A DNA stretch of 64,000 nucleotides from Ruditapes philippinarum. Lineage: Eukaryota. Location of the stretch: assembly GCF_026571515.1 (NCBI RefSeq), contig NW_026862419.1:1-64000 (forward strand), given 5' to 3'. The notes beneath the pieces were generated by a model. The model was not told the DNA's origin, searched no databases, and was given only the letters and a program-made list of their open reading frames with translations. Position 1 is the stretch's first letter. Each line of letters opens with the position of its first letter. This document shows, one piece after another, positions 1-64,000 of the stretch. The position numbers and the translations under genes are program-made.

Positions 1-659
1 GCCAATGTCGCCTATCGGCGACTAGATGTCACATGTTTTGCCACGTGTGTTTACTTTCATTTTGCGACACTCATTTTAACGACATCTAGACTACTTTACG
101 GCAAATAGACTGTTTTACGTTATTAAACGCGGAAGTGAAGAAAAATCAATGTAAAAAAAGTCATTTTTATCGATTTTGAAGCAGTTTTTTCGAGTGAAAC
201 TTGTTTTGTAATTGGCAGCAACAAAATGGCGACTCGCTATTCAACTACAGACGTTCTTTTAATGATTGCAAATGTGTAATAGAAGGCTATATATTTATAT
301 TAGTATCTTTTTTATGTTAAAGGAAGATAACTGTAAATATAGACAACTTTTGAAGAGTTTTGAAGAGTTTGGTATACCGAGAAATGACAATAAATGAAAT
401 TATACCTAATTTTTGTCGTTTAAGGTCAGGCAAGGTCAAGGTTAAGGTCACATTCTCAAAATTTACATATTTGGAATGTATCATCATAAAGAGTAACATA
501 AATACAATATTTCCTGAAAGTTTCATCAAAATCTATCAACAAATAAGTATTTTAGGGCTAGTTTTGTATATACACTATATACACTATATTTCCTGGAATT
601 GTCTGTTATTTATTTGGCACTGGGACAATCGTTTTCTCAGAAAATTGGCAGCGAAAGAG

Positions 660-1107
660 AATAACAATAATTATCTTTAAAACTTCATTAAATGCCGTTT
701 TATTGTTAAAAAAACATTTTTACAACATTAAAATTTTTGGCCGCTAGGCCGCCAGGCCGCTGGGCCGCCAACTTCACAAAAAATGACAAAATTAAAAAAA
801 TCTCTGAAAGTGATTTTTTCTTTAGATATATCGTTTAAATAACAATAATTATCTTTAAAACTTCATTAAATGCCGTTTTATTGTTAAAAAACATTTTTAC
901 AACATTAAAATTTTTGGCCGCTAGGCCGCCAGGCCGCTAGGCCGCCAACTTCACGCCGCTAGGCGCCAGGCCGCTGGGCCGCCAACTTCACGCCGCTGGG
1001 CCGCCAGGCCGCTAGGCCGCCAACTTCACGCCGCCAGGCCGCTAGGCCGCTAGGCCGCCAACTTCACACCGCCAGGCCGCTAGGCCGCTAGGCCGCCAAC
1101 TTCACAC
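660..1107. repeat. Duplicated ~118 bp block (~660-777 and ~840-953) followed by a GC-rich GGCCGC(C/T)A / ACTTCAC simple tandem repeat
   Basis: The block aataacaataattatctttaaaacttc...ggccgccaacttcac occurs twice. Arrays of ggccgcta/ggccgcca punctuated by acttcac run to ~1107. Confidence 0.85.
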
Positions 1108-1369
1108 ATCTGTAATAAACGGTATTTTTGTAATCAGTGGCAAATCAAATGTTCATAAATCACAAATTTCAATAGTATCTATGTTCATGCGAAGAGATAT
1201 GCAAAAACTTTGTAGCCATCTTATAATTCAAACACTAAGTTTGCATTAACATTTTAATTTAGTATTTTCACACACATTTTATTAGTACATCTGATTTGCT
1301 TGCAAATCCCTATTTATTAGCCCTAAAGAAAAATAAACTTAAAGAGTGCCAAATTTATTTAAATTTTAT

Positions 1370-2620
1370 TTAATTTATTTGAACTCTACCTGGATAAACA
1401 AACCTATTCTCCCTAATTTCGCCATCTTTTGACTGTATAACTGTTAAATGGTGTCTTTTTTGCTTGACTTTCTTTGACATTAACTTTGAGTCAGCTCTTA
1501 AGAATGGATACATTTCTAAAAGCTCGGCTTCGATACAGTCTACGAGAATCCACGTGTAGAGAGTTCGAAATTCGAGAGACTTCCGGTTGTAATTAATTGA
1601 GGACATTCCGTCAATATCAATTCTGTATGCCGCTTGGTTTAGTAACATTTCCCGATGTGGATTGGGTGGATTGGAAGAATCTTGTGTGTGTTTTAGAGCC
1701 CTGAATACTCCAATATGATCTGGAGGGCGTTGAAGAGTCATGTTTCTAGCACGGATTCTTTTAAACATATCGTCATCCTCACCTCCCCATCCGAAATAGA
1801 GGTTGGAAAACCCGTTTATTTTGGCATATTGCAAAGTAGTAAATGCTATTACCCCACCCACGTATCCAGAGTACGGAAGCTTTCCATTTTCAAATGCAGA
1901 ATTTTGTGTGACCATATGTTTTGGTCCGTACTCACTACATCTGTATAAATTGTTGTCATTTATTGGTACAAGGTCTACATCATGAATGATATAGCACGTG
2001 TAATTCACGATACTTCCGGCTGTTAGAAACCCAACGTTTGCTAGGATACCGCGGTTAAACTGAACGGGTAAGGCCATTTCTACAACATATATTCCGTAAA
2101 ACACTCTTTGTCTTTGTAGCATATTGTGTAAATGATTAACTAAAATTTTTAATTGGTCCGGACGATCTCTATAGGGAATTATTACGGCTACATTCTGTGA
2201 CGAGCGACAATCTGGTGGTCTATAAACTCCACCATACTTTACTTTCGCTATAGCCTTTGCATTCATGACATCTTTTGCTGTAACTGATGAGGACATTTCA
2301 ATTCGGCCAGCCAAAAGTTTAGGTTTGATTTTGCAAATTGCGAGATTTTGTTTTTCAGGCCATACTAGTTTTAATGAAAAGTTTCCATTTGAAGAATTTC
2401 TATATGTTGTATAGTTATAGGCTGGGGTATCAGTCGTGTGTACGGTCTTCTGTTTCACGGAACAATTTTCTAACTTTCGGCTATTCCATATGTCATTGCG
2501 CTCTTCTATGGAGTTAATCTGTGTCTGACAAACGCTTGTCATATAGATCATGGTAGAAATAAGACAAACACTTAAAATCCACATGAACATGAGATATATT
2601 TTAGACATTTTTAATTTCAT
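1370..2620 (-). CDS. GT7-family beta-1,4-galactosyltransferase / beta-1,4-GalNAc-transferase-like type II Golgi membrane protein, 416 aa, single coding exon
   Basis: N-terminal hydrophobic anchor (IYLMFMWILSVCLISTMIYM), stem region, then GGVYRPPDC, AVIIPYRDR, FNRG, HDVD (DxD), LPYSGYVGGV and NGFSNLYFGWGGEDDD, all hallmark GT7 motifs. Confidence 0.95.
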   Translation of the reverse strand: MKLKMSKIYLMFMWILSVCLISTMIYMTSVCQTQINSIEERNDIWNSRKLENCSVKQKTVHTTDTPAYNYTTYRNSSNGNFSLKLVWPEKQNLAICKIKPKLLAGRIEMSSSVTAKDVMNAKAIAKVKYGGVYRPPDCRSSQNVAVIIPYRDRPDQLKILVNHLHNMLQRQRVFYGIYVVEMALPVQFNRGILANVGFLTAGSIVNYTCYIIHDVDLVPINDNNLYRCSEYGPKHMVTQNSAFENGKLPYSGYVGGVIAFTTLQYAKINGFSNLYFGWGGEDDDMFKRIRARNMTLQRPPDHIGVFRALKHTQDSSNPPNPHREMLLNQAAYRIDIDGMSSINYNRKSLEFRTLYTWILVDCIEAELLEMYPFLRADSKLMSKKVKQKRHHLTVIQSKDGEIRENRFVYPGRVQIN

Positions 2621-4059
2621 TTTATTGCCTATTTATACACAAATCCTGAAGTATATGCCATGAAGATTAGTGGCTGTCACATGAAGGAGAACATTTAACC
2701 GTTATATTTTCTATACAATTTTCTTAGTGCATACAACGACATCAATTTCGTTACTTCCATACGGTTAAACACAGACCGTTTCTGGCTTTATGAATCAATT
2801 CTTGCAAAAACTTTGGTTTATTCCCATTAACCAGCCACTATTACATCGAATCAATTATAACTTTGAAAACAAGCCCGGGTTTGTACTTATTACCACTTTG
2901 TCACAGTATATTTGACATCCATATTTTGAAATATATTACAAATAGCGCGGAACTCATTTAAACAGTGTGCCAATGTAGTGAGAATAAAAAACTGGATAAT
3001 AGAAAAATAATACATATCATTAAATATAGTTTGTCCTAAATACCAATAATCAAGTTTGCTCAAAGACCTATAAATTCAACAACAAAAAAAAGAGTTTAAC
3101 CTTACAGCAATAGAAATTGGCCGCAAACAAATGTTCAACTGTTATATAAATAAAATAAATATGAATAATTTAACTGTGGTCGAAAACTGACCCAAGAATG
3201 TTTTATTTGTATTTTTAAATAATACAATGGTTACTTTTTATGCTTTTGTTCACTTCATTATATCACAAACATTTTTTTTTCAATATTTCTAAAAATCATT
3301 AACATTTTATCTACCATATTATACTTTTAAACTGAGATCTTTCAAAGTTCTTTAATCTACAAAAGTCACATGTAATTTCAGCAATCGATTCTCAAAAAAT
3401 CATTTATGGTAAAAATGACTTTACATTTACTTTTTTATTTTTAAACGTTTATCAAAAAAGACCTTAAAATGACATGATTTCAATTTATTTCAGTTTTACT
3501 CATGCCTTCTGAAATTGAAAAAAAAGTTTAAACACTATAAAATCATATTCATTTAGTTGCCCGTACCTATATTATGGCTCCTTTAGGTATTCCTAGTTTG
3601 ATTTTAGAAATTGGAAGCTACCTGAATTTTCTATAGATATATTTTCTGTGATGAATTTAACTAGTCTAGGATTTCTAAGTCGTGTTTAATGCAGTATCAA
3701 ATGTAATAACTGATATAAGAATCTTAGGACTTAGGAATTATATTGCCAGAAACCGCCCAAAACAACACAATCATTTTGAATATAACGTGCGTAGTAAAAT
3801 TTAAAAAACAATGCGAAATGGTTCATTACATTGAAAAACAAGTGACGTCATGTGATAAAATTGCGTACCTTTTATTTCAACCGTTATCATGAGTTTTAGA
3901 TAAATATTAATTGATTGCAAAGCTGCTCCCAACATCTGTATCAAATATGGCGGGTATTGCCTAAGACAATAACCATTCTCAGTTAACAAGAACTTCATGA
4001 TCGATTGATTTACCTTTTTCATGCGACATGTGGTTCCATGGATCTAGTTTTTAGTAGCA

Positions 4060-4185
4060 TGGAACAGAAAAGAACAGAACAGACTGAACATAGATGCGCA
4101 GAACAGAACAGAACAGAAGAAATCAAAACAGAACAAAATTGAATAGAGTAAAAAAGAATAAAATTGAATGAAAAAGAAAAGAATT
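4060..4185. repeat. Degenerate (GAACA)n pentamer / purine-rich simple repeat
   Basis: gaacagaaaagaacagaacagactgaaca...gaacagaacagaacagaaga. Confidence 0.75.
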
Positions 4186-4324
4186 TAGGGACTGTCAAAT
4201 AAATCATTCAAAATGTTAACTCGAAATAACAGGTTAAAGATTAAAAGAAAAATGTTCAAAATCAAATCAAATTAAGTATTAGCTTTTAAACTTATTTATC
4301 AATTTCCAGTCACGTTGCAATCAT

Positions 4325-4394
4325 ATGATAACAATTGTTATCATGTATATAAGATATAGATATAAATATATCTACATTTACCTCACAGTCATTT
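4325..4394 (+). promoter_or_regulatory. Putative core promoter of the poly-saposin gene: palindromic double GATA site, TATA box, Inr-like element
   Basis: Perfect 20 bp palindrome ATGATAACAATTGTTATCAT at 4325-4344. TATAAATA at 4361-4368. TCATTT at 4389-4394 places its A 30 nt after the TATA start. ATG at 4428. Confidence 0.5.
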
Positions 4395-4427
4395 TAATCA
4401 AGTGATTCTACTTCACTGTGTTTAAAA

Positions 4428-4470
4428 ATGCGGATTTTAATTTTAATATTGCTTGTTGGAATAACTATCG
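4428..4470 (+). CDS. Poly-saposin exon 1, signal peptide MRILILILLVGITIG
   Basis: ATG in aaaaATG context, hydrophobic core, phase-1 donor G|gtatgc that fits the next exon (GAPAVSEVGPCEVC). Confidence 0.8.
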
Positions 4471-7400
4471 GTATGCATTTTTGTATATTGACATTCATAT
4501 CATATTTGAATAAGTTTGAACGAGTCCATTCTTATTTATATAATAAAAAAAATGAAATAAAGTGACATTATGTCCATCCAAGTATACAAAGTCAGTGGAC
4601 ACTTATATATATATAATAGATTTTTAGCCGTAATGTAGTTCAATTTACTTTATGTATAACTATAAAAAAATCAATAATTCAATGTCACCAATGAAAATTG
4701 CTATAAATATCGCTAAATTCCTAAAAATAGTGGAGAAGTTGTTTGTTTTGTTTTTTTTTACTTTAGTAGTGTTTAAATTGTATCATACACATTTTGCATA
4801 ACCAATCATTGGTCAATCACCATTATACCAATCAATCTTTTAAAAAATTATATTACTGATTCATTTCAACTTGACAATGAAATAATGTACATAATGCCAC
4901 TTCAAAATATTAACATATATTTGAATAATGTGCTTATTTCTTTCACATTAAACAATGGTTTTAAAATATCCAGGAAGTATTTATTCACGAATAGATTTTT
5001 GGCATGTTTACAAATGAGGCAAATATATGTAATTATCGATTAAGCAATACTGGTTTATAGAGCATGGCTAATTAAAAAAAACACTCTCTGTTTCCACAAG
5101 TAAATATTAAGACACTGTTTTCATTAATTTTGTGACATTGAAAACGCTAATGATAAGAATAAATATATTATTGCCTTGCATAAGTTGTATAAGTATATGA
5201 TAAATGTAGATCTACACTTTTGTATGAAACAGGAGCCCCAGCAGTTTCTGAAGTCGGGCCATGTGAAGTGTGCCATTTACTAGTCGGGGAGGTCCAAGAC
5301 CTTCTAACAACACAACAAACACAGGTTCGTCGAACAATGCTATTTATAGATAGCCACAACATTTCTTCCTTAAATTTCCTGATTTCATGATTATTTACAG
5401 TAGTTTTGTATTAATCTTTTGGAATTAATGCATTTTGGAACTTTATAAAATCAACAAATATTGCCTGCTTGAAACAGGTTACTCTAAGTTTGTGATAGAA
5501 CTGGTCAACTTAAAATCTTTATCACCTACTGATCCACCATATATGCTTAAAGATTCAATATTTCAGAAAAAAACATTAAAGCAAAACCAACCGCATGCAC
5601 TTTTCGAGTAACCGGATTAATAACTTACAGATTTATAACTTTCTTACTGCGTTTGTGTAAAATAACCTTAAAATTATTTTCTTTTAAATTTACTCGATTT
5701 CCCCCAAAATAAATTAACTTTTACTGATAAGTTAAAAAGAGTATAGCTTGATATTTACTTGAATATTTCTTTGATGTCGGCAAGCAATTAGTTTTTTACT
5801 CATCATTCACAAATGCATATATCTAACAGGCTATCAGTAAAGGTCAGGGGTACAAGTATATGACTGTCTCTAGCGTTGATAGGCAAGATTATTTTACTCA
5901 AATCTTCACTAAAATAAACCTAGGATTAGTTGATATAGGTTAAAACTTAGATAAAATATCTTTCATGAATACGTGAAATAAAGAATGATGTCGATCTACA
6001 AAAACAGATAAACAAAGTCAGTATTGCGTATTATAATTTTTTTTTTCAAATTAAAATGCGTCTGATTTTTCGTCGTATAAAAATCAAACATTCAGGTTAT
6101 TTTATTCCAAATAATATAAGATATCAATTTCATCCAATTTGATCGAATTTTAATCACTTCTCAACCGATCATTTGCTTGTTTAACATTAAATATGATTTT
6201 GAACGTTTCTACATATACTTAACCTTGTATACTTAGGGGGAGTATAAAATTATTATCATGTTCCCCTCTTGTTCAATATTTGTTTTATTAAAGGGTTCGA
6301 TATCAAGCTATGTCAACGACGCTTGCGCAAAGCTACCATCAGAAGAAAAAGACGTCTGCAATAGCTTTCTGAAAGAACATTCAGGAAGTCTTTTCAACAA
6401 ACTGATAAAAGATCTGGTAAGTACATTGTATAATGTGTTGCAAAAATGTAACTGTCACAGTTACATGCTTTTAGCGGACGTTTTAATAACATTAAATTTT
6501 CTTATACAAGTCTGAAACTTTAATAAACTTTAATTTAAGGTTGGGGTATGACCGAGCGTTTGAAGTCTCGGGCAAAGCTCTTTTTTTACGGATTAAACTA
6601 TTGCTTTGGACCTTGTCAGTGCTGAGTCTTTGTTTTTTACCAAGAACTTTAGAAGCTTTTCTTTCGCATGATTGGCCTTAAACAATTTCTCTTTCATTTA
6701 ACTAAGCTAAGAATTATTGCGCGATTCTTATGAATCACAGCAGGCGTTCTACAACTGTACATTGTTCTTGATTTCCGCAAGATTTTGCATAAAATCAACG
6801 GCGTTCACATTTATGTTGGCAGTGTTTATAAAACATTGGTTTAAAACGTTCCTTATATATTGACACACGCTTTATAAACATGATATGAAATCTGTACGTT
6901 TTTCTCCCATATTAAGAGTGTACTAGTATAACTTCTCACGATCTTGATAATGATATTCTTGACATGTGAGAAGCGAATGTGTTGAGAATGTAACACTTTA
7001 CCATTGATCCATGCAGCCCATTTATGTTTTTATCAGTGAGTTCTTAATGTTGTAGACACCACACGAGTTTTGTCAAAGTCTGACAGACGTTTGTCCGTCA
7101 AATAATGAACAACCGGAACCGGAAGTTGAGCAAGAGGAAGAAACAGAAAATCCATCCGGCGTAAGTGTTAACAATTTACGTTGAATTATGAAACGCGCTT
7201 TATGTTGGATACTTTGCATATATACATTACAAATAATATATATTAAGAGCATTTAGCCTTTTATTAAGTTTTACACAGTAACATTTGCGCTGTTTCTTCC
7301 CGACACAAATGTGCATTTCAGATACAAAAACTGTTTATTTATTTATTATTAATGTTTTTATTTAATACTGTGTGATATAATGTTTCAAACCAAACAAAAA

Positions 7401-10400
7401 AATCTTAGACAATGATATGAATATTTTCTTACGTTTCATTATATATTTTGCATTTAATATAAAACACATGTTGATATATATTGTAGAACCCTCTAGAATG
7501 TGAGCTATGTAAACTGGCAGTTCTTGGTATTGACAAAATAATCAAACAGAACAGATCATCAGCAGCTATTAATGATACACTTGAAAAGTTCTGTAATGAT
7601 CTTCCTGATCAAATAAAAGATGTGGTCTGTACAATTATTTTTCCTACATTTTGTTAATATTAGCGTATAAGACGCACACGTGTATAAAACGCATATTCAA
7701 TTTAAATATTTATGTTATGAGAAAAATAACGGCGAATGAATGAAAACACTTTTCATGCAAATGAATCAAATTTAGTCTTGTGTTCTAGTGTATGTGTAAA
7801 TAACGCGAGATTATAGATCTTTATATGAAAGAACAACAACAACAACCAAAAAAGGAAAAGAGAAAAAACGATATATAACGTAAAAAACCTAGGTTACAGT
7901 CTGCGTGGAATAATATGTTTATGTTTTCCATTTTTGTAAAGAATGGACAGTTAGAAAGTTGAATATAATGTTTCAATAGATGCAGAAATATTTAATGTCT
8001 AAATATGTTATATCAGTGATTGACGTCAATATCCATATATTAATACGTATATACTTTCTTGCTGTTTTTTTAGTGTATTAAGATTGAACCCCTCATTCTA
8101 AAGGGACTTACAAATGGATTTGAACCTGGAGTTGTTTGCAAGTTTGCGACGCTGTGTTCACGTACGTATTTTTTTTTTCATTTTAAATGAGAAGCGTGAA
8201 AACCCTGAACTTGGCCTTTGATTGTGTCTCTTATCTGGATCAAAGTTAAAACTGGGTGAACATTGTATCAAAGATGATTTGATTTAAGATAAAATCACAA
8301 TGCCTTCTGATAACAGGCATAACTTTGCTCTTATGATGCAGAATAAACCATTGATATTCATATCAAAAGTGAAATTAAAACATGTACGCAGCACTTGCGA
8401 AAGTCATCGGACAAAGGTTCACAACACCTGACCTAATGTCAAATATGTACACACGCAATTCGAACAGGGGCGTTGACTTATTTGCGAAATAGTAATACGA
8501 TGACAGGTGATGATAAAATTTGTCAATATGTTTGAATTTGATTGGAAATCAATTGGAGCAATTTTACAATGAATAAAAAACCCTTTCGACTATCTTATTT
8601 TAAAGAAATAACTTTAAATATTTTATAAAGCAGAATGACTACTCTTTGACACATAGTGTAAATTAAGTCTTTCAGAACACAGGAAAACAAAAACAAAAAT
8701 CAATAAATATATGTTAACAAACAAAAAAAGAGCAGTCACTATACAGTCAATAACTATGAATAGTTGAAGCAGTATCAGTTATATTACATATGTTCACGTG
8801 TATATACGAGGGGTGTTCAAATATGAATGCAACTAGGCCAATATCTCGCTTTTAGCCACGTTTTGCACAAACTATGTACATGTATCACATAGTTGGTTGT
8901 GTAAGCGCTTGATTGATACAATAAATGTGTAAATCAGTTCAGTCTAGCTTTGACAATAGCTCGATTAACGCTATCCACTAGCATATACTAAAGCTTAAAT
9001 GGTTGGAAAAATGACCAAATACGGTCCTATATCAAAAACCGCTGCATTCTTGGTATACATGCGAAATACATATTTATTGAAATATTTCGTGTTTATGGGA
9101 ACAATGAACTTTTTTTTCCCATATGTCACACGATGGTGAAAGAAATTTAAAAATGGTGTGGATTCGGTAAAAGATGCACCTCTTGCACGTCGTCCGAAAA
9201 CTTCGCCAAATGTGGTTGAAAAGTAAAGGATTTGATTGCTACAGATGCAAGATTCACAACTAGGTATATAGTTAAATGTGTTGGTATCTGAAGCCGCTCA
9301 TACAATTCGATTTAAAAATGAGAAGGATAAGTACCAGATGGATACCCCATCTCCTTACAAAAGAGTAAAAAACTTGCTTGGGTAAGAATCTCCAAACAGT
9401 TCCATGAATACAACAATCGTTCTTTCGCAAACATCATCACTGGCAATGAGTTGTGGGTTCACTTTTATGAGCCAAAGCGAAAGATACATAACAAGATATC
9501 GGCAACCAAAAGAAGTCTAATACATTACATAGGAAAACGCACCATGAGCGTCAAAAATGTCATGTATGTAATTTACTTTACCAAATAAGGTCCTGCTATT
9601 CAAATTGCCGTACCAAAGGGTAAATATGTAAATGCCAAGTTTTGCAAAGGCAAGGTACTTCATAAATCAAAGAAATATTTCAAAAACCGTCGACCAGCAA
9701 CTGACGACCGAACGATAATATTTGAAAGACTAAATAGTTGTCGATATCCCCCAAATTCATTCAAAATATTTTGCCCCTTGAGACTTTTCCTATTTCCGAG
9801 TCTCAAAAAACACCTTGTCGGAAGAAAAATATCAAACGCGAAACAACCTCGGTTGGCTTTTTGTCAGTGTCTTAACTGTTTACCACAATTTTTTTTATAA
9901 AAACGCATTTTAAAGTTGGATTAAAATAATAAAACTTTGTATATCACATGGTGGTGAGTATTTTGAAGGATTGAAATAAATTATTTGACACTGTTTTGTT
10001 AAGGGCCACAATTTCTGGAAAATTGAAGTATGTCGCATATTGTTGGGTTTCAATATTTGAACACCCAACTTCGAACATGTGTCTTTGAAATTGTTTAAAA
10101 AAGGTTTATTTCCTTAAGATCAATATTATGTTGAGAATCAGATGACCACTTTCTTAGTGTATGTTATGATGATAAAAATGTTAAAAATCAAAAAGTCGAC
10201 CTTAAATCCAGATGATATTTATGTATATTTCTAGTGGATACATGAAGAAGCTTAGTGTCACTTAAATAAATCCAATGATGAACGTATGTATATTCGCTCA
10301 TGAAACGTCTAGGGGTCAAGCTGTATTAGGGTACCATGCATTTTGATAGTTTATATTCGGTATATTAGTACTCTCAAGTATCATAACATTTTAAGATCAA

Positions 10401-13400
10401 ATACAGATTATGGATAGTATTTCAACTAAAACAGAATGAACAAACATTTATTTTTAAATGTATAAGATTAGGCCTGATATTTGATATAGAAATCAGCACT
10501 TCACAAACGCCAAATTTCATCTTATCAGTAATTGCGCTTTAAGATATGGCACCGAATTTTCATTTGTTAGAAGCATGCATTTAATAATGATATATTATTG
10601 CACATAAATTATAGTTTCAATGGATAAAAGCAACACGAAAAAGATATGTATACAAATTTTCTTGGTTATTTTTCAATGCCGTGGAATTTGGTTCATTACA
10701 AATAATATTTAAAATATCTTTTTTGCAGGACAGTGAAAGTATTTGTGCTTCACAGAAATCTTGCTTAAAAGAATCTGAATTACAACGAAAACAGGAATCT
10801 GAATCTAAACCGGAAGTTAAAGTATGTGATATGTCAAACGTCTAGAATTTATCTTTGTATTAGTATACATGTAAATAACTTGTTATGTTATTTATGAAAG
10901 CATCTTTCTTCCTTCCATTTAAGAATCCTTTAGCTTGGAGAAATTAGGCTAAATCCAAGTCAGTGCGCGTACATACTTTAAATAAGGTAAACAGGTTATA
11001 CTTGCAAACAAAAGGAAATGATTGATACTACGTTAATGAGGATAAAACAACGTTTCAATAAACTTTTTATGGTAGTGAAGTCTAGTGATCAAACAAAGTA
11101 CAAGTAAAATCATTCTTCGAGCTCTTTCAAGGCAAACAAAAAAAAACGCTCTTTATGCCTTCCTTAGTTTGGAAAGATAAATTGTCCTACGTTATGCGTT
11201 GTTCTAACTGTCAGACATAGTTATAAATCACTTTGTCTTTTAAATTACGTATCCACGTAGTTATAATTGTTGCGAAAAAAATTGTAAATTTAAAAATGAA
11301 AATTTGGTAAATTTTTTACCTATAATTTAATATTTTAGTCTTTTTAAAAAAATTAAAAATTAAAAAGGCCCCACGTTTTGGAATGTCATTTTTTGGGTAA
11401 GTTTCCCTTTGAAAGAGTTTGATTTTTTAATTGTTTGGAAAAAAAACCGATCTTCGCCGCCACCCATTAATTAGGAAATTTTTGGAAAACAGTCTAACCT
11501 TTGGGGAAAAACTGAAAGACCCCTTTTAACGTAGATTGGTTTTTTTGGGACCAAAATTTTCCCATTTAAGTTGCGGCAAAAAAAATCCCAAATTTTTCAA
11601 GTTTCCCAGCAAACTTAAAAACCCTTTTTTAAGTTGCAAAAAAAATTATACTTATGGTAAGTTGCAACAAAATAAACCCATTTTAAGTTGCAGCAAAATA
11701 TACCCTTTTTAAGTTGCAGCCAAATATACCCGATTTTACCAAAGACTAAAAAGATATGGATATCATTTTATTACAATATTCTCTTTAAATAAGTAAGCGT
11801 AACACAATGTCCAAAATAAGTAAGCGTAACACAATGTCCAAAATATAATTATAAATGTTACTATAATAGACTTCTTTTAGATTTCAAAGGAAAGAAATGG
11901 ATAATCAATGAACTATATACCAAAAAACGATAATTTACAAAGAGGCTTTTCATTGTTGTATGACTAACTATTTGCCAAATAAAATGTTAATTGTATTTGT
12001 AATTAACTCTCCGGTCAAGCATTGTTATGTTTCACTTATTTATTATTACACTTATTATTGATTAACTTATTATGGTTGATACAGCTTTTCAGCAAGGCTA
12101 TTTACATTTACTTTATATATAAAGCACTATGTGATCAATACCTGCAATAAGTTATTAAATATAATTATAATTTATATATAAGCTTCTCCTCCTTTGCCTG
12201 GCTAGACAGAAGCGCTAAATTATTTACATACAAATATTTGTCTGTTTTCCAATTTTTCAAGGCAGTTGGTATTTTAATAACTCACTTATTAATTTATCTA
12301 TTACATATGTTAAATATTTGTCTTTATTTCAATTTTAACTAACATCACTTCCAGAAATAAGTTTTAATGTTTTGGGAGTTATCTGTGACCTTTTTTCAAT
12401 GATTTATTTAACCATTTCAAGTCCAAGGATGAACATTATCTAAAATAACTTACAGATACATTTTAATATTATAATCATTATTAGATTGACCGTCCTATAA
12501 TTTCAGTGTTTAAACGTTGAGCCAGATATTCTTAAAGCAATACTTGGTGGAATAGATCCAACCAAAGCTTGTGATTTTCTGAAACTCTGTAATGATGGTA
12601 AGAAGCTGTTCTTAATTTTGTTTTCTCTGTTCATTTAGTGACAATTTCAATCAGCTTTATTTACATAATAAGTATCCATATAAGTTAAATCGTTACGCCG
12701 TACACAATTTAAAAACACTATAATTGTAAAATTCTGAGAGAATATTTTAAAAATGTCTCCTATCTGGTATTGCGCTCCTTGTGGTAATTGGTGATGCACC
12801 GTTTGAGTCAATCTACTGCATTTTATCTTTATATTCAGATCTATCCCGTTACTAACAGTTACTGTATATTTTGACGTGCAATTGAAGATGATCTCAGTAG
12901 TTAGCCACTGTCATAAACTAACATAATACAAAAATGTATATCACTTTACCTGCAGAGGTTTCTAAATTCAACATTTCACCATTTTCATGTTTAAATGAGC
13001 CAGCGCTAAAAGAAGTGGGTGTAACTTGCATTTTACAGTACCGTCCATGAACAGGCTTAATCAAACCGAGCCTGCAGCATGTTCAATATCGTCGTTTGGG
13101 GCGTTCTTTAGGAATTCCGTTCCTATATTCTATGTAGTACAATAAATAAAAATAAAATTATTTTCACAGAGCATGACATGGAAATAACTTGTTGCTTTAT
13201 GAGGAATAAAAAAAGCTATTCGGAATGAATGGTATATATAGTAAAATAATACAAAAGACAACAGAATGTAAAACTGTTCTAATTAATTTTTTTTTTAAAT
13301 TTCAAAGGTGGAAAAGTTCCAATCAGTTCACAATACATCCCATGCGACGTCTGCAAGGAAACATTGGAGTCCATGGCAGGAGAGGTAAATTAAGAGAGAC

Positions 13401-16400
13401 ACAAGTAACCTTAAAGTCATTTCCATAAAGATGGTCATGTTAGATAATTATTAGTTTTGTATTGCTATATCATTTACAAAAAGAGCAAGTCTCAATATTT
13501 GATCAAACTGTTTTTAACAATGATCAAAAACTGGTGTATTAAAACCTTGTTAGGCATTTAGAATTGGTTCATGAGCTCACATACAGTGGAAGTAACATTA
13601 TATTTGATCTAATTGAAATATCAGTAACATGTATTTGATGAGATTTGCCATTTGATTTGTCAAAGAAATTATGTATTTTAGAATACTCTTAAAGCAATAA
13701 TTGGTCATATTTGATACTTTGGCACCACTTTGCTGATTACTAGTTTCGTAATCATTTGAACTTGTTTCTACGTCACTAATGTCTTTAAAAGAATAGCTTA
13801 GTTCATCTTTATTCAGAAAACAATGGCTTTGATGTCAATGTCAACAGCTGCGTATCAGAAATACTGAATCACCAATTTATTACGTTGTCATGGTATCAAT
13901 GCAATCTTCGTCGCCTATGTCACTTTCACTGTCATCTCCACCATTTTCTTTGTGGTCATTATCGTTGTTGTCGTCATCAATATCAACGTTTAGATTATTA
14001 TACATTGAACTGACCTATGATAGCGATGATTATACAAAAACATTTGTGTTTCCTTGTTGACAGACATCTTTTCTTCTTTTGTCTATTTATAGATCGGTAT
14101 AGGAATCTGCTATCAGTTTAAAGATGTATGTGGTTATGAAGAAACTCAGACTGAAATGCACGAAAATCTCAAGTTAATTCCAAAAATTGATTATACCCTG
14201 GATGAAGAGGAATCGGAAAATTTGAAGGTATTTTTTTACTCCTTACCTGCTTGAATCTTTCTTTTTGAAGTTATTCTTTACTACTTGATGATTAATTTTT
14301 TGTTAAATACTCACTCAGCTCAATATAAGGAAAATAGGACAACACGATCGGACACGTACCATTATATTGGTGAAAAAGTATATATATATAGAAATATACA
14401 TAATAAAGAAAGAGAACACAACCTAATTTCACCAGCCAATTAAGCAGATAACTTTTATGTCAAATGTATTGTATTGTGACTGTTTGTTTAGTTAACTGGT
14501 TGTATGTTTAAAGAATATCATTTGCCTTCTTTAGATAGGACTAACACATATTTTATTACATTTAGAGAATATATGTAGAGCATGTTAGAACGTCTGTGGT
14601 TCTAATCAGGTGCCCAATCGTGTCTGAAATAAAGAAAGGAAGGGCACCTAAGGTCTTCCTCAAAAGTAGCCATATGGTCTATAATATGTCGGTGCAACGT
14701 AAAAAAAAAGGAAGAAAGAGCATGTTATAGGCTTTTCTCCTGACGAAAGTAAAGCTTTATAGAGTAGTATTTTAATTTCAAAATTTCCATACAAACTACT
14801 ACAGTACTGCAACTGTACAATTTGCCAAAAGGCAACAGAAGCAAATAAAAGATTGTTGAGAAAATGACAAATAAGTATCATTTTAGAATAATTTTAGAAA
14901 CTTACGCAACACCAAAACAAAAAAGCTTTGCCATATTGAATTTGTTGATATCAGCATTAATTTTGACGAAGAATGGATTAACTCGGTATAATATTAGTTG
15001 TTGTTTTTGTTTTTCTTCAGGAGGATGCCAAGTGCGAGATTTGTAAATACATAATTCAGTTACTGAACGAAGCAGTAGGAACGAATGCATCAATTGCACA
15101 AGTCAACAATACTCTGTTTGAAATATGCTCATACCTACCGGACAATATAAAAAGTTTGGTGAGAGAGATATTGCTAAGCCTTACTATAGATCTTATATTT
15201 TTCTTGTCTGTAACTATCTAAGTACATTTGTTATATATATTCGTATTTGAACTTACTGAACTAGCTTGAGCCACACACAACGTTTTATCATAGCACGTGC
15301 AAATATACAGGTTTACAAAATTGATACAGATCGCTTTCTAATGTTTGCCATATGCCATAAACTATAACATTTATAAAGATGAAATTTGATTATCAAAGAG
15401 CTTTAAATCCATAAGAAAACATGACCACGTTGGTACCAAATAAAAAGTGCGCACACAGGGCCATGTTTGTTCGTACGAGGAAAATAGCTATCACCTGTGT
15501 GTGTACTTGTGCTTGAAATATTACTGAGGACAAATTATCTTCACCTTTACCCTCTGTTTGGATCGTGCTTATACCTAAATGGTGTTATTGTAACAGCATT
15601 TAGTATATGTAGATTCTTTTTGCACTGGTTGTTGCACAATGTTTAAGAAATCCTCGTTCCATAAGGCGTGGGGCATATTTCAACATCCATTATCTCTGTA
15701 GAACACAACAAACTGATACTTGAATCGTCTCGCGTTTGTTTTTATTTATATTTGTAATGCTCAATATATTTATATTTAAATTTATTTTTTCTTTACAAAG
15801 TGTCCTTTGTTTATACCAAGCCTTGAAAAAGCTCTTGCTGATGGATTGGACCCTACAAATACATGTATTGCTTCGAACTTTTGTCAGAGTAAGTTTAAAT
15901 TAACGTTTAAGTATTAACTATGTAACTTACACACATTTGAACTGATACTTAATAATATAATAAGAGGATATTTTTTCGTTTGAGTGAAATATGGAATATA
16001 TTTTCACGAAACATGAAAATATGTGGCATTTTATCATGTTGAGTGAAAATATATACCATATTTCACGAAAAACGAAAAAATAACCTTTTTATTTAATTTC
16101 ATTATCAAAGAAAAATGGTTACAAACCCTATTGCTTGCTACGCAACTGCAATTGTACAGCGCGCAGTAATTTATATTGCGTCTTGTTTTGCACGCGATAT
16201 TTGGCGCTACATTGTGAGGTCACGTAAACAACTGTTTAAACGTCTGTATAGCGTTAATAACTGAAATAGAGGATATTTAATGAGTGTAGTTTAATACTAA
16301 ATTTATTGAACGAGTTGAATAAAATCATATTATGCGAGCCTAAGGCGAGCATAATATTGTTTTATTCAACGAGCTCAATAAATTTAGTATTAAATCTACA

Positions 16401-19400
16401 CGAATATAATATTCTATTTATCACATATGTAAAATAAGAACAGTAAACTGTTACAATGAGTTATTTTTCAATGACGCGCCCATAGTGTAACGCTAACATT
16501 AGCGCGCTTTAACGCTATGTTTCTATATAGCGCAAATGACGTCACGTCAAAGTGTTATTACACTAGTGTAATATCGTTTTTATTAAATGGCTTTATTACA
16601 CTCCTGCGCCGCGGTTTATGTGATAATTATAGATATTGGTGTTCGGATTAATTTTCTTAGTTAGACCATTTTCTATCATTCTAGATAGTTTTCAAAGCAA
16701 AATTCAACAAAACGTTGTTTTTTATTTATCAGATTTTTCAAACAAAATGGCGAAAGAAGTCCCTTAAAATAAATATGAGTTTTAACTCCGCCCACTTTCA
16801 TGTTTTTATTTCATATTTATTTTTAAAAAATATGAAATATATTTGACTGATATAGCACCATATTTCATGGATAGAATTAAATAATTGTTCATATTTCACA
16901 CTGGTTTTGATATTTTTATAAATGTGCTTTTGTATCAAATTTTAAAGCTTTATAATTTTGCTTAGTTGAGATTTGTTACTACAGAATTAGGGTTTGATTT
17001 TATGTTTTCAAATTGTATATAAAACATTCGTTTATCTTACACTTTATATCACTTATTTCGGTTTATAAACTACATTTTTGTTTTGTTTTATAGAAACAGA
17101 ATCAGCGTTTGTATCTATTGAAGACCTAAAATGCACAGTTTGCGCACAAATTGTCGAAACTCTCCCCGGGGTTGAATCTTTTAGAGTATGTACCAATTGC
17201 TTTTTTTTTAAATTATACTTTTAGGAAAACATTATGAAAACTAACAAAATAGCTTAAATATGTTCATGAAAATGTATTAGTGGTACATATGACTGTAATC
17301 ATAAAAGGATTTGAGCATGTGACGTTTTTCTGACTTAAGATTTCTTTTAAATAAGTTACCAGTCTCTGTCAATAAAATTAATTAAGAATTCAATATTATA
17401 CAAAAATATATACTCCTATAACTTATAACTATATGCTACGATGTAGAAATTATTGTAGTGTTTTGTCAAGTGATACATGATTATATCACTTAAGTTTTTC
17501 TTTTATTGAGTATGCATTATTGATATTTTTGTACAGAAATCATTGTCATTTGATAATAATAATAATTTGACATGTATGTTGGACCAGGTGAAGAACGGTA
17601 TTTGTAACAATGTTTGTCACAACAGACACCGTAGATCAGCTGACACGGAATCTTCACTACTCTATCAGGCGGAAGATGCTATGAAGTCAGCAAAGTCTGG
17701 TTTGGTAAGTTAAATAGTGATGTGCTACCTATATATTAATTTGTTAAATGCTTATTAAAACTACAAAACGCAGTTATTTCTATTATTTTCCAAGACAAAA
17801 ATCAAGAACTGGTGTTCCATTAGAGTTACTTAAATTTCTCATTGGAAATATAGGTTCACCATCTTTTATTTATGTTTTAGTTTTATTAAATGTTTGTCAA
17901 TCGCCTCCCCCCCCCATATAACTATTCTTCTTCACGTGATAAGCAACAAATACATTATAAAAAAGAAACATGATAAAACACCGGTTAACACGATAAATGG
18001 CCAAATATAAATGTATGTTAGCAACTGCATGAAAGCTTCTTTTAGAATTTTCTTTAAGTCTATAGATACTATAAATGTCTCGACTGTTCAACATAATCGA
18101 TATATGTGCAAAATAAAACAAAACCTCTTGTATATTATTTCTTTATGCTGATATAAGATGACTTTAGCTACCTTATCTTACAAAGACATTTTGTTTATTT
18201 TATTTTTACAGTTGTAATGAACATTACCATCTCTTTATTGCCAGTTTGTATCTTAAACTACATGTAGTTGCTGTACAAAGTACAGGCTATGTGAACATAT
18301 TACATGAATCATATCCTATTCTATTGATAAGTATTATGTATTTTATGCATAATATGAAAAAATGGCCAAGTTAATTTATACAGAAATACATCGAGTTGAA
18401 CATTTTTATGAATGCACATACATGTATCTGCTGATATGCATTTAGGATATTAATTGGGTGTATAATCACTAATATCTGTTGATTGATAAGTATCTCAGCA
18501 GGTTCTTTAATACTCTAAAATATTATGTTTCATTCGTCGTTATTTTGTTACAAATATTCTTTACCCTAACACGTATAACGTCTAGTTTTTTTTTATGTTA
18601 TTACTCATGTATATTATCCGTACGTATAGATGGCATTTGTGTGACAATTTGTTTCGGTTTTCCTGAGTAATGTCATACCCATACTTTGGGGACCTAGAAA
18701 TTGCTCTATAATAGTATAATGTGGATTTTGTAGAAAATGAAAGGGATTCAAACTTACAACCCACAGAATATAAGACTGAGAGTCTACCCATACGCCATCT
18801 TTCTTCGAATATATCGATTATCATCCTTAAAATTGAATATAATTCTAGATTGCACGACCGCACATGAAACTTATCGCCATCCGAATATACGAAACAGCAG
18901 ACGATAACTCATAGATTATTTAGACTGAATGTGAAAATTAAAAGAGAAATTATAGAAATATTTTAATTTACAGAAAGGACTGGCAGAATGTGAAATTTGC
19001 AAGGTTTTTATCCGTTCACTTGATGGGTTGGCTGGGGAAAATGCCAGTATTGAGACGGTGAACAACACAGTCTATGAAATATGCACGCGTCTTACCGGAA
19101 TACAGCTACAGCAAGCGGTAGGTTTAGATAACGTTTTAATATAATTGTATATCTGTGACATCAGTTTTCGTCCTTGGAATCGGTAGAAAGAGTTTAAAGT
19201 CGCATTGTAATAGAATTTAACAATTCAGTCGGTGAATACAGTGAGTTCAACGTAAAAAATACAAGCAAATATCAAAAAAGGGGGGAAAGCTCACGGAGCT
19301 CAGCCCTTGACAGTAGCTAGCTAAATTAAAACCTTTGAAAATGACGGGGGAACTTCAAATTTGTGATTTTATCATATATTACAAATGTATTACAATTCAA

Positions 19401-22400
19401 TAATTTCTGTTGATATTTGAAGAATGTATATGATTAAAACAGGAAAGACAACTAGTATTAATAGAATTTAAGATAAATGGGAAATTCCTATCCACCTTTC
19501 TACTAGAAATATTCCTGTGACTTTTCAATCATATGCAAAACTGGTGAAACACAGCTTGACATGCAACCATAATCTTTCATGCTCATTATTTTATATGTGT
19601 TTCTTATTGATTAACATACTATCAAGCTTGAATATTTAATGCCACTTTCAGAATTTTAGTAAAATATGAATATTTACTTAATCATTTATAATGCTTACTT
19701 CAGTTTTTTATTGCTCTCTTATGGTCGTTTTATTTTTATAATTATGCTAATAATTTGGTCTTGTATGACAATTTTAACAGTGTCTACAAAAGGCTCCTGA
19801 ACTAACTGTTATTCTCAAGAAAGGTCTGGACCCAGAAAAGACTTGTGTATCAGCAAAATTCTGTACTGAACATGAACATGAAGGTAAAATTAGCATTTTA
19901 TTTTGTATAATTATGTAAGATTATACAATCGTTGTTAACAAATATACATATACATGTATTTCTATATATACGTGACGTGTTGAGCTACTGTTTTAATCAA
20001 AATGTTTCTTCGAAATATATTTAGAAAATAGAATATATATGAATATGCGTATATAACCAGTGATTCCAAATTAATGGGCATATTAAATATTTTTCATAGA
20101 TCTGTTCAACAATAATTATTATGGGTAACTCAGTAACCATCTTGCCATTTTACTGAATTTACAAATTTAATCAATAAATATTTTCTTTCAATGGTAACAC
20201 TAATATGTAATGGCAAACAGGTTCTAAAATGGAAATGTTTGTAAATTTGGGCGTTACTTTTTAAATAAAAATTAGAGTACGGTCTAAACTTTAAACATGT
20301 ACATGTCAGCATAATTATGCTTTTAATAAAACACCAGATATATTGTACATTCTATAAATTACAGTGAAAATCCAGAAAAGAGCAGTACACGAAGAAGAGG
20401 TAAACTATAATAAAAATATTATTTTAAAACATAATATACAACTGTAACTTACACATTTTATTAAACGAGAACAAAGTTACTGATTGGGAACGTACATGTT
20501 TACACATGCATTTATGAGGAATATATACATATGTATCAGTAAGTAATACGACCTTAGTCATAGATATGAATTGTGCGATACTTATTTTGAACTGATTCGG
20601 TTTTCATTTAATATTAACTCCATTTAAACATCTTTCAATTGTACGTTAAAGGGAAATAATATACAACTATAAAACATGCTAATGAGGGTAAAAGCATTTC
20701 CTCTTTCTCGTGATGAATTCAGTTTATTTTGAATGTGTTCCTTTAACAATCGAGTAGTGTCGGGTTTTTTTAAAGATTTTGAATATACATGTATATTTGC
20801 AGTTTAGCTGCTTATACACGTAATTGCAAAAGCGTGTTATGTTAATATTTGTGTAATGGGTTTAATCAAACGGTTATTCTTCGATTTGTAGGAGTCTATC
20901 CTGATGAAAGCTATCAGAGAGAAAGAGAGGCATAATGTTGTAAGTCATTTAACATACATACCACATTGTACACTTTGTAACAATTTTTTTATGTTAACTG
21001 TTTTTTTTTCTCAAAATATTGTGGAAAAGAGAAAAACGGAACCCCTTAGGAACGCCTGAAATGACAAAATTGAAAATTCTGCAGGCTCATATATATATTC
21101 AAAGCAGAAGTTTACAGATGTTTTATCTTTGCTATCATAATTTCTAAGTCTTAACATTTCAATTTTTAGAGACAACATAGTTTATAGACAAGTATGTACT
21201 TTTAAATGTAAAGTAGGCTATACACTTTATACACCCAGATTAATGAAATACGTAAATCTAAAATGCCTTGTATATTAAATGTTATTCGGTTGACATTCAA
21301 CCATTGCATTGTACTGTAAGATATACGAACGATAAAAGAGATTATTATATTAGAAATTTACACACAATTTTCTGCAATCTTTATTATTTATTATGGCAGT
21401 TTTATTTTTACTACCTAATTATATTTCCAACTTGCGTAGGTAATGAACAAAACAGATATGAAGGATAAATCATGGAAGGCTAAAAAGCAATAATGTTATT
21501 CTGCATAACTATATTTGTAGAAGATAATATCTACGTATATTAAAAAAAGAGTTTAGATATAATAAGTCAAAAAGTCTTAAATCATGTAAAGATTTGAGAA
21601 AAAATAAACTAAACGTATTTTTGAACCTTTTTTTAACATTTTGATTAAAGCATTTATTAAAAAGTGGAGTATATATCAACAAAAAAAAAAAACAAATTAA
21701 CATATGAACGAAGAAGCAACACAAAATACCCAAAATCATCAGTTTTAGGGCCATTTGAAATCATTTTTTGTCATATCTCAACCGTCAGTCATCCGAACCG
21801 GCTTTTATCGATAACTAACCTGTTGTTTCCAATTTCTCTGCAAGTAACTACTAATCCCATATGATTGTGAGAGAAAAATGACCCTATGTCTGAATATCCG
21901 ATAACAATTGTCACGAAGAAGTTCGAAGAAGGATCGAACCAGCAACCCCTGGATTACACATCCGAAGCCCTCAAAATTGAGCTTAGCGCACATCCGAAGC
22001 CTTCAAAATTGAGCTTAGCGGTTGGATTGTAAATTGGACGCATATATGGAACGTAGATAGATAACGCAAACCATTTTGTTCTTTAATTCTAATACAGGGT
22101 GACGTGGCATGCGACTTATGTGAAGGAGTTATAGAAATCTTAGACAATCTTCTAGAAGACAATGCCACCGATGAAAAGATCAACCAGACATTGTATAATC
22201 TGTGTAGTGGTCTACCTAGTGGAGCTTTCCAGGACCTGGTATGGTGTTAAAATTTAATGCACATTTGAAATGTGCTTAAGTTTATCTTTTAGACAAACTA
22301 TGAATAATGTTCCGGATTGAATGTTGAAATTTGTTTAATCAGATATCATTTGAGGACAAAGACAATATGTTCGTTATTCCAATCTGGTTAAATGGTTTGA

Positions 22401-25400
22401 TTTTGTTAAGCAACAATACACCGTCCGGTAAGTTAAATATTTAGAGCGTTTGATTGTGAATCAGCCGATCCGGGTTCGATTCCTGGACGGTGCAAGTCAC
22501 TTCCCTTTGTGATTGATTTTGAATACTTTCTACTGTCATTCACACTGAACCTCTGCTCTGGCTTGTACAGAAATTTATCAGGTCCTTTGCGAAAGTGAAA
22601 GGAGCTAGAACTGGTAACCTGTCTGACAGCCTGCCAAGGAACGATGCGGTGGCTGAACTGTGCTCTGGGAAATTCACTGGGATCCTGAGTGAAAACTACC
22701 AACAAAAAACAAGCAACAGTTCATCGATATGTTTTTCCTAAAAATGATTACTATCGTTAAACTTTATACCGTTATGTTGCATACAGTTTTGTTCAAATTA
22801 TAACATACCAGAAAGCAATACAGGAACTAAAGATTACTATTATAGTAAATTGTTCAGAGTTTCTGTATTAATTGATAATAGTATATAAAAAAGTTAAACA
22901 TACTAAATTTACATATGCATTGTTACCTTCACTATGATACAAACAGAATGTACATGTAACTGCAAGTTGGATACCTTAAACACCTTATAAGTAGATATCT
23001 ATTGTCTTAACTTATAACTAAAATTGTTTGTTTTCAGTGTATGCAAATAGTCCCAACAATTATGACGGCTGTAGATAACGGTTTCGATCCTCAAACAATA
23101 TGTACAGATGTTGGACTTTGTACGGGAAGAAGTAAGTCTTTTAACAATTCACAATTAGAAACTTTTCGTCAGAACCATTAACAGTAAATTTTAAATATTT
23201 TGTTTATAGGCATAGGTAATGTGAATGTTAGGTTATAACAGAAGGCGTAGCATCAACGGCAATGATAAAAGGTTGTCGAATAGCATATAGTACTTAACCT
23301 ATTTTTATAAACGTTGAGTTCATCTTATTACTTCATCATTAGTATGCACTTCTAAAGGTCCATTATTTCTCAGAAATGATTGTATATTCATTTGACGTAA
23401 GCATTTAAAAAAAGAAAATGTTTGTCACCTGTTATATATAATACTGGTAATTCCTAAAGGCTACTCATTGGCTAATTATCTCAACCGTCGTTTGCTTCTA
23501 TTGTCTTTTGGCATTTTGTGCTCTGATAGTGATTTTCTATGAAAGTCAAAATACTGCTGTGTTTACATTTTGCTACTTTTATAACAAATAATTTCAGCCC
23601 ATTCTAAAGAAGGAACAAATATTGGTTTCTGATGCATAATGTGCCTGTACGCTAATATAAATGAATAAATGTCTTTGTATTTGTTATGGTACTTCTTACA
23701 TTATAATTTTATTTATTTTATTATATATATATCATATAGGCAAGGTGGGAAGTAGGCTACCGTTGAGAAAGAAACATATGCCAGAAAAGAGTGTAAATGA
23801 AAATGTATGCTATGATTTTGTATTTATTGCTATAATAATGTTATGTGAGTTAAAAACAAAATAAATAAACTTTACGAATCCTGATAACACCAGCACACAT
23901 GCATTTCCTTCTAAGTTGGTCAGAAAAAGTTCATATTTATGGCTGGAAATGGAAAAGTAACTTTTCCGGCATAGATTTTCCAGCATTTTAGTAAACATTA
24001 CAGTATTGTACATATAAACTATATAGAAATCACGTAATTTGATCAAATCACATTGTGATTTCAAGTTTCGATGGTAGAGACATTGCATGGTATGTCATGA
24101 ACTTTCTTCAGCTGCTGAGCATTCCAATATCATTACCTTTCAGACTTAAACAGATAATATTGTCACTGTTTTACAGTTTGTGGTATTCTGAGCAAATTGA
24201 TTATTAAATGATTAAGTTTATTTTTTAATTTTAAAAACATTAATGAAATATTACATAAAGAAATCATCTTATATTTTTTAGGAAGAATCAATCCTGCTTG
24301 ACACCATAGTTGCAAGACGGATGGCACAACAAAGTGTGGTACTTATTTTTTAGATATTTGTTGTTTGTTTTTTTGGTTTTACGGCGCACTAGCACAATTA
24401 AGGTCATATGGCGTCGAAGTAGGAAAATGATTTTTGCTAAACTCGGGTGTTACAAACTTTAAGCAACACCAGAGGTCAAACCACCTTACCTGCTTGAGCT
24501 AAGAGATGCATAGACTCAAGTAATTCAAACCCATTTAGTCGCCTCTTACAATCACGAGTTAACCGGTGGCTGCAGTTCTGGTGCCTTAACACGTTAACGA
24601 CAACCCCTGAGCCACAGATGGAATTATATTTTCTGTAACAACTTTAAAAAAGAATGAAAAATAAATCAAAATATATGTTAAAATATCACCAAGATGGAAA
24701 ACGGACACATTTCTTCTAGTCTCTAAGAATCTGATATTGTGTTCATTAATTCTAATACAGGGTGGTATAGCATGCGACTTATGTGAAGGAGTTATAGAAA
24801 TCTTAGACAATCTTCTTGAAGAAAATGCCACCGACGAAAAGATCAACCAGACATTGTACAATCTGTGTAGTGGTCTACCTAGTGGAGCTTTCCAGGATCT
24901 GGTATGATATGTAATTTTGATTTACAATCATATTTGTGCTAGATAACATCTCTACATAGCTTTCCATCATGAGTTTTACATTTTCACCATCAATCTGTTA
25001 ACATTAAGTCTTAAATGAGATACCATTTGATGTCATAAAATATAAAGGGAAGAGTAAATAAGGGAGAGCGACGTTCACAAAACTTGTACCACTATGAACT
25101 GTCACACAAACAAAAATTTCCGTGTCACCAATTTGATTAAATGGAACAATTTTCCTGTGCAACATTTGAATGCTATAGTATTATTTAGAGATATATTTTT
25201 TTCATAGCATTGTATTACATTGTCAAATTTTAAAGTATATTTTATAGCCAAGCTGCAATAGATAGAACAAATGGTTGCAATGATTGAACCTTCCTAAATA
25301 GTTTGAAAATGAGAAAATAAGCCAAGTATTTTTGTCTTTCGTTTTATTTTTATTTTGTTAAATGCATGGGAATCATGCCACTGGCAAACACATAGAACAA

Positions 25401-28400
25401 CATGATAACGTAGTCAAAACATTTTACTCTTAACCTATACTATTCTTAGTAGAACTTGATTTTACTTCAGTGCATGCAAATAATCCCAACAATTATGACA
25501 GCTGTAGAAAACGGGTTCGATCCTGAGACAGTATGCACAGCTGCTGGACTCTGTACAGGAAAAAGTAAGTTAGTCAGCAATTAAAATGATGAGATATTAT
25601 ATCTAAATGATTATATTATGATGATTATCATTAAATTCCAAAATAGTAATGTTAGACTTGATTGCATAAACTGCATCATCACATTGGATAAGGACATTGT
25701 GTCTAACGTTTTTAAGTTCCTCTATAAATAATTCTTATAATTAGCAGTTATAACAATTTGAAATAACAATTTGAAACTGACACAAACTTTATTTTATTGC
25801 CTTAATAAATGAGTTTGAATAATTATAATATAATGTAAGACTTTTTGATGATAGTTATTTAAATTATTTGCTATAGTAGTATTTGATTTATTATTTCACC
25901 ACTTGGTTAAATGAATATATCTGTGTATCATTTAGGCAAGATGAGGAGTATGACATTGGAAAAGAAACATTTGCACGATGAAAATATCAACAACAATGTA
26001 CGCATTGATATTTCCATTTACTTTTGAAATCAACTGATGTTATATAACAAAACCTTTCCGGAGTCTTCAAAATACGTTTCAGAAAATTTGACATAATACG
26101 TTTAACTACATCACTAAAATTATATTACTACAGTATTTGCTTTTGTTCTTTTATCGAAGTCAACACATATATAGTTTTTGTATTTTACGGTATTAGGGAG
26201 ATACATTAAGACATTTGCTAACGATTGAATCTGCATTATTATTGAACTTATAATATGTATGCTATCAGAATGATTAGTATAACTGTGATAACTTTACCGT
26301 TTGGTAAATCTGTAACACATTGTCAATCTGTTTTTCTTTAAGGAAGAATCAACACTGCTTGACACTAATGTTGGTAAAGAAAACACACAGCGGAATTTGG
26401 TAAAGATACATTTTTTATTTTTTTTAATTGCGATATAATGCAAACTGTGAATTACTGCCATTTAAAATTATGTACTAATCAACGCCTGTCAATTTAGACA
26501 GCAGCGCAAAGCTAGTGTCAATAGGATGTCAATTTTCAATTCAATATTAAAAAGTGACATCGGCATAACAATGAAAAGCTTTGCAAATGTCTTCTTCCAC
26601 GTTAGTTTATTTTTATTACAAAATCATGTTTTGAGGTTTGAATTTAAGTTATATATGACTTGTGAGCTACCCTTCCATCCGACCAGACGTATGCATCTGA
26701 ATCTAGATCAAACTTCGCAAAATGTTTTGTAACGCCAATATTTTGGGATATTGCTTTGAAGTGTTTATTACAATTGTTTATGGCCATCATCACCATTTGT
26801 AGAACATAACACTTGGTAATGTTTCAAATTTCACCTCTTTCCTGTTTTGTGTGAACTTGAAACACTTAATAAAAGAACATCGTTTTCACATATAAACAGA
26901 AGTAAATTGACACATTTTGATATTATAAAAAACTGTTATGTTTATCAATAACAAGTGTTTTAAGACATATTCGATTTAACTGACAAATAATGGAAATGGG
27001 CGAGTTTCTTGTCTGTGTATTGTTTATCATTTCATTACTTTTACAGAAAGATTTGAAGTGTGAAGTGTGTAAAGCAGTCATTGAAGAACTGGACAGTTTG
27101 GTCAAACAGAACGCAAGTATTGAAAAGATAAATGAAACCCTTTATGATGTTTGCAACCAGCTTCCAGGTGCTTTACAAGATTTGGTAGGTTATCGAATAA
27201 ACCTCAAGAAACCTTTTTTCCTGTCTAAAATTGTATCTTTAAAGATCCTGTATGTTTTGTGATTGATATTGTTACTGTATGTATCGTACACTTGCAAAAT
27301 ATTATATATGTATATAATTATGCAAATAAAACAATTTTCAAACATCCAAGAATATGTAAAATGTGTACTGCAAATATTTGTGCACATTATATTTAATCAA
27401 TAAGTTACCTGCATTCATTTCTTGTTGGAAAATTTGACTTGGAATTTATAGAAAATAAATTTCTAATTACCTTCCTTTATTTACGCAAAATGTTAAATTG
27501 GGTAATATCTTTATAGATAATGCTTATTAGAACTTACAAGATTGATAAATCTTAATTTGAGCGTCATATTTATGAAATAAAACCATGAAAAAAATGTGTT
27601 ACAGGATCTTTAAATTTAATATACTGTAGATACGAATGTCCCTAGATTTTTTACATGAATTTTCAGCCATTTGTGAAATTTAATTGGCATGATAGTATTA
27701 TCGCTGCATATAATCGTTTGATTTATTTTCCATTCCTATGATAAGCTGCCGTGCGATAAATATCGTTTTACTGATTGATTTTTATATGTTTAATTCAGAA
27801 GCTAGTTATAAAGAAAACAGTTCTATAACTATAAAACGGTTCAGAATATATTGTCTGAGAGATCATATTTGTTTGTCATGTGCATGTTTAGATATGTTTA
27901 TTTTCAGTGTCTACAAGCTGCCCCTCAAATCCTTAATGCCCTCATGAATGGAGTAGACCCATCAGAAGCATGCGGATCTCTCGGTCTGTGCTCCAGTGAA
28001 GCAGGAATTACAGATACCACAGAGAAAAGTTTTGACGTGAGTTGCACTTTCCATGTACCTCAAAAATGTGTAGAATAAGACTTGAAACATTTAGAATGAC
28101 ACAAAAAGTAAACCCAATGAATTAGATGTAGACATGTATAACTATAATGTAAATTCTTTATATCATAAGTTGAAAACCCCTTTTAATTTGTAAGGCCCAT
28201 TAACGTCTTAAATTGAATGCACATGCCGCGTATCTGTACGGTCTTACCTTTTAGATTTAGTGAGAAATAAAACACTCGTAACAAACATATTTAATATTAA
28301 CTTAAACGTTTATACAGAATGTTGAAGATGTGAAATGTGAAATATGCACGCTGCTTGTTCAAGGCTTGGATGAAATTTTAAGAGGCAATGCAAGTGTGGC

Positions 28401-31400
28401 ACAAATCAACGCAACTATCTTTAACCTTTGTGGTGATCTCCCTGGAAGCGCTAAATCATTTGTATGTATGAAGAAAAACAGTAACAGCAATTTTTGTCAA
28501 TATTTAGTATTACTTTAGTTGTCTCAAAACCATAAAATGCAGCACTGTGATTGCTGTCCAGTTGCAAAGTGTACATAAGTTCGATCAGCATGATTCTGTA
28601 ATGTTCTCTTTACAATAAATTCCATATAAAATTATGAAATACATTGACTTAATATAATATGTACATGAGAATGCTTTAAAATGAATTTTTATGATTCTTA
28701 TGTCAGGAGAATCGGACTTTCATATGTTTGTTACCTGGAGTAACTCCATGTGAAGTAAGCGATTCACACGTATGTGCTCGAAGATACAAACGCATTCAAC
28801 TTGTAAAAGAATCAACACATTCATAAAGAAACGATAAAATAACTAAACATTTATACCTGTTCGTTTTTCGTTTATAGTGCGTTATGGTTGCCCCGGTTAT
28901 AGTTAAAGAACTCCAAGGAGGTGCAGATCCTAAAGTAGCATGTGCAGTATTGAAACTGTGTGCCAGTAAAGGTATTAATACTACACTAATATCAATTATA
29001 ACATTATGATTGTAAATATATTCGTTATAGTGTTAATTAATTGATACGATTGAATGCAAACCGAACTATAAACAAAACCTCTGATAACTGCGTTACAATG
29101 TAGGAAATCATTTCAGTGGCCAAGCGGTCTAGAGCGTTGTTTCTTTTGATTATACGGTCGAGAGATTGAATCCTAGCTTAAACGGAATCTTTTCTGATAC
29201 ACATGCATCTATTTGTTACGAACTTAATTTTTAGAAAGATGGGCGCTCATACTTTAAGCCTGGATCCTGGAATCATCAATGTGCTTGAAAACCGAAATGA
29301 TGTGTAAAGGAAATGATTTCTGATTTGAAATTTAGTCATTCCGTCATCATAAATTATAAAATTCAAAACGGGGTTGTGTAACTGTTGGGTGTAACCTACC
29401 TTTGGCAACTGCCTCAGAAAATCAATTGATTGGCTCATAGGTTTAAAGCGTTGATACTTTCGCTTATTAGCGATTGGGTGCCAGTTGGAATCCCTGCTAC
29501 GCTAGAATATTTTCTAATGCATTTGAATCTTACTGTAACGGACATAAATGTCCGCTAAATCGTCAATATAATGGTGTCATTTTACATCGATTGGATAAAT
29601 ATATATAATATTAATAGAATACGTTAAGTTATGAATTCATTTTATCAATATATTTTATTGTATCCTGGTATTTTACTAGTACTCGAAACGCTTTTAAGTT
29701 ATTATTGTAATATTATTACTTTAGTATAGTTCATGGCATTCATATTTATTACAGTATTCGGGTGTTGTTTTTATTTCAAATTATCAATATTCGTGTAATA
29801 GTGTAATATTATAATGCTATTTAAAATACTGTCATATTATAATACTATTTAAAATACTTTAGATGGTACCACAGACCAACTTTACATAGTGTTATTATTG
29901 TATAAAAATATTCAATGATATAATATAAATTTGTTATTTACTTTTTTCAGTTAATCAGTTCTTATGTCTATCTATTTTTAATGCCTATGAAAGCACTATA
30001 TTACATTAATTCTACATGATTACATTTTTTGAATGTGTAGTATGGTTTCATTATTATATCTATTCATTATTATATTAGTATCATAACTTACGTTTCACTA
30101 TAAATGTATTTGATGTGATTTTATTGATTGTTTTATAAAATGATGAAGTATCACTAAAAAAAATGATATGCTTAGTCCGAATCGGTTGTTCAATATATTC
30201 TTAGTTTAATATTTGTTCAACGCCGTTTGCTTTATTTCTTTGAATTCTCGGATATAAAAAAAATCAATGAAATATAATTATTTTGTGAAACACACACAGC
30301 AGCCTTCACTATATAGCATTGATGCAATGGAACTCGGCATCATTTACAATGTACAAGTATTCTACATTTTAAAGCTCCGGTCCAAGAGGAAAGTGCAAAA
30401 GACAATGTTGGAGATATAAAATGTGACATTTGCGAATTGATCATAAAAGAAATTGACACTATTGTTGGACAGAATGCATCTGCAGAAAAAATTAATGCCA
30501 CTATCTACAACTTATGTAGTCAGCTACCAGGAACCGCTGCAAAATATGTATGTTTATGAAGTTTTTGACATTTCTATTTAATATTTTAAATAAACAGTTA
30601 TTTCATATACACGTTTCACCTTAGATATGATTCTTGAAAGAGTAATAATTCATAATAATAATGTTTTATAGTCATAAGTATATAGACACTTAAGAACATT
30701 TTTATTTGTGTAGTAAGATATTGTTGTAAATAACATATTTCAGTGTGTTATGGTTGCACCAACAATTGTCAAGGCTGTAGAATCAGGAGTAGATCCACAG
30801 TCGGCATGTACAGTTCTAAAACTATGTGACAACTCGGGTATTTATTGTTTACAATTAATACTTAATAAATAATAAACACAATTGAACAGAATGCGCTTAG
30901 ATGATAAAAAATATTCGTAGTGAAGAAGTAATTCAATTTCTGCATTTGAAATTAAAACAGGCTTTTACATTTTCAGATATCTTCATTGAAAATATAAACA
31001 CATTAATGCAAACTATCACTGTTTGACCTTTATTCGACATGTATAATTTAAATTCAAGGGATAAAAAGCGTTTTTAATTGATACAATTTTTGGTACATTT
31101 TACAGTTAGCATGTTTATAAGGATGACCACACACTATAACCATTTATCTCCCATTTAATAGTGATCTGTCTATCATGGCAATTCGAAAATGGATGTTATA
31201 GTTTAAATACATCTATATCAGTATTATTACAGACTTGATTACAAAGACAGTGTTTTCCACTTACAAAAACCTTAACTTTGTGACTTCATATTGGAAGTGC
31301 AACCAAGTTTGCTAATGGATGGTCGATGGTTCTCATTAGGTGTCCAATCGTGCCTTAAATATGTTCTGAGGGGCACCTGATATCGGCCTCCACCAATTAA

Positions 31401-34400
31401 GCTGGAATCTCGCCATACGGTCTTTACAGTGTTGGTTTACATTGGTCATTTAAGAATATAACATATATGTTATAGTAGTCGTAGATTCGTTTACCTATTT
31501 TTAATTTTGTTCATTTTATTCAATATAACATTTAATTAACACGAATATTTATATATATATTTATAAATTATTACAAGTATACTTAGTTTAACGTGAGTGA
31601 AATTTGGTATGCTTGAAAAAAGCAATGTAAACTGCATGCGCTTTGTTGCAATTAAACACAACACTACTTATACATAATACGTCATTATACATGATGTTAT
31701 TTTATTCTATATTCTAAAGCTCCAGTCCAAAAGGAAAGTGCAAATGACAATGTTGGAGATATAAAATGTGACATTTGCGAATTGATCATAAAAGAAATTG
31801 ACACTATTGTTGGACAGAATGCATCCGCAGAAAAAATTAATGCCACTATCTACAACTTATGTAGTCAGCTACCAGGAACCGCTGCAAAATATGTATGTTT
31901 ACGCTATTCATTGCATTTTTTTTCTTTTGATATACACATAACTTACAAGATATATTGTTTAAACCAATGATTCGGCACCTGTTCTAAAAATATTTTTTAT
32001 TACCTAAAACAGTCTGTCATAAGCATTTTCGAAATATTAACATATGTACTTCACAGAAAAAAGCATAATAATAAATAGATTAAATCTCAATGAATATATT
32101 AATAACTAAAGATTGTGTTACAATGGTCATATTTTAGTGTGTAAAGGTGGCGCCTACAATTGTCAAGGCAGTAGAGTCGGGTGTAGATCCGCAGTCGGCA
32201 TGTACAGCTCTTAAACTTTGTGACAGTTCAGGTAAATATTATCAACAATTATATATATATCCTTTACTGGCACAATGAACAAAATGTATTTCAACGGTTC
32301 TTTGAATTACATATTATAATGAAACCTGCCTTGTAAAGAATTAATTAGTTCAAACACTATGTGACAGCTCGGTATGTATTGCTTATAATTAATATTTAAT
32401 ATATCTTTAATAATGTGAACAATAAACACAATTGAACAGAATGCGTTTGTATAAGATGATAAAATAAAATATTTGTCGGGAAGTAGTAATTCAATTTCTG
32501 CTTTTGAAATAAAAGCAGGCTTTTACATTAAATTTTTCAGATATTTTCATTGAAATATACACACATTAATGCAAACTATCACGTTGTTTGACTTTTATTC
32601 GACATGTATAATTTCAATTCAAGGGATGAAAAGCGTGTTTAATTGATACAACTTCTAATGGTACATTTTACCGTTAGCATTTTATAAGGATAACCACACA
32701 CTATAACCATTTATCTCCCATTTAATATTGATCTGTCTAGCATGGCAATTCGAAAATGGATGTTATAGTTTAAATACATCTATATCAGTATTATTACAGA
32801 CTTGATTACAAAGACAGTGTTTTCCACTTACAAAAACCTTAACTTTGTGACTTCATATTGGAAGTGCAACCAAGTTTGCTAATGGATGGTCGATGGTTCT
32901 CATTAGGTGTCCAATCGTGCCTTAAATATGTTCTGAGGGGCACCTGATATCGGCCTCCACCAATTAAGCTGGAATCTCGCCATATGGTCTTTACAGTGTT
33001 GGTTTACATTGGTCATTTAAGAATATAACATATATGTTATAGTATTCATAGATTCGTTTAACTATTTTCATTTTGTTTCATGTTATCCACTATAACATTT
33101 AATTAACATGAATATTTATATCAAATAACTTATGACAACTATACTAAGTTTAACGTCAGTGAAATTTGGGATGCTTGAAACAAACAATGTAAACTGCATG
33201 CGCTTTATTGCAATTAAACACAACACTACTTATACATAATACGTCATTATACATGATGTTATTTTATTCTACATTCTAAAGCTCCAGTCCAAGAGGAAAG
33301 TGCAAATGACAATGTTGGTGATATAAAATGTGACATTTGCGAATTGATCATAAAAGAAATTGACACTATTGTTGGACAGAATGCATCCGCAGAGAAAATC
33401 AATGCCACTATCTACAACTTATGTAGTCAGCTACCGGGAACCGCTGCAAAATATGTATGTTTTACGCTATTCTTGTACAAAAAGTCATTTTATAAACACA
33501 TTACTGACTAGATATATTGTTTAAACCAATGATTCGACACCTGTACTAAAATATTTTTTATTAACCTAAAACAGTCTGTCATAAGCATTTTCGAAACATT
33601 TACATTTGTACTTCACAGAAATAAGCATAATCATAAACAGATTAACTCTTAATAACTAAAGATTGTGTTACAATGGTCATATTTTAGTGTGTAAAGGTGG
33701 CGCCGACAATTGTCAAGGCAGTAGAGTCAGGGGTAGATCCGCAGTCAGCATGTACAGCTCTTAAACTTTGTGACAGTTCAGGTAAATATTATCAACAATT
33801 TATATATATATATCCTTAACTGGCACAATGAACAAAATGTATTTCAACGGTTCTTTGAATTAATCAAGCAATAATGTCTTTACAAGGCAGGTTTCATTAT
33901 CTGCACTGGCAATTTAAACACGTACATTATTGTTCAAATATCTAGAATATAATATAGAACGGAAATACTTGTTCGGATGCCTACATTGAACATATAGACA
34001 CATTTTTAAATTCACGAAATTACCCGTGTAAATTTATCATTTTGTATTTATTTGCGTAGTCGGTCAAAGTACTAGTCCTAATGACGTAGGAGACATCAAA
34101 TGTGACATTTGTGAGTTGATCATTAAAGAGCTCGACACTATTGTTGGACAGAATGCATCTGCAGACAAGATTAATGCCACCATCTACAATTTGTGCAGTC
34201 AACTGCCTGGAACTGCTGCAAAATATGTAAACATTTACTAATAATGACATTTTCATAGCGTCGCGATCTACAGGTTCTATTTAAGTTCATTGGTACTCAT
34301 TAAGTCAATCTTGTTCGTAAATTAAATATTATATTCAAAATATAACCTGTCGTTTGTTAAAGTGTTATCATTTACTTTCTTCAACAACATTTCGACTGGT

Positions 34401-37400
34401 CATTAATATTGACACTGTTACACTCAAAAGAGCGTTTATTTTTTAATTTATTATAAATTGCAAATAATTTTTTTAGTGTGTAAAGGTCGCACCAACTATT
34501 ATTAATGCTATAGAAGCCGGAGTAGATCCACTGGTCATTAATATTGACACTGTTACACTCAAAAGAGCGTTTATTTTTTAATTTATTATAAATTGCAAAT
34601 AATTTTTTAGTGTGTAAAGGTCGCACCAACTATTATTAATGCTATAAAAGCCGGAGTAGATCCACAGGCGGCCTGTTCAGCTCTAAATCTTTGTGCCAGT
34701 TCAGGTAAATTTTTTATGCAATAGTTCTCGAATGTGTTTTAAAAATCAATCAAGGAATATTTTTAGTTTATCTTAACATTAAATGATTCAATGTATTCTT
34801 ATAACGGATAAATTAAACATATTTTTTTAAGATGGTAACTCTTTTGCATTTAATCATGTTCTTAGCATTTACACAATATTTATGTTAAAATTTATATGGC
34901 TAATTTGTTTAATTATCAATAACAGATAAAGTGGTACAAATTTCCAAAGATGTAAGGGACATCAAATGTGATATTTGTGAGTTGATCATTAAAGAGGTCG
35001 ACACTATTGTTGGACAGAATACATCTGCAGAAAAGATTAATGCAACCATCTACAATTTGTGCAGTCAACTGCCTGGAACTGCTGCAAAATATGTAAACAT
35101 TTATCAGTAGTAACATTTGCATAGTGAGGCGAGCTCATTTAGATAATTCCGTTCGTAAATTGAATATTAAATTCAAAATATAACTTGTCGAACACATTTT
35201 CATATCGCGGCAATATACAGGCTTTTTTAAAAAATAAAATTCAACTTATTCGGGTAATCCTGTTCGCATATAAAATACTTGTATAATAATCCAAAATATA
35301 TCTTGTCTAAGCACGAAGTATTATCATTTACGTATACTTTCTTTAACAAGATCAATATTGAAACTGTTAGAATATCTACTCAAAATTAACATTATAATAT
35401 GTTGCAAATAACATAATATTTCAGTGTGTAATGGTTGCACCAACTATTATAAAGGCTATAGAAGCCGGAGTAGATCCACAGGCGGCCTGTACAGCTCTAA
35501 ATCTTTGTGCCAGCTCAGGTAAATGTTTTAGTACAATATTCCTGGGATATGTTTTTATTGTAACAACCAAGTAAGAAATTATTATCAGTTAATATTTAAC
35601 ATTAGATAATTCAATAAAAACTTATTACGGGACACTTTCAAACATATTTTGGAATGGAAAATCTTTTACATTTGAAACATGTTCCTAACATTTAGAAAGT
35701 AATAATATGTAATAACTCTATATGGCTAATTTGTTTAATTATTAATAACAGCAAAAGTGGTACGAATCTCTAATGATGTAGGGGACATCAAATGTGATAT
35801 TTGCGAGTTGATAATACGGGAACTGGATAATATTGTTGGAAACAATGCCTCTGCAGACAAAATCAATGCCACTATCTATAATTTATGTAGCCAGTTACCA
35901 GGAACCGCAGCAAAATATGTAAGTTTCCTGTTTTGTGAAATGTTTTTTTATACACATGTATATCAACATTTGTAGACTGTATAACGTATATGTTACACGT
36001 TAACCTCTTTATTCATGATATGAAACGGTATTTTGCAATAGAGCCAAAACAGCCAAAACCAGAAAAAAAGAAAATGCACTGAAAGCTAAACCTGCATACA
36101 TTTACATTTATTAAGAATTGTCCTAAATAAAGCATGATTTCTGGTTTTATTATAATCATTTCTACTGTTATGAATAAGAACCCAAAGGGTGAGATCACGA
36201 CAGATACAGTCAAAGTCCCCCTAACATGGCATAATCAGTATTAAATATTTAAAAAAAACTTTGAATTATCATTAACAAATGTAAAACGCTGATTATACAA
36301 ACCCATTTGATCAAGAGATAATAGTTTATATACTCTCTTTAACATTGTCTCATTTTAAAAGAACTATTTTACAGTGTCAAATGGTTGCACCTACCATTGT
36401 GAAAGAAATCGAGGGCGGGGTTGATCCAGAGACAGCATGTACAGTTTTGAAACTTTGTGATGCATCAGGTAGGGTTTGACATCATAAAAATGAGTTTAAT
36501 TAAAGTATTTAGACACTTTTTGAAACTTTAGGTAGTGTTTGACATCATTACAATTAATCTTTTTAAGTCAAAGCACATGGTACTTTTTTAAACGAACATT
36601 TATGACATTTATAAGAATGCTTTGTGCAAACAAATCGACTTTTGATAATAGACATACTTATATAGTCCAAACACACAGAACTAAGTCCAGTATAATGTGC
36701 TGTTAAAAAGGCACTATTTGTTTGCTTGGTAGTAAGATGAGGTGTATTTTATAGAGTGAACATCAGTTATAATTATTTGTGTAGCGAGGCATCAGATCAT
36801 TTCCACGAGTATAATATTTTTTTGTTGTTGTAATTAAAACAAACAAATGTTCTATAAATTGCGTGCTCTTTCAAGTGTTGTTATCATCATTGTTCGCCGA
36901 TTTTTACCGCGTAAAATCACGCGCTCATATTCAACACGTCAAGAAATGACGTCGAAAATGCACATCATTTTGTGAAATAACTTGATTTTATAATGCAAAT
37001 CTTATCAGCATATAGTTAACCTTAAAATTTATGTAAACGATGGAGTTCATATTTGCTAAATTGTATATTCATTATAGTTCTGACCGGTTCCTAATTGTTG
37101 TGTTTCTGTGTTCATTGTGTTGAGATGGACATATCGGTCACCTTAGTGCAGTAACGTAATATGTTTTTCTAAATTCAATAGGAGTTAATCAGTTATTGCA
37201 CTAAGGTGACGATATATCGTAGCATTTTAAGAATCATATTTCTGATATTTAAATGATTTATTTGTTAGAAACACGCAATAACGTTGGAGATATCAAATGC
37301 GAGATTTGTGAGCTTGCAGTTCGTAAGCTGGACGAGTTGATTGGACAGAATGCATCAAAAGATAAAATAAATTCAACGATGTATCAGATATGTAATGACC

Positions 37401-40163
37401 TCTCTGGAACATCTAAAATATATGTAAGCATGCTCTAACTTAAGCCTTTTCTTGAAAAATGTTTGCTTTGCATAACACCCGTAAGAACATACATGTGATT
37501 CCTGCAAGTGACACCAAAGCTTGACTCTTACATCCCAATAATTTCTTTTGGCATGAAACTTTAAATGATATCCGCGAACTTCAAGCTGCTACAGTACTGC
37601 TAATAGTTATTTTCATAGGGTTGTTATTTGTAAATCAGATTTCAAAAACTGTATTATTTCTATTCGAGATAAAACTTTACTCATGTACGTCAATATAGCA
37701 AAAAACTATTATGCTACCTTTGTTGATGTTTTATTGTCATTATTTAAGTATCAAGACATTATGTGAAATACAGTACATTTCTTATTCATATTTAGTGTTT
37801 GCTGCTTGCTCCAGCAATTGTCAAAGAGGTAGAAGCAGGGGCAGATCCAAATGAAGCATGCAAAGATCTCAAACTCTGTACAGGTAGTGCTCTCCCCCAA
37901 CCTTGTAAAAATACACTTAGTGAAAAATATACCTTTATTATGTACCTTTAATTTACAATCTCTATAGCAAATTCACACTTTATTATAATATGTGTATGTT
38001 CCGAGAGAATACTTCCCAATTAAGAAATAAAAATTATCTCTTTTACTCTGTATGTAAAGATCAAGTATACATATATATGATAGATCTGCTTGCAAACTTT
38101 GGTTGAATGATTAAACTATACAAGCTTCTTACATTAAACCTAAATACACATGAACATACTTACTCCAAATGCTTTTTACAGCATACATGAGTGAAATATT
38201 TAACCCAATTCCAAAATTGTTCAACTCAATGCTTGTCGATATCATTATTTTTATTAATACCATCAATAGCAATAATAATTTTCAACACAGTTGTAAGATT
38301 GAATTCCGTCCGGCCAGAGGCTTAGAAATCTCTATTATTTTTGGAAGATATCAGGCTAGGTGATTCGAACAGCTTATAAACTTGGAAAACATGATGCCCG
38401 GTATATATGCAGTAAAATTCCTAGATAACATCGACGCCGCCATGTTACAGTGTAACTTTCTACATCCGTTTGAATAAGTCACTGCCTATAAACATAAAAA
38501 TAAATCTGACTCAAATATTTCCAGCTAAAACCCCTTGTTGTAAAACGTTCTTGGTTTGATCCTGAGGGCTAAGGTGAAGGAAATAATTAAGTGTTGACGA
38601 CTGATGTAAGAGAATTAAAATAATACTGGTTTTAACATATTTATATTCATGATACATACACTTGTTGATAATATACACATTAAAGCATAAAGGAATTGAA
38701 CCTAGAGCTGGAACAGTTCATGGTAGTTCTCTCCTTTCAAAAATAATCAGTTCAAAAGCAAACATTTCAATATATCACAAAAAGCATAGGGCTGGACAGA
38801 GAGAATAATGACTTTCTATGTTTTGTGTTACTTTTGTATTCAAGAGTGTTGACATAAAATATATATATAGAACTGTGCATTTAATATGTTTAAAGTTGTC
38901 GAATATCTTTTTATTAAGGCACGTCTCCTGGCAATGTCAATGTTCATCTAGAAGCAAGAAATGGGCCATTAGATTGTGGCTTGTGTATGCAATCTCTGAC
39001 AGCCGTTTTCGACAATCTATCAAGTGATTATGTAAGTCAAATTAACTTCACTAAAATTAGTTTTGTTTGTTTGTTTGTTTGATTGGGTTTTACGTCACAC
39101 CGACACAGTATAGGTCATATGACGACGTTCCAGCATTACTGGTGGAGGAAGGCCTCAGAACCACCGACGTTCCGTAAGCTAGCTGAATAGCTTCCCCACA
39201 TGTAAGAATCCAAAGTCCAAAAACCGGTCGGGATCAGAACCCTCAGCGGTGAGGGGCAAGTGGTTTGAAGTCAATGACTTCAACCACTCGGCCACGGTCG
39301 CCCACACTTAAATTAGAAGCTCGCGAATATTTCTACACGTACAGTATATGAAACATATTAATTGACATATATTTCATGCCAAAAGAATAATTTCTTGCTT
39401 TAATTGTGTATTTTGAAGTGTCATTTTAAGATTGTGCATAACCTTGAAGAGCTTGATAATATAATTTTATAACAATTATTTACGTTGTAGTGTAAAACGA
39501 TGACGGTACAAAATAAGGGTACCACAGTTATGTACTTTTTCGTAACAGAACTGTTTTGTTGTCGATAATGTGTCATGCAGTCCGACAGCTTGTGTTAACT
39601 TAACAGCATTGGTAAAATAAAATTGTGAGGAAACATTTAATATTGCTTAAAGGAATATCATATTTACTCGTAATAAAGGTACCAAATGAATTGTCTAATA
39701 ATTTACTTTACCCAGGTATGTGTTTCATTTACATAAAAGTAACGTTGTAAAATTTATGAAATGAACATTTTTATTAACTTTTCAGGTGAAAGTTGAAAGG
39801 ACGCTTCTTCACGTTTGCAGCTCATTACCAGAAATATTCAAGAAACCGGTAAACTTGCACATTCCTTTCTATTCAGAAGATTCTATAATGAAAGACATAA
39901 TAATAAAAGAAAGCCGTAACAAAGCACATCATTCTTCTAACAATCTTAAGACAATGGACCTTTCAATATCTATCTCAACTGTTTCATAACTGTTTGTTTA
40001 CGTTATTTATTTATTTATTTTACTTTTTTTTCAGTGTGAAACCCTTGTGAAAAGTGATAATGGAAAGGCTTTTAAAAAGGTGATGAGACGGTACACGCCG
40101 GTATCCTTATGTGAACTAGCAAACTGCCGGGAGAACGTAGGTTGGAGGTTGGGCAATAATTGA
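4428..40163 (+). CDS. Giant multi-exon secreted poly-saposin-B (saposin-like protein, SAPLIP) gene; at least 47 coding exons, ~5.15 kb CDS
   Basis: Chain of GT-AG bounded exons with compatible phases from ATG 4428 to TGA 40161-40163, with one phase break between 8161 and 10729. Repeated CxxC...C...C...P..CxxxxxC saposin-B pattern. AATAAA at 40207 and 40542. Confidence 0.9.
5233..7160 (+). CDS. Saposin-B domain 1 plus acidic linker (exons 5233-5324, 6294-6416, 7056-7160)
   Basis: CEVCHLLVGEVQDLLTTQQTQ|GSISSYVNDACAKLPSEEKDVCNSFLKEHSGSLFNKLIKDL|TPHEFCQSLTDVCPSNNEQPEPEVEQEEETENPSG; six Cys; AG/GT ends. Confidence 0.88.
7487..8161 (+). CDS. Saposin-B domain 2 (exons 7487-7624, 8074-8161)
   Basis: NPLECELCKLAVLGIDKIIKQNRSSAAINDTLEKFCNDLPDQIKDV|CIKIEPLILKGLTNGFEPGVVCKFATLCS. 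Confidence 0.9.
8807..10073 (+). mobile_element. Decayed Tc1/mariner (mariner-like) DNA transposon in a poly-saposin intron, ~1.27 kb
   Basis: Left end TA|CGAGGGGTGTTCAAATAT and right end ATATTTGAACACCC..TTCG. Frameshifted transposase remnants RWIPHLLT (WVPHEL motif), IITGNELWVHFYEPK (IVTGDE motif), YPPNS...FAP*DF (YSPDLAP motif) and terminal GGEYFE. Confidence 0.9.
10729..10821 (+). CDS. Poly-saposin exon: C-terminal part of a shortened saposin-like module plus linker
   Basis: ttttgcag|DSESICASQKSCLKESELQRKQESESKPEVK|gtatgt; CxxxxxC motif; 93 nt, phase 0-0. Confidence 0.7.
12507..12597 (+). CDS. Saposin-B domain 3, C-terminal half only (partner exon not found)
   Basis: tttcag|CLNVEPDILKAILGGIDPTKACDFLKLCND|gtaaga, clearly homologous to the other second-half exons. 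Confidence 0.85.
13308..14227 (+). CDS. Four-Cys mini-saposin module plus acidic linker (exons 13308-13384, 14093-14227)
   Basis: GGKVPISSQYIPCDVCKETLESMAGE|IGIGICYQFKDVCGYEETQTEMHENLKLIPKIDYTLDEEESENLK; phases 1-0-0 fit both neighbours. Confidence 0.8.
14590..14710 (+). mobile_element. 3' fragment of the tRNA-derived SINE family seen at 42308
   Basis: gtggttcta..caggtgcc...ggcacctaaggtcttcct...gccatatg...gtcggtgcaacgtaaaa matches the 42.3 kb copy. Confidence 0.7.
15021..15888 (+). CDS. Saposin-B domain 4 (exons 15021-15158, 15801-15888)
   Basis: EDAKCEICKYIIQLLNEAVGTNASIAQVNNTLFEICSYLPDNIKSL|CPLFIPSLEKALADGLDPTNTCIASNFCQ. Confidence 0.9.
15960..16880. mobile_element. Two apparently nested hairpin-bearing non-autonomous elements (outer from ~15960, inner ~16266-16628)
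   Basis: Both begin AGAGGATATT and open with a long imperfect inverted repeat (~15968-16083 and 16266-16417). No ORF. Family assignment (possibly Crypton-like) is uncertain. Confidence 0.55.
17094..17704 (+). CDS. Shortened five-Cys saposin-like module plus linker with furin site RHRR (exons 17094-17185, 17537-17704)
   Basis: KTESAFVSIEDLKCTVCAQIVETLPGVESFR|KSLSFDNNNNLTCMLDQVKNGICNNVCHNRHRRSADTESSLLYQAEDAMKSAKSGL. Confidence 0.82.
18974..20939 (+). CDS. Saposin-B domain 5 and linker mini-exons (18974-19117, 19781-19883, 20365-20399, 20892-20939)
   Basis: KGLAECEICKVFIRSLDGLAGENASIETVNNTVYEICTRLTGIQLQQA|CLQKAPELTVILKKGLDPEKTCVSAKFCTEHEHE|VKIQKRAVHEEE|ESILMKAIREKERHNV. Confidence 0.85.
22098..24338 (+). 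CDS. Saposin-B domain 6 and linker exons (22098-22238, 23038-23131, 23740-23804, 24282-24338)
   Basis: GDVACDLCEGVIEILDNLLEDNATDEKINQTLYNLCSGLPSGAFQDL|CMQIVPTIMTAVDNGFDPQTICTDVGLCTGR|SKVGSRLPLRKKHMPEKSVNEN|EESILLDTIVARRMAQQSV. Confidence 0.9.
22420..22718 (+). mobile_element. Diverged tRNA-derived SINE (second family)
   Basis: tRNA-like head with B box GGTTCGATTCC (~22473-22483), a body, and an A/AC-rich tail (aactaccaacaaaaaacaagcaac). Confidence 0.6.
24761..26399 (+). CDS. Saposin-B domain 7 and linker exons (24761-24901, 25471-25564, 25936-25997, 26343-26399); duplicate of the domain 6 module
   Basis: GGIACDLCEGVIEILDNLLEENATDEKINQTLYNLCSGLPSGAFQDL|CMQIIPTIMTAVENGFDPETVCTAAGLCTGK|SKMRSMTLEKKHLHDENINNN|EESTLLDTNVGKENTQRNL. 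Confidence 0.9.
27047..28036 (+). CDS. Saposin-B domain 8 (exons 27047-27184, 27908-28036)
   Basis: KDLKCEVCKAVIEELDSLVKQNASIEKINETLYDVCNQLPGALQDL|CLQAAPQILNALMNGVDPSEACGSLGLCSSEAGITDTTEKSFD. Confidence 0.92.
28318..28971 (+). CDS. Saposin-B domain 9 (exons 28318-28461, 28878-28971)
   Basis: NVEDVKCEICTLLVQGLDEILRGNASVAQINATIFNLCGDLPGSAKSF|CVMVAPVIVKELQGGADPKVACAVLKLCASK. Confidence 0.92.
30375..33781 (+). CDS. Saposin-B domains 10-12, near-identical repeats (exons 30375-30547, 30744-30837; 31720-31892, 32138-32231; 33282-33454, 33688-33781)
   Basis: APVQEESAKDNVGDIKCDICELIIKEIDTIVGQNASAEKINATIYNLCSQLPGTAAKY|CVMVAPTIVKAVESGVDPQSACTVLKLCDNS and two close variants; 173+94 nt exon pairs. Confidence 0.92.
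30813..33861 (+). repeat. Recent ~1.5 kb tandem duplication (~30813-32308 copied as ~32348-33861), including intron sequence and a SINE fragment
   Basis: Introns align at high identity, e.g. 31130-31480 versus 32695-33045. An exon-end remnant (ctatgtgacagctcggtat) sits at ~32357-32375. Confidence 0.9.
34060..36468 (+). CDS. Saposin-B domains 13-15 (exons 34060-34226, 34611-34704; 34926-35092, 35425-35518; 35752-35918, 36375-36468)
   Basis: 167+94 nt exon pairs; DIKCDICELII(K/R)E.D.IVG.N(A/T)SA(D/E)KINATIYNLCSQLPGTAAKY|C..VAPTI......GVDP..AC..L.LC. Confidence 0.92.
34395..34663 (+). repeat. Near-perfect ~135 bp tandem duplication spanning a splice acceptor and the first ~54 nt of an exon
   Basis: actggtcattaatattgac...ggagtagatcc occurs at 34395-34529 and 34530-34663, differing by one substitution and one T. 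Confidence 0.9.
37131..37215. repeat. Small inverted repeat (mini-MITE-like)
   Basis: atatcggtcaccttagtgcagtaac ... gttattgcactaaggtgacgatat. Confidence 0.65.
37269..37883 (+). CDS. Saposin-B domain 16 (exons 37269-37423, 37796-37883)
   Basis: ETRNNVGDIKCEICELAVRKLDELIGQNASKDKINSTMYQICNDLSGTSKIY|CLLLAPAIVKEVEAGADPNEACKDLKLCT. Confidence 0.92.
38919..40163 (+). CDS. Terminal saposin-B domain 17 and stop (exons 38919-39031, 39786-39848, 40035-40163)
   Basis: GTSPGNVNVHLEARNGPLDCGLCMQSLTAVFDNLSSDY|VKVERTLLHVCSSLPEIFKKP|CETLVKSDNGKAFKKVMRRYTPVSLCELANCRENVGWRLGNN*. Confidence 0.88.
39060..39303 (-). mobile_element. tRNA-derived SINE, same family as 42308, with an internal deletion
   Basis: The reverse complement reads gggcgaccgtggccgagtggttgaagtcattgacttcaaaccacttgcccctcaccgct... 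and ends in an (AAAC)n tail. Confidence 0.88.
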
Positions 40164-40206
40164 TCATAGAAACTAACGTTATTGATAAAATATCAAGACA
40201 TAAAAC

Positions 40207-40212
40207 AATAAA
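40207..40212 (+). terminator. Candidate polyadenylation signal of the poly-saposin gene (alternative at 40542-40547)
   Basis: AATAAA about 44 nt after the stop; weak evidence in AT-rich DNA. Confidence 0.35.
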
Positions 40213-42307
40213 ATCTTCCAAGTTATTAAATTTATTCAAGCGGATACTTAATCTAATGCTGTTACAAAAGTTTACGATTTATGTAATATGGTGAAATATT
40301 ATGACATTGGTAGTCACGCGATTAATTCAATATGTTATTTTTGAATAGTTTTAATAAGTATATAAGTGGGCAGTTTGGCTGATGATGTGCAAAACAATTT
40401 TTGCTATTTGTGTAATACATGAAAACGTTTTATGTTATACTAAAGTAATTAATATGAAGTTAATTCAGCTCACATAGCAAATTGTATCATGTTTCATCAT
40501 GTAAAATTAATGAAGTATACTGTATCATTACGTCATTCGATAATAAATTTGTCATAATACAAGAGAAACATGAGTTGCTTTTCTTCTGCTTATTTTGCCT
40601 TCAATTTCCAGTAATTCATGTTACTTATTGTATATATATGCATTAATCACTTAATGTGTTACACTCTGTCATCCAATCGCATCGTTTCGGCCCTTTCGGT
40701 CAAACTTCGGATAAGGACCTCGAGCACCATAGTGAGGTTTCGTATTTCGGTATAACCAACGCTAAACAAAACAAAACTCGTAAGTTATGTTTACTAAACA
40801 TAGTAAACAAATAGTGATTTAATGACTATTATTTTTGCGTCAAGAAAACGACCCATTTTCCTGAAAAGAAACAAAAGAAAAGAAACGAATAACGAAGGTA
40901 CTCTTATAGATTACAGTTCCCAATGAAATAATATTATAAAGCGGAAAATAAGTTTAGTGATCTTTTTATGTGTATAACCATTTTCATGAAGCAATCTTTG
41001 TGCATTATGAGTTATGCATGTCCCTTCAGTGCGTTAAGATTTGCTTAACTTTCTTTAAAACCATTCAAAGAGTTACAGATTAGGCAAAAATTAAGGAAAA
41101 ATATACATTTACCCATAATTACGAGTGTGGGCGTGAAGTGAACTATGATGATGTTATGCAAAGACGTTTCTTGATGTGGAACATAAATATGCAAAGTTTT
41201 CTTTGAGCTTCTTCAAATAGTTTATCACTAACTTTCTTACAGCGTCATGACAAAGTGGTTACGTCACATGTTTATAATGATTAGTCACATGTCTAAATAT
41301 AGAACGGTAACAGTGATTTTATTGCATAATAACACACACTTTCGATTCTTCTATGTTCAATAGGGAAAAATGGGTGTCGTGTTAGAATATACTATAATGC
41401 ACGAAGAATTAATATCAATTTCCATTCTAACACGTCAAAAAGATATATACTTGGACTATATGTTAAGTGGTTAAATTTGTTTTCGCCTCAGAGTTTCCGA
41501 TAGAAACGTTCTTTAAAGGCTGTTTCAGTCGGTTGAAAAAGACTGTTGTTAAGTCTACCGTTGGCAGAATCATTTACAGAATGATGAAGTTTGAAAACGC
41601 AAACATGACGTCAATAAATCAAAATAAGCATGGACCTTCCACCATATCTACGTATTTTCAATACATTTCGTACTATCTCTATCTATATGGATACTGTGTT
41701 ATTCAAGCTCGCCTCGAGAAAATGTTTCTATTTCGGATGATAGTTTTTATTACAGAATGATATACCAAAGAATACAGTAAAGAGTGCTTTATGAAATTGA
41801 TCCGTAATTATGTTGCTAATTTTTGATGTCATGCACATATGGATCTCTTCAACACATATGGAGCTCAAATACAATTTTGAGCAGCGATTCCTTCGTTTGT
41901 AGCCAAAGCTCAATATATGTTTTTCAATGAATATTTGTTTGAATGTAAAGTATCGTTCCGTGGTGTGATTTTGTAAAATCTGTATTTTGAGTCCGTTTAG
42001 TGACAATTGTTCATAGCATTGCATGTTTTGGACACACCAGAACCTACGACGGAAAGAATATCTCGATGAAGACTGCATAGAAACCCAATACAAAATGGGT
42101 AATATAGAGGAGAGTCAGGAGGGTAGAGTCGCATTTCGTTTTGTTTTTTTTTCTTTAAAAAAAGGTTTGAATTTTATATAACTGTTTAAAATGTTGAAAA
42201 CTAACCCTGCGATTGACCTAATTTCAATGTCACATTTGGTGTTATGCTTCATATTTGGAGCAGCGGAAATTCACATATACTTTTTACCGATGCTCATTTT
42301 TGAGATT

Positions 42308-42599
42308 GGGGCGTCCGTGGCCGAGTGGTTAAGGTCGTTGACTTCAAATCACTTGCCCCTCACCGCTGTGGGTTCGAATCCCGACAGGGTTTTTGGATTC
42401 TTTCATGTGAGGAAGCTATCCAGCTAGCTTACGGAACGTCGGTGGTTCTACTCAGGTGCCCGTTCGTGCCTGAAATAATGCACGGGCACGGAAGGGCACA
42501 TGAGGTCTTCCTCCACCAGTAAAGCTGGAACGTCGCGATATGACATATACTGTGTCGATGTGACGTAAATCCCAAAACAAACAAAAACAAAACAAAAAA
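42308..42599 (+). mobile_element. Full-length tRNA-derived SINE with target-site duplication
   Basis: A box (TGGCCGAGTGG), B box (GGTTCGAATCC), body, (AAAC)-rich tail; TTTTGAGAT flanks both sides. Confidence 0.92.
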
Positions 42600-44324
42600 T
42601 TTTGAGATCCATATGGGGTTCTGCCCCGTGTTTACTCCGATGTGAATATAATTGTGCATTATTGAGCATTTTTCAATTGCTTATCATGATTGTCAGACAT
42701 ATGTTCGAATTTTACCGAAATAATCTTTATTTTACTTTGGATGTCAAATATATACAATTGTTATAATTATCAAAGATTACACACTTTTTTGTTTGTTTTT
42801 TGTTTGTTTTTTGTTAACATCTAAAACCATGTCGGGGAACTACTGTCAATCTGTAGTAAGTCCGAGGTTATTATTGATAATAGCCGAGATTTTCCGATTG
42901 TCTGTCATCTTGAGAATGTTAAAAACATTTAGCTCTGTGTGACATTGGACATAACATTTTAGACTGGTGAATACAATGAAATTTGCAGACTTGGATTAAT
43001 CAACAATAATTAAACAACAATATTTTAAATATAGGCTAACTCTCACGTTCAATATTATTCATTTCCTTACTGAATACATTATTTGTTTCCTGCATGGATA
43101 ATTATTTTACAACATCCTTTACTTGAAAAAAATGTTTGTTCTTTTATTCCTTATGACTTGTCTTGTTTATTCCCATGGGAATGTCAATTATTGACGTTAA
43201 ATATTCCATTAGTAGCTTTTCTTTAGAAAACAAATATTTCATCTTTGATCTACATTAAACGAACAAATATGAACAGAAATGTAATTATCGTAGTAGTATA
43301 GTACTCTTAAATTTCAATAATATATCGATTTCAGCAATTATAATTTTTCAAGGGAAAAGCAGATGTTTCGGTACTGAGCGACATGCAAATGCTTAAAAGT
43401 CATAAGCGCTTAAAGTTTTGTGGGTTACACAATATAGCAACGTTTTAGATGTAATCCAATAAGCTTGAACATGTCCATGGCAACGTATTCTCTTTACGGT
43501 AGCTGTTTCTTAGTAAATACTAATGTATCACCATCACAAGAAAAGCTTGCGATAAAAGATCATGTCACATAGCTTAAAGTAACCATTCTCCTGCACACCA
43601 GTTGTTGCCAGGAGGATGAAAATATGGATTCTCCTTGATGTTTGTTTTGTTTTTTATTGTTTTCTTTTTTTGGGTGATGATTTGTCCTTGTAAAATCACA
43701 CATCGAGATTAATAAAAATCAATATACAGTAAAATATTACAGAAGAATTGATAGAATTATAAAATCGATATACATATGAAGGTAAGACTGCCATATAGTT
43801 GCATGAGAGGATCACACTAGAGTCCAGAGTTGTTAAGAAAAAAATATTTTAGGAATTTGATTGGTCGGAAACCTTCGAAGAATTTACACTGACCAATAAA
43901 AATCCTGATATTTTAAACAGCATTCAGAACAACGATTTATAACCTTGACACCTGCACACTCTTTACTCTGAGCTACAATTGGGATTATCACTATCCTACC
44001 TTTTCCTCTCTGTTTTGTTTTTGTTGTTGCTTTTTAGCAGACGGATACATAGATTAAATGTTCCAAATGTTTTAAACAGTTTTTGTTCCAGATATAAAAC
44101 TATCAGGAACATGTTATTTATCAATTCAAAAATATTTAGCTGGTAAAATTAACGATAAGATAGGAATTAATATGAAATAGACGAGACAGAATCGTATTCA
44201 TAAATTATTTACGGAATATATTAAATTTTGGTAATGAACGTTAAATGAAATGAAGCTACAGTTATTTAAAATAATTTAATAACAGATTCATCATTTACTA
44301 TCGCTGTGTCAACAGCTATGTTCA

Positions 44325-44550
44325 TAGCCCGCTTCGCTATCAGATTTGTGTTCCAGGGGTCGCTGGTCCGATCCTATGGCGTGGCGACAATTGATCTCGG
44401 ATACTGGGCCTAATAGTCAGATGCCTCTTATTACTGATGATTCAGAAGTCATGTGTGTTTAGTAGTCGGAAAAATTGATACTCAAGGAAAGTCGGTAAGG
44501 TGGATAAGCCGACGAGATCAGCGTTAAAACATTCAAACAAAACAAAACAG
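44325..44550 (+). mobile_element. Degenerate SINE-like remnant
   Basis: Eroded tRNA-like head (ggggtcgctggtccgatcct) and a 3' end gcgttaaaac...caaacaaaacaaaac similar to the other SINE tails. Confidence 0.4.
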
Positions 44551-47500
44551 TTTTTAAAATATGTTTAAACAATATATTTCATAATGTATCATACAAGTAC
44601 ATATAAATATTTACAGACAGATTCAAAATTAAAACAGAACTACAACGAATACAGAAATTAATAAGCGTACTTAACATAACATGTTATCTATCAGAATAGA
44701 GGAGAAAGCAAGAAGCTTAAGCCTCGGTTCTGACAATCGTGCGAAGATAAAAAGGTTTTATAATAAGCTATCAAAATAAAGTATATTAAGCTTATTAAAG
44801 TCTTTAAAAAGAAGTACATGTATACAAATAAATTAAGTTCATGTGATTGACTGGATGGCAAGCGTTTGTTTGTTTGTTTCATTTTACGCCTTTTCCCAAC
44901 AGTATTTCAGTCATATAGGCGTGAAGTTTCCTAACCATCGTTCCTGGAGAGTTACACCAGTAGGATTGCAAGCGTCTTAAGCGAGCCTGCACCATTTTCA
45001 ATTTCGTCGTTTTGTGCTAATCAGCCAAAATATCCCTCTAAAAAAGATTGTAACTATGAAAACACATCTTATTCATTAAAAATGCATTGATAAAGTCATC
45101 TACCGAAATCAGCTACTTCTATGACACTAAATTGACAATCATGAATAGTCACACATTAAGCTTTTTGTCTTATACTAGCCTTGAACATGCTTAAACCATT
45201 ATCATATTGGTTTTGTGTTACTTATTTGCCTAGCAGTCCATTATTTTAATATCAAAATACTAATATTTTACTTCCAACTGTATAGGAACTAATCAGACTG
45301 TACATCTCTAGATACATGTGACAAAGGGTTATCACTTCCTGTTTCAGAAATGTATGGGTTGACGTCCATATAAGTATTAATTTATTGTCAGGTAATGAAA
45401 TTTTTAGTAAATTATAATTGTTTAGATGCATTTTATTTGTACGTGTTCCCTTTGTAGAAAAACAACAACAAAACAAACAAACGAGTAAATTATCATGAAC
45501 CTGTCTTGGTTTGATAACAAAATATATATTACATGATAAACGTTTTTATTTTCCTGGTTTTTAAAACATAAATGACAATCTATTTAACCGCATATTTCTT
45601 AAATGCTTTATCATATTATTAAATCAATCTTTTATGGCCTTTATTTACGCTAAAAACAATGTCAACAATGTTTAAACATGGTAGTAAATAATTCATATAC
45701 AAACAATGTCAAATGTTTAACATCATATGTTTGATGTGTTATCGGTACTGTCTAGATTAAACTAGTTATCACAGTATTGAAAATCCTCGGATAGGATAAA
45801 GTATTTTATAAGCATCAATAATTCAGGCATAGTTAGGGTTCAATTTCAAAACCCATCAAACGAACGAATATGGGTTAATCGTGGGTGTAATAAAGAATTT
45901 CACGTTTCAACTTTAAAATTTATATTACCTGAATAGGGGCAATAAAGGCCTATCATAAACAACGAGTTTAATTTGCACCTCGTAAAGTTTCATTGTCGGG
46001 TCAAATGGAGACAGTTCTAACGATTTCGAGGCTTGTGATGATGATAAGGGTCAAATTGCCAGATTTTGGTGTAAAAACTCTCCGCACATAGAGATGGTCA
46101 ATCTGTTAACAGGTCAGTTTCAATATAATGTTATCAACACAATAAAACGTACAACATTGTTTTATAGCTTTGAAATGTTAAATAACTTGGTAAGACAGGG
46201 TAGTGACCTGTTTAAAATCAAGTTATCTATAAAGACATTTAATAATAAAAGGTTATAAAAATTTAAAAAAAATAAAAAACACTTTTTACATGATTAATCT
46301 ACTCAGTTAGATCATCCCTACTGACCTCATAAAACAAATACAGAAACGCGAAATTATCGAAAAAGACGAAACAAATGGGCAAATGCACTTGAGGATATGT
46401 AGAAAAAAGCCCGGAATCGTGCTCTAAGTGCGTTCTATTGCTTTCACGCATTGATCCTTTATTTCATCAATTGTATAACAATGAAAAAAATAACTAAAAT
46501 TCAAAGTGTAGTAATGATAAGTCCATGTGCGGCTTTTCCAGGATGTATTTAGACAATGCATGATCTAATCAAACCTTTTTCTTTAATATATGACCCTTTG
46601 TTGTAGATTTATTTTTTACTAACTTAAAGTGTTTACGAAGAGGGAGGTCTGAATTGCCTTGAGAAGTGAGGCGCAAAATTCCTTATCTCATTATCCTTGT
46701 TGATTTATATTTTCAAATGTCATTTTATAAATGTCATCGCAGTACATAATTGATTTTTGTCTTCGTATGTCTTATTATATAGTACGCATAGATTAAAATT
46801 GACGAAAAAAACACAACATATTAAGCCGAGTTCTAAACTAATCTATCAGCAAACATTTGGTCTCTTTTTACGCGCGCCTTTAACAGATTACGTGCCTTAT
46901 CAGAGGGTTTGATTTGATCTGGAAACACTTAACGCGTAATTATAACTGTATTTTAATATTAAGGCAATGCGTCCGTTATTAAACAAATGGTCGACACGTG
47001 TATTAAAATTTGCACTGAATAGTCAGAAGCGAATATATGACAATGTAAACACGAAACGCTATTTGCATACCGTGTAATGCGGATGTGTCGGAGGTAATGT
47101 TGACATGGTATATTTATAATTAACATAATTCTACCGGTACAATATTAACGCTTAAATCTAGTAATTTGTTATCTTGTTAAAATAGCAGTCTTACACATTC
47201 GTGATGAGTATTCTTTTTATAGGCACTACTTGTAAATAACATTCAAAATGGTGAAATTAATATAGACATTGCAAATAAGTTTCATATTTTTTAAATAAAT
47301 ATTTATGAATTATTATCAAGAACATGCTGTGTAAAAGAAATAAAGTAATATCATTTAGAAAATATAATAGTTATATGTCAATGTATACATACAAAACAAA
47401 TCTATATAATTCATCATTCGTCTCAATATCTCTAAAACATAACGAATTATCATTTTGGAAATTAAATTGTATTTCATGCACATGCATATATCAATGATAA

Positions 47501-49680
47501 ATAACGATAAAGACAATTCGGATATCTGTATACAATCAACACAAATACAGTGTTAATGTCTGATACTATACATTTGGAAAACTATATGATTTACTTCAAA
47601 ATTATGAAAATCTCTATGTTAAAATGTTGTATCAGTAATAAATACATCTCATGTGAAATGTGTAATGTTAACTATCTAGACATTGTTTTCCCGATGTGCG
47701 CATGCGTGACCAACGTAATATTACGCAATCATAACAATGTCGTTTCTCGTTAACGTTACATTGACCTACTTTCAATGGTCATTTGGCTGTCATTTTGTCA
47801 AAATTATCGTTAAAGTTATTCATATCTATTTTTGTAATTTATTACCGGTAATTTTATTTCACCCTTAACGATAATTGTTGAGTTTCCCATCAATCAAATG
47901 TATGTTTATAAACACATATGTCTTATGTTTACATTATATATTTTATCTAAGCTAAACTCTATGCATACCTGAAAATAAATCATGCTTTAAAAGTAACTAT
48001 GATTTGTTAATAGCTTCCCATTATTTTATGTTGTTCTTTACTAGCCTTTGTTGAATGTCCAGTTTCACAGTCAAGCATAACAAAATGAAAATGACTTTCC
48101 GCTATCGCCTTTTCTCTGCTAGATACATGCGTAGCGATATTTACCTTTTGATTTTATATCGGAACAAGACTTAATAATAAATTAATTTCAATGATAGGAA
48201 GTGTTCGATCGCGTATACAGGAATTAGTGTCGCTGCCAATATATTCTGATAATAGTTGATTTTAGCTTAAATAAATCCGAGTTTTACGATAAAACACCTC
48301 GTGTTCTCCTTCCTCACGTCTGTCAATGTTGACTATATACAAACTGTATTCTAACAATACACTTTAAAGCAATGAGTACAGGTTTTTTGTATTATTAAAT
48401 CGGCGAATAAAGAAAAAAGAAATTTATTAAGCACTTCAAACATTTAAGTGGAAATAGTGATTTATTACAAGAGCGTATTAAGTGAGTAGTGTATATTTGG
48501 CTTAAAGTGTTATATTTGGTAACTCGCGTACAGTAATTGTTTTAAGTTGTGAATGAATGAAAGTTGTACGCCTGGAGGCAAAAAGGTAATATATGCACGA
48601 TATGATAAAGAAATAGAGCGGTCTTATCTTGTGTTTTATGTATTTAATGGACATATTACAACAGACTGACGTTGTGTGAATGTTTTCAGACGTGATTTGT
48701 TATCTTTTTGAAAGAGTTTCCTCTTGTTTTTCCAAAGGAATTATAGTGGCAACGCACTAAAGGTTTCTGGAGAGTTATTGAATTCGTTATCAGTTTTATA
48801 TTTTGAAGCTAAGTGAGATTAAACTCGATCAAACACGCGAAATTGGATGATTATTTGGGAAGTATTAAAACCGATGAGTTGAAATAACCCAGTGTTTAAA
48901 ATATATTTTTGTTTCTTGTATACTTTAATTAAAGTCAGCACTACTAATTACCCAGGGTTAAGGATACATTAAGATTAAATGAAAGTGGTATTTAAAGATT
49001 GTTTTGATAAATGAAGTGTTTTGAGTGGCACACTGTAATATCCAGTGTTTAAAGTCTGTTAAACGGGATTTAAGAACTGTTATTTAGTTAGATTTTCTTT
49101 ATGATTTTGGATATTTGAAAGGTGTAAGTTTATTTAGATATGTCTGATATAACACAGGTATCAATTCAATATATAAACGGAGTAAATACAATATAAACAA
49201 TAGATAATGTCAAAATGAGCGCTCGCTTATGTAAACAAAATATCGTGTATAAGTAAACATTTTTTCTTCCCAAGTAGAAAAGAGCTGGTAAATATAAATG
49301 CGTATGGTAGGTTTGCCAGATATCTTTCGATAAAAATGTACGAATCAGTGTAGTTCTTCTGGTATTTTTAGACCCTGATTTTCTCCAAGTTTTACTGATT
49401 ATATCTTTATATAATTACTAGAATTAGTAGTAAAACCGGTATTCTTCCACTTCTGTTTTTATATACATATAAATATATTAGCCTCTTATATATTAAACAG
49501 GATTTGAAGTACAAATATGTACATAAGAAATACAATTTACATGTACGTGCATGGATATATTATCTGAAACCATATGAATGCTTATATAAAAGATTCTACA
49601 ACATGATGGAACATTAATTTGAATCTATTTACGAAAAGGAATAAGTGGATTAAAAAACAGGATTAATAAATAGTGAAAAT

Positions 49681-49943
49681 ATGGAAAGCAAGGGAGATTT
49701 GCACGAACTTCTTAAAACCAAAGACGAACAAATAAAACAATTGCAACGTATTGTTGTTCAAAAGGACGAGGAAATAGAGCAATTAAAAAGTCAATTGGAT
49801 AAGTTCCAGTCTGTGCTTCCAAAGGCTCTAGTTCAGCCGAGAAAGGTTCGAGCCCAGGGTATATCAGCTGAACCTCAAACTGCCAGGAGTATTAAGGATT
49901 GTGTCGCAAACAATGCACTCAGAAAATATACGAAATCCAACAG
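49681..49943 (+). CDS. PRKG1: cGMP-dependent protein kinase I, first coding exon (leucine-zipper dimerisation domain plus autoinhibitory segment); rest of gene not found in window
   Basis: LLKTKDEQIKQLQRIVVQKDEEIEQLKSQLDKFQSVLP...PRKVRAQGISAEPQ...RKYTKSNR parallels the PKG I-alpha N-terminus (RAQGISAEP pseudosubstrate). Perfect donor AG|gtgagt. Confidence 0.93.
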
Positions 49944-51005
49944 GTGAGTAAATGTTTTCATAATGGTCTGTCAATCATAATACAGGTGTATATGTGTAAA
50001 TATTACCCAAGTCATTCATTTTATACTCAATTGACCTTATTGTATTTGTGTTATTATAGCTTATGATTGGTGAAAGATATTTTCACATATCTGTATAATT
50101 ATGGTAAAATACAAGTATACATATATTTAATAGTCAATATATTAATATAATGTTATATTACATGTATTAGATATGTCCTAACCTGCACATAACTGTTTTA
50201 CATTACAAACGCTTTGAAGGTAAAGTGAAACTAATTGTCTACTGCACTTCACTAAGTTACAAATTTTTTTTATCTATTTTATGTTTACCGGTTTTCATTC
50301 CTAAGATTAGATTGTATTTTAAGATAGCTGGATCAAATGTTTTACACTTATATAGCTTTTAAATATTTACCAGCAAAGCCTTGTCATTTAAATCATAAGA
50401 ACATTGTATACATTACATACTTGAAGTCTATATATTGGAGCTATCAATTAAGAATTAGATCGAGAAAACCGTGCAAAACTACACTCACATCAAAGCGTTA
50501 GAAACTTGATATAATTCTGTCTGATAAGGAACCCTACGTTATTTTCATGTTTGAATCGAAAGAGAAAATGGAAGAAATGTCAAAATCATTTCCACTTATC
50601 ACTTGTCATTTATGATATTCAAGCTGATATGTATGGATAATTGATACCCACTAATGAAACGAAAACTAAAAAGACTGCAATGTTCACAGCTGAATAAATG
50701 CATTTTGACAATCCTTAGTTGATAACAAGGAAGTGTAGTGATGCTATTAATATTTTATAAGCATTTCCTTTGAAAGAATTAATTTGTCTAACACATGTAT
50801 CTAAAGTAACGACTAATTAGCTGACATTTTAGACTCTTCAAACTATTTTTTTAAGTGTTTTTCTCAAACTTGACTTTTTCACCTGGTTAATATTCAAATT
50901 GATACTGTATAATTTTATTCAACTATGTCATGTGCAAAATAACTAAAAGAAAAAGTACTGATTTTATGTCTACTACGCTGTCCCGCTAGTGCTATCGCGA
51001 CATAC

Positions 51006-51248
51006 ATATGAGCCGCGTCACGACAAAACCAACATAGTGCGTTTGCGACCAGCATGGATCCAGACCAGCCTGCGCATCTGCGCAGTCTGATCAGGATCCA
51101 TGCTGTTCGCTATCAATTTCTCTACTTGTTATACGGTTTGTAAGCGAACAGCATGTATCCTGATCAGACTGCGAGGATGCGCAGACTGGTCTGGATCCAT
51201 GCTGGTCGCAAACCCATTATGTTGGTTTTGTCGTGACGCGGCTCATAT
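51006..51248. mobile_element. Palindromic MITE with ~100 bp arms
   Basis: atatgagccgcgtcacgacaaaaccaacata...gctgttcgct / agcgaacagc...tatgttggttttgtcgtgacgcggctcatat. Confidence 0.9.
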
Positions 51249-51252
51249 AATT

Positions 51253-51800
51253 CGAAACTACGATGGTGAATTTTCGAAGGTAAGATGATGGAAAGACGAA
51301 AGCACGAACTTATGATGGTGTAAAACATAAAGTTCTTGATCATAATGGTAGCATAATGTTAGTACGCTTTTCGTTCTCATCCATTGCGCATGCTTAACAG
51401 GAAGGCGAAGCTGAAAACTCAAAGGTCACGATCATGGTGAAAATACGGAACTACGATGATGAAAAGTCAAAATCATGATGTTGAAAAGTCGAAAGTACGA
51501 TGGCTAAAATCCGAAAGTGCGATGGTGAAAAGTCGAAACTAAGATTATGAAATGTCGAAATCACGATAGTAAAAATTCGAAATAACAAAACAACACAATC
51601 AGGGTGGTAAAATGTTCGAAAATACGATGGTGAAAACACAAATTTTATTTAGTTTTCATCACCGTATTGTGGACATTTCGTCATCGTACCTGTGACCTAT
51701 TACCATCGTGGTTTCGTTATTTCGACTTTAAACCATCGTTATTTCGTGTTATCGTTGTTTCGAGTTATCTGTGTTTCGCTTTGGCCACAACGCGTCACTG
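51253..51800. repeat. Degenerate ~22 bp tandem units (cgaaa.tacgatggtgaaa) in two opposing orientations; probable MITE/foldback remnant
   Basis: acgatggtgaaa units to ~51635, then the complementary accatcgt/tttcg units from ~51655. Confidence 0.6.
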
Positions 51801-52378
51801 TAGTATACTCATTAAGTTCTGTAATTTAAAAGTCGAACAAGAAATTTACTTTTACAACACTATGTTATTGATGATAATTATACGCCACTGATATTTGCAT
51901 GTTTCGATTGCACTTAATTTCTTACTCTGTTCTTATTAGTTATAAAGATAACGATAATCTTCGCATTCTGGTTTTGTTCAATGATTTCATATCATTTATT
52001 TACAAAGCGACAATTTCTAGCTGAAGTTTTGAAAATGAAATATGAAATAATTTAAAATCAAGACAGTTTACCCTTGTCAAACCACAAAAAATGAGAGTGA
52101 AGTTCACACACATTAGGCTTTTATAAAATCGCTTGCGATACAAAAATGATTGATTTTACACTTTGTGTGTTTTATGAATGTTTGGTAATGCACTTCTCAA
52201 CTTATTTAAAGGGCGGCTGATGAATTGATTGTTTATTAAGTTTCTTGGTTGACAAAATAGTTTTAAGACACGGTCACCAATATAATCTATCGGTATTTAT
52301 ATTTTATCAATTTGAAAAATAAATTGATATCTATATGCATTATTTTGAACATCTTTTCAGGTGTAGTACACGGTTTGA

Positions 52379-52596
52379 TACGAAAGACCGGTGGGGACAT
52401 TTCAACTTCATGAATTCACGATTTCATCTTTCTGAATTCACAATTTTAACTTTGTGAAATCACATTTTCAACATGCAAAATTCACGAATTTATGATTTCA
52501 GCTTCATGAATTTGCGATTTCAACTTCAGGATCGTGATTTTGTGAAGTTTAAATAGTGAATTCATGAAGCTGAAATGTCCCTACCTGTTTTTCGTA
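52379..52596. mobile_element. MITE with ~40 bp terminal inverted repeats and internal subrepeats
   Basis: tacgaaagaccggtggggacatttcaacttcatgaattcac ... gtgaattcatgaagctgaaatgtccctacctgtttttcgta. Confidence 0.8.
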
Positions 52597-55554
52597 GTTT
52601 AATATCAGTATTGCATTTATACACCGGCCATTTAGTTAGACAAGGATGCAGGGGAGTCTGTACCAGACGAAATTGTAGCTGAACCTTCACATATTTTATT
52701 TGAATAACTCAAATAAATTAACTGTTTTCGTTTACTACTTGTATTTGTCTAGGTAAGTTAATTGAACTAATCAAAACAAAGAGATTTCAATACATTTAAA
52801 CAAGTTAGATTCAGTTTAAACGTTTGTCACATTTCGAAACAGAACTATATAAAACAAGTATTGTTAAATGTTTATATCTCTGTTTGCTTAAACGTAAAGT
52901 CACTCTTGCTAATAGTTGATTTTGTTTAATTTCATTTGGGTTTGAGTCACTGAAACTTGACTCAAGTATTTGTCAGATGGATAGATTGTGGTTTTAATGG
53001 GCAAGGATGAACTTTGATCCTCATCAATAATTTGTTTAACCTATCGAAAATCAAGATCAGTTAAATATAGGAGTGGAATTATGAAGCATGTGCCTTTAAT
53101 TCCTAAAATAGACACTCCAGAACTCGGTAAATGTCAGTTCTTCTCATCTTATCCCTGAGATATAAACAAACTTTACAGTAGCAACTTGGTAATAATACCG
53201 TAAGTAAGTGGAATGCTTTGACCACTATTGTGAATTTTAGTGCACCGCGAAACTTTAAGGGTAAACGTTTGTCTGTACCTGGGATGAGATAGGAAAAGCC
53301 CACTTTTGCCGAATTCCGGATAACATAATTATATATTCTTCAAGTAATTTTTATAAAAATATCTGCAATGAATTTCATACGGTATCATATGATGGATAAT
53401 TTAAGAAAAGCGTTTAAATCAAGAAAGCTTTTAATTTAGTTCAACCGTTACTTTGAGGCCCGTAATAACCACCACGTTCAACTCGCCATAACCACAACTT
53501 CGAGTCCCGCTATCCCCCTGCAATAACGCCCTCGAACTCACTGCGACATTTAATCACTTTCTTTAATACCAGTTTATAGAATTTATATACTTGTCTAATT
53601 CATGATTTTTAAAACAGAAGAATAGAATACATTTTAAAAAATAATTCAACTTTCATTGACTAGTTATAACAGTATGATAAGAGTTGGAATTTAAACAGCA
53701 ACATAATTAATGTTTTTATCGCTATCTTCGATAAAAGGCGAATATATGGACATCTGTACTATAGACAGGCGGATAATTGTAGGTAAATGTTTACTTGCAA
53801 CATGTTTTAATTTGTCACTATGATTTGTCTACCTCATATGTGGTTAATTAGTCTAGAGTGCCATAATAACATGTCTGTGTAACACAGCATGTTGAGAATT
53901 AATTTGAATGTCATTATCCACAGTCAATGTCATATTAAAACTAATTTTATGCCAAGCGGACCAAGCAAACTTTACAAAATATATGTACCTGTGTAAAGAC
54001 CATGATTTGGACTTTATATACTCATGTAATATTTGCAATATAAATATACTTTTCATAGACAAAATGATATCAATATAGTATTGCTATCTTTTTTTCTGCT
54101 ATGCTTCAGAAGTGTTTGGGTAATTTTGGCTAAAATTATTACTTTACAAGTACTAGTATTGCCGTTTTTAAATATACCATCCCCTGTATGGTCTTATCAT
54201 TTAACACCTATATGCTAATGGGTGTTGACTAAGATTAGATTAAATAAATATAGTCAATATTGTGTTTGCTAAATAATCTGCTGATGATCAGCTTCAGATA
54301 ATACTTTGTAACCTCTGATCACCTTTCAAATTTCCATCATGTTTATTTTTGTAAATCTATTTATTTTTTAAATTTTCATTTATTTATTTATATTATTATT
54401 TTTTTTACCCCCTTATACATCGCTTTTCATGAGAGGCACTAACGTGTCACATTTAAGGTTCCAAGATGACCGACATATGGACACATATGGATGTTTCTTA
54501 ATTCATAATTTCACCAGTCATGTTTAAAAGTTCAATTTTGCTTAAGCCGGTGCTAGGGGACATAGTTGGTAACTTGCACTTGCAGTATCATCTAATAACA
54601 AGCTTATCAAACTGTGCCTGTAACATTTTCAATTTTGTCGTTCTGAGCGTTCTTTCAGAGATTCCCTTTTTCTCTATATTATTTGTATGGCCAGAACACA
54701 TGATTCATTGAACACTATTACTGTAACATCGGACGTATAAGAAGGCATAACTTGATTAATACTTTACTACTAGATTTAGGTATATCCATTATTCATTGTC
54801 TGATCATTACAAATAGAAGATAAGTAAAACCAGTATGTTGTGAAGAATCATTATTCTTGTATTTAATTTGTTTGCCACTAATCACAGAGACAAGTATCAA
54901 TATACAGTCGTAGACGAATACGCAACATTTCTGTATTTCCAATTTCTATTCCCCTACAGAGTCGTTTATCAGCGTGAAAACAATTTGAAGCATTTAAGAT
55001 TGGAACACTTCTGACATCATTGAGTAGTGATTTGTCATTTTCAGGAACATAGAAAATAATAGGGATGTGTTCTATTTGCAAATGATTGTGGTAAGGATTC
55101 ATATCTATCTCGTGATTCTTCCTGTAAATGAATGCAGTGAACTATCCCATTGCATTAGGGGCATCGTCTTTACAACGACCAATACTTTATAAACGATAAT
55201 TCTCGGCGAATAAATGTATATGTTGGTTTCTTCTTGTATAACAATAGTTCTAATAAGAATTAATAATATATAAAATCAACGGTAGGTATAGAAAAGAATG
55301 ATTAGTCTTATCACTAATCAGAGTGCTTATACAAGTAAAACATTTATTTCAAGTGTTGCTGGTGTCTTTTTACATAATTGACACTGAAATTGGCCGCGTT
55401 TTTGACAAATATAGGATATAATTGTTCGAAAGTTACAAATTTAAAAATGTCTTATTGAGAAACAAAGTTATCTCACTTATTGTCTCCTGTAAATGCTTAC
55501 TTTGGTGAGAAAACGTTCTCCGTTGTTGTTGATTTGTGGCCAATGCTCTGCTGG

Positions 55555-55821
55555 ATACCTATCCGGTGCCCTGCAGCATACCAATCAAGTGCCCTACTAA
55601 ATACCTATCCGGTGCCCTGCAGGATACCAATCAAGTGCCCTACTAAATACCTATCCGATGCCCTGCAGGATACCAATTAAGTGCCCTACTAAATACCTAA
55701 CCGGCTCCCTGCAAGATACCAATCAAGTGCCCTACTAAATACCTATCCAGTGCCCTGCAGGATACCAATCAAGTGCCCTACTAAATACCTGTTCGGTGCC
55801 CTGCTGAATACCTATCCAGTG
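55555..55821. repeat. 46 bp minisatellite (dimer of two 23 bp subunits), ~5.7 copies
   Basis: atacctatccggtgccctgcagg + ataccaatcaagtgccctactaa, repeated. Confidence 0.93.
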
Positions 55822-57277
55822 GTCTTGTGTAAAGAGTTGTTATAGCTGCTGCCTACCCTGAACATCGTTCTCCATTGTTCATCTTTATCCTCATAAGTTT
55901 ATTATAAGTTTATTTATCTGCAATAGTTTACTTATCTGCAATTCTTCCTATCACTTTTTTTAGTTAACAGGCATTTTGATGATGCATACATTTATTTTAT
56001 CCTCCGTTTACTACGATTTATGAGCTTCTAGATCTCATAAAATGACACATTATACACTAGTCTGCTTTATGACGTGGATACGTCTTTGCTGTTTCAAACC
56101 TTGAAGTGTTTTTGGAACATTACAGACAGATATTTACTTCATAAAGCGACAAAAACACTGTGTAATCCTGGCATTATCTTGGCGTGAAATTCTACTAAAT
56201 AAATCAAATACATCAAACGGTAGGGGATTCTTCAAAGATTAGAACTTAAAAACTTATCTTACGAGCACTAAGTAATACATATTACAAAAGTGATATAAAA
56301 TTGATTTCTTACAACCTGTAGAAAATGATGAACAAATCTTTTACACAATACTTCCTTGACAATTGTGCATGTCTATTAAGTTAATTGTAAATTTTATATT
56401 GTACTAGATTATGAGATAAACATGAAATTAGACACTAAAGGCAACGTTCAATGAAGTTGCTTCATGTACAGGTTTCCAACAATAACTTAAGCTTATTCAA
56501 CAGGTTTAAATACTGTAGAAATTGAGATTTATTTAGTTTCGCACATTTTTTTCTGGTAAATAAAGGGTACTTTAGCGTTCTATTAAATGAGGACCATCGC
56601 CGGGTTTCAGTGAATGGCAATAACGTGTCAAATTGAAGATTCCATTATGACCGCGACATAAATACATCTGTGTATGTTTATAAATTAAAAAAAACGTACC
56701 AGTATATTTTTAAATTTTGAATTCTTTAGGGGGCGCGGACGGTAGCTTGTTCTTTCCAATAACTCCAAAGAACAGGTTCTATCATTATTATACATTTAAT
56801 AGTCGCTTAGCTTTAAATGAAAGAATTATTATGATATGATTTTAATTGAAGCTTGTTTGGGTAAATTGTGAATATAGAGACACCTGTACAATAGGAAGGC
56901 GGATATGTTACATTAACGTTTATTTTTGACGTTTTCTAATTTTTAATCATGAATTGTCTACCTCGTCGGTAGCTTAATTGATATATTGTTTGTGTGAAAA
57001 ACCAAGTTGAGTATGAATTTCTTATGCTCTGTCAAGGTCATGTTTTAACTATTTTATGTTGACTAAGCGAGTTTTCAAAAATATATAATTTGTAAGAAAG
57101 ACATAGAAATGCAATTATAGAATAAAACATAACTGTGTAAACATTGTCATTACGGTACTGGTGTTTATTAAATTGCACACCTAAATAGCGATAAAATTAA
57201 TAAATCAAGTTCTGCCAATATATACCTGATTGTACCTAATCATATAATTAGTATACAGGCTGTATATTTTTCATAGA

Positions 57278-57360
57278 TACACATACATACATACATAGAT
57301 ACATACACGCACGCACGCACGCACGCACATACATACATACATACATACATACATACATAC
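57278..57360. repeat. Compound microsatellite (CATA)n(CACG)n(CATA)n
   Basis: Directly visible in the sequence. Confidence 0.95.
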
Positions 57361-60300
57361 GATAATTGTTATTCAAAGGGGTTACAATTATATCAACCAT
57401 TTCTTATTCGGATGGTTTTGTTTGCTTGAGGCAATTCTGGTAGCATAGGCTCCTAGGATTGAAAGATTTTATACAAAACCTCACTAAATCTATAGTAATA
57501 TACTTTTTAGGTGTTAGATATTAATTATTGTAATAACTGCTTTTTAGTTTAACACGTGCCAATAAAATTTTTTAAGTCGGCTTGTAATATAAAATGCCAC
57601 CATATTATATGTTATACAATGGTAATATTTTTACGCAACTGTTCATATATCATTCCATGTATAACCATAGAAGAGCCATCCCTATATGCTACTTGTGAGC
57701 GTTAACATATTTATACAATTACCAAAAAGACACGACTGTTTAATACAGATGCACCACAAACCAATCTATTATTGTGATTTACAGTTTCAACCATGTTCAT
57801 GTACAGTAATAGAAAGTTTGAGCGTTCTGTTCCACAAATCTCAATGACTACTTTAACAACATACAAATTTGTTTTGACAAAACACTGTGCATATTGTTTG
57901 CTTATTTATCCCTTATACGATAGTCAGCTTCAACTTGGACTTTGAGATGTCAACATACATATAGCATTGGAGTATGACATGCTTCTAGATAGTTTCCAAT
58001 GACAATTTGCTGACATATTTATAATGAAGGTTATAAGTAATACGAGTATGTTATGAAGAATCCTTATTCTTGTATTTAATTTTGAACCAATAATAGAAAC
58101 AAACATCAATATTCAGTCGCAGCAAAATTACTCTCAACATAATTACATAACTCTCGTTCCAATTTCTATTTTCCTAGTTGTTTATCAGCGTGAAACAGTT
58201 GAGAACATTTAACCTCTTAGATTAAACATCTTGATTTCTTAAAGGGGCGATTTAACCTTTTTCACGAACATAGAAAGTGTTTTATTTGAAATATTTGAAA
58301 ACGACTTTTGTTCTAAAATAATATAACACGTCCTATAAGTAGTATAGCATATAAGTTACTCCCTTAATAAATGCTGGTGACCTTGAAGACATGATTGCTT
58401 ACATTAAAGTCATTCTTTCTGAATCATACTATTATATTGATCTAGAAAAATATGTTGATCTAGATCTAATAAATATTAAAAACCAAGCTGAGCAATTATC
58501 AAAGGTCTATGGTACATTTATGTATATAGAACTTCGATCAATGGAGTTGGGCTGAGTCTAATCACTTATCAAATTTTAACACGTAATTTATTTTAAATGT
58601 ATGTTTGGTCAACGACTGATAATGGCAGGGTTGTAATATCGAAGGGTATATTTTATAACCGATACATTTATATAAGTATAAATATAAACCTGTTAAGATC
58701 CATTTATTATTGTAACTAATAATCTGTGTTACTCGTTTCCCCTTTTCAGTAAACCGGCATTTTGATGATGCATAAATCTGTTTTATCCACAATTTACCGA
58801 GATTTATGGGCTTCTAGATCTCATGAAAGAAAACGTTATTTACTATCCGCTCTATGACGTGGATGCGTCTTTGCTGTTTTAAATCATACAATGTTGTTTG
58901 GAAAATTACAGACAGATATTTACTTCACAAGGCGACAAAAACATTCTGCAATCTAGGCATTATTTTGGCGCCACATTCTACCTCATGAATCAAGTACATC
59001 AATCGCTAGGAAATTTTCTAATGGTTACAACGTACAATTTTTTTAACATGTATTCATTACTTCAGTGATGATAATGACATTGTATATGAATAATAATTTC
59101 TTGATTATTTTATACAATATAAAAGTTGATTGGCATTTCTTTTCAAAATATTATACGAAAATACGTTTTCTTAAACGCTGATTTTCCCTTTAAATGTAAA
59201 TGCTAAAATTGATTTTTTTAAAAAAAAGTATTCGTTCATTCATTAAACGACTCATTTCATTGTTGATCTTGTTTATCATATCTTTTCCTCTACCAGTGAA
59301 GCTCAAAAGTCGCCATATGGCCTTTACTAGCCTCCCCCACATCCACCTCGCCCAAACATCAAACCCCCAAAGTTTTTCATCATGTCTGATTTAAAAACGA
59401 AACACTTTCTCTTTCATTCCCTAGCCTGTTTCAACAGAATTTACCAATGCAACCACTGCAAATCAAGTTCAACCAGCACATCCGTGTCGTCTGACTTGAT
59501 GATGTTCTGAACTATTTGCTATCCAGTCAGTAATAATGAAAAGTCCCGAAGATGATGAATGGTTTTACCCAGATTGAAAGATGAGCATGTCCATTAAATA
59601 TATAACGTATGGGCAGGTTCATTTATTAATTATGTGTTGCAACTTGCCAACTTATAACACACCTGCGGATGTTACTTAATTCAAAATTGTACCATTACAT
59701 GTTTAAATGTTGGATCCTGCTTGAGTCAGAACAAGTAGGCGTGCATATTCCTTGCACTGTTCAGTACTGTCAATGAACAGGCTCAATTAAAACGAACCTG
59801 CAACATTTTGGACTTTCTTTGAGGATTTTATTTCTCTCTATTTTATTAAACGTTGATATCATAACTTAGCTACCATCCACTGAGTTATAACTGGTAACCT
59901 GTGAATCATCACATAATTGATTGTGGTGGATACCTAAATCACAAATTATGTCTTAGAACTATTTTCTTATGAAAGAAGGAATATAAAAATAACTTTCATT
60001 TCCTCTTGTCTTGTACTCTATTAGCCCATGCAATATCGGAATATAACACAGCAGGGATACGAACATGATTTAAGTGTTTGATCATTACAAATTCAAAGCA
60101 GAAACATATATAGACCATATTGTCTTGGTTGTAATGGAAGACAGACATATAAGGCCAGCTATCAGTTGTGGCAGTAAATTGTCATAGTATCTATGATTAA
60201 AACAAACCATATTTACGTATCATTATTTCAAACAACAAACCGCAATTTATAATTAACGTACGTTGATGTTGCATGTAAATAATTGTATTCTCGTATCATG

Positions 60301-60704
60301 TATGTGATAAAATTTCACTTCGTTCAGTTCTTGCCAGTGCATTTCAACTTATTCTAATAAGGCTAGTTATACATTATGCACTTAAAGAACTGAATATTTC
60401 ATATATTATTTTATTTATTCAAATTGGGTCAACCAAAACAATTATTTTACAGAGTTGTCTATTGTATATTTTAAACAAACCTATTTTGGTCGTTCTGCAT
60501 TTACATTTTGTAAAATGTTTTGTATACAACTTTGTTCGTATCACATGTTTAACTACCATGTACGTAGTAGTTAGGTGTTTTGTTAAGTCAAGGACGGTCT
60601 TTCAGATCAGGCAGCGAATATAGTCACGTATTATCACCATGTAGACCACATATGATAGACATGTATCTTTGTTAGTAACGAAATAAACGAGACGTTCAAC
60701 ATCT

Positions 60705-62347
60705 TATTATGCCCCCATTTCGAAGAAAAGGGGGTATATTGCTTTGCACTTGTCGGTCCGTCGGTCCGTCGGTCCGTCGGTCCGTAGACCAAATGGTTTC
60801 CGAGTGATAACTAAAGAACCCTTAGGCCTAGGAACTTCAAACTTGGTATGGTGATTGGTCATGACCAGTAGATGACCCCTATTGATTTTGGGGTCAAGGG
60901 GTCAAAGGTCAAGGTCACATTGACCTTGTAAGCAAAAACGGTTTCCGATCAATAACTAAAGAACCTTAAGGCCTAGGAACTTCAAACTTGATATGGTGAT
61001 TGGTCATGATCAGTAGATGATCCCTATTGATTTTGGGGTCAAGGGGTCAAAGGTCAAGGTCACATTGACCTTGTAAGCAAAAACGGTTTCCGATCAATAA
61101 CTAAAGAACCTTAAGGCCTAGGAGTTTCAAACTTGATATGATGATTGGTCATGATCAGTAGATGATCCCTATTGATATTGGGGTCAAGGGGTCAAAGTTC
61201 AAGGTCACATTGACCTTGTAAGCAAAAACGATTTCCGATCAATAACTAAAGAACTTTAAGGCCTAGGAACTTCAAACTTGGTATGGTGATTGGTCATGAT
61301 CAGTAGATGACCCCTATTGATTTTAGGGTCAAGGGGTCAAAGGTCAAGGTCACATTGACCTCTTGGGTAAAAAACTGTTTCTGATCAATAACAAAAGAAC
61401 CCTTAGGCCTAGGAACTTCCAACTTGGTATGGTGATTGGTCATGACCAGCAGATGACCACTATTGATTTTGGGGTTAAGGGGTCAAAGGTCAAGGTCACA
61501 TTGACCTTGTAGGTAAAAACGATTTCCGATCAATAACGAAAGAACCCTTAGGCCTAGGAACTTCAAATTTTTGGTATGGTGATTGGTCATGACCAGCAGA
61601 TGACCCCTATTGATTTTGGGGTTAAGGGGTCAAAGGTCAAGGTCAAATTGACTTTGTAGGTAAAAACGGTTTCCGATCACTAACGAAAGAACCCTTAGGC
61701 CTAGGGACTTCAAACTTGATATGGTGATTGGTCATGATCAGTAGATGACCCCTATTGATTTTGGGGTCAAGGGGTCAAAGGTCAAGGTCACATTGACCTC
61801 TTAGGTAAAAACGGTTTCCGATCAATAACTAAAGAACCCTTAGGCCTAGGAACTTCAAACTTGGTATGATTATTGGCCATGATCAGTAGATGACCCCTAT
61901 TGATATTGGGGTTAAGGGGTCAAAGGGCAAGGTCACTTTGACCTTGTAGGTAAAAATGCTTTCAAATCAATAACTTAAGAACCCTTTGGCCTAGGAACTT
62001 CAAACATGGTATGGTGATTGGTCATGACCAGCAGATGACCTATTGATTTTGGGGTCAAGGGGTCAAAGGTCAAGGTCACATTGACCTTGTATGTTAAAAC
62101 GGTTTCCGATAAATTAACTAAAAACCCTTAGGCCTAGGAACTTCAAACTTTGTATGATGATTGGTCGTGACCAGCAGATGACCCCTATTGAGTTTTGGGT
62201 CAAGGGGTCAAAGGTTAAGGTCATGACCAGTAGATACTTGATAACCCTTATTAATTGTTTGATCACTGGGTCAGAAGTCATAATAACCTTATCACATGAC
62301 TAATTGGCTGCTGATAGGGGGCATACATGTTTTACAAACATATCTTA
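60705..62347 (+). mobile_element. Non-autonomous pearl/HINE (Helentron-associated)-type element carrying ~10 tandem ~145 bp repeats
   Basis: 5' ttattatgccccc, then a (GTCGGTCC)n microsatellite and a ~145 bp array (ggtcaaaggtcaaggtcaca core; 60796-62225). The 3' end has a matching inverted gggggcata and a short hairpin tgttt..aaaca. Confidence 0.85.
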
Positions 62348-64000
62348 TTCAAATTACGTGTTAGATGTTTTTATTGCTTCATAAGAAAATTTACACTTGT
62401 TATGTATTCATACATACTTTTGTTTCTTAGTAGTTTATTTATCATGTATTGTAATTTCAAGACTGAGTTCCCAACTGTTGATAGGTATGTGTCAGATGTT
62501 TAATAAAAACAATAGGTATGTCCGATCTTACTTATACTTATTGAACTTAAAAATTATTGACTGGTGGCGTTAATTCATTTCATGTGAGAAGATACCATAT
62601 TGTGTCTATAATACTGACGGACGCTTGGTGTTCATTTTGTAATGTATAATATCGTACGTTAGACTAAGAAAACATGTTTCAAGAATAATGAAGTTTGTTT
62701 TATCACTTTGTTCTAAGTAAAGATTTTCCATGATTACGTAGACGAAATTCAAAGAAAAACAATTTTGAAGTTTATCTTACCGATTTACTTCTCTAAGTAA
62801 TCCTTAACAACTTACTTTTAGATTTTACCTGTATTTTTAAGAGCGACATTTTCATCTGAATTAATCCCTTCTTGTCTGTCATTTGGATTTGTTCATATTG
62901 CATCCCTGAGAAATATAAATGAATGTGCACAAAAACATATTAACCGATTTATAATTCATAAGTTTTGTCTATTTAAGCTAAGCAGTGACATTTATCAAGT
63001 CTTATTAATGCAACTATGCAAAGGTTATATTAAATGATTTATGACAATGTTATTAACGTTTACTCTCGTTGTATAATTGTCACGTATGTCGCGAAATGGT
63101 AAAATATAATATATTTTTAGAATTATTCAGCGTAAAGTTTAAAAATGTGTATAGAATGATTAAAGTAGAAAATCTTGTAAAGGATACTGAAGCTTTAATA
63201 ATTTAGTTACCTAAATAAACGATAAGGATATCGACACCTATAACAATGTAGTTTATTGTGAATTTAATGATATATTAATAGTAGTAACAGCTTCTTCTTT
63301 GTCTACCGCATCTGTTGGTAATTAGTCTAGAGCTCCATAATGCACTGACTGATTGACCCGTGAGAACCAGCAAGTTGAGTATTAATTCCGATGGCACTAT
63401 GCACAGTTAATGACATTTAAACTATCTTCATGCTTACGTGGACTAAGAAAGCATTCCTAAAAATATCATGTTTAGGTAAAATGGACGCGTTAACAACGAA
63501 AAGTAATTATAATACAGAGTATTATAGAGTATACAATTCCACTTCTTAGGCAAATAAAAGGTACTAAGTAAGACATTAGACGTCAATTTCTGTCTGATTG
63601 TATGCAATCAAAATAAAGAAACACTAAAATCTAATATGTAGGTTTCATTGTGACGTGTATGTACATATGATATCGAGGACATTATTATTTGTTTCTGATG
63701 CACTTCTTGAAAGTATTTTTAACAATTTCTGTCAAATTTTTGTAAAGGTTAGAACCTGCCTTTGTCCAAGGAGCAATTACTATTCAATTCGCCAGTGCTG
63801 ATAAGGGTATTGCTATCACGGGGTTCTGTGATTGCGCCCAAGAAAATTTAAGAAATTTTCATGGACAGATGTTTAGATCAATCTTTTTTCCCTATTTGTA
63901 TGTGACAATATTTATCAAGTTTAATAATAAACTTGTTTCCATTAAATTGTTGGTAATGACAGTTATACCTTGTGTCTTTCTGCTGAAGCGTGCTTAAAAT

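What the first reader, a model, noticed from the sequence alone, without database searches (positions are those of the whole stretch)
4428..40163. Giant secreted poly-saposin: 16 complete SapB domains plus a half domain and three shortened modules in one ~1,700+ aa precursor
Seen: 47 phase-compatible exons (about 5,150 nt summed by hand) give a signal peptide followed by about 20 saposin-type modules. Known: vertebrate prosaposin has 4 SapB domains flanked by SapA domains, and NK-lysin/amoebapore-type proteins have one. I see no SapA motif at either end, so this is not canonical prosaposin. Inference: a lineage-specific, still-expanding multivalent lipid- or membrane-binding polyprotein (lipid digestion, antimicrobial defence or mucus/surfactant role). 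This is the best candidate for an undescribed system in this window.
Basis: partly seen in the sequence, partly recalled or inferred. Interest (0 to 1): 0.88.

Follow-up and report, generated by a model that had tools for sequence, protein, structure and literature searches.

The report
Giant secreted poly-saposin gene of a bivalve
This is a real, expressed mollusc gene that strings about 20 saposin-type lipid-binding modules behind one signal peptide. Similar and larger unstudied genes are already in the databases for many molluscs, and this assembled copy lacks two exons near its 5' end.

Summary
The observation largely holds. On the + strand, 4428-40163 carries one signal-peptide exon followed by 16 complete six-cysteine SapB domains, one orphan SapB C-terminal half, and three short four-cysteine modules, one of them only half present. 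There is no SapA.

RNA contigs from two studies join exons 1-6 with GT..AG introns and run on for up to 670 nt. Their next exon is not intact in this window or anywhere in this genome assembly. The Mya arenaria ortholog shows that a second exon is missing too. So the claimed unbroken chain of 47 exons is not confirmed. A 45-exon chain that skips 10729 and 12507 is open: 4,914 nt, 1,637 aa.

The gene is not the canonical prosaposin. SapA hits lie only on another contig.

It belongs to a SapA-less poly-saposin family found in bivalves, limpets and abalone with 7-12 domains. Its closest relative is Mya arenaria 'SAP-like protein'. SapA-bearing giants with 22-27 domains exist in Aplysia, Elysia and Physella, and a 23-repeat giant exists in the tunicate Styela. 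All are uncharacterised database entries.

Module runs were amplified separately in each species.

The likely role is a glycosylated precursor, cut at a conserved RHRR site and in its linkers into saposin-like lipid- or membrane-binding proteins. The function is inferred, not tested.

Verdict: a new member of a known kind, of moderate interest.

The parts
4361..4366 (+). TATAAA, promoter-like box about 58 nt upstream of the first transcribed base seen
   Evidence: the RNA contig starts at 4419 straight after adapter letters
4419..4470 (+). Exon 1: short 5' UTR, ATG at 4428, signal peptide MRILILILLVGITIG (phase 0>1)
   Evidence: RNA joint 4470|5233 GT..AG, X4 contig depth 161; translation
5233..5324 (+). 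Exon 2: domain M1, C1-x2-C2 part (1>0)
   Evidence: RNA joints; SapB_1 E 5e-5
6294..6416 (+). Exon 3: M1, C3..C4 part (0>0)
   Evidence: RNA joints in X1 and X4; 55% identical to Mya P0020 197-236
7056..7160 (+). Exon 4: M1, C5..C6 plus acidic linker (0>0)
   Evidence: RNA joints
7487..7624 (+). Exon 5: M2 exon A (SapB_1 half)
   Evidence: RNA joints; SapB_1 E 1e-7; 79% identical to Mya
8074..8161 (+). Exon 6: M2 exon B (SapB_2 half), ends in phase 1
   Evidence: RNA joint 7624|8074; contigs continue beyond 8161 with letters not in the window
8700..10100 (.). Repeat or transposon-like stretch inside the long intron
   Evidence: Reads on both strands with many loose ends, unrelated to the exons; no Pfam hit on the one stretch tried
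10235..10284 (+). Decayed look-alike of the transcripts' exon 7 (first half of mini-module 3). It follows an AG and has 3 indels and an in-frame TGA.
   Evidence: Best local alignment of both RNA 30-mers, score 31 against a next best of 22
10729..10821 (+). Exon: second half (C..C plus linker) of four-Cys mini-module 3 (0>0).
   Evidence: Colinear with Mya P0020 382-416; in frame with everything downstream
12507..12597 (+). Orphan exon B (SapB_2 half) of module 4. Its exon A is missing here (0>1).
   Evidence: SapB_2 hit; profile E 2e-16 and no exon-A-type sequence in 8162-13300; Mya has the exon A
13308..13384 (+). Mini-module 5, first half, IPCDVC (1>0)
   Evidence: 52% identical to Mya 495-521
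14093..14227 (+). Mini-module 5, second half (C..C) plus acidic linker (0>0)
15021..15158 (+). M6 exon A
   Evidence: SapB_1 E 6e-6
15801..15888 (+). M6 exon B (0>1)
   Evidence: Alignment A2; the one exon B without a Pfam hit on its own
17094..17185 (+). Mini-module 7, first half, KCTVC (1>0)
   Evidence: counterparts in bivalve relatives
17588..17704 (+). Mini-module 7, second half, with furin-type site CHNRHRR|S
   Evidence: R-x-R/K-R-S at the same place in Mya, Mizuhopecten, Potamilus, Mytilus and Saccostrea
18974..19117 (+). M8 exon A
   Evidence: SapB_1; 63% identical to Mya 783-828
19781..19883 (+). M8 exon B (0>1)
   Evidence: SapB_2
20365..20399 (+). Linker exon L1 of M8 (KIQKRAVHEEE, 1>0), predicted
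   Evidence: Phase need and splice scores
20892..20939 (+). Linker exon L2 of M8 (0>0), predicted, weakest of the set
   Evidence: resembles the L2 exons of M9 and M10
22098..22238 (+). M9 exon A
23038..23131 (+). M9 exon B (0>1)
23740..23804 (+). M9 linker exon L1 (1>0), predicted
   Evidence: Homologous to 25936-25997
24282..24338 (+). M9 linker exon L2 (0>0), predicted
24761..24901 (+). M10 exon A
25471..25564 (+). M10 exon B (0>1)
25936..25997 (+). M10 linker exon L1 (1>0), predicted
26343..26399 (+). M10 linker exon L2 (0>0), predicted
27047..27184 (+). M11 exon A
   Evidence: 1:1 partner of Mya P0020_859 in the tree
27908..28036 (+). M11 exon B plus linker (0>0)
28318..28461 (+). M12 exon A
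28878..28971 (+). M12 exon B (0>1)
30375..30547 (+). M13 exon A (1>0)
   Evidence: SapB_1 E 9e-9
30744..30837 (+). M13 exon B (0>1)
   Evidence: SapB_2 E 3e-5
31720..31892 (+). M14 exon A
32138..32231 (+). M14 exon B
33282..33454 (+). M15 exon A
33688..33781 (+). M15 exon B
34060..34226 (+). M16 exon A
   Evidence: near-identical ORF P0099 on a JGI metagenome contig
34477..34533 (+). Pseudo-exon: duplicated 5' part of M16 exon B, made by a 135-bp x2 tandem repeat at 34401-34669
34611..34704 (+). M16 exon B
34926..35092 (+). M17 exon A
35425..35518 (+). M17 exon B
35752..35918 (+). M18 exon A
36375..36468 (+). M18 exon B
37269..37423 (+). M19 exon A
37796..37883 (+). M19 exon B (0>1)
38919..39031 (+). 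Last domain M20, C1-x2-C2 part (1>0)
39786..39848 (+). M20 middle exon (C3, SSLPEIFKKP; 0>0)
   Evidence: matches the '..C..LP.P...' piece of the last domain of relatives
40035..40163 (+). M20 last exon (C4, C5, C6) and stop codon at 40161-40163
40207..40230 (+). AATAAA and ATTAAA polyadenylation signals 44-62 nt after the stop

Best explanation
One gene on the + strand (promoter near 4361, ATG 4428, stop 40161-40163) encodes a secreted-pathway precursor of about 1,640-1,750 aa. It has a signal peptide, no SapA domain, 16 complete saposin B-type domains and short four-cysteine saposin-derived modules. It is the ortholog of Mya arenaria 'SAP-like protein' and belongs to a SapA-less poly-saposin family of bivalves, limpets and abalone. 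The canonical prosaposin-type gene lies elsewhere in the genome.

Proposed mechanism:
1. The precursor enters the ER.
2. Each domain forms three disulfides and is N-glycosylated at up to two conserved sequons.
3. A proprotein convertase cuts the conserved RHRR|S site after the second mini-module.
4. Endolysosomal or digestive proteases cut the linkers.
5. The products are many saposin-like glycoproteins of about 80 aa that bind and loosen membrane lipids, most plausibly in the endolysosomal and digestive system.

Shown: exon structure of the 5' part, splicing, signal peptide, domain identity, orthology, and species-specific amplification of modules M9-M10 and M13-M18.

Inferred: a single full-length mRNA, processing, glycosylation, location and lipid function.

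In this assembled haplotype, the first half of mini-module 3 and exon A of module 4 are missing or decayed. The reading frame survives only if exons 10729 and 12507 are skipped.
For: - RNA contigs from two studies join exons 1-6 with GT..AG introns and continue 163 and 670 nt further. Adapter letters sit before 4419.
- RNA runs hold 7-14% of the words of 30300-40200, where my exons make up about 22%.
- 14 of 14 exon A peptides hit SapB_1 and 14 of 15 exon B peptides hit SapB_2.
- The 45-exon chain is open: 4,914 nt, 1,637 aa, 104 Cys, 29 N-x-S/T, all introns GT-AG.
- Only one signal-peptide-type first exon was found. TATAAA lies upstream and AATAAA follows the stop.
- The gene is colinear with Mya P0020, at 55-79% identity in the N-terminal exons.
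- Relatives carry only SapB_1/SapB_2.
- SapA hits lie only on contig C13600. 11 of the 14 SapB_1 hits in the genome lie in this window.
- The R-x-R/K-R-S site sits at the same place in six bivalve relatives.
- N33 and N40 sequons are invariant across the 14 exon A peptides.
- The tree gives 1:1 pairs with Mya for M2 and M11, and window-only clades for M9/10 and M13-18.
Against: - No read or contig was laid on 10300-40163, so a single mRNA over the whole array is not shown.
- The exon that transcripts use after exon 6 is not intact in the window or in the assembly.
- Exon A of module 4 is absent. This copy may therefore be a broken or structurally variant allele, or a local misassembly.
- Linker exons L1 and L2 and the last-domain exons are predictions only.
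- The C-terminal-half linkers carry no dibasic sites.
- Nothing here tests processing, glycosylation, location or lipid binding.
- Raw RNA reads of two other runs gave almost no exon coverage. Expression is therefore tissue- or sample-specific, and the tissue is unknown.
Confidence: 0.72

Rival explanations
1. The released domains act mainly as membrane-permeabilising antimicrobial effectors, like amoebapores, naegleriapores, caenopores and NK-lysin. They would kill ingested or invading microbes rather than act as cofactors of lipid hydrolases. Gene structure and processing would be the same; only the target differs.
For: - Multi-SAPLIP precursors cut into antimicrobial peptides are documented in Naegleria, Dictyostelium and C. 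elegans (PMC11542183).
- The genome keeps a separate SapA-bearing prosaposin-type locus that could cover the housekeeping lysosomal role.
- Module number changes fast and independently in each species, and modules differ between individuals. That pattern is common in immune and digestive effectors.
Against: - No activity data exist.
- The domains are acidic to neutral and N-glycosylated, like lysosomal saposins. Many pore-forming SAPLIPs are cationic (the comparison is from general knowledge).
- No infection-response expression data were examined.
Confidence: 0.3
2. In this genome the locus is not one working gene. The assembled allele is broken between exon 6 and 13308 by a frameshift with two lost exons. 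Alternatively the array is transcribed as two or more units, as the Mya annotation draws it.
For: - Exon 6 ends in phase 1 and has no intact 1>0 partner before 10729.
- The look-alike at 10235 carries a TGA and indels.
- Exon A of module 4 is absent.
- The Mya locus is annotated as four adjacent models, WAQ97103-97106.
Against: - Exon 6 to 13308 is in phase and gives an open 1,637-aa frame.
- All downstream exons are intact and conserved, with no stop in 4,509 nt.
- No other signal-peptide-type first exon was found.
- The RNA contigs run 670 nt past exon 6.
- Split models are a usual annotation artefact in repeated exons.
Confidence: 0.15
3. The protein works uncut, as a large secreted multivalent lipid-binding glycoprotein. 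It would resemble secreted prosaposin (SGP-1) or a lipid carrier in mucus, the crystalline style or hemolymph.
For: - It has a signal peptide and no SapA or sortilin-type C-terminal motif.
- The C-terminal half has short linkers without dibasic sites.
- UniProt names the scallop relative 'Sulfated glycoprotein 1', but only by similarity.
Against: - The conserved furin-type site argues for at least one cut.
- All studied multi-saposin precursors are processed (PMC5483003, PMC11542183).
- No proteomic data exist.
Confidence: 0.12

Closest known systems
Mya arenaria 'SAP-like protein' WAQ97106.1 with neighbours WAQ97105-97103 (uncharacterised gene models)
   Same: The exon-by-exon order is colinear: first three-exon-type domain, M2, four-Cys mini modules, furin-type site, canonical modules. 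N-terminal exons are 55-79% identical and the C-terminal module type 60-72%. There is no SapA.
   Different: - Mya has the first half of mini-module 3, exon A of module 4 and one extra module after mini-module 5. All three are absent here.
- The run of near-identical modules arose separately in each species.
- The Mya locus is split into four models.
SapA-less poly-saposins of other molluscs: Mizuhopecten OWF36411/XP_021340615, Potamilus KAK3608183, Mytilus trossulus XP_063444046, Saccostrea XP_061195678, Patella XP_055954933, Haliotis XP_067671257, Lottia XP_009060097
   Same: - A signal peptide, then only SapB_1/SapB_2 domains in the four bivalves and Patella. Haliotis and Lottia were not scanned with Pfam.
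- Two sequons per domain ('N.S..AINAT').
- Four-Cys mini modules, R-x-R-R-S after the second mini module, and a divergent last domain in the four bivalves.
   Different: They have 7-12 SapB_1 repeats and 900-1,420 aa, against 16 complete domains here. Identity is only 35-55%. None has been studied functionally, as far as my library searches show.
Vertebrate prosaposin (PSAP, sulfated glycoprotein 1) and Drosophila Sap-r
   Same: A signal peptide and tandem SapB domains (4 in human, 8 in fly) with three disulfides and N-glycans. The precursor is cut in linkers into lipid-binding saposins (PMC5483003).
   Different: - Prosaposin and Sap-r carry SapA domains, and prosaposin uses a sortilin-binding end. 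This gene has none.
- It has 16 or more domains plus four-Cys modules.
- A separate SapA-bearing locus exists in the same genome.
Giant SapA-bearing poly-saposins of heterobranch gastropods (Aplysia XP_035826565, 2,813 aa; Elysia GFR60011; Physella XP_059176048) and the tunicate Styela XP_077973904 (3,236 aa)
   Same: One precursor carries 22-27 tandem SapB domains, including runs of near-identical copies.
   Different: - They have an N-terminal SapA (Aplysia 25.5 bits).
- Their domains are of the longer classical type, about 80 aa and often with no split visible at protein level.
- They are only distant relatives of the window's modules.
Protist and nematode multi-SAPLIP precursors (naegleriapore, Dictyostelium AplE/AplK, caenopores)
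   Same: Several saposin-like domains sit in one secreted precursor and are released by proteolysis. They have no SapA (PMC11542183).
   Different: They have two to a few domains and an antimicrobial pore-forming role shown by assay. There is no detectable specific kinship beyond the SapB fold.

Membership tests
Saposin B-type domain (SAPLIP; Pfam SapB_1 PF05184 + SapB_2 PF03489) | Sequence match to both half-domain profiles | tested here: met
   SapB_1 hits 14 of 14 exon A peptides (best E 1.6e-9). SapB_2 hits 14 of 15 exon B peptides (best E 4e-7). M1 exon 2 matches SapB_1 at E 5e-5. The M20 exons give no hit on their own.
Saposin B-type domain (SAPLIP) | Six cysteines spaced C-x2-C ... C-x10-C ... 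C-x4-6-C | tested here: met
   C16, C19 and C47 are invariant in A1; C1, C22 and C28 are invariant in A2. M1 and M20 spacing was counted. The three mini modules have only four Cys.
Saposin B-type domain (SAPLIP) | Four- to five-helix bundle fold | not tested
   A whole domain spans two exons. The joined sequence has no reference, so I did not fold it.
Canonical prosaposin (PSAP / Sap-r type) | SapA domains (PF02199) flanking the SapB array | tested here: not met
   No SapA hit on any exon. The whole-genome SapA search hits only contig C13600.
Canonical prosaposin (PSAP / Sap-r type) | The single prosaposin-type gene of the genome | tested here: not met
   A second locus has SapA plus SapB_1 hits at C13600, about 301-359 kb, minus strand.
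Canonical prosaposin (PSAP / Sap-r type) | Proteolytic release of single saposins in lysosomes, which activate sphingolipid hydrolases | not testable with these tools
   Needs proteomics and enzyme assays.
Molluscan SapA-less poly-saposin family (Mya SAP-like, Mizuhopecten OWF36411 and others) | Colinear architecture: signal peptide, three-exon-type first domain, canonical modules, four-Cys mini modules, R-x-R/K-R-S after the second mini module, divergent last domain | tested here: met
   Colinear tblastn with Mya P0020. The same motifs can be read in P0007, P0011, P0012, P0013 and P0018. Starred 1:1 module pairs with Mya for M2 and M11. In this assembly two exons of the pattern are missing.
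Antimicrobial pore-forming SAPLIPs (amoebapore / NK-lysin type) | Membrane permeabilisation by the mature single domain | not testable with these tools
   Needs liposome leakage and killing assays.

The most novel reading that the evidence does not exclude
The SapA-less poly-saposins of molluscs form a distinct, so far unstudied effector system, separate from prosaposin. It would be a digestive or antimicrobial polyprotein with three defining traits. Its module number is amplified independently in each species. It varies between individuals by presence or absence of exons. It combines classical six-Cys saposins with four-Cys 'mini-saposins' and one conserved convertase site. This window would hold the largest bivalve member seen so far.
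Probability: 0.3. Interest if true: 0.55.

Novelty: new member of a known kind. Interest (0 to 1): 0.4.

Why it matters
- Saposins are the classic lipid-handling cofactors of lysosomes, and their relatives are innate-immune pore formers.
- Molluscs keep, beside a prosaposin-type gene, a second SapA-less gene with 7-16 or more saposin domains that nobody has studied.
- That second gene would be a natural place to ask how filter feeders digest membranes of algae and bacteria, or defend the gut.
- The per-species amplification and the exon differences between individuals also make it a clean example of domain-number evolution by exon-cassette duplication.
- For genome annotation, the case shows that such loci are routinely split (Mya) or left unnamed.

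Tried and rejected
- **Searching for the transcripts' next exon.** The exact 19-mer with up to 3 mismatches, a 14-mer, and all 10-13-mers gave nothing in the window except the look-alike at 10235. In the whole assembly there was one hit (contig C6795). It looks like chance: the reversed control pattern gave as many hits, and the flanks are not saposin-like.
- **Looking for a second copy or haplotig of exons 3-6 in the assembly.** Only the window itself was found.
- **ORF 8437-8532 (CQIC...) as exon 7.** Rejected. It has a poor acceptor (-3.5) and a stop just upstream, its phase does not fit at the good donor, and the RNA contigs do not use it.
- **My ad hoc exon-chaining script.** It inserted spurious micro-exons even in the RNA-validated part. 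I used it only for leads, and curated linkers by phase and by homology between units.
- **Raw-read RNA runs X21 and X23.** They gave almost no exon coverage, so they say nothing on splicing.
- **Pfam on single exons of the mini modules and the last domain.** No hits.
- **Pfam on the transposase-like stretch 9340-9567.** No hit.
- **Four literature searches.** They found no paper on mollusc poly-saposins.
- **What was left out.** The joined spliced protein was not sent to any search, fold or atlas tool. Exons were searched one by one by reference. Joining was done only inside scripts, to check frame, length and motif counts.

Full report
**What is in the sequence**

The window is AT-rich (about 31% G+C) with no N runs. 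The + strand between 4398 and 40160 holds a regular series of short open frames of two kinds:
- an 'A' type, '..C-x2-C....N-A-S....I-N-A-T....C..LPG..';
- a 'B' type, 'C..VAP.I......G.DP...C...KLC'.

All 14 A peptides hit Pfam SapB_1 (best E 1.6e-9). 14 of 15 B peptides hit SapB_2 (best E 4e-7). The three cysteines of each half and two N-x-S/T sequons are invariant. One A exon plus one B exon therefore makes one six-cysteine saposin B domain.

**Transcript evidence**

I laid four runs on 4300-10299. Contigs from two runs of different studies (X4, 1,283 nt, depth 161; X1, 597 nt, depth 301) are spliced. They join these exons across GT..AG introns:

4419-4470 | 5233-5324 | 6294-6416 | 7056-7160 | 7487-7624 | 8074-8161

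- Sequencing-adapter letters precede 4419. The 5' end is therefore close, and TATAAA sits at 4361.
- ATG 4428 opens MRILILILLVGITIG/APAV, a typical signal peptide.
- The spliced joints show that these 'RNA?' runs hold cDNA.
- Fifteen runs listed as RNA, two on record and thirteen guessed, from seven studies hold 7-14% of the sampled words of 30300-40200. My exons make up about 22% of that stretch, so most 3' exons are probably present in RNA assemblies. I could not lay reads there because the cap is one call.
- Two raw-read RNA runs gave almost no exon coverage. Expression is therefore sample-specific.

**Gene model**

Phases, splice sites, homology between units and the Mya ortholog give 47 exons:

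| Part | Exons |
|---|---|
| Signal peptide | exon 1 |
| M1 | 3 exons |
| M2 | 2 exons |
| Mini-module 3, second half only | 10729-10821 |
| Module 4, orphan exon B | 12507-12597 |
| Mini-module 5 | 13308-13384, 14093-14227 |
| M6 | 2 exons |
| Mini-module 7, with CHNRHRR\|S | 17094-17185, 17588-17704 |
| M8, M9, M10 | 4 exons each: A, B and two small linker exons |
| M11, M12 | 2 exons each |
| M13-M19 | seven two-exon cassettes, phase 1 to 1 |
| M20, last domain | 38919-39031, 39786-39848, 40035-40163 |

- AATAAA and ATTAAA follow the stop by 44-62 nt.
- My screen found no other first exon that looks like a signal peptide in 8162-38900.

**The gap in the chain**

- Exon 6 ends in phase 1 and exon 10729 begins in phase 0.
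- The RNA contigs continue after 8161 with 'TGGAGAATGAAGAAGCGGTTTCACAGATAC' (X4). X1 has a variant that differs at 4 of the first 12 letters. This reads ..LENEEAVSQI...
- This exon is not in the window and not in the 1.41-Gb assembly. The single 2-mismatch hit looks like chance.
- The best local alignment of both variants falls at 10235-10268. That place lies directly after an AG and 494 nt upstream of exon 10729, but it has three indels and an in-frame TGA.
- No other acceptable 1>0 exon exists in 8162-10728.
- The Mya arenaria ortholog (P0020, WAQ97106) is colinear with the window. At this place it has the CxxC half of a four-Cys mini module. Before the counterpart of 12507 it has a full exon A.
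- A profile of the 14 A peptides finds nothing in 8162-13300, while the B profile finds 12507 at E 2e-16.
- The intron also carries a repeat-like insert at about 8.7-10.1 kb.

So this assembled haplotype lacks two exons that the species' transcripts, or its nearest relative, have. Frame arithmetic:
- Exons 1-6 joined directly to 13308..40163 (45 exons) give 4,914 nt and 1,637 aa, with no stop and all introns GT-AG.
- 10729..40163 alone is also open, at 1,502 aa.
- All 47 exons sum to 5,098 nt, one frame off, and would need the missing 3n+2 exon.

Whether the sequenced animal skips the two orphan exons, carries a null allele, or was locally misassembled cannot be told here.

**What family it is**

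A profile of the A peptides, searched against 1.84 billion proteins, found 872 hits.

- The closest named relatives are Mya arenaria 'SAP-like protein' and three adjacent fragment models.
- Next come SapA-less proteins with 7-12 repeats from Mizuhopecten (named 'Sulfated glycoprotein 1' by similarity), Potamilus, Mytilus trossulus, Saccostrea, Patella, Haliotis, Lottia and Gigantopelta.
- Pfam finds only SapB_1/SapB_2 in the five relatives scanned and in Mya.
- The bivalve relatives share the four-Cys mini modules, an R-x-R/K-R-S site after the second mini module, and a divergent last domain.
- Larger poly-saposins exist in Aplysia (2,813 aa; 26 SapB_1 repeats and an N-terminal SapA), Elysia, Physella and the tunicate Styela (3,236 aa).
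- No same-species protein is in the library apart from a 75-aa ORF on a metagenome contig (P0099).
- In this genome SapA hits lie only on contig C13600, beside two more SapB_1 hits. 11 of the 14 SapB_1 hits in the genome lie in this window.

The gene is thus not the prosaposin ortholog but a second, SapA-less family.

**Evolution of the array**

- In a tree of 78 A-type half-domains (short alignment, weak backbone), M2 and M11 pair 1:1 with Mya modules with strong support, and M8 pairs weakly.
- M13-M18 (94/94) and M9/M10 (100/100) are window-only clades.
- Every species has its own run of near-identical modules.
- Units M13, M14 and M15 are about 90% identical over the stretches that align. 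These cover most of M13 and M14, introns included, and 96% over an exon-A stretch. M9 and M10 share 96% in the exon and little else.
- A 135-bp tandem duplication made a pseudo-exon at 34477-34533.

The amplification is lineage-specific but not demonstrably ongoing.

**Mechanism**

Shown:
- signal peptide;
- splicing of the 5' part;
- SapB identity;
- conserved sequons;
- a conserved furin-type site.

Inferred from what is known of prosaposin, Drosophila Sap-r (eight SapB domains, PMC5483003) and protist multi-SAPLIP precursors (PMC11542183):
- ER entry, disulfide formation and glycosylation;
- one convertase cut;
- linker cleavage into single saposin-like proteins that bind or perturb membranes.

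A hydrolase-cofactor role and an antimicrobial role cannot be separated here.

**Literature and rules**

- Four full-text searches found no paper on these mollusc proteins.
- The spliced model was searched exon by exon, by reference. The joined protein was not sent to any search or folding tool. Joining was done only in scripts, for frame and motif counts.

**Verdict**

It is a new and large member of a catalogued but unstudied molluscan family, with an interesting structural defect or variant in this assembly.

Noticed in passing
window 1370-2620 (-): Intronless 416-aa ORF with Glyco_transf_7N (E 4e-42) and Glyco_transf_7C (E 1e-23). It is a beta-1,4-galactosyltransferase-like gene, divergent from and about 1.8 kb upstream of the saposin gene's start.
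   Followed up: partly
window 8700-10100: Repeat-like stretch inside the long intron. RNA reads lie on both strands with many loose ends. One frame reads '..ITGNELWVHFYEPKRK..', which recalls mariner-type transposases, but Pfam gave no hit.
   Followed up: partly
window 8514: An X4 contig matches the window only from 8514 onward and has 255 unlike letters before it. This may be a structural-variant or repeat boundary between individuals, close to where the exons are missing.
   Followed up: no
window 34401-34669: A 135-bp unit repeated twice (97% identical) duplicates the intron end and the first 57 nt of M16 exon B. This makes a truncated pseudo-exon at 34477-34533.
   Followed up: partly
G000 contig C13600, about 301,400-359,300 (-); loci L003, L004: The genome's only SapA hits (55 and 37 bits) lie here, with SapB_1 hits at 303,129 and 307,611. 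This is probably the canonical prosaposin-type gene of this species.
   Followed up: partly
window 7101-7124 and the exon after 8161 (transcripts): Transcripts of other individuals differ from the window by a 6-nt deletion at 7111 in the acidic linker. They also differ from each other at 4 of the first 12 letters of the next exon. The linkers are highly polymorphic.
   Followed up: no

What the first reader, a model, noticed from the sequence alone, without database searches (positions are those of the whole stretch)
13308..14135. Four-Cys mini-saposin lacking the central hairpin
Seen: CDVCKETLESMAGEIGIGICYQFKDVC joins a saposin-like CxxC helix directly to a terminal C-x6-C in only 27 aa. Known: SapB disulfides pair C1-C6, C2-C5 and C3-C4, so removing C3/C4 and the middle helices leaves both remaining bonds satisfied. 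Inference: a minimal two-disulfide helical hairpin derived from SapB. Related shortened modules at 10729 and 17094 alternate with full domains, implying an ancient [full + mini] repeat unit.
Basis: partly seen in the sequence, partly recalled or inferred. Interest (0 to 1): 0.7.

Follow-up and report, generated by a model that had tools for sequence, protein, structure and literature searches.

The report
Natural half-saposin cap in bivalves
A large clam gene for lipid-handling saposin domains also encodes a spliced 27-residue, four-cysteine module, conserved in clams and mussels, that is likely half a saposin left by loss of its middle exon, is predicted to fold as a helix hairpin like the man-made lung-surfactant peptide Mini-B, and likely caps the full domain beside it.

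Summary
The window encodes a 1,706-aa multi-saposin protein of the Manila clam (XP_060558736.1). Exons 13308-13384 and 14093-14227 are joined directly in RNA contigs, so the 27-aa C-x2-C-x15-C-x6-C module is real and no exon restores a full domain. The exact spacing recurs in 10 of 12 bivalve homologues (7 genera; absent in 2 oysters). All three short modules of the gene have a phase-0 intron five codons before the penultimate cysteine, as in the gene's first, three-exon saposin domain, whose middle exon carries C3 and C4; loss of that exon is the likely origin. Each module follows a full domain on a 10-16-residue linker. A complex prediction gives only weak support (0.42, best control 0.02) for docking on that domain. 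The third module always precedes the protein's only furin-type site. Disulfides, fold and function are untested; Pfam and fold searches do not recognise the module. The nearest analogue is the engineered SP-B peptide Mini-B. I found no description of a natural one. The assembly lacks two exons of this gene. Verdict: a new variant of a known domain family, of moderate interest.

The parts
13308..13384 (+). Exon (phase 1 to 0): linker from the preceding full domain and first helix of short module m3 (C1 13343, C2 13352, then 10 residues)
   Evidence: RNA joints
13385..14092 (+). GT..AG phase-0 intron at the place where the middle helices with C3/C4 would be; no hidden exon used
14093..14227 (+). 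Exon (phase 0 to 0): second helix of m3 (C 14108, C 14129) and an acidic, variable linker
12507..12597 (+). Second exon of full SapB domain B2, the domain before m3; its 138-nt first exon is absent from the assembly
   Evidence: 137 unplaced letters between 10822 and 12507 in X2, X5 and X7
10729..10821 (+). Second exon of short module m2 (C-x5-C); its first exon is absent from the assembly
   Evidence: loose end before 10729 in 3 of 3 RNA-type runs laid; four-Cys m2 in Mercenaria, Mactra, Dreissena, Sinanodonta
17094..17185 (+). First exon of short module m4 (phase 1 to 0)
17588..17704 (+). Second exon of m4 (C-x3-C), with the protein's only R-x-[KR]-R furin-type site at 17624-17635
   Evidence: the cleavage motif is recalled, cleavage not shown
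5233..7160 (+). First full saposin domain A1 in three exons: 5233-5324 (1 to 0), 6294-6416 (0 to 0, 41 aa, carries C3 and C4), 7056-7160 (0 to 0); likely parent type of the short modules
7487..8161 (+). Full SapB domain B1 (exons 7487-7624 and 8074-8161), before m2
15021..15888 (+). Full SapB domain B3 (exons 15021-15158 and 15801-15888), before m4
4428..4470 (+). First coding exon; hydrophobic N-terminus read as a signal peptide (no predictor run)
4428..40163 (+). Whole coding span of the multi-saposin gene LOC132719018 (Ruditapes philippinarum); no SapA domain

Best explanation
This is a spliced, bivalve-conserved 27-residue four-cysteine module in a multi-saposin precursor; it likely arose by loss of a saposin domain's middle exon, is predicted to fold as a two-disulfide helix hairpin, and likely docks as a cap on the full saposin domain just before it. 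Shown: splicing, spacing, conservation, intron positions, short fixed tether. Inferred: (1) an A1-type domain lost its phase 0-0 middle exon (C3, C4, helices 2-3), leaving 22 residues between C2 and C5, later trimmed to 19-20 (m4) or 15 (m2, m3), about one and two helical turns; (2) C1-C6 and C2-C5 stay paired, as in saposins; (3) a lone leaf cannot bury its hydrophobic face, so it packs on the neighbouring domain, stabilising or shielding it in the secretory or lysosomal route until proteases, including a furin-type cut after m4, separate the units.
For: Direct splice in X1 and X2. Spacing exact in 10 of 12 homologues; non-Cys identity of m3 to Ruditapes is 74/61/57/39% in Mercenaria/Mactra/Mya/Mytilus, against 47/11/14/23% for the linker after it; the 3 variants that one search lists in exon 13308-13384 are synonymous. 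Intron 5 codons before C5 in 3 of 3 short modules and in A1, but just before C4 in 6 of 6 other domains checked. Non-Cys residues at both ends match full domains better than all 300 shuffles. Helices 10-21 and 23-31 with the break at the invariant A-G; amphipathicity like full domains (0.43/0.39 against 0.46/0.36). Full-to-mini linkers 10-16 aa (n=23) against 8-51 between full domains (n=77). Complex of Mactra B2 with m3: weak support, score 0.42, best of 3 controls 0.02, runs agree in 100% of contacts, partner pLDDT 73 or more against 34 with an unrelated chain; at 0.60 or under the mark was reached by only 5 of 78 solved complexes and by all 4 mismatches that passed.
Against: No disulfide, fold or binding has been measured. 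The isolated model is modest (pLDDT 65, pTM 0.36) and in the full-length model the modules are under 50, with m3 drawn as one long helix. The complex pass is of a grade more often wrong than right; saposins are known (recalled) to dimerise in solved structures, so it may reflect likeness. Sinanodonta has four near-identical copies of a mini-preceding domain with no mini behind them, and oysters lack m2 and m3, so a cap is not obligatory. No convincing shared surface patch marks full domains that precede a mini (best column 22 of 1000 permutations, relatedness ignored). Sequence scores do not single out A1 as parent of m3 (2.6 for the C-terminal type, -0.9 for A1, -2.3 for B). Intron positions were read in this one genome only.
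Confidence: 0.5

Rival explanations
1. The module is cut out and works alone or as a dimer on lipids, as a natural Mini-B: an always-open saposin leaf that perturbs or lifts membrane lipid at acid pH.
For: [quoted passage not shown] Amphipathic helices. Acidic net charge (m3 mean -2.1, range -4 to 0), like lysosomal saposins (recalled). A long variable linker follows it.
Against: The N-terminal tether is short and fixed in length, and is conserved in sequence among heterodont clams (36-79% identity), which suggests it is not a disposable cut site. Mini-B's activity is tied to positively charged helices; m3 is not cationic. No peptide has been reported in my searches.
Confidence: 0.2
2. The module is a non-lipid-binding structural knob that works like prosaposin's SapA domains: a small disulfide-held unit for sorting or for setting cleavage points.
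For: The protein has no SapA domain, while the clam's separate prosaposin has two. In 10 of 10 proteins that reach it, m4 ends 2-5 residues before the protein's only R-x-[KR]-R site. SapA domains are cleaved off and carry a sortilin-binding sequence (PMC5483003). No N-glycan sequon in 24 of 24 minis against 105 of 108 B domains.
Against: m2 and m3 have no such site. The hydrophobic faces are kept. This role is not exclusive of the cap reading.
Confidence: 0.2
3. The module is not saposin-derived: an independent alpha-hairpinin-like or metal-binding four-Cys motif that arose in the linkers.
For: Pfam SapB models hit 0 of 8 minis. Fold searches gave no saposin. Two-disulfide helix hairpins arise repeatedly (PMC7191063). 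m4 differs in spacing.
Against: Intron phase and position match A1 in 3 of 3 modules. 4 of the 6 weak PDB sequence hits are saposin A or granulysin (E 0.36-0.71, not significant). Atlas neighbours are SapB clusters, at lead-only scores of 0.83 and 0.76. A luminal location argues against zinc binding (inference).
Confidence: 0.08
4. An artefact: a middle exon is missing from this error-prone assembly or is alternatively spliced.
For: The assembly does lack two other exons of this gene, and a four-Cys 'truncated' saposin protein has been corrected by RNA-seq before (Cnpy1, PMC13037941).
Against: The transcript contig has no extra letters at this junction; 10 of 12 independent gene models show the same module; 15 of 15 listed Dreissena isoforms (of 26) keep all three minis.
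Confidence: 0.02

Closest known systems
Mini-B / Super Mini-B (engineered SP-B mimics; PDB 1SSZ, 2DWF as named in PMC5424708)
   Same: N- and C-terminal saposin helices joined by a short turn, middle helices omitted, four Cys; Mini-B has the two nested disulfides inferred here. Skipping A1's middle exon would leave 22 residues between the inner Cys (17+5), the number I count in the Mini-B sequence printed.
   Different: Mini-B is synthetic, cationic and a free peptide. The bivalve modules are natural, shorter (15 or 19-20 between inner Cys), neutral to acidic, and embedded in a precursor. Fold searches did not return Mini-B.
Saposin B-type (SAPLIP) domain, Pfam SapB_1 PF05184 / SapB_2 PF03489
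   Same: C-x2-C in an amphipathic first helix, terminal C-x3..6-C, same gene and exon frame as true SapB domains.
   Different: Lacks C3, C4, helices 2-3 and the glycosylation site; cannot form the two-leaf pocket alone; below Pfam detection.
Prosaposin / Drosophila Sap-r (multi-SapB precursors with SapA domains)
   Same: N-terminal hydrophobic leader and tandem SapB domains, likely cut apart by proteases.
   Different: No SapA, about 16 full domains, lineage-specific tandem gains, three short modules and one furin-type site. The clam's prosaposin is a different locus (G000:C13600).
alpha-Hairpinins and cystine-stabilised alpha/alpha peptides
   Same: Helix-loop-helix with Cys1-Cys4 and Cys2-Cys3, released from multi-module precursors (PMC7191063).
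   Different: They use two CXXXC motifs; these use C-x2-C and C-x3/5/6-C. No sign of homology.

Membership tests
SapB / SAPLIP domain | Six conserved Cys forming three disulfides | tested here: not met
   Four Cys in 24 of 24 short modules; feature as stated in PMC5483003
SapB / SAPLIP domain | Four to five helices in two leaves | tested here: not met
   27 residues; two helices in the model
SapB / SAPLIP domain | Pfam SapB_1 or SapB_2 match | tested here: not met
   0 of 8 minis at E up to 10; the whole protein matches both
SapB / SAPLIP domain | Homology of both ends to helix 1 and the last helix | tested here: met
   Non-Cys scores above all 300 shuffles for each module type; shared intron position with A1. 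Any in-register amphipathic helix would also beat this shuffle in part.
SapB / SAPLIP domain | Structural superposition on a saposin | tested here: inconclusive
   No Foldseek hit at E 0.001; best Z 2.4; model small and of modest confidence
SapB / SAPLIP domain | Lipid or membrane interaction | not testable with these tools
   Needs an assay
Mini-B-like single leaf | Terminal helices joined by a turn with the middle omitted | tested here: met
Mini-B-like single leaf | Nested C1-C6 and C2-C5 disulfides | not testable with these tools
   No coordinates are returned by the folding tool; inferred from PMC5424708
Mini-B-like single leaf | Cationic surface | tested here: not met
   Net charge m3 -4 to 0, m2 -5 to -2, m4 -2 to +1
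Prosaposin (whole protein) | SapA domains flanking the SapB array | tested here: not met
   No SapA hit in P0001; both genomic SapA matches are on C13600
alpha-Hairpinin | Two CXXXC motifs | tested here: not met
   First motif is C-x2-C in all modules

The most novel reading that the evidence does not exclude
Bivalves evolved, by exon loss, the same single-leaf saposin that chemists built as Mini-B, and have kept it since the split of clams and mussels as a functional half-saposin that completes or gates the lipid pocket of the neighbouring domain, or is released as a lipid-active peptide: a natural minimal unit of the saposin fold.
Probability: 0.35. Interest if true: 0.65.

Novelty: new variant of a known kind. 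Interest (0 to 1): 0.48.

Why it matters
Saposins work by opening two leaves around lipid, and six cysteines are treated as the family's signature. A natural, long-conserved single-leaf form tests directly what one leaf can do and whether it regulates a partner domain. It offers a short acidic counterpart to the cationic Mini-B scaffold used in synthetic surfactants, and it is a clean case of a new module born by loss of a symmetric exon. It also flags a large, uncharacterised bivalve multi-saposin distinct from prosaposin. The limits are that it seems confined to one gene family in bivalves and that no function is shown.

Tried and rejected
Hidden middle exon in 13385-14092: none used. My idea that 11370-11520 is a garbled copy of the missing B2 exon: a homopolymer-compressed alignment did not beat intron controls, so it is not shown; the stretch is rich in long runs and has no DNA-run cover at 11431-11604. 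A CQIC stretch at 8437 as the missing m2 exon: no RNA cover beyond the known exon. Full-length AlphaFold of the Mactra protein: pLDDT 55.5, modules under 50, uninformative. Foldseek and wide structural searches: no clear hit. Pfam hit to Pput2613-deam in 4 of 8 minis: under the cut-off, treated as noise. P0039-P0041 from the representative search are unrelated repeat proteins from metagenomes. No non-bivalve homologue appeared, but only the m3 profile and long proteins were searched, so absence outside bivalves is weakly tested. Shared surface patch on mini-preceding domains: inconclusive. Earlier scan notes: nothing. The Bruhn 2005 review is not held.
Full report
Gene. The window's + strand holds one gene from 4428 to 40163. 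A search with exon 14093-14227 returned a single protein, 100% identical: XP_060558736.1, LOC132719018 of Ruditapes philippinarum, 1,706 aa, unnamed. Pfam finds SapB_1 (15 stretches) and SapB_2 (12) but no SapA. The two SapA matches of the genome lie on contig C13600 around a separate SapB array, the likely prosaposin. The exon matches once in the genome.

Observation. Exon 13308-13384 (phase 1 to 0) and exon 14093-14227 (0 to 0) give C-x2-C-x15-C-x6-C, residues 274-300. Of 4 runs laid on 4300-20500, the two contig runs X1 and X2 show the GT..AG joint; the two raw-read runs had almost no exon cover and show none. One X2 contig places 12597 at letter 377 and 14093 at letter 455, leaving exactly the 77 letters of the one exon. 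The three variants listed in that exon are synonymous, one of them in C1.

Assembly faults. Three of three RNA-type runs carry 137 unplaced letters between 10822 and 12507 and a loose end before 10729: the first exon of full domain B2 and the first exon of short module m2 are missing from the assembly, and the RefSeq model bridges the gaps wrongly. The finding's own junction is not affected.

Conservation. One search gave 11 proteins, all bivalve; searches added Mytilus records and Sinanodonta. I parsed 12 proteins, one per species, leaving out P0011, P0037 and isoforms. m3 (2-15-6) is exact in 10 of 12: Ruditapes, Mercenaria, Mactra, Mya, Dreissena, Sinanodonta and four Mytilus; two Saccostrea lack it. 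m4 (2-19/20-3) is in 10 of 12; the other two records end before it. m2 (2-15-5) is in 4 of 12; Mya has it with a 13-residue insert. All 15 listed Dreissena isoforms (of 26) keep the three modules. m3 is conserved about as well as full domains and far better than the linker behind it, except in Dreissena (22%). The clam-mussel split is Palaeozoic (recalled).

Origin. The first domain, A1, has three exons: 17 residues after C2, then a 41-codon phase 0-0 exon with C3 and C4, then an intron five codons before C5. All three short modules have a phase-0 intron five codons before their penultimate Cys, with 10 (m3) or 14 (m4) residues after C2; six other domains checked break just before C4 instead. 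Loss of A1's middle exon would leave 22 residues between the inner Cys; 19-20 and 15 are about one and two helical turns shorter. This is inference from one genome. Residue scores support saposin ancestry (0 of 300 shuffles reach the observed value; the B-domain null used 25 of 108 domains) but do not pick the parent. The full domains before m2 and m3 group together (84/90, rough; 91 rows from 8 species), those before m4 do not, so [full + mini] was likely duplicated once for m2/m3 while m4 is older or separate.

Structure. AlphaFold on 8 aligned minis gave two helices broken at the invariant A-G, pLDDT 65. In the full Mactra protein the modules score under 50. Pfam, Foldseek and the wide search do not recognise the module; PDB sequence hits are weak but mostly saposins. 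Disulfides were not testable; nested pairing follows from the saposin pattern (PMC5424708).

Mechanism. Each mini follows a full domain on a 10-16-residue linker (n=23), against 8-51 between full domains (n=77) and 13-37 behind minis (n=22). The helices are amphipathic, neutral to acidic and unglycosylated. Folding Mactra B2 with m3 gave weak support: 0.42, best control 0.02, partner pLDDT 73 or more, runs agreeing fully; passes at 0.60 or under were 5 of 78 solved complexes and all 4 passing mismatches. I therefore favour a tethered cap on the preceding domain (0.5), with a released lipid-active peptide (0.2) and a SapA-like sorting or processing knob (0.2) as rivals. Against the cap: Sinanodonta repeats such a domain four times without a mini, and no clear docking patch was found. 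In 10 of 10 proteins that reach it, m4 ends 2-5 residues before the protein's single R-x-[KR]-R site, always followed by Ser, so m4 likely closes the N-terminal cleavage product.

Known versus new. The closest thing is Mini-B, a designed 34-residue peptide of SP-B residues 8-25 and 63-78 with two disulfides and surfactant activity (PMC5424708; passages and section 4 read). The module fails the six-Cys, two-leaf definition of SapB, so it is a derivative, not a member. Searches showed no description of it or of this protein; for most hits I saw only listings and abstract starts, and subscription papers and supplements were not seen. Passages read: PMC5483003, PMC10437998, PMC13037941, PMC13552887, PMC7191063, PMC5086354, PMC5270565, PMC10690110. 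The last three mention bivalve saposins only by name; a 'saposin B' more than 80-fold enriched in symbiont-bearing gills was not matched to this family.

Verdict. Real, conserved and apparently undescribed; origin by exon loss likely (about 0.75); function open. New variant of a known kind; interest 0.48.

Noticed in passing
window 8162-12506: The assembly lacks two coding exons of the gene; RefSeq XP_060558736.1 reads through the donor at 8161 and drops half of a domain. 11300-11700 is rich in long single-base runs and partly uncovered by a DNA run.
   Followed up: yes
window 20365-20939, about 23741-24338, about 25937-26399: Three Cys-free linkers, each on two exons with the same phases (1 to 0, 0 to 0) as the minis and with basic clusters; possibly fully decayed modules or processing spacers.
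   Followed up: partly
window 17624-17635: Single R-x-[KR]-R-S site conserved from oysters to clams although the number of domains on either side differs widely.
   Followed up: partly
window 30374-35918: Recent tandem copies of one SapB domain with near-identical introns; separate expansions in Mercenaria, Dreissena, Sinanodonta and Mytilus, and Dreissena isoforms differ by whole 88-aa repeats.
   Followed up: partly
window about 34400-34670: A tandem duplication of roughly 135 bases covering an intron end and the start of an exon.
   Followed up: no
window about 8800-10250: Repeat with broken reading frames that look mariner-like (recalled, not tested), covered by many divergent RNA reads; it lies in the intron where the m2 first exon is missing.
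   Followed up: no
window 12950-13100 and about 15950-16900: High-copy intronic repeats with very deep, divergent read cover.
   Followed up: no
window about 735-1110: GC-rich short tandem repeat array upstream of the gene.
   Followed up: no
G000:C13600:301418-359229 (-): Separate SapA-flanked saposin gene, likely prosaposin, whose domains break 17 residues after C2, the same place as the first intron of A1.
   Followed up: partly
P0003 and P0006: Dreissena and Mya carry an extra, divergent full SapB domain directly after m3 that Ruditapes, Mercenaria and Mactra lack.
   Followed up: no
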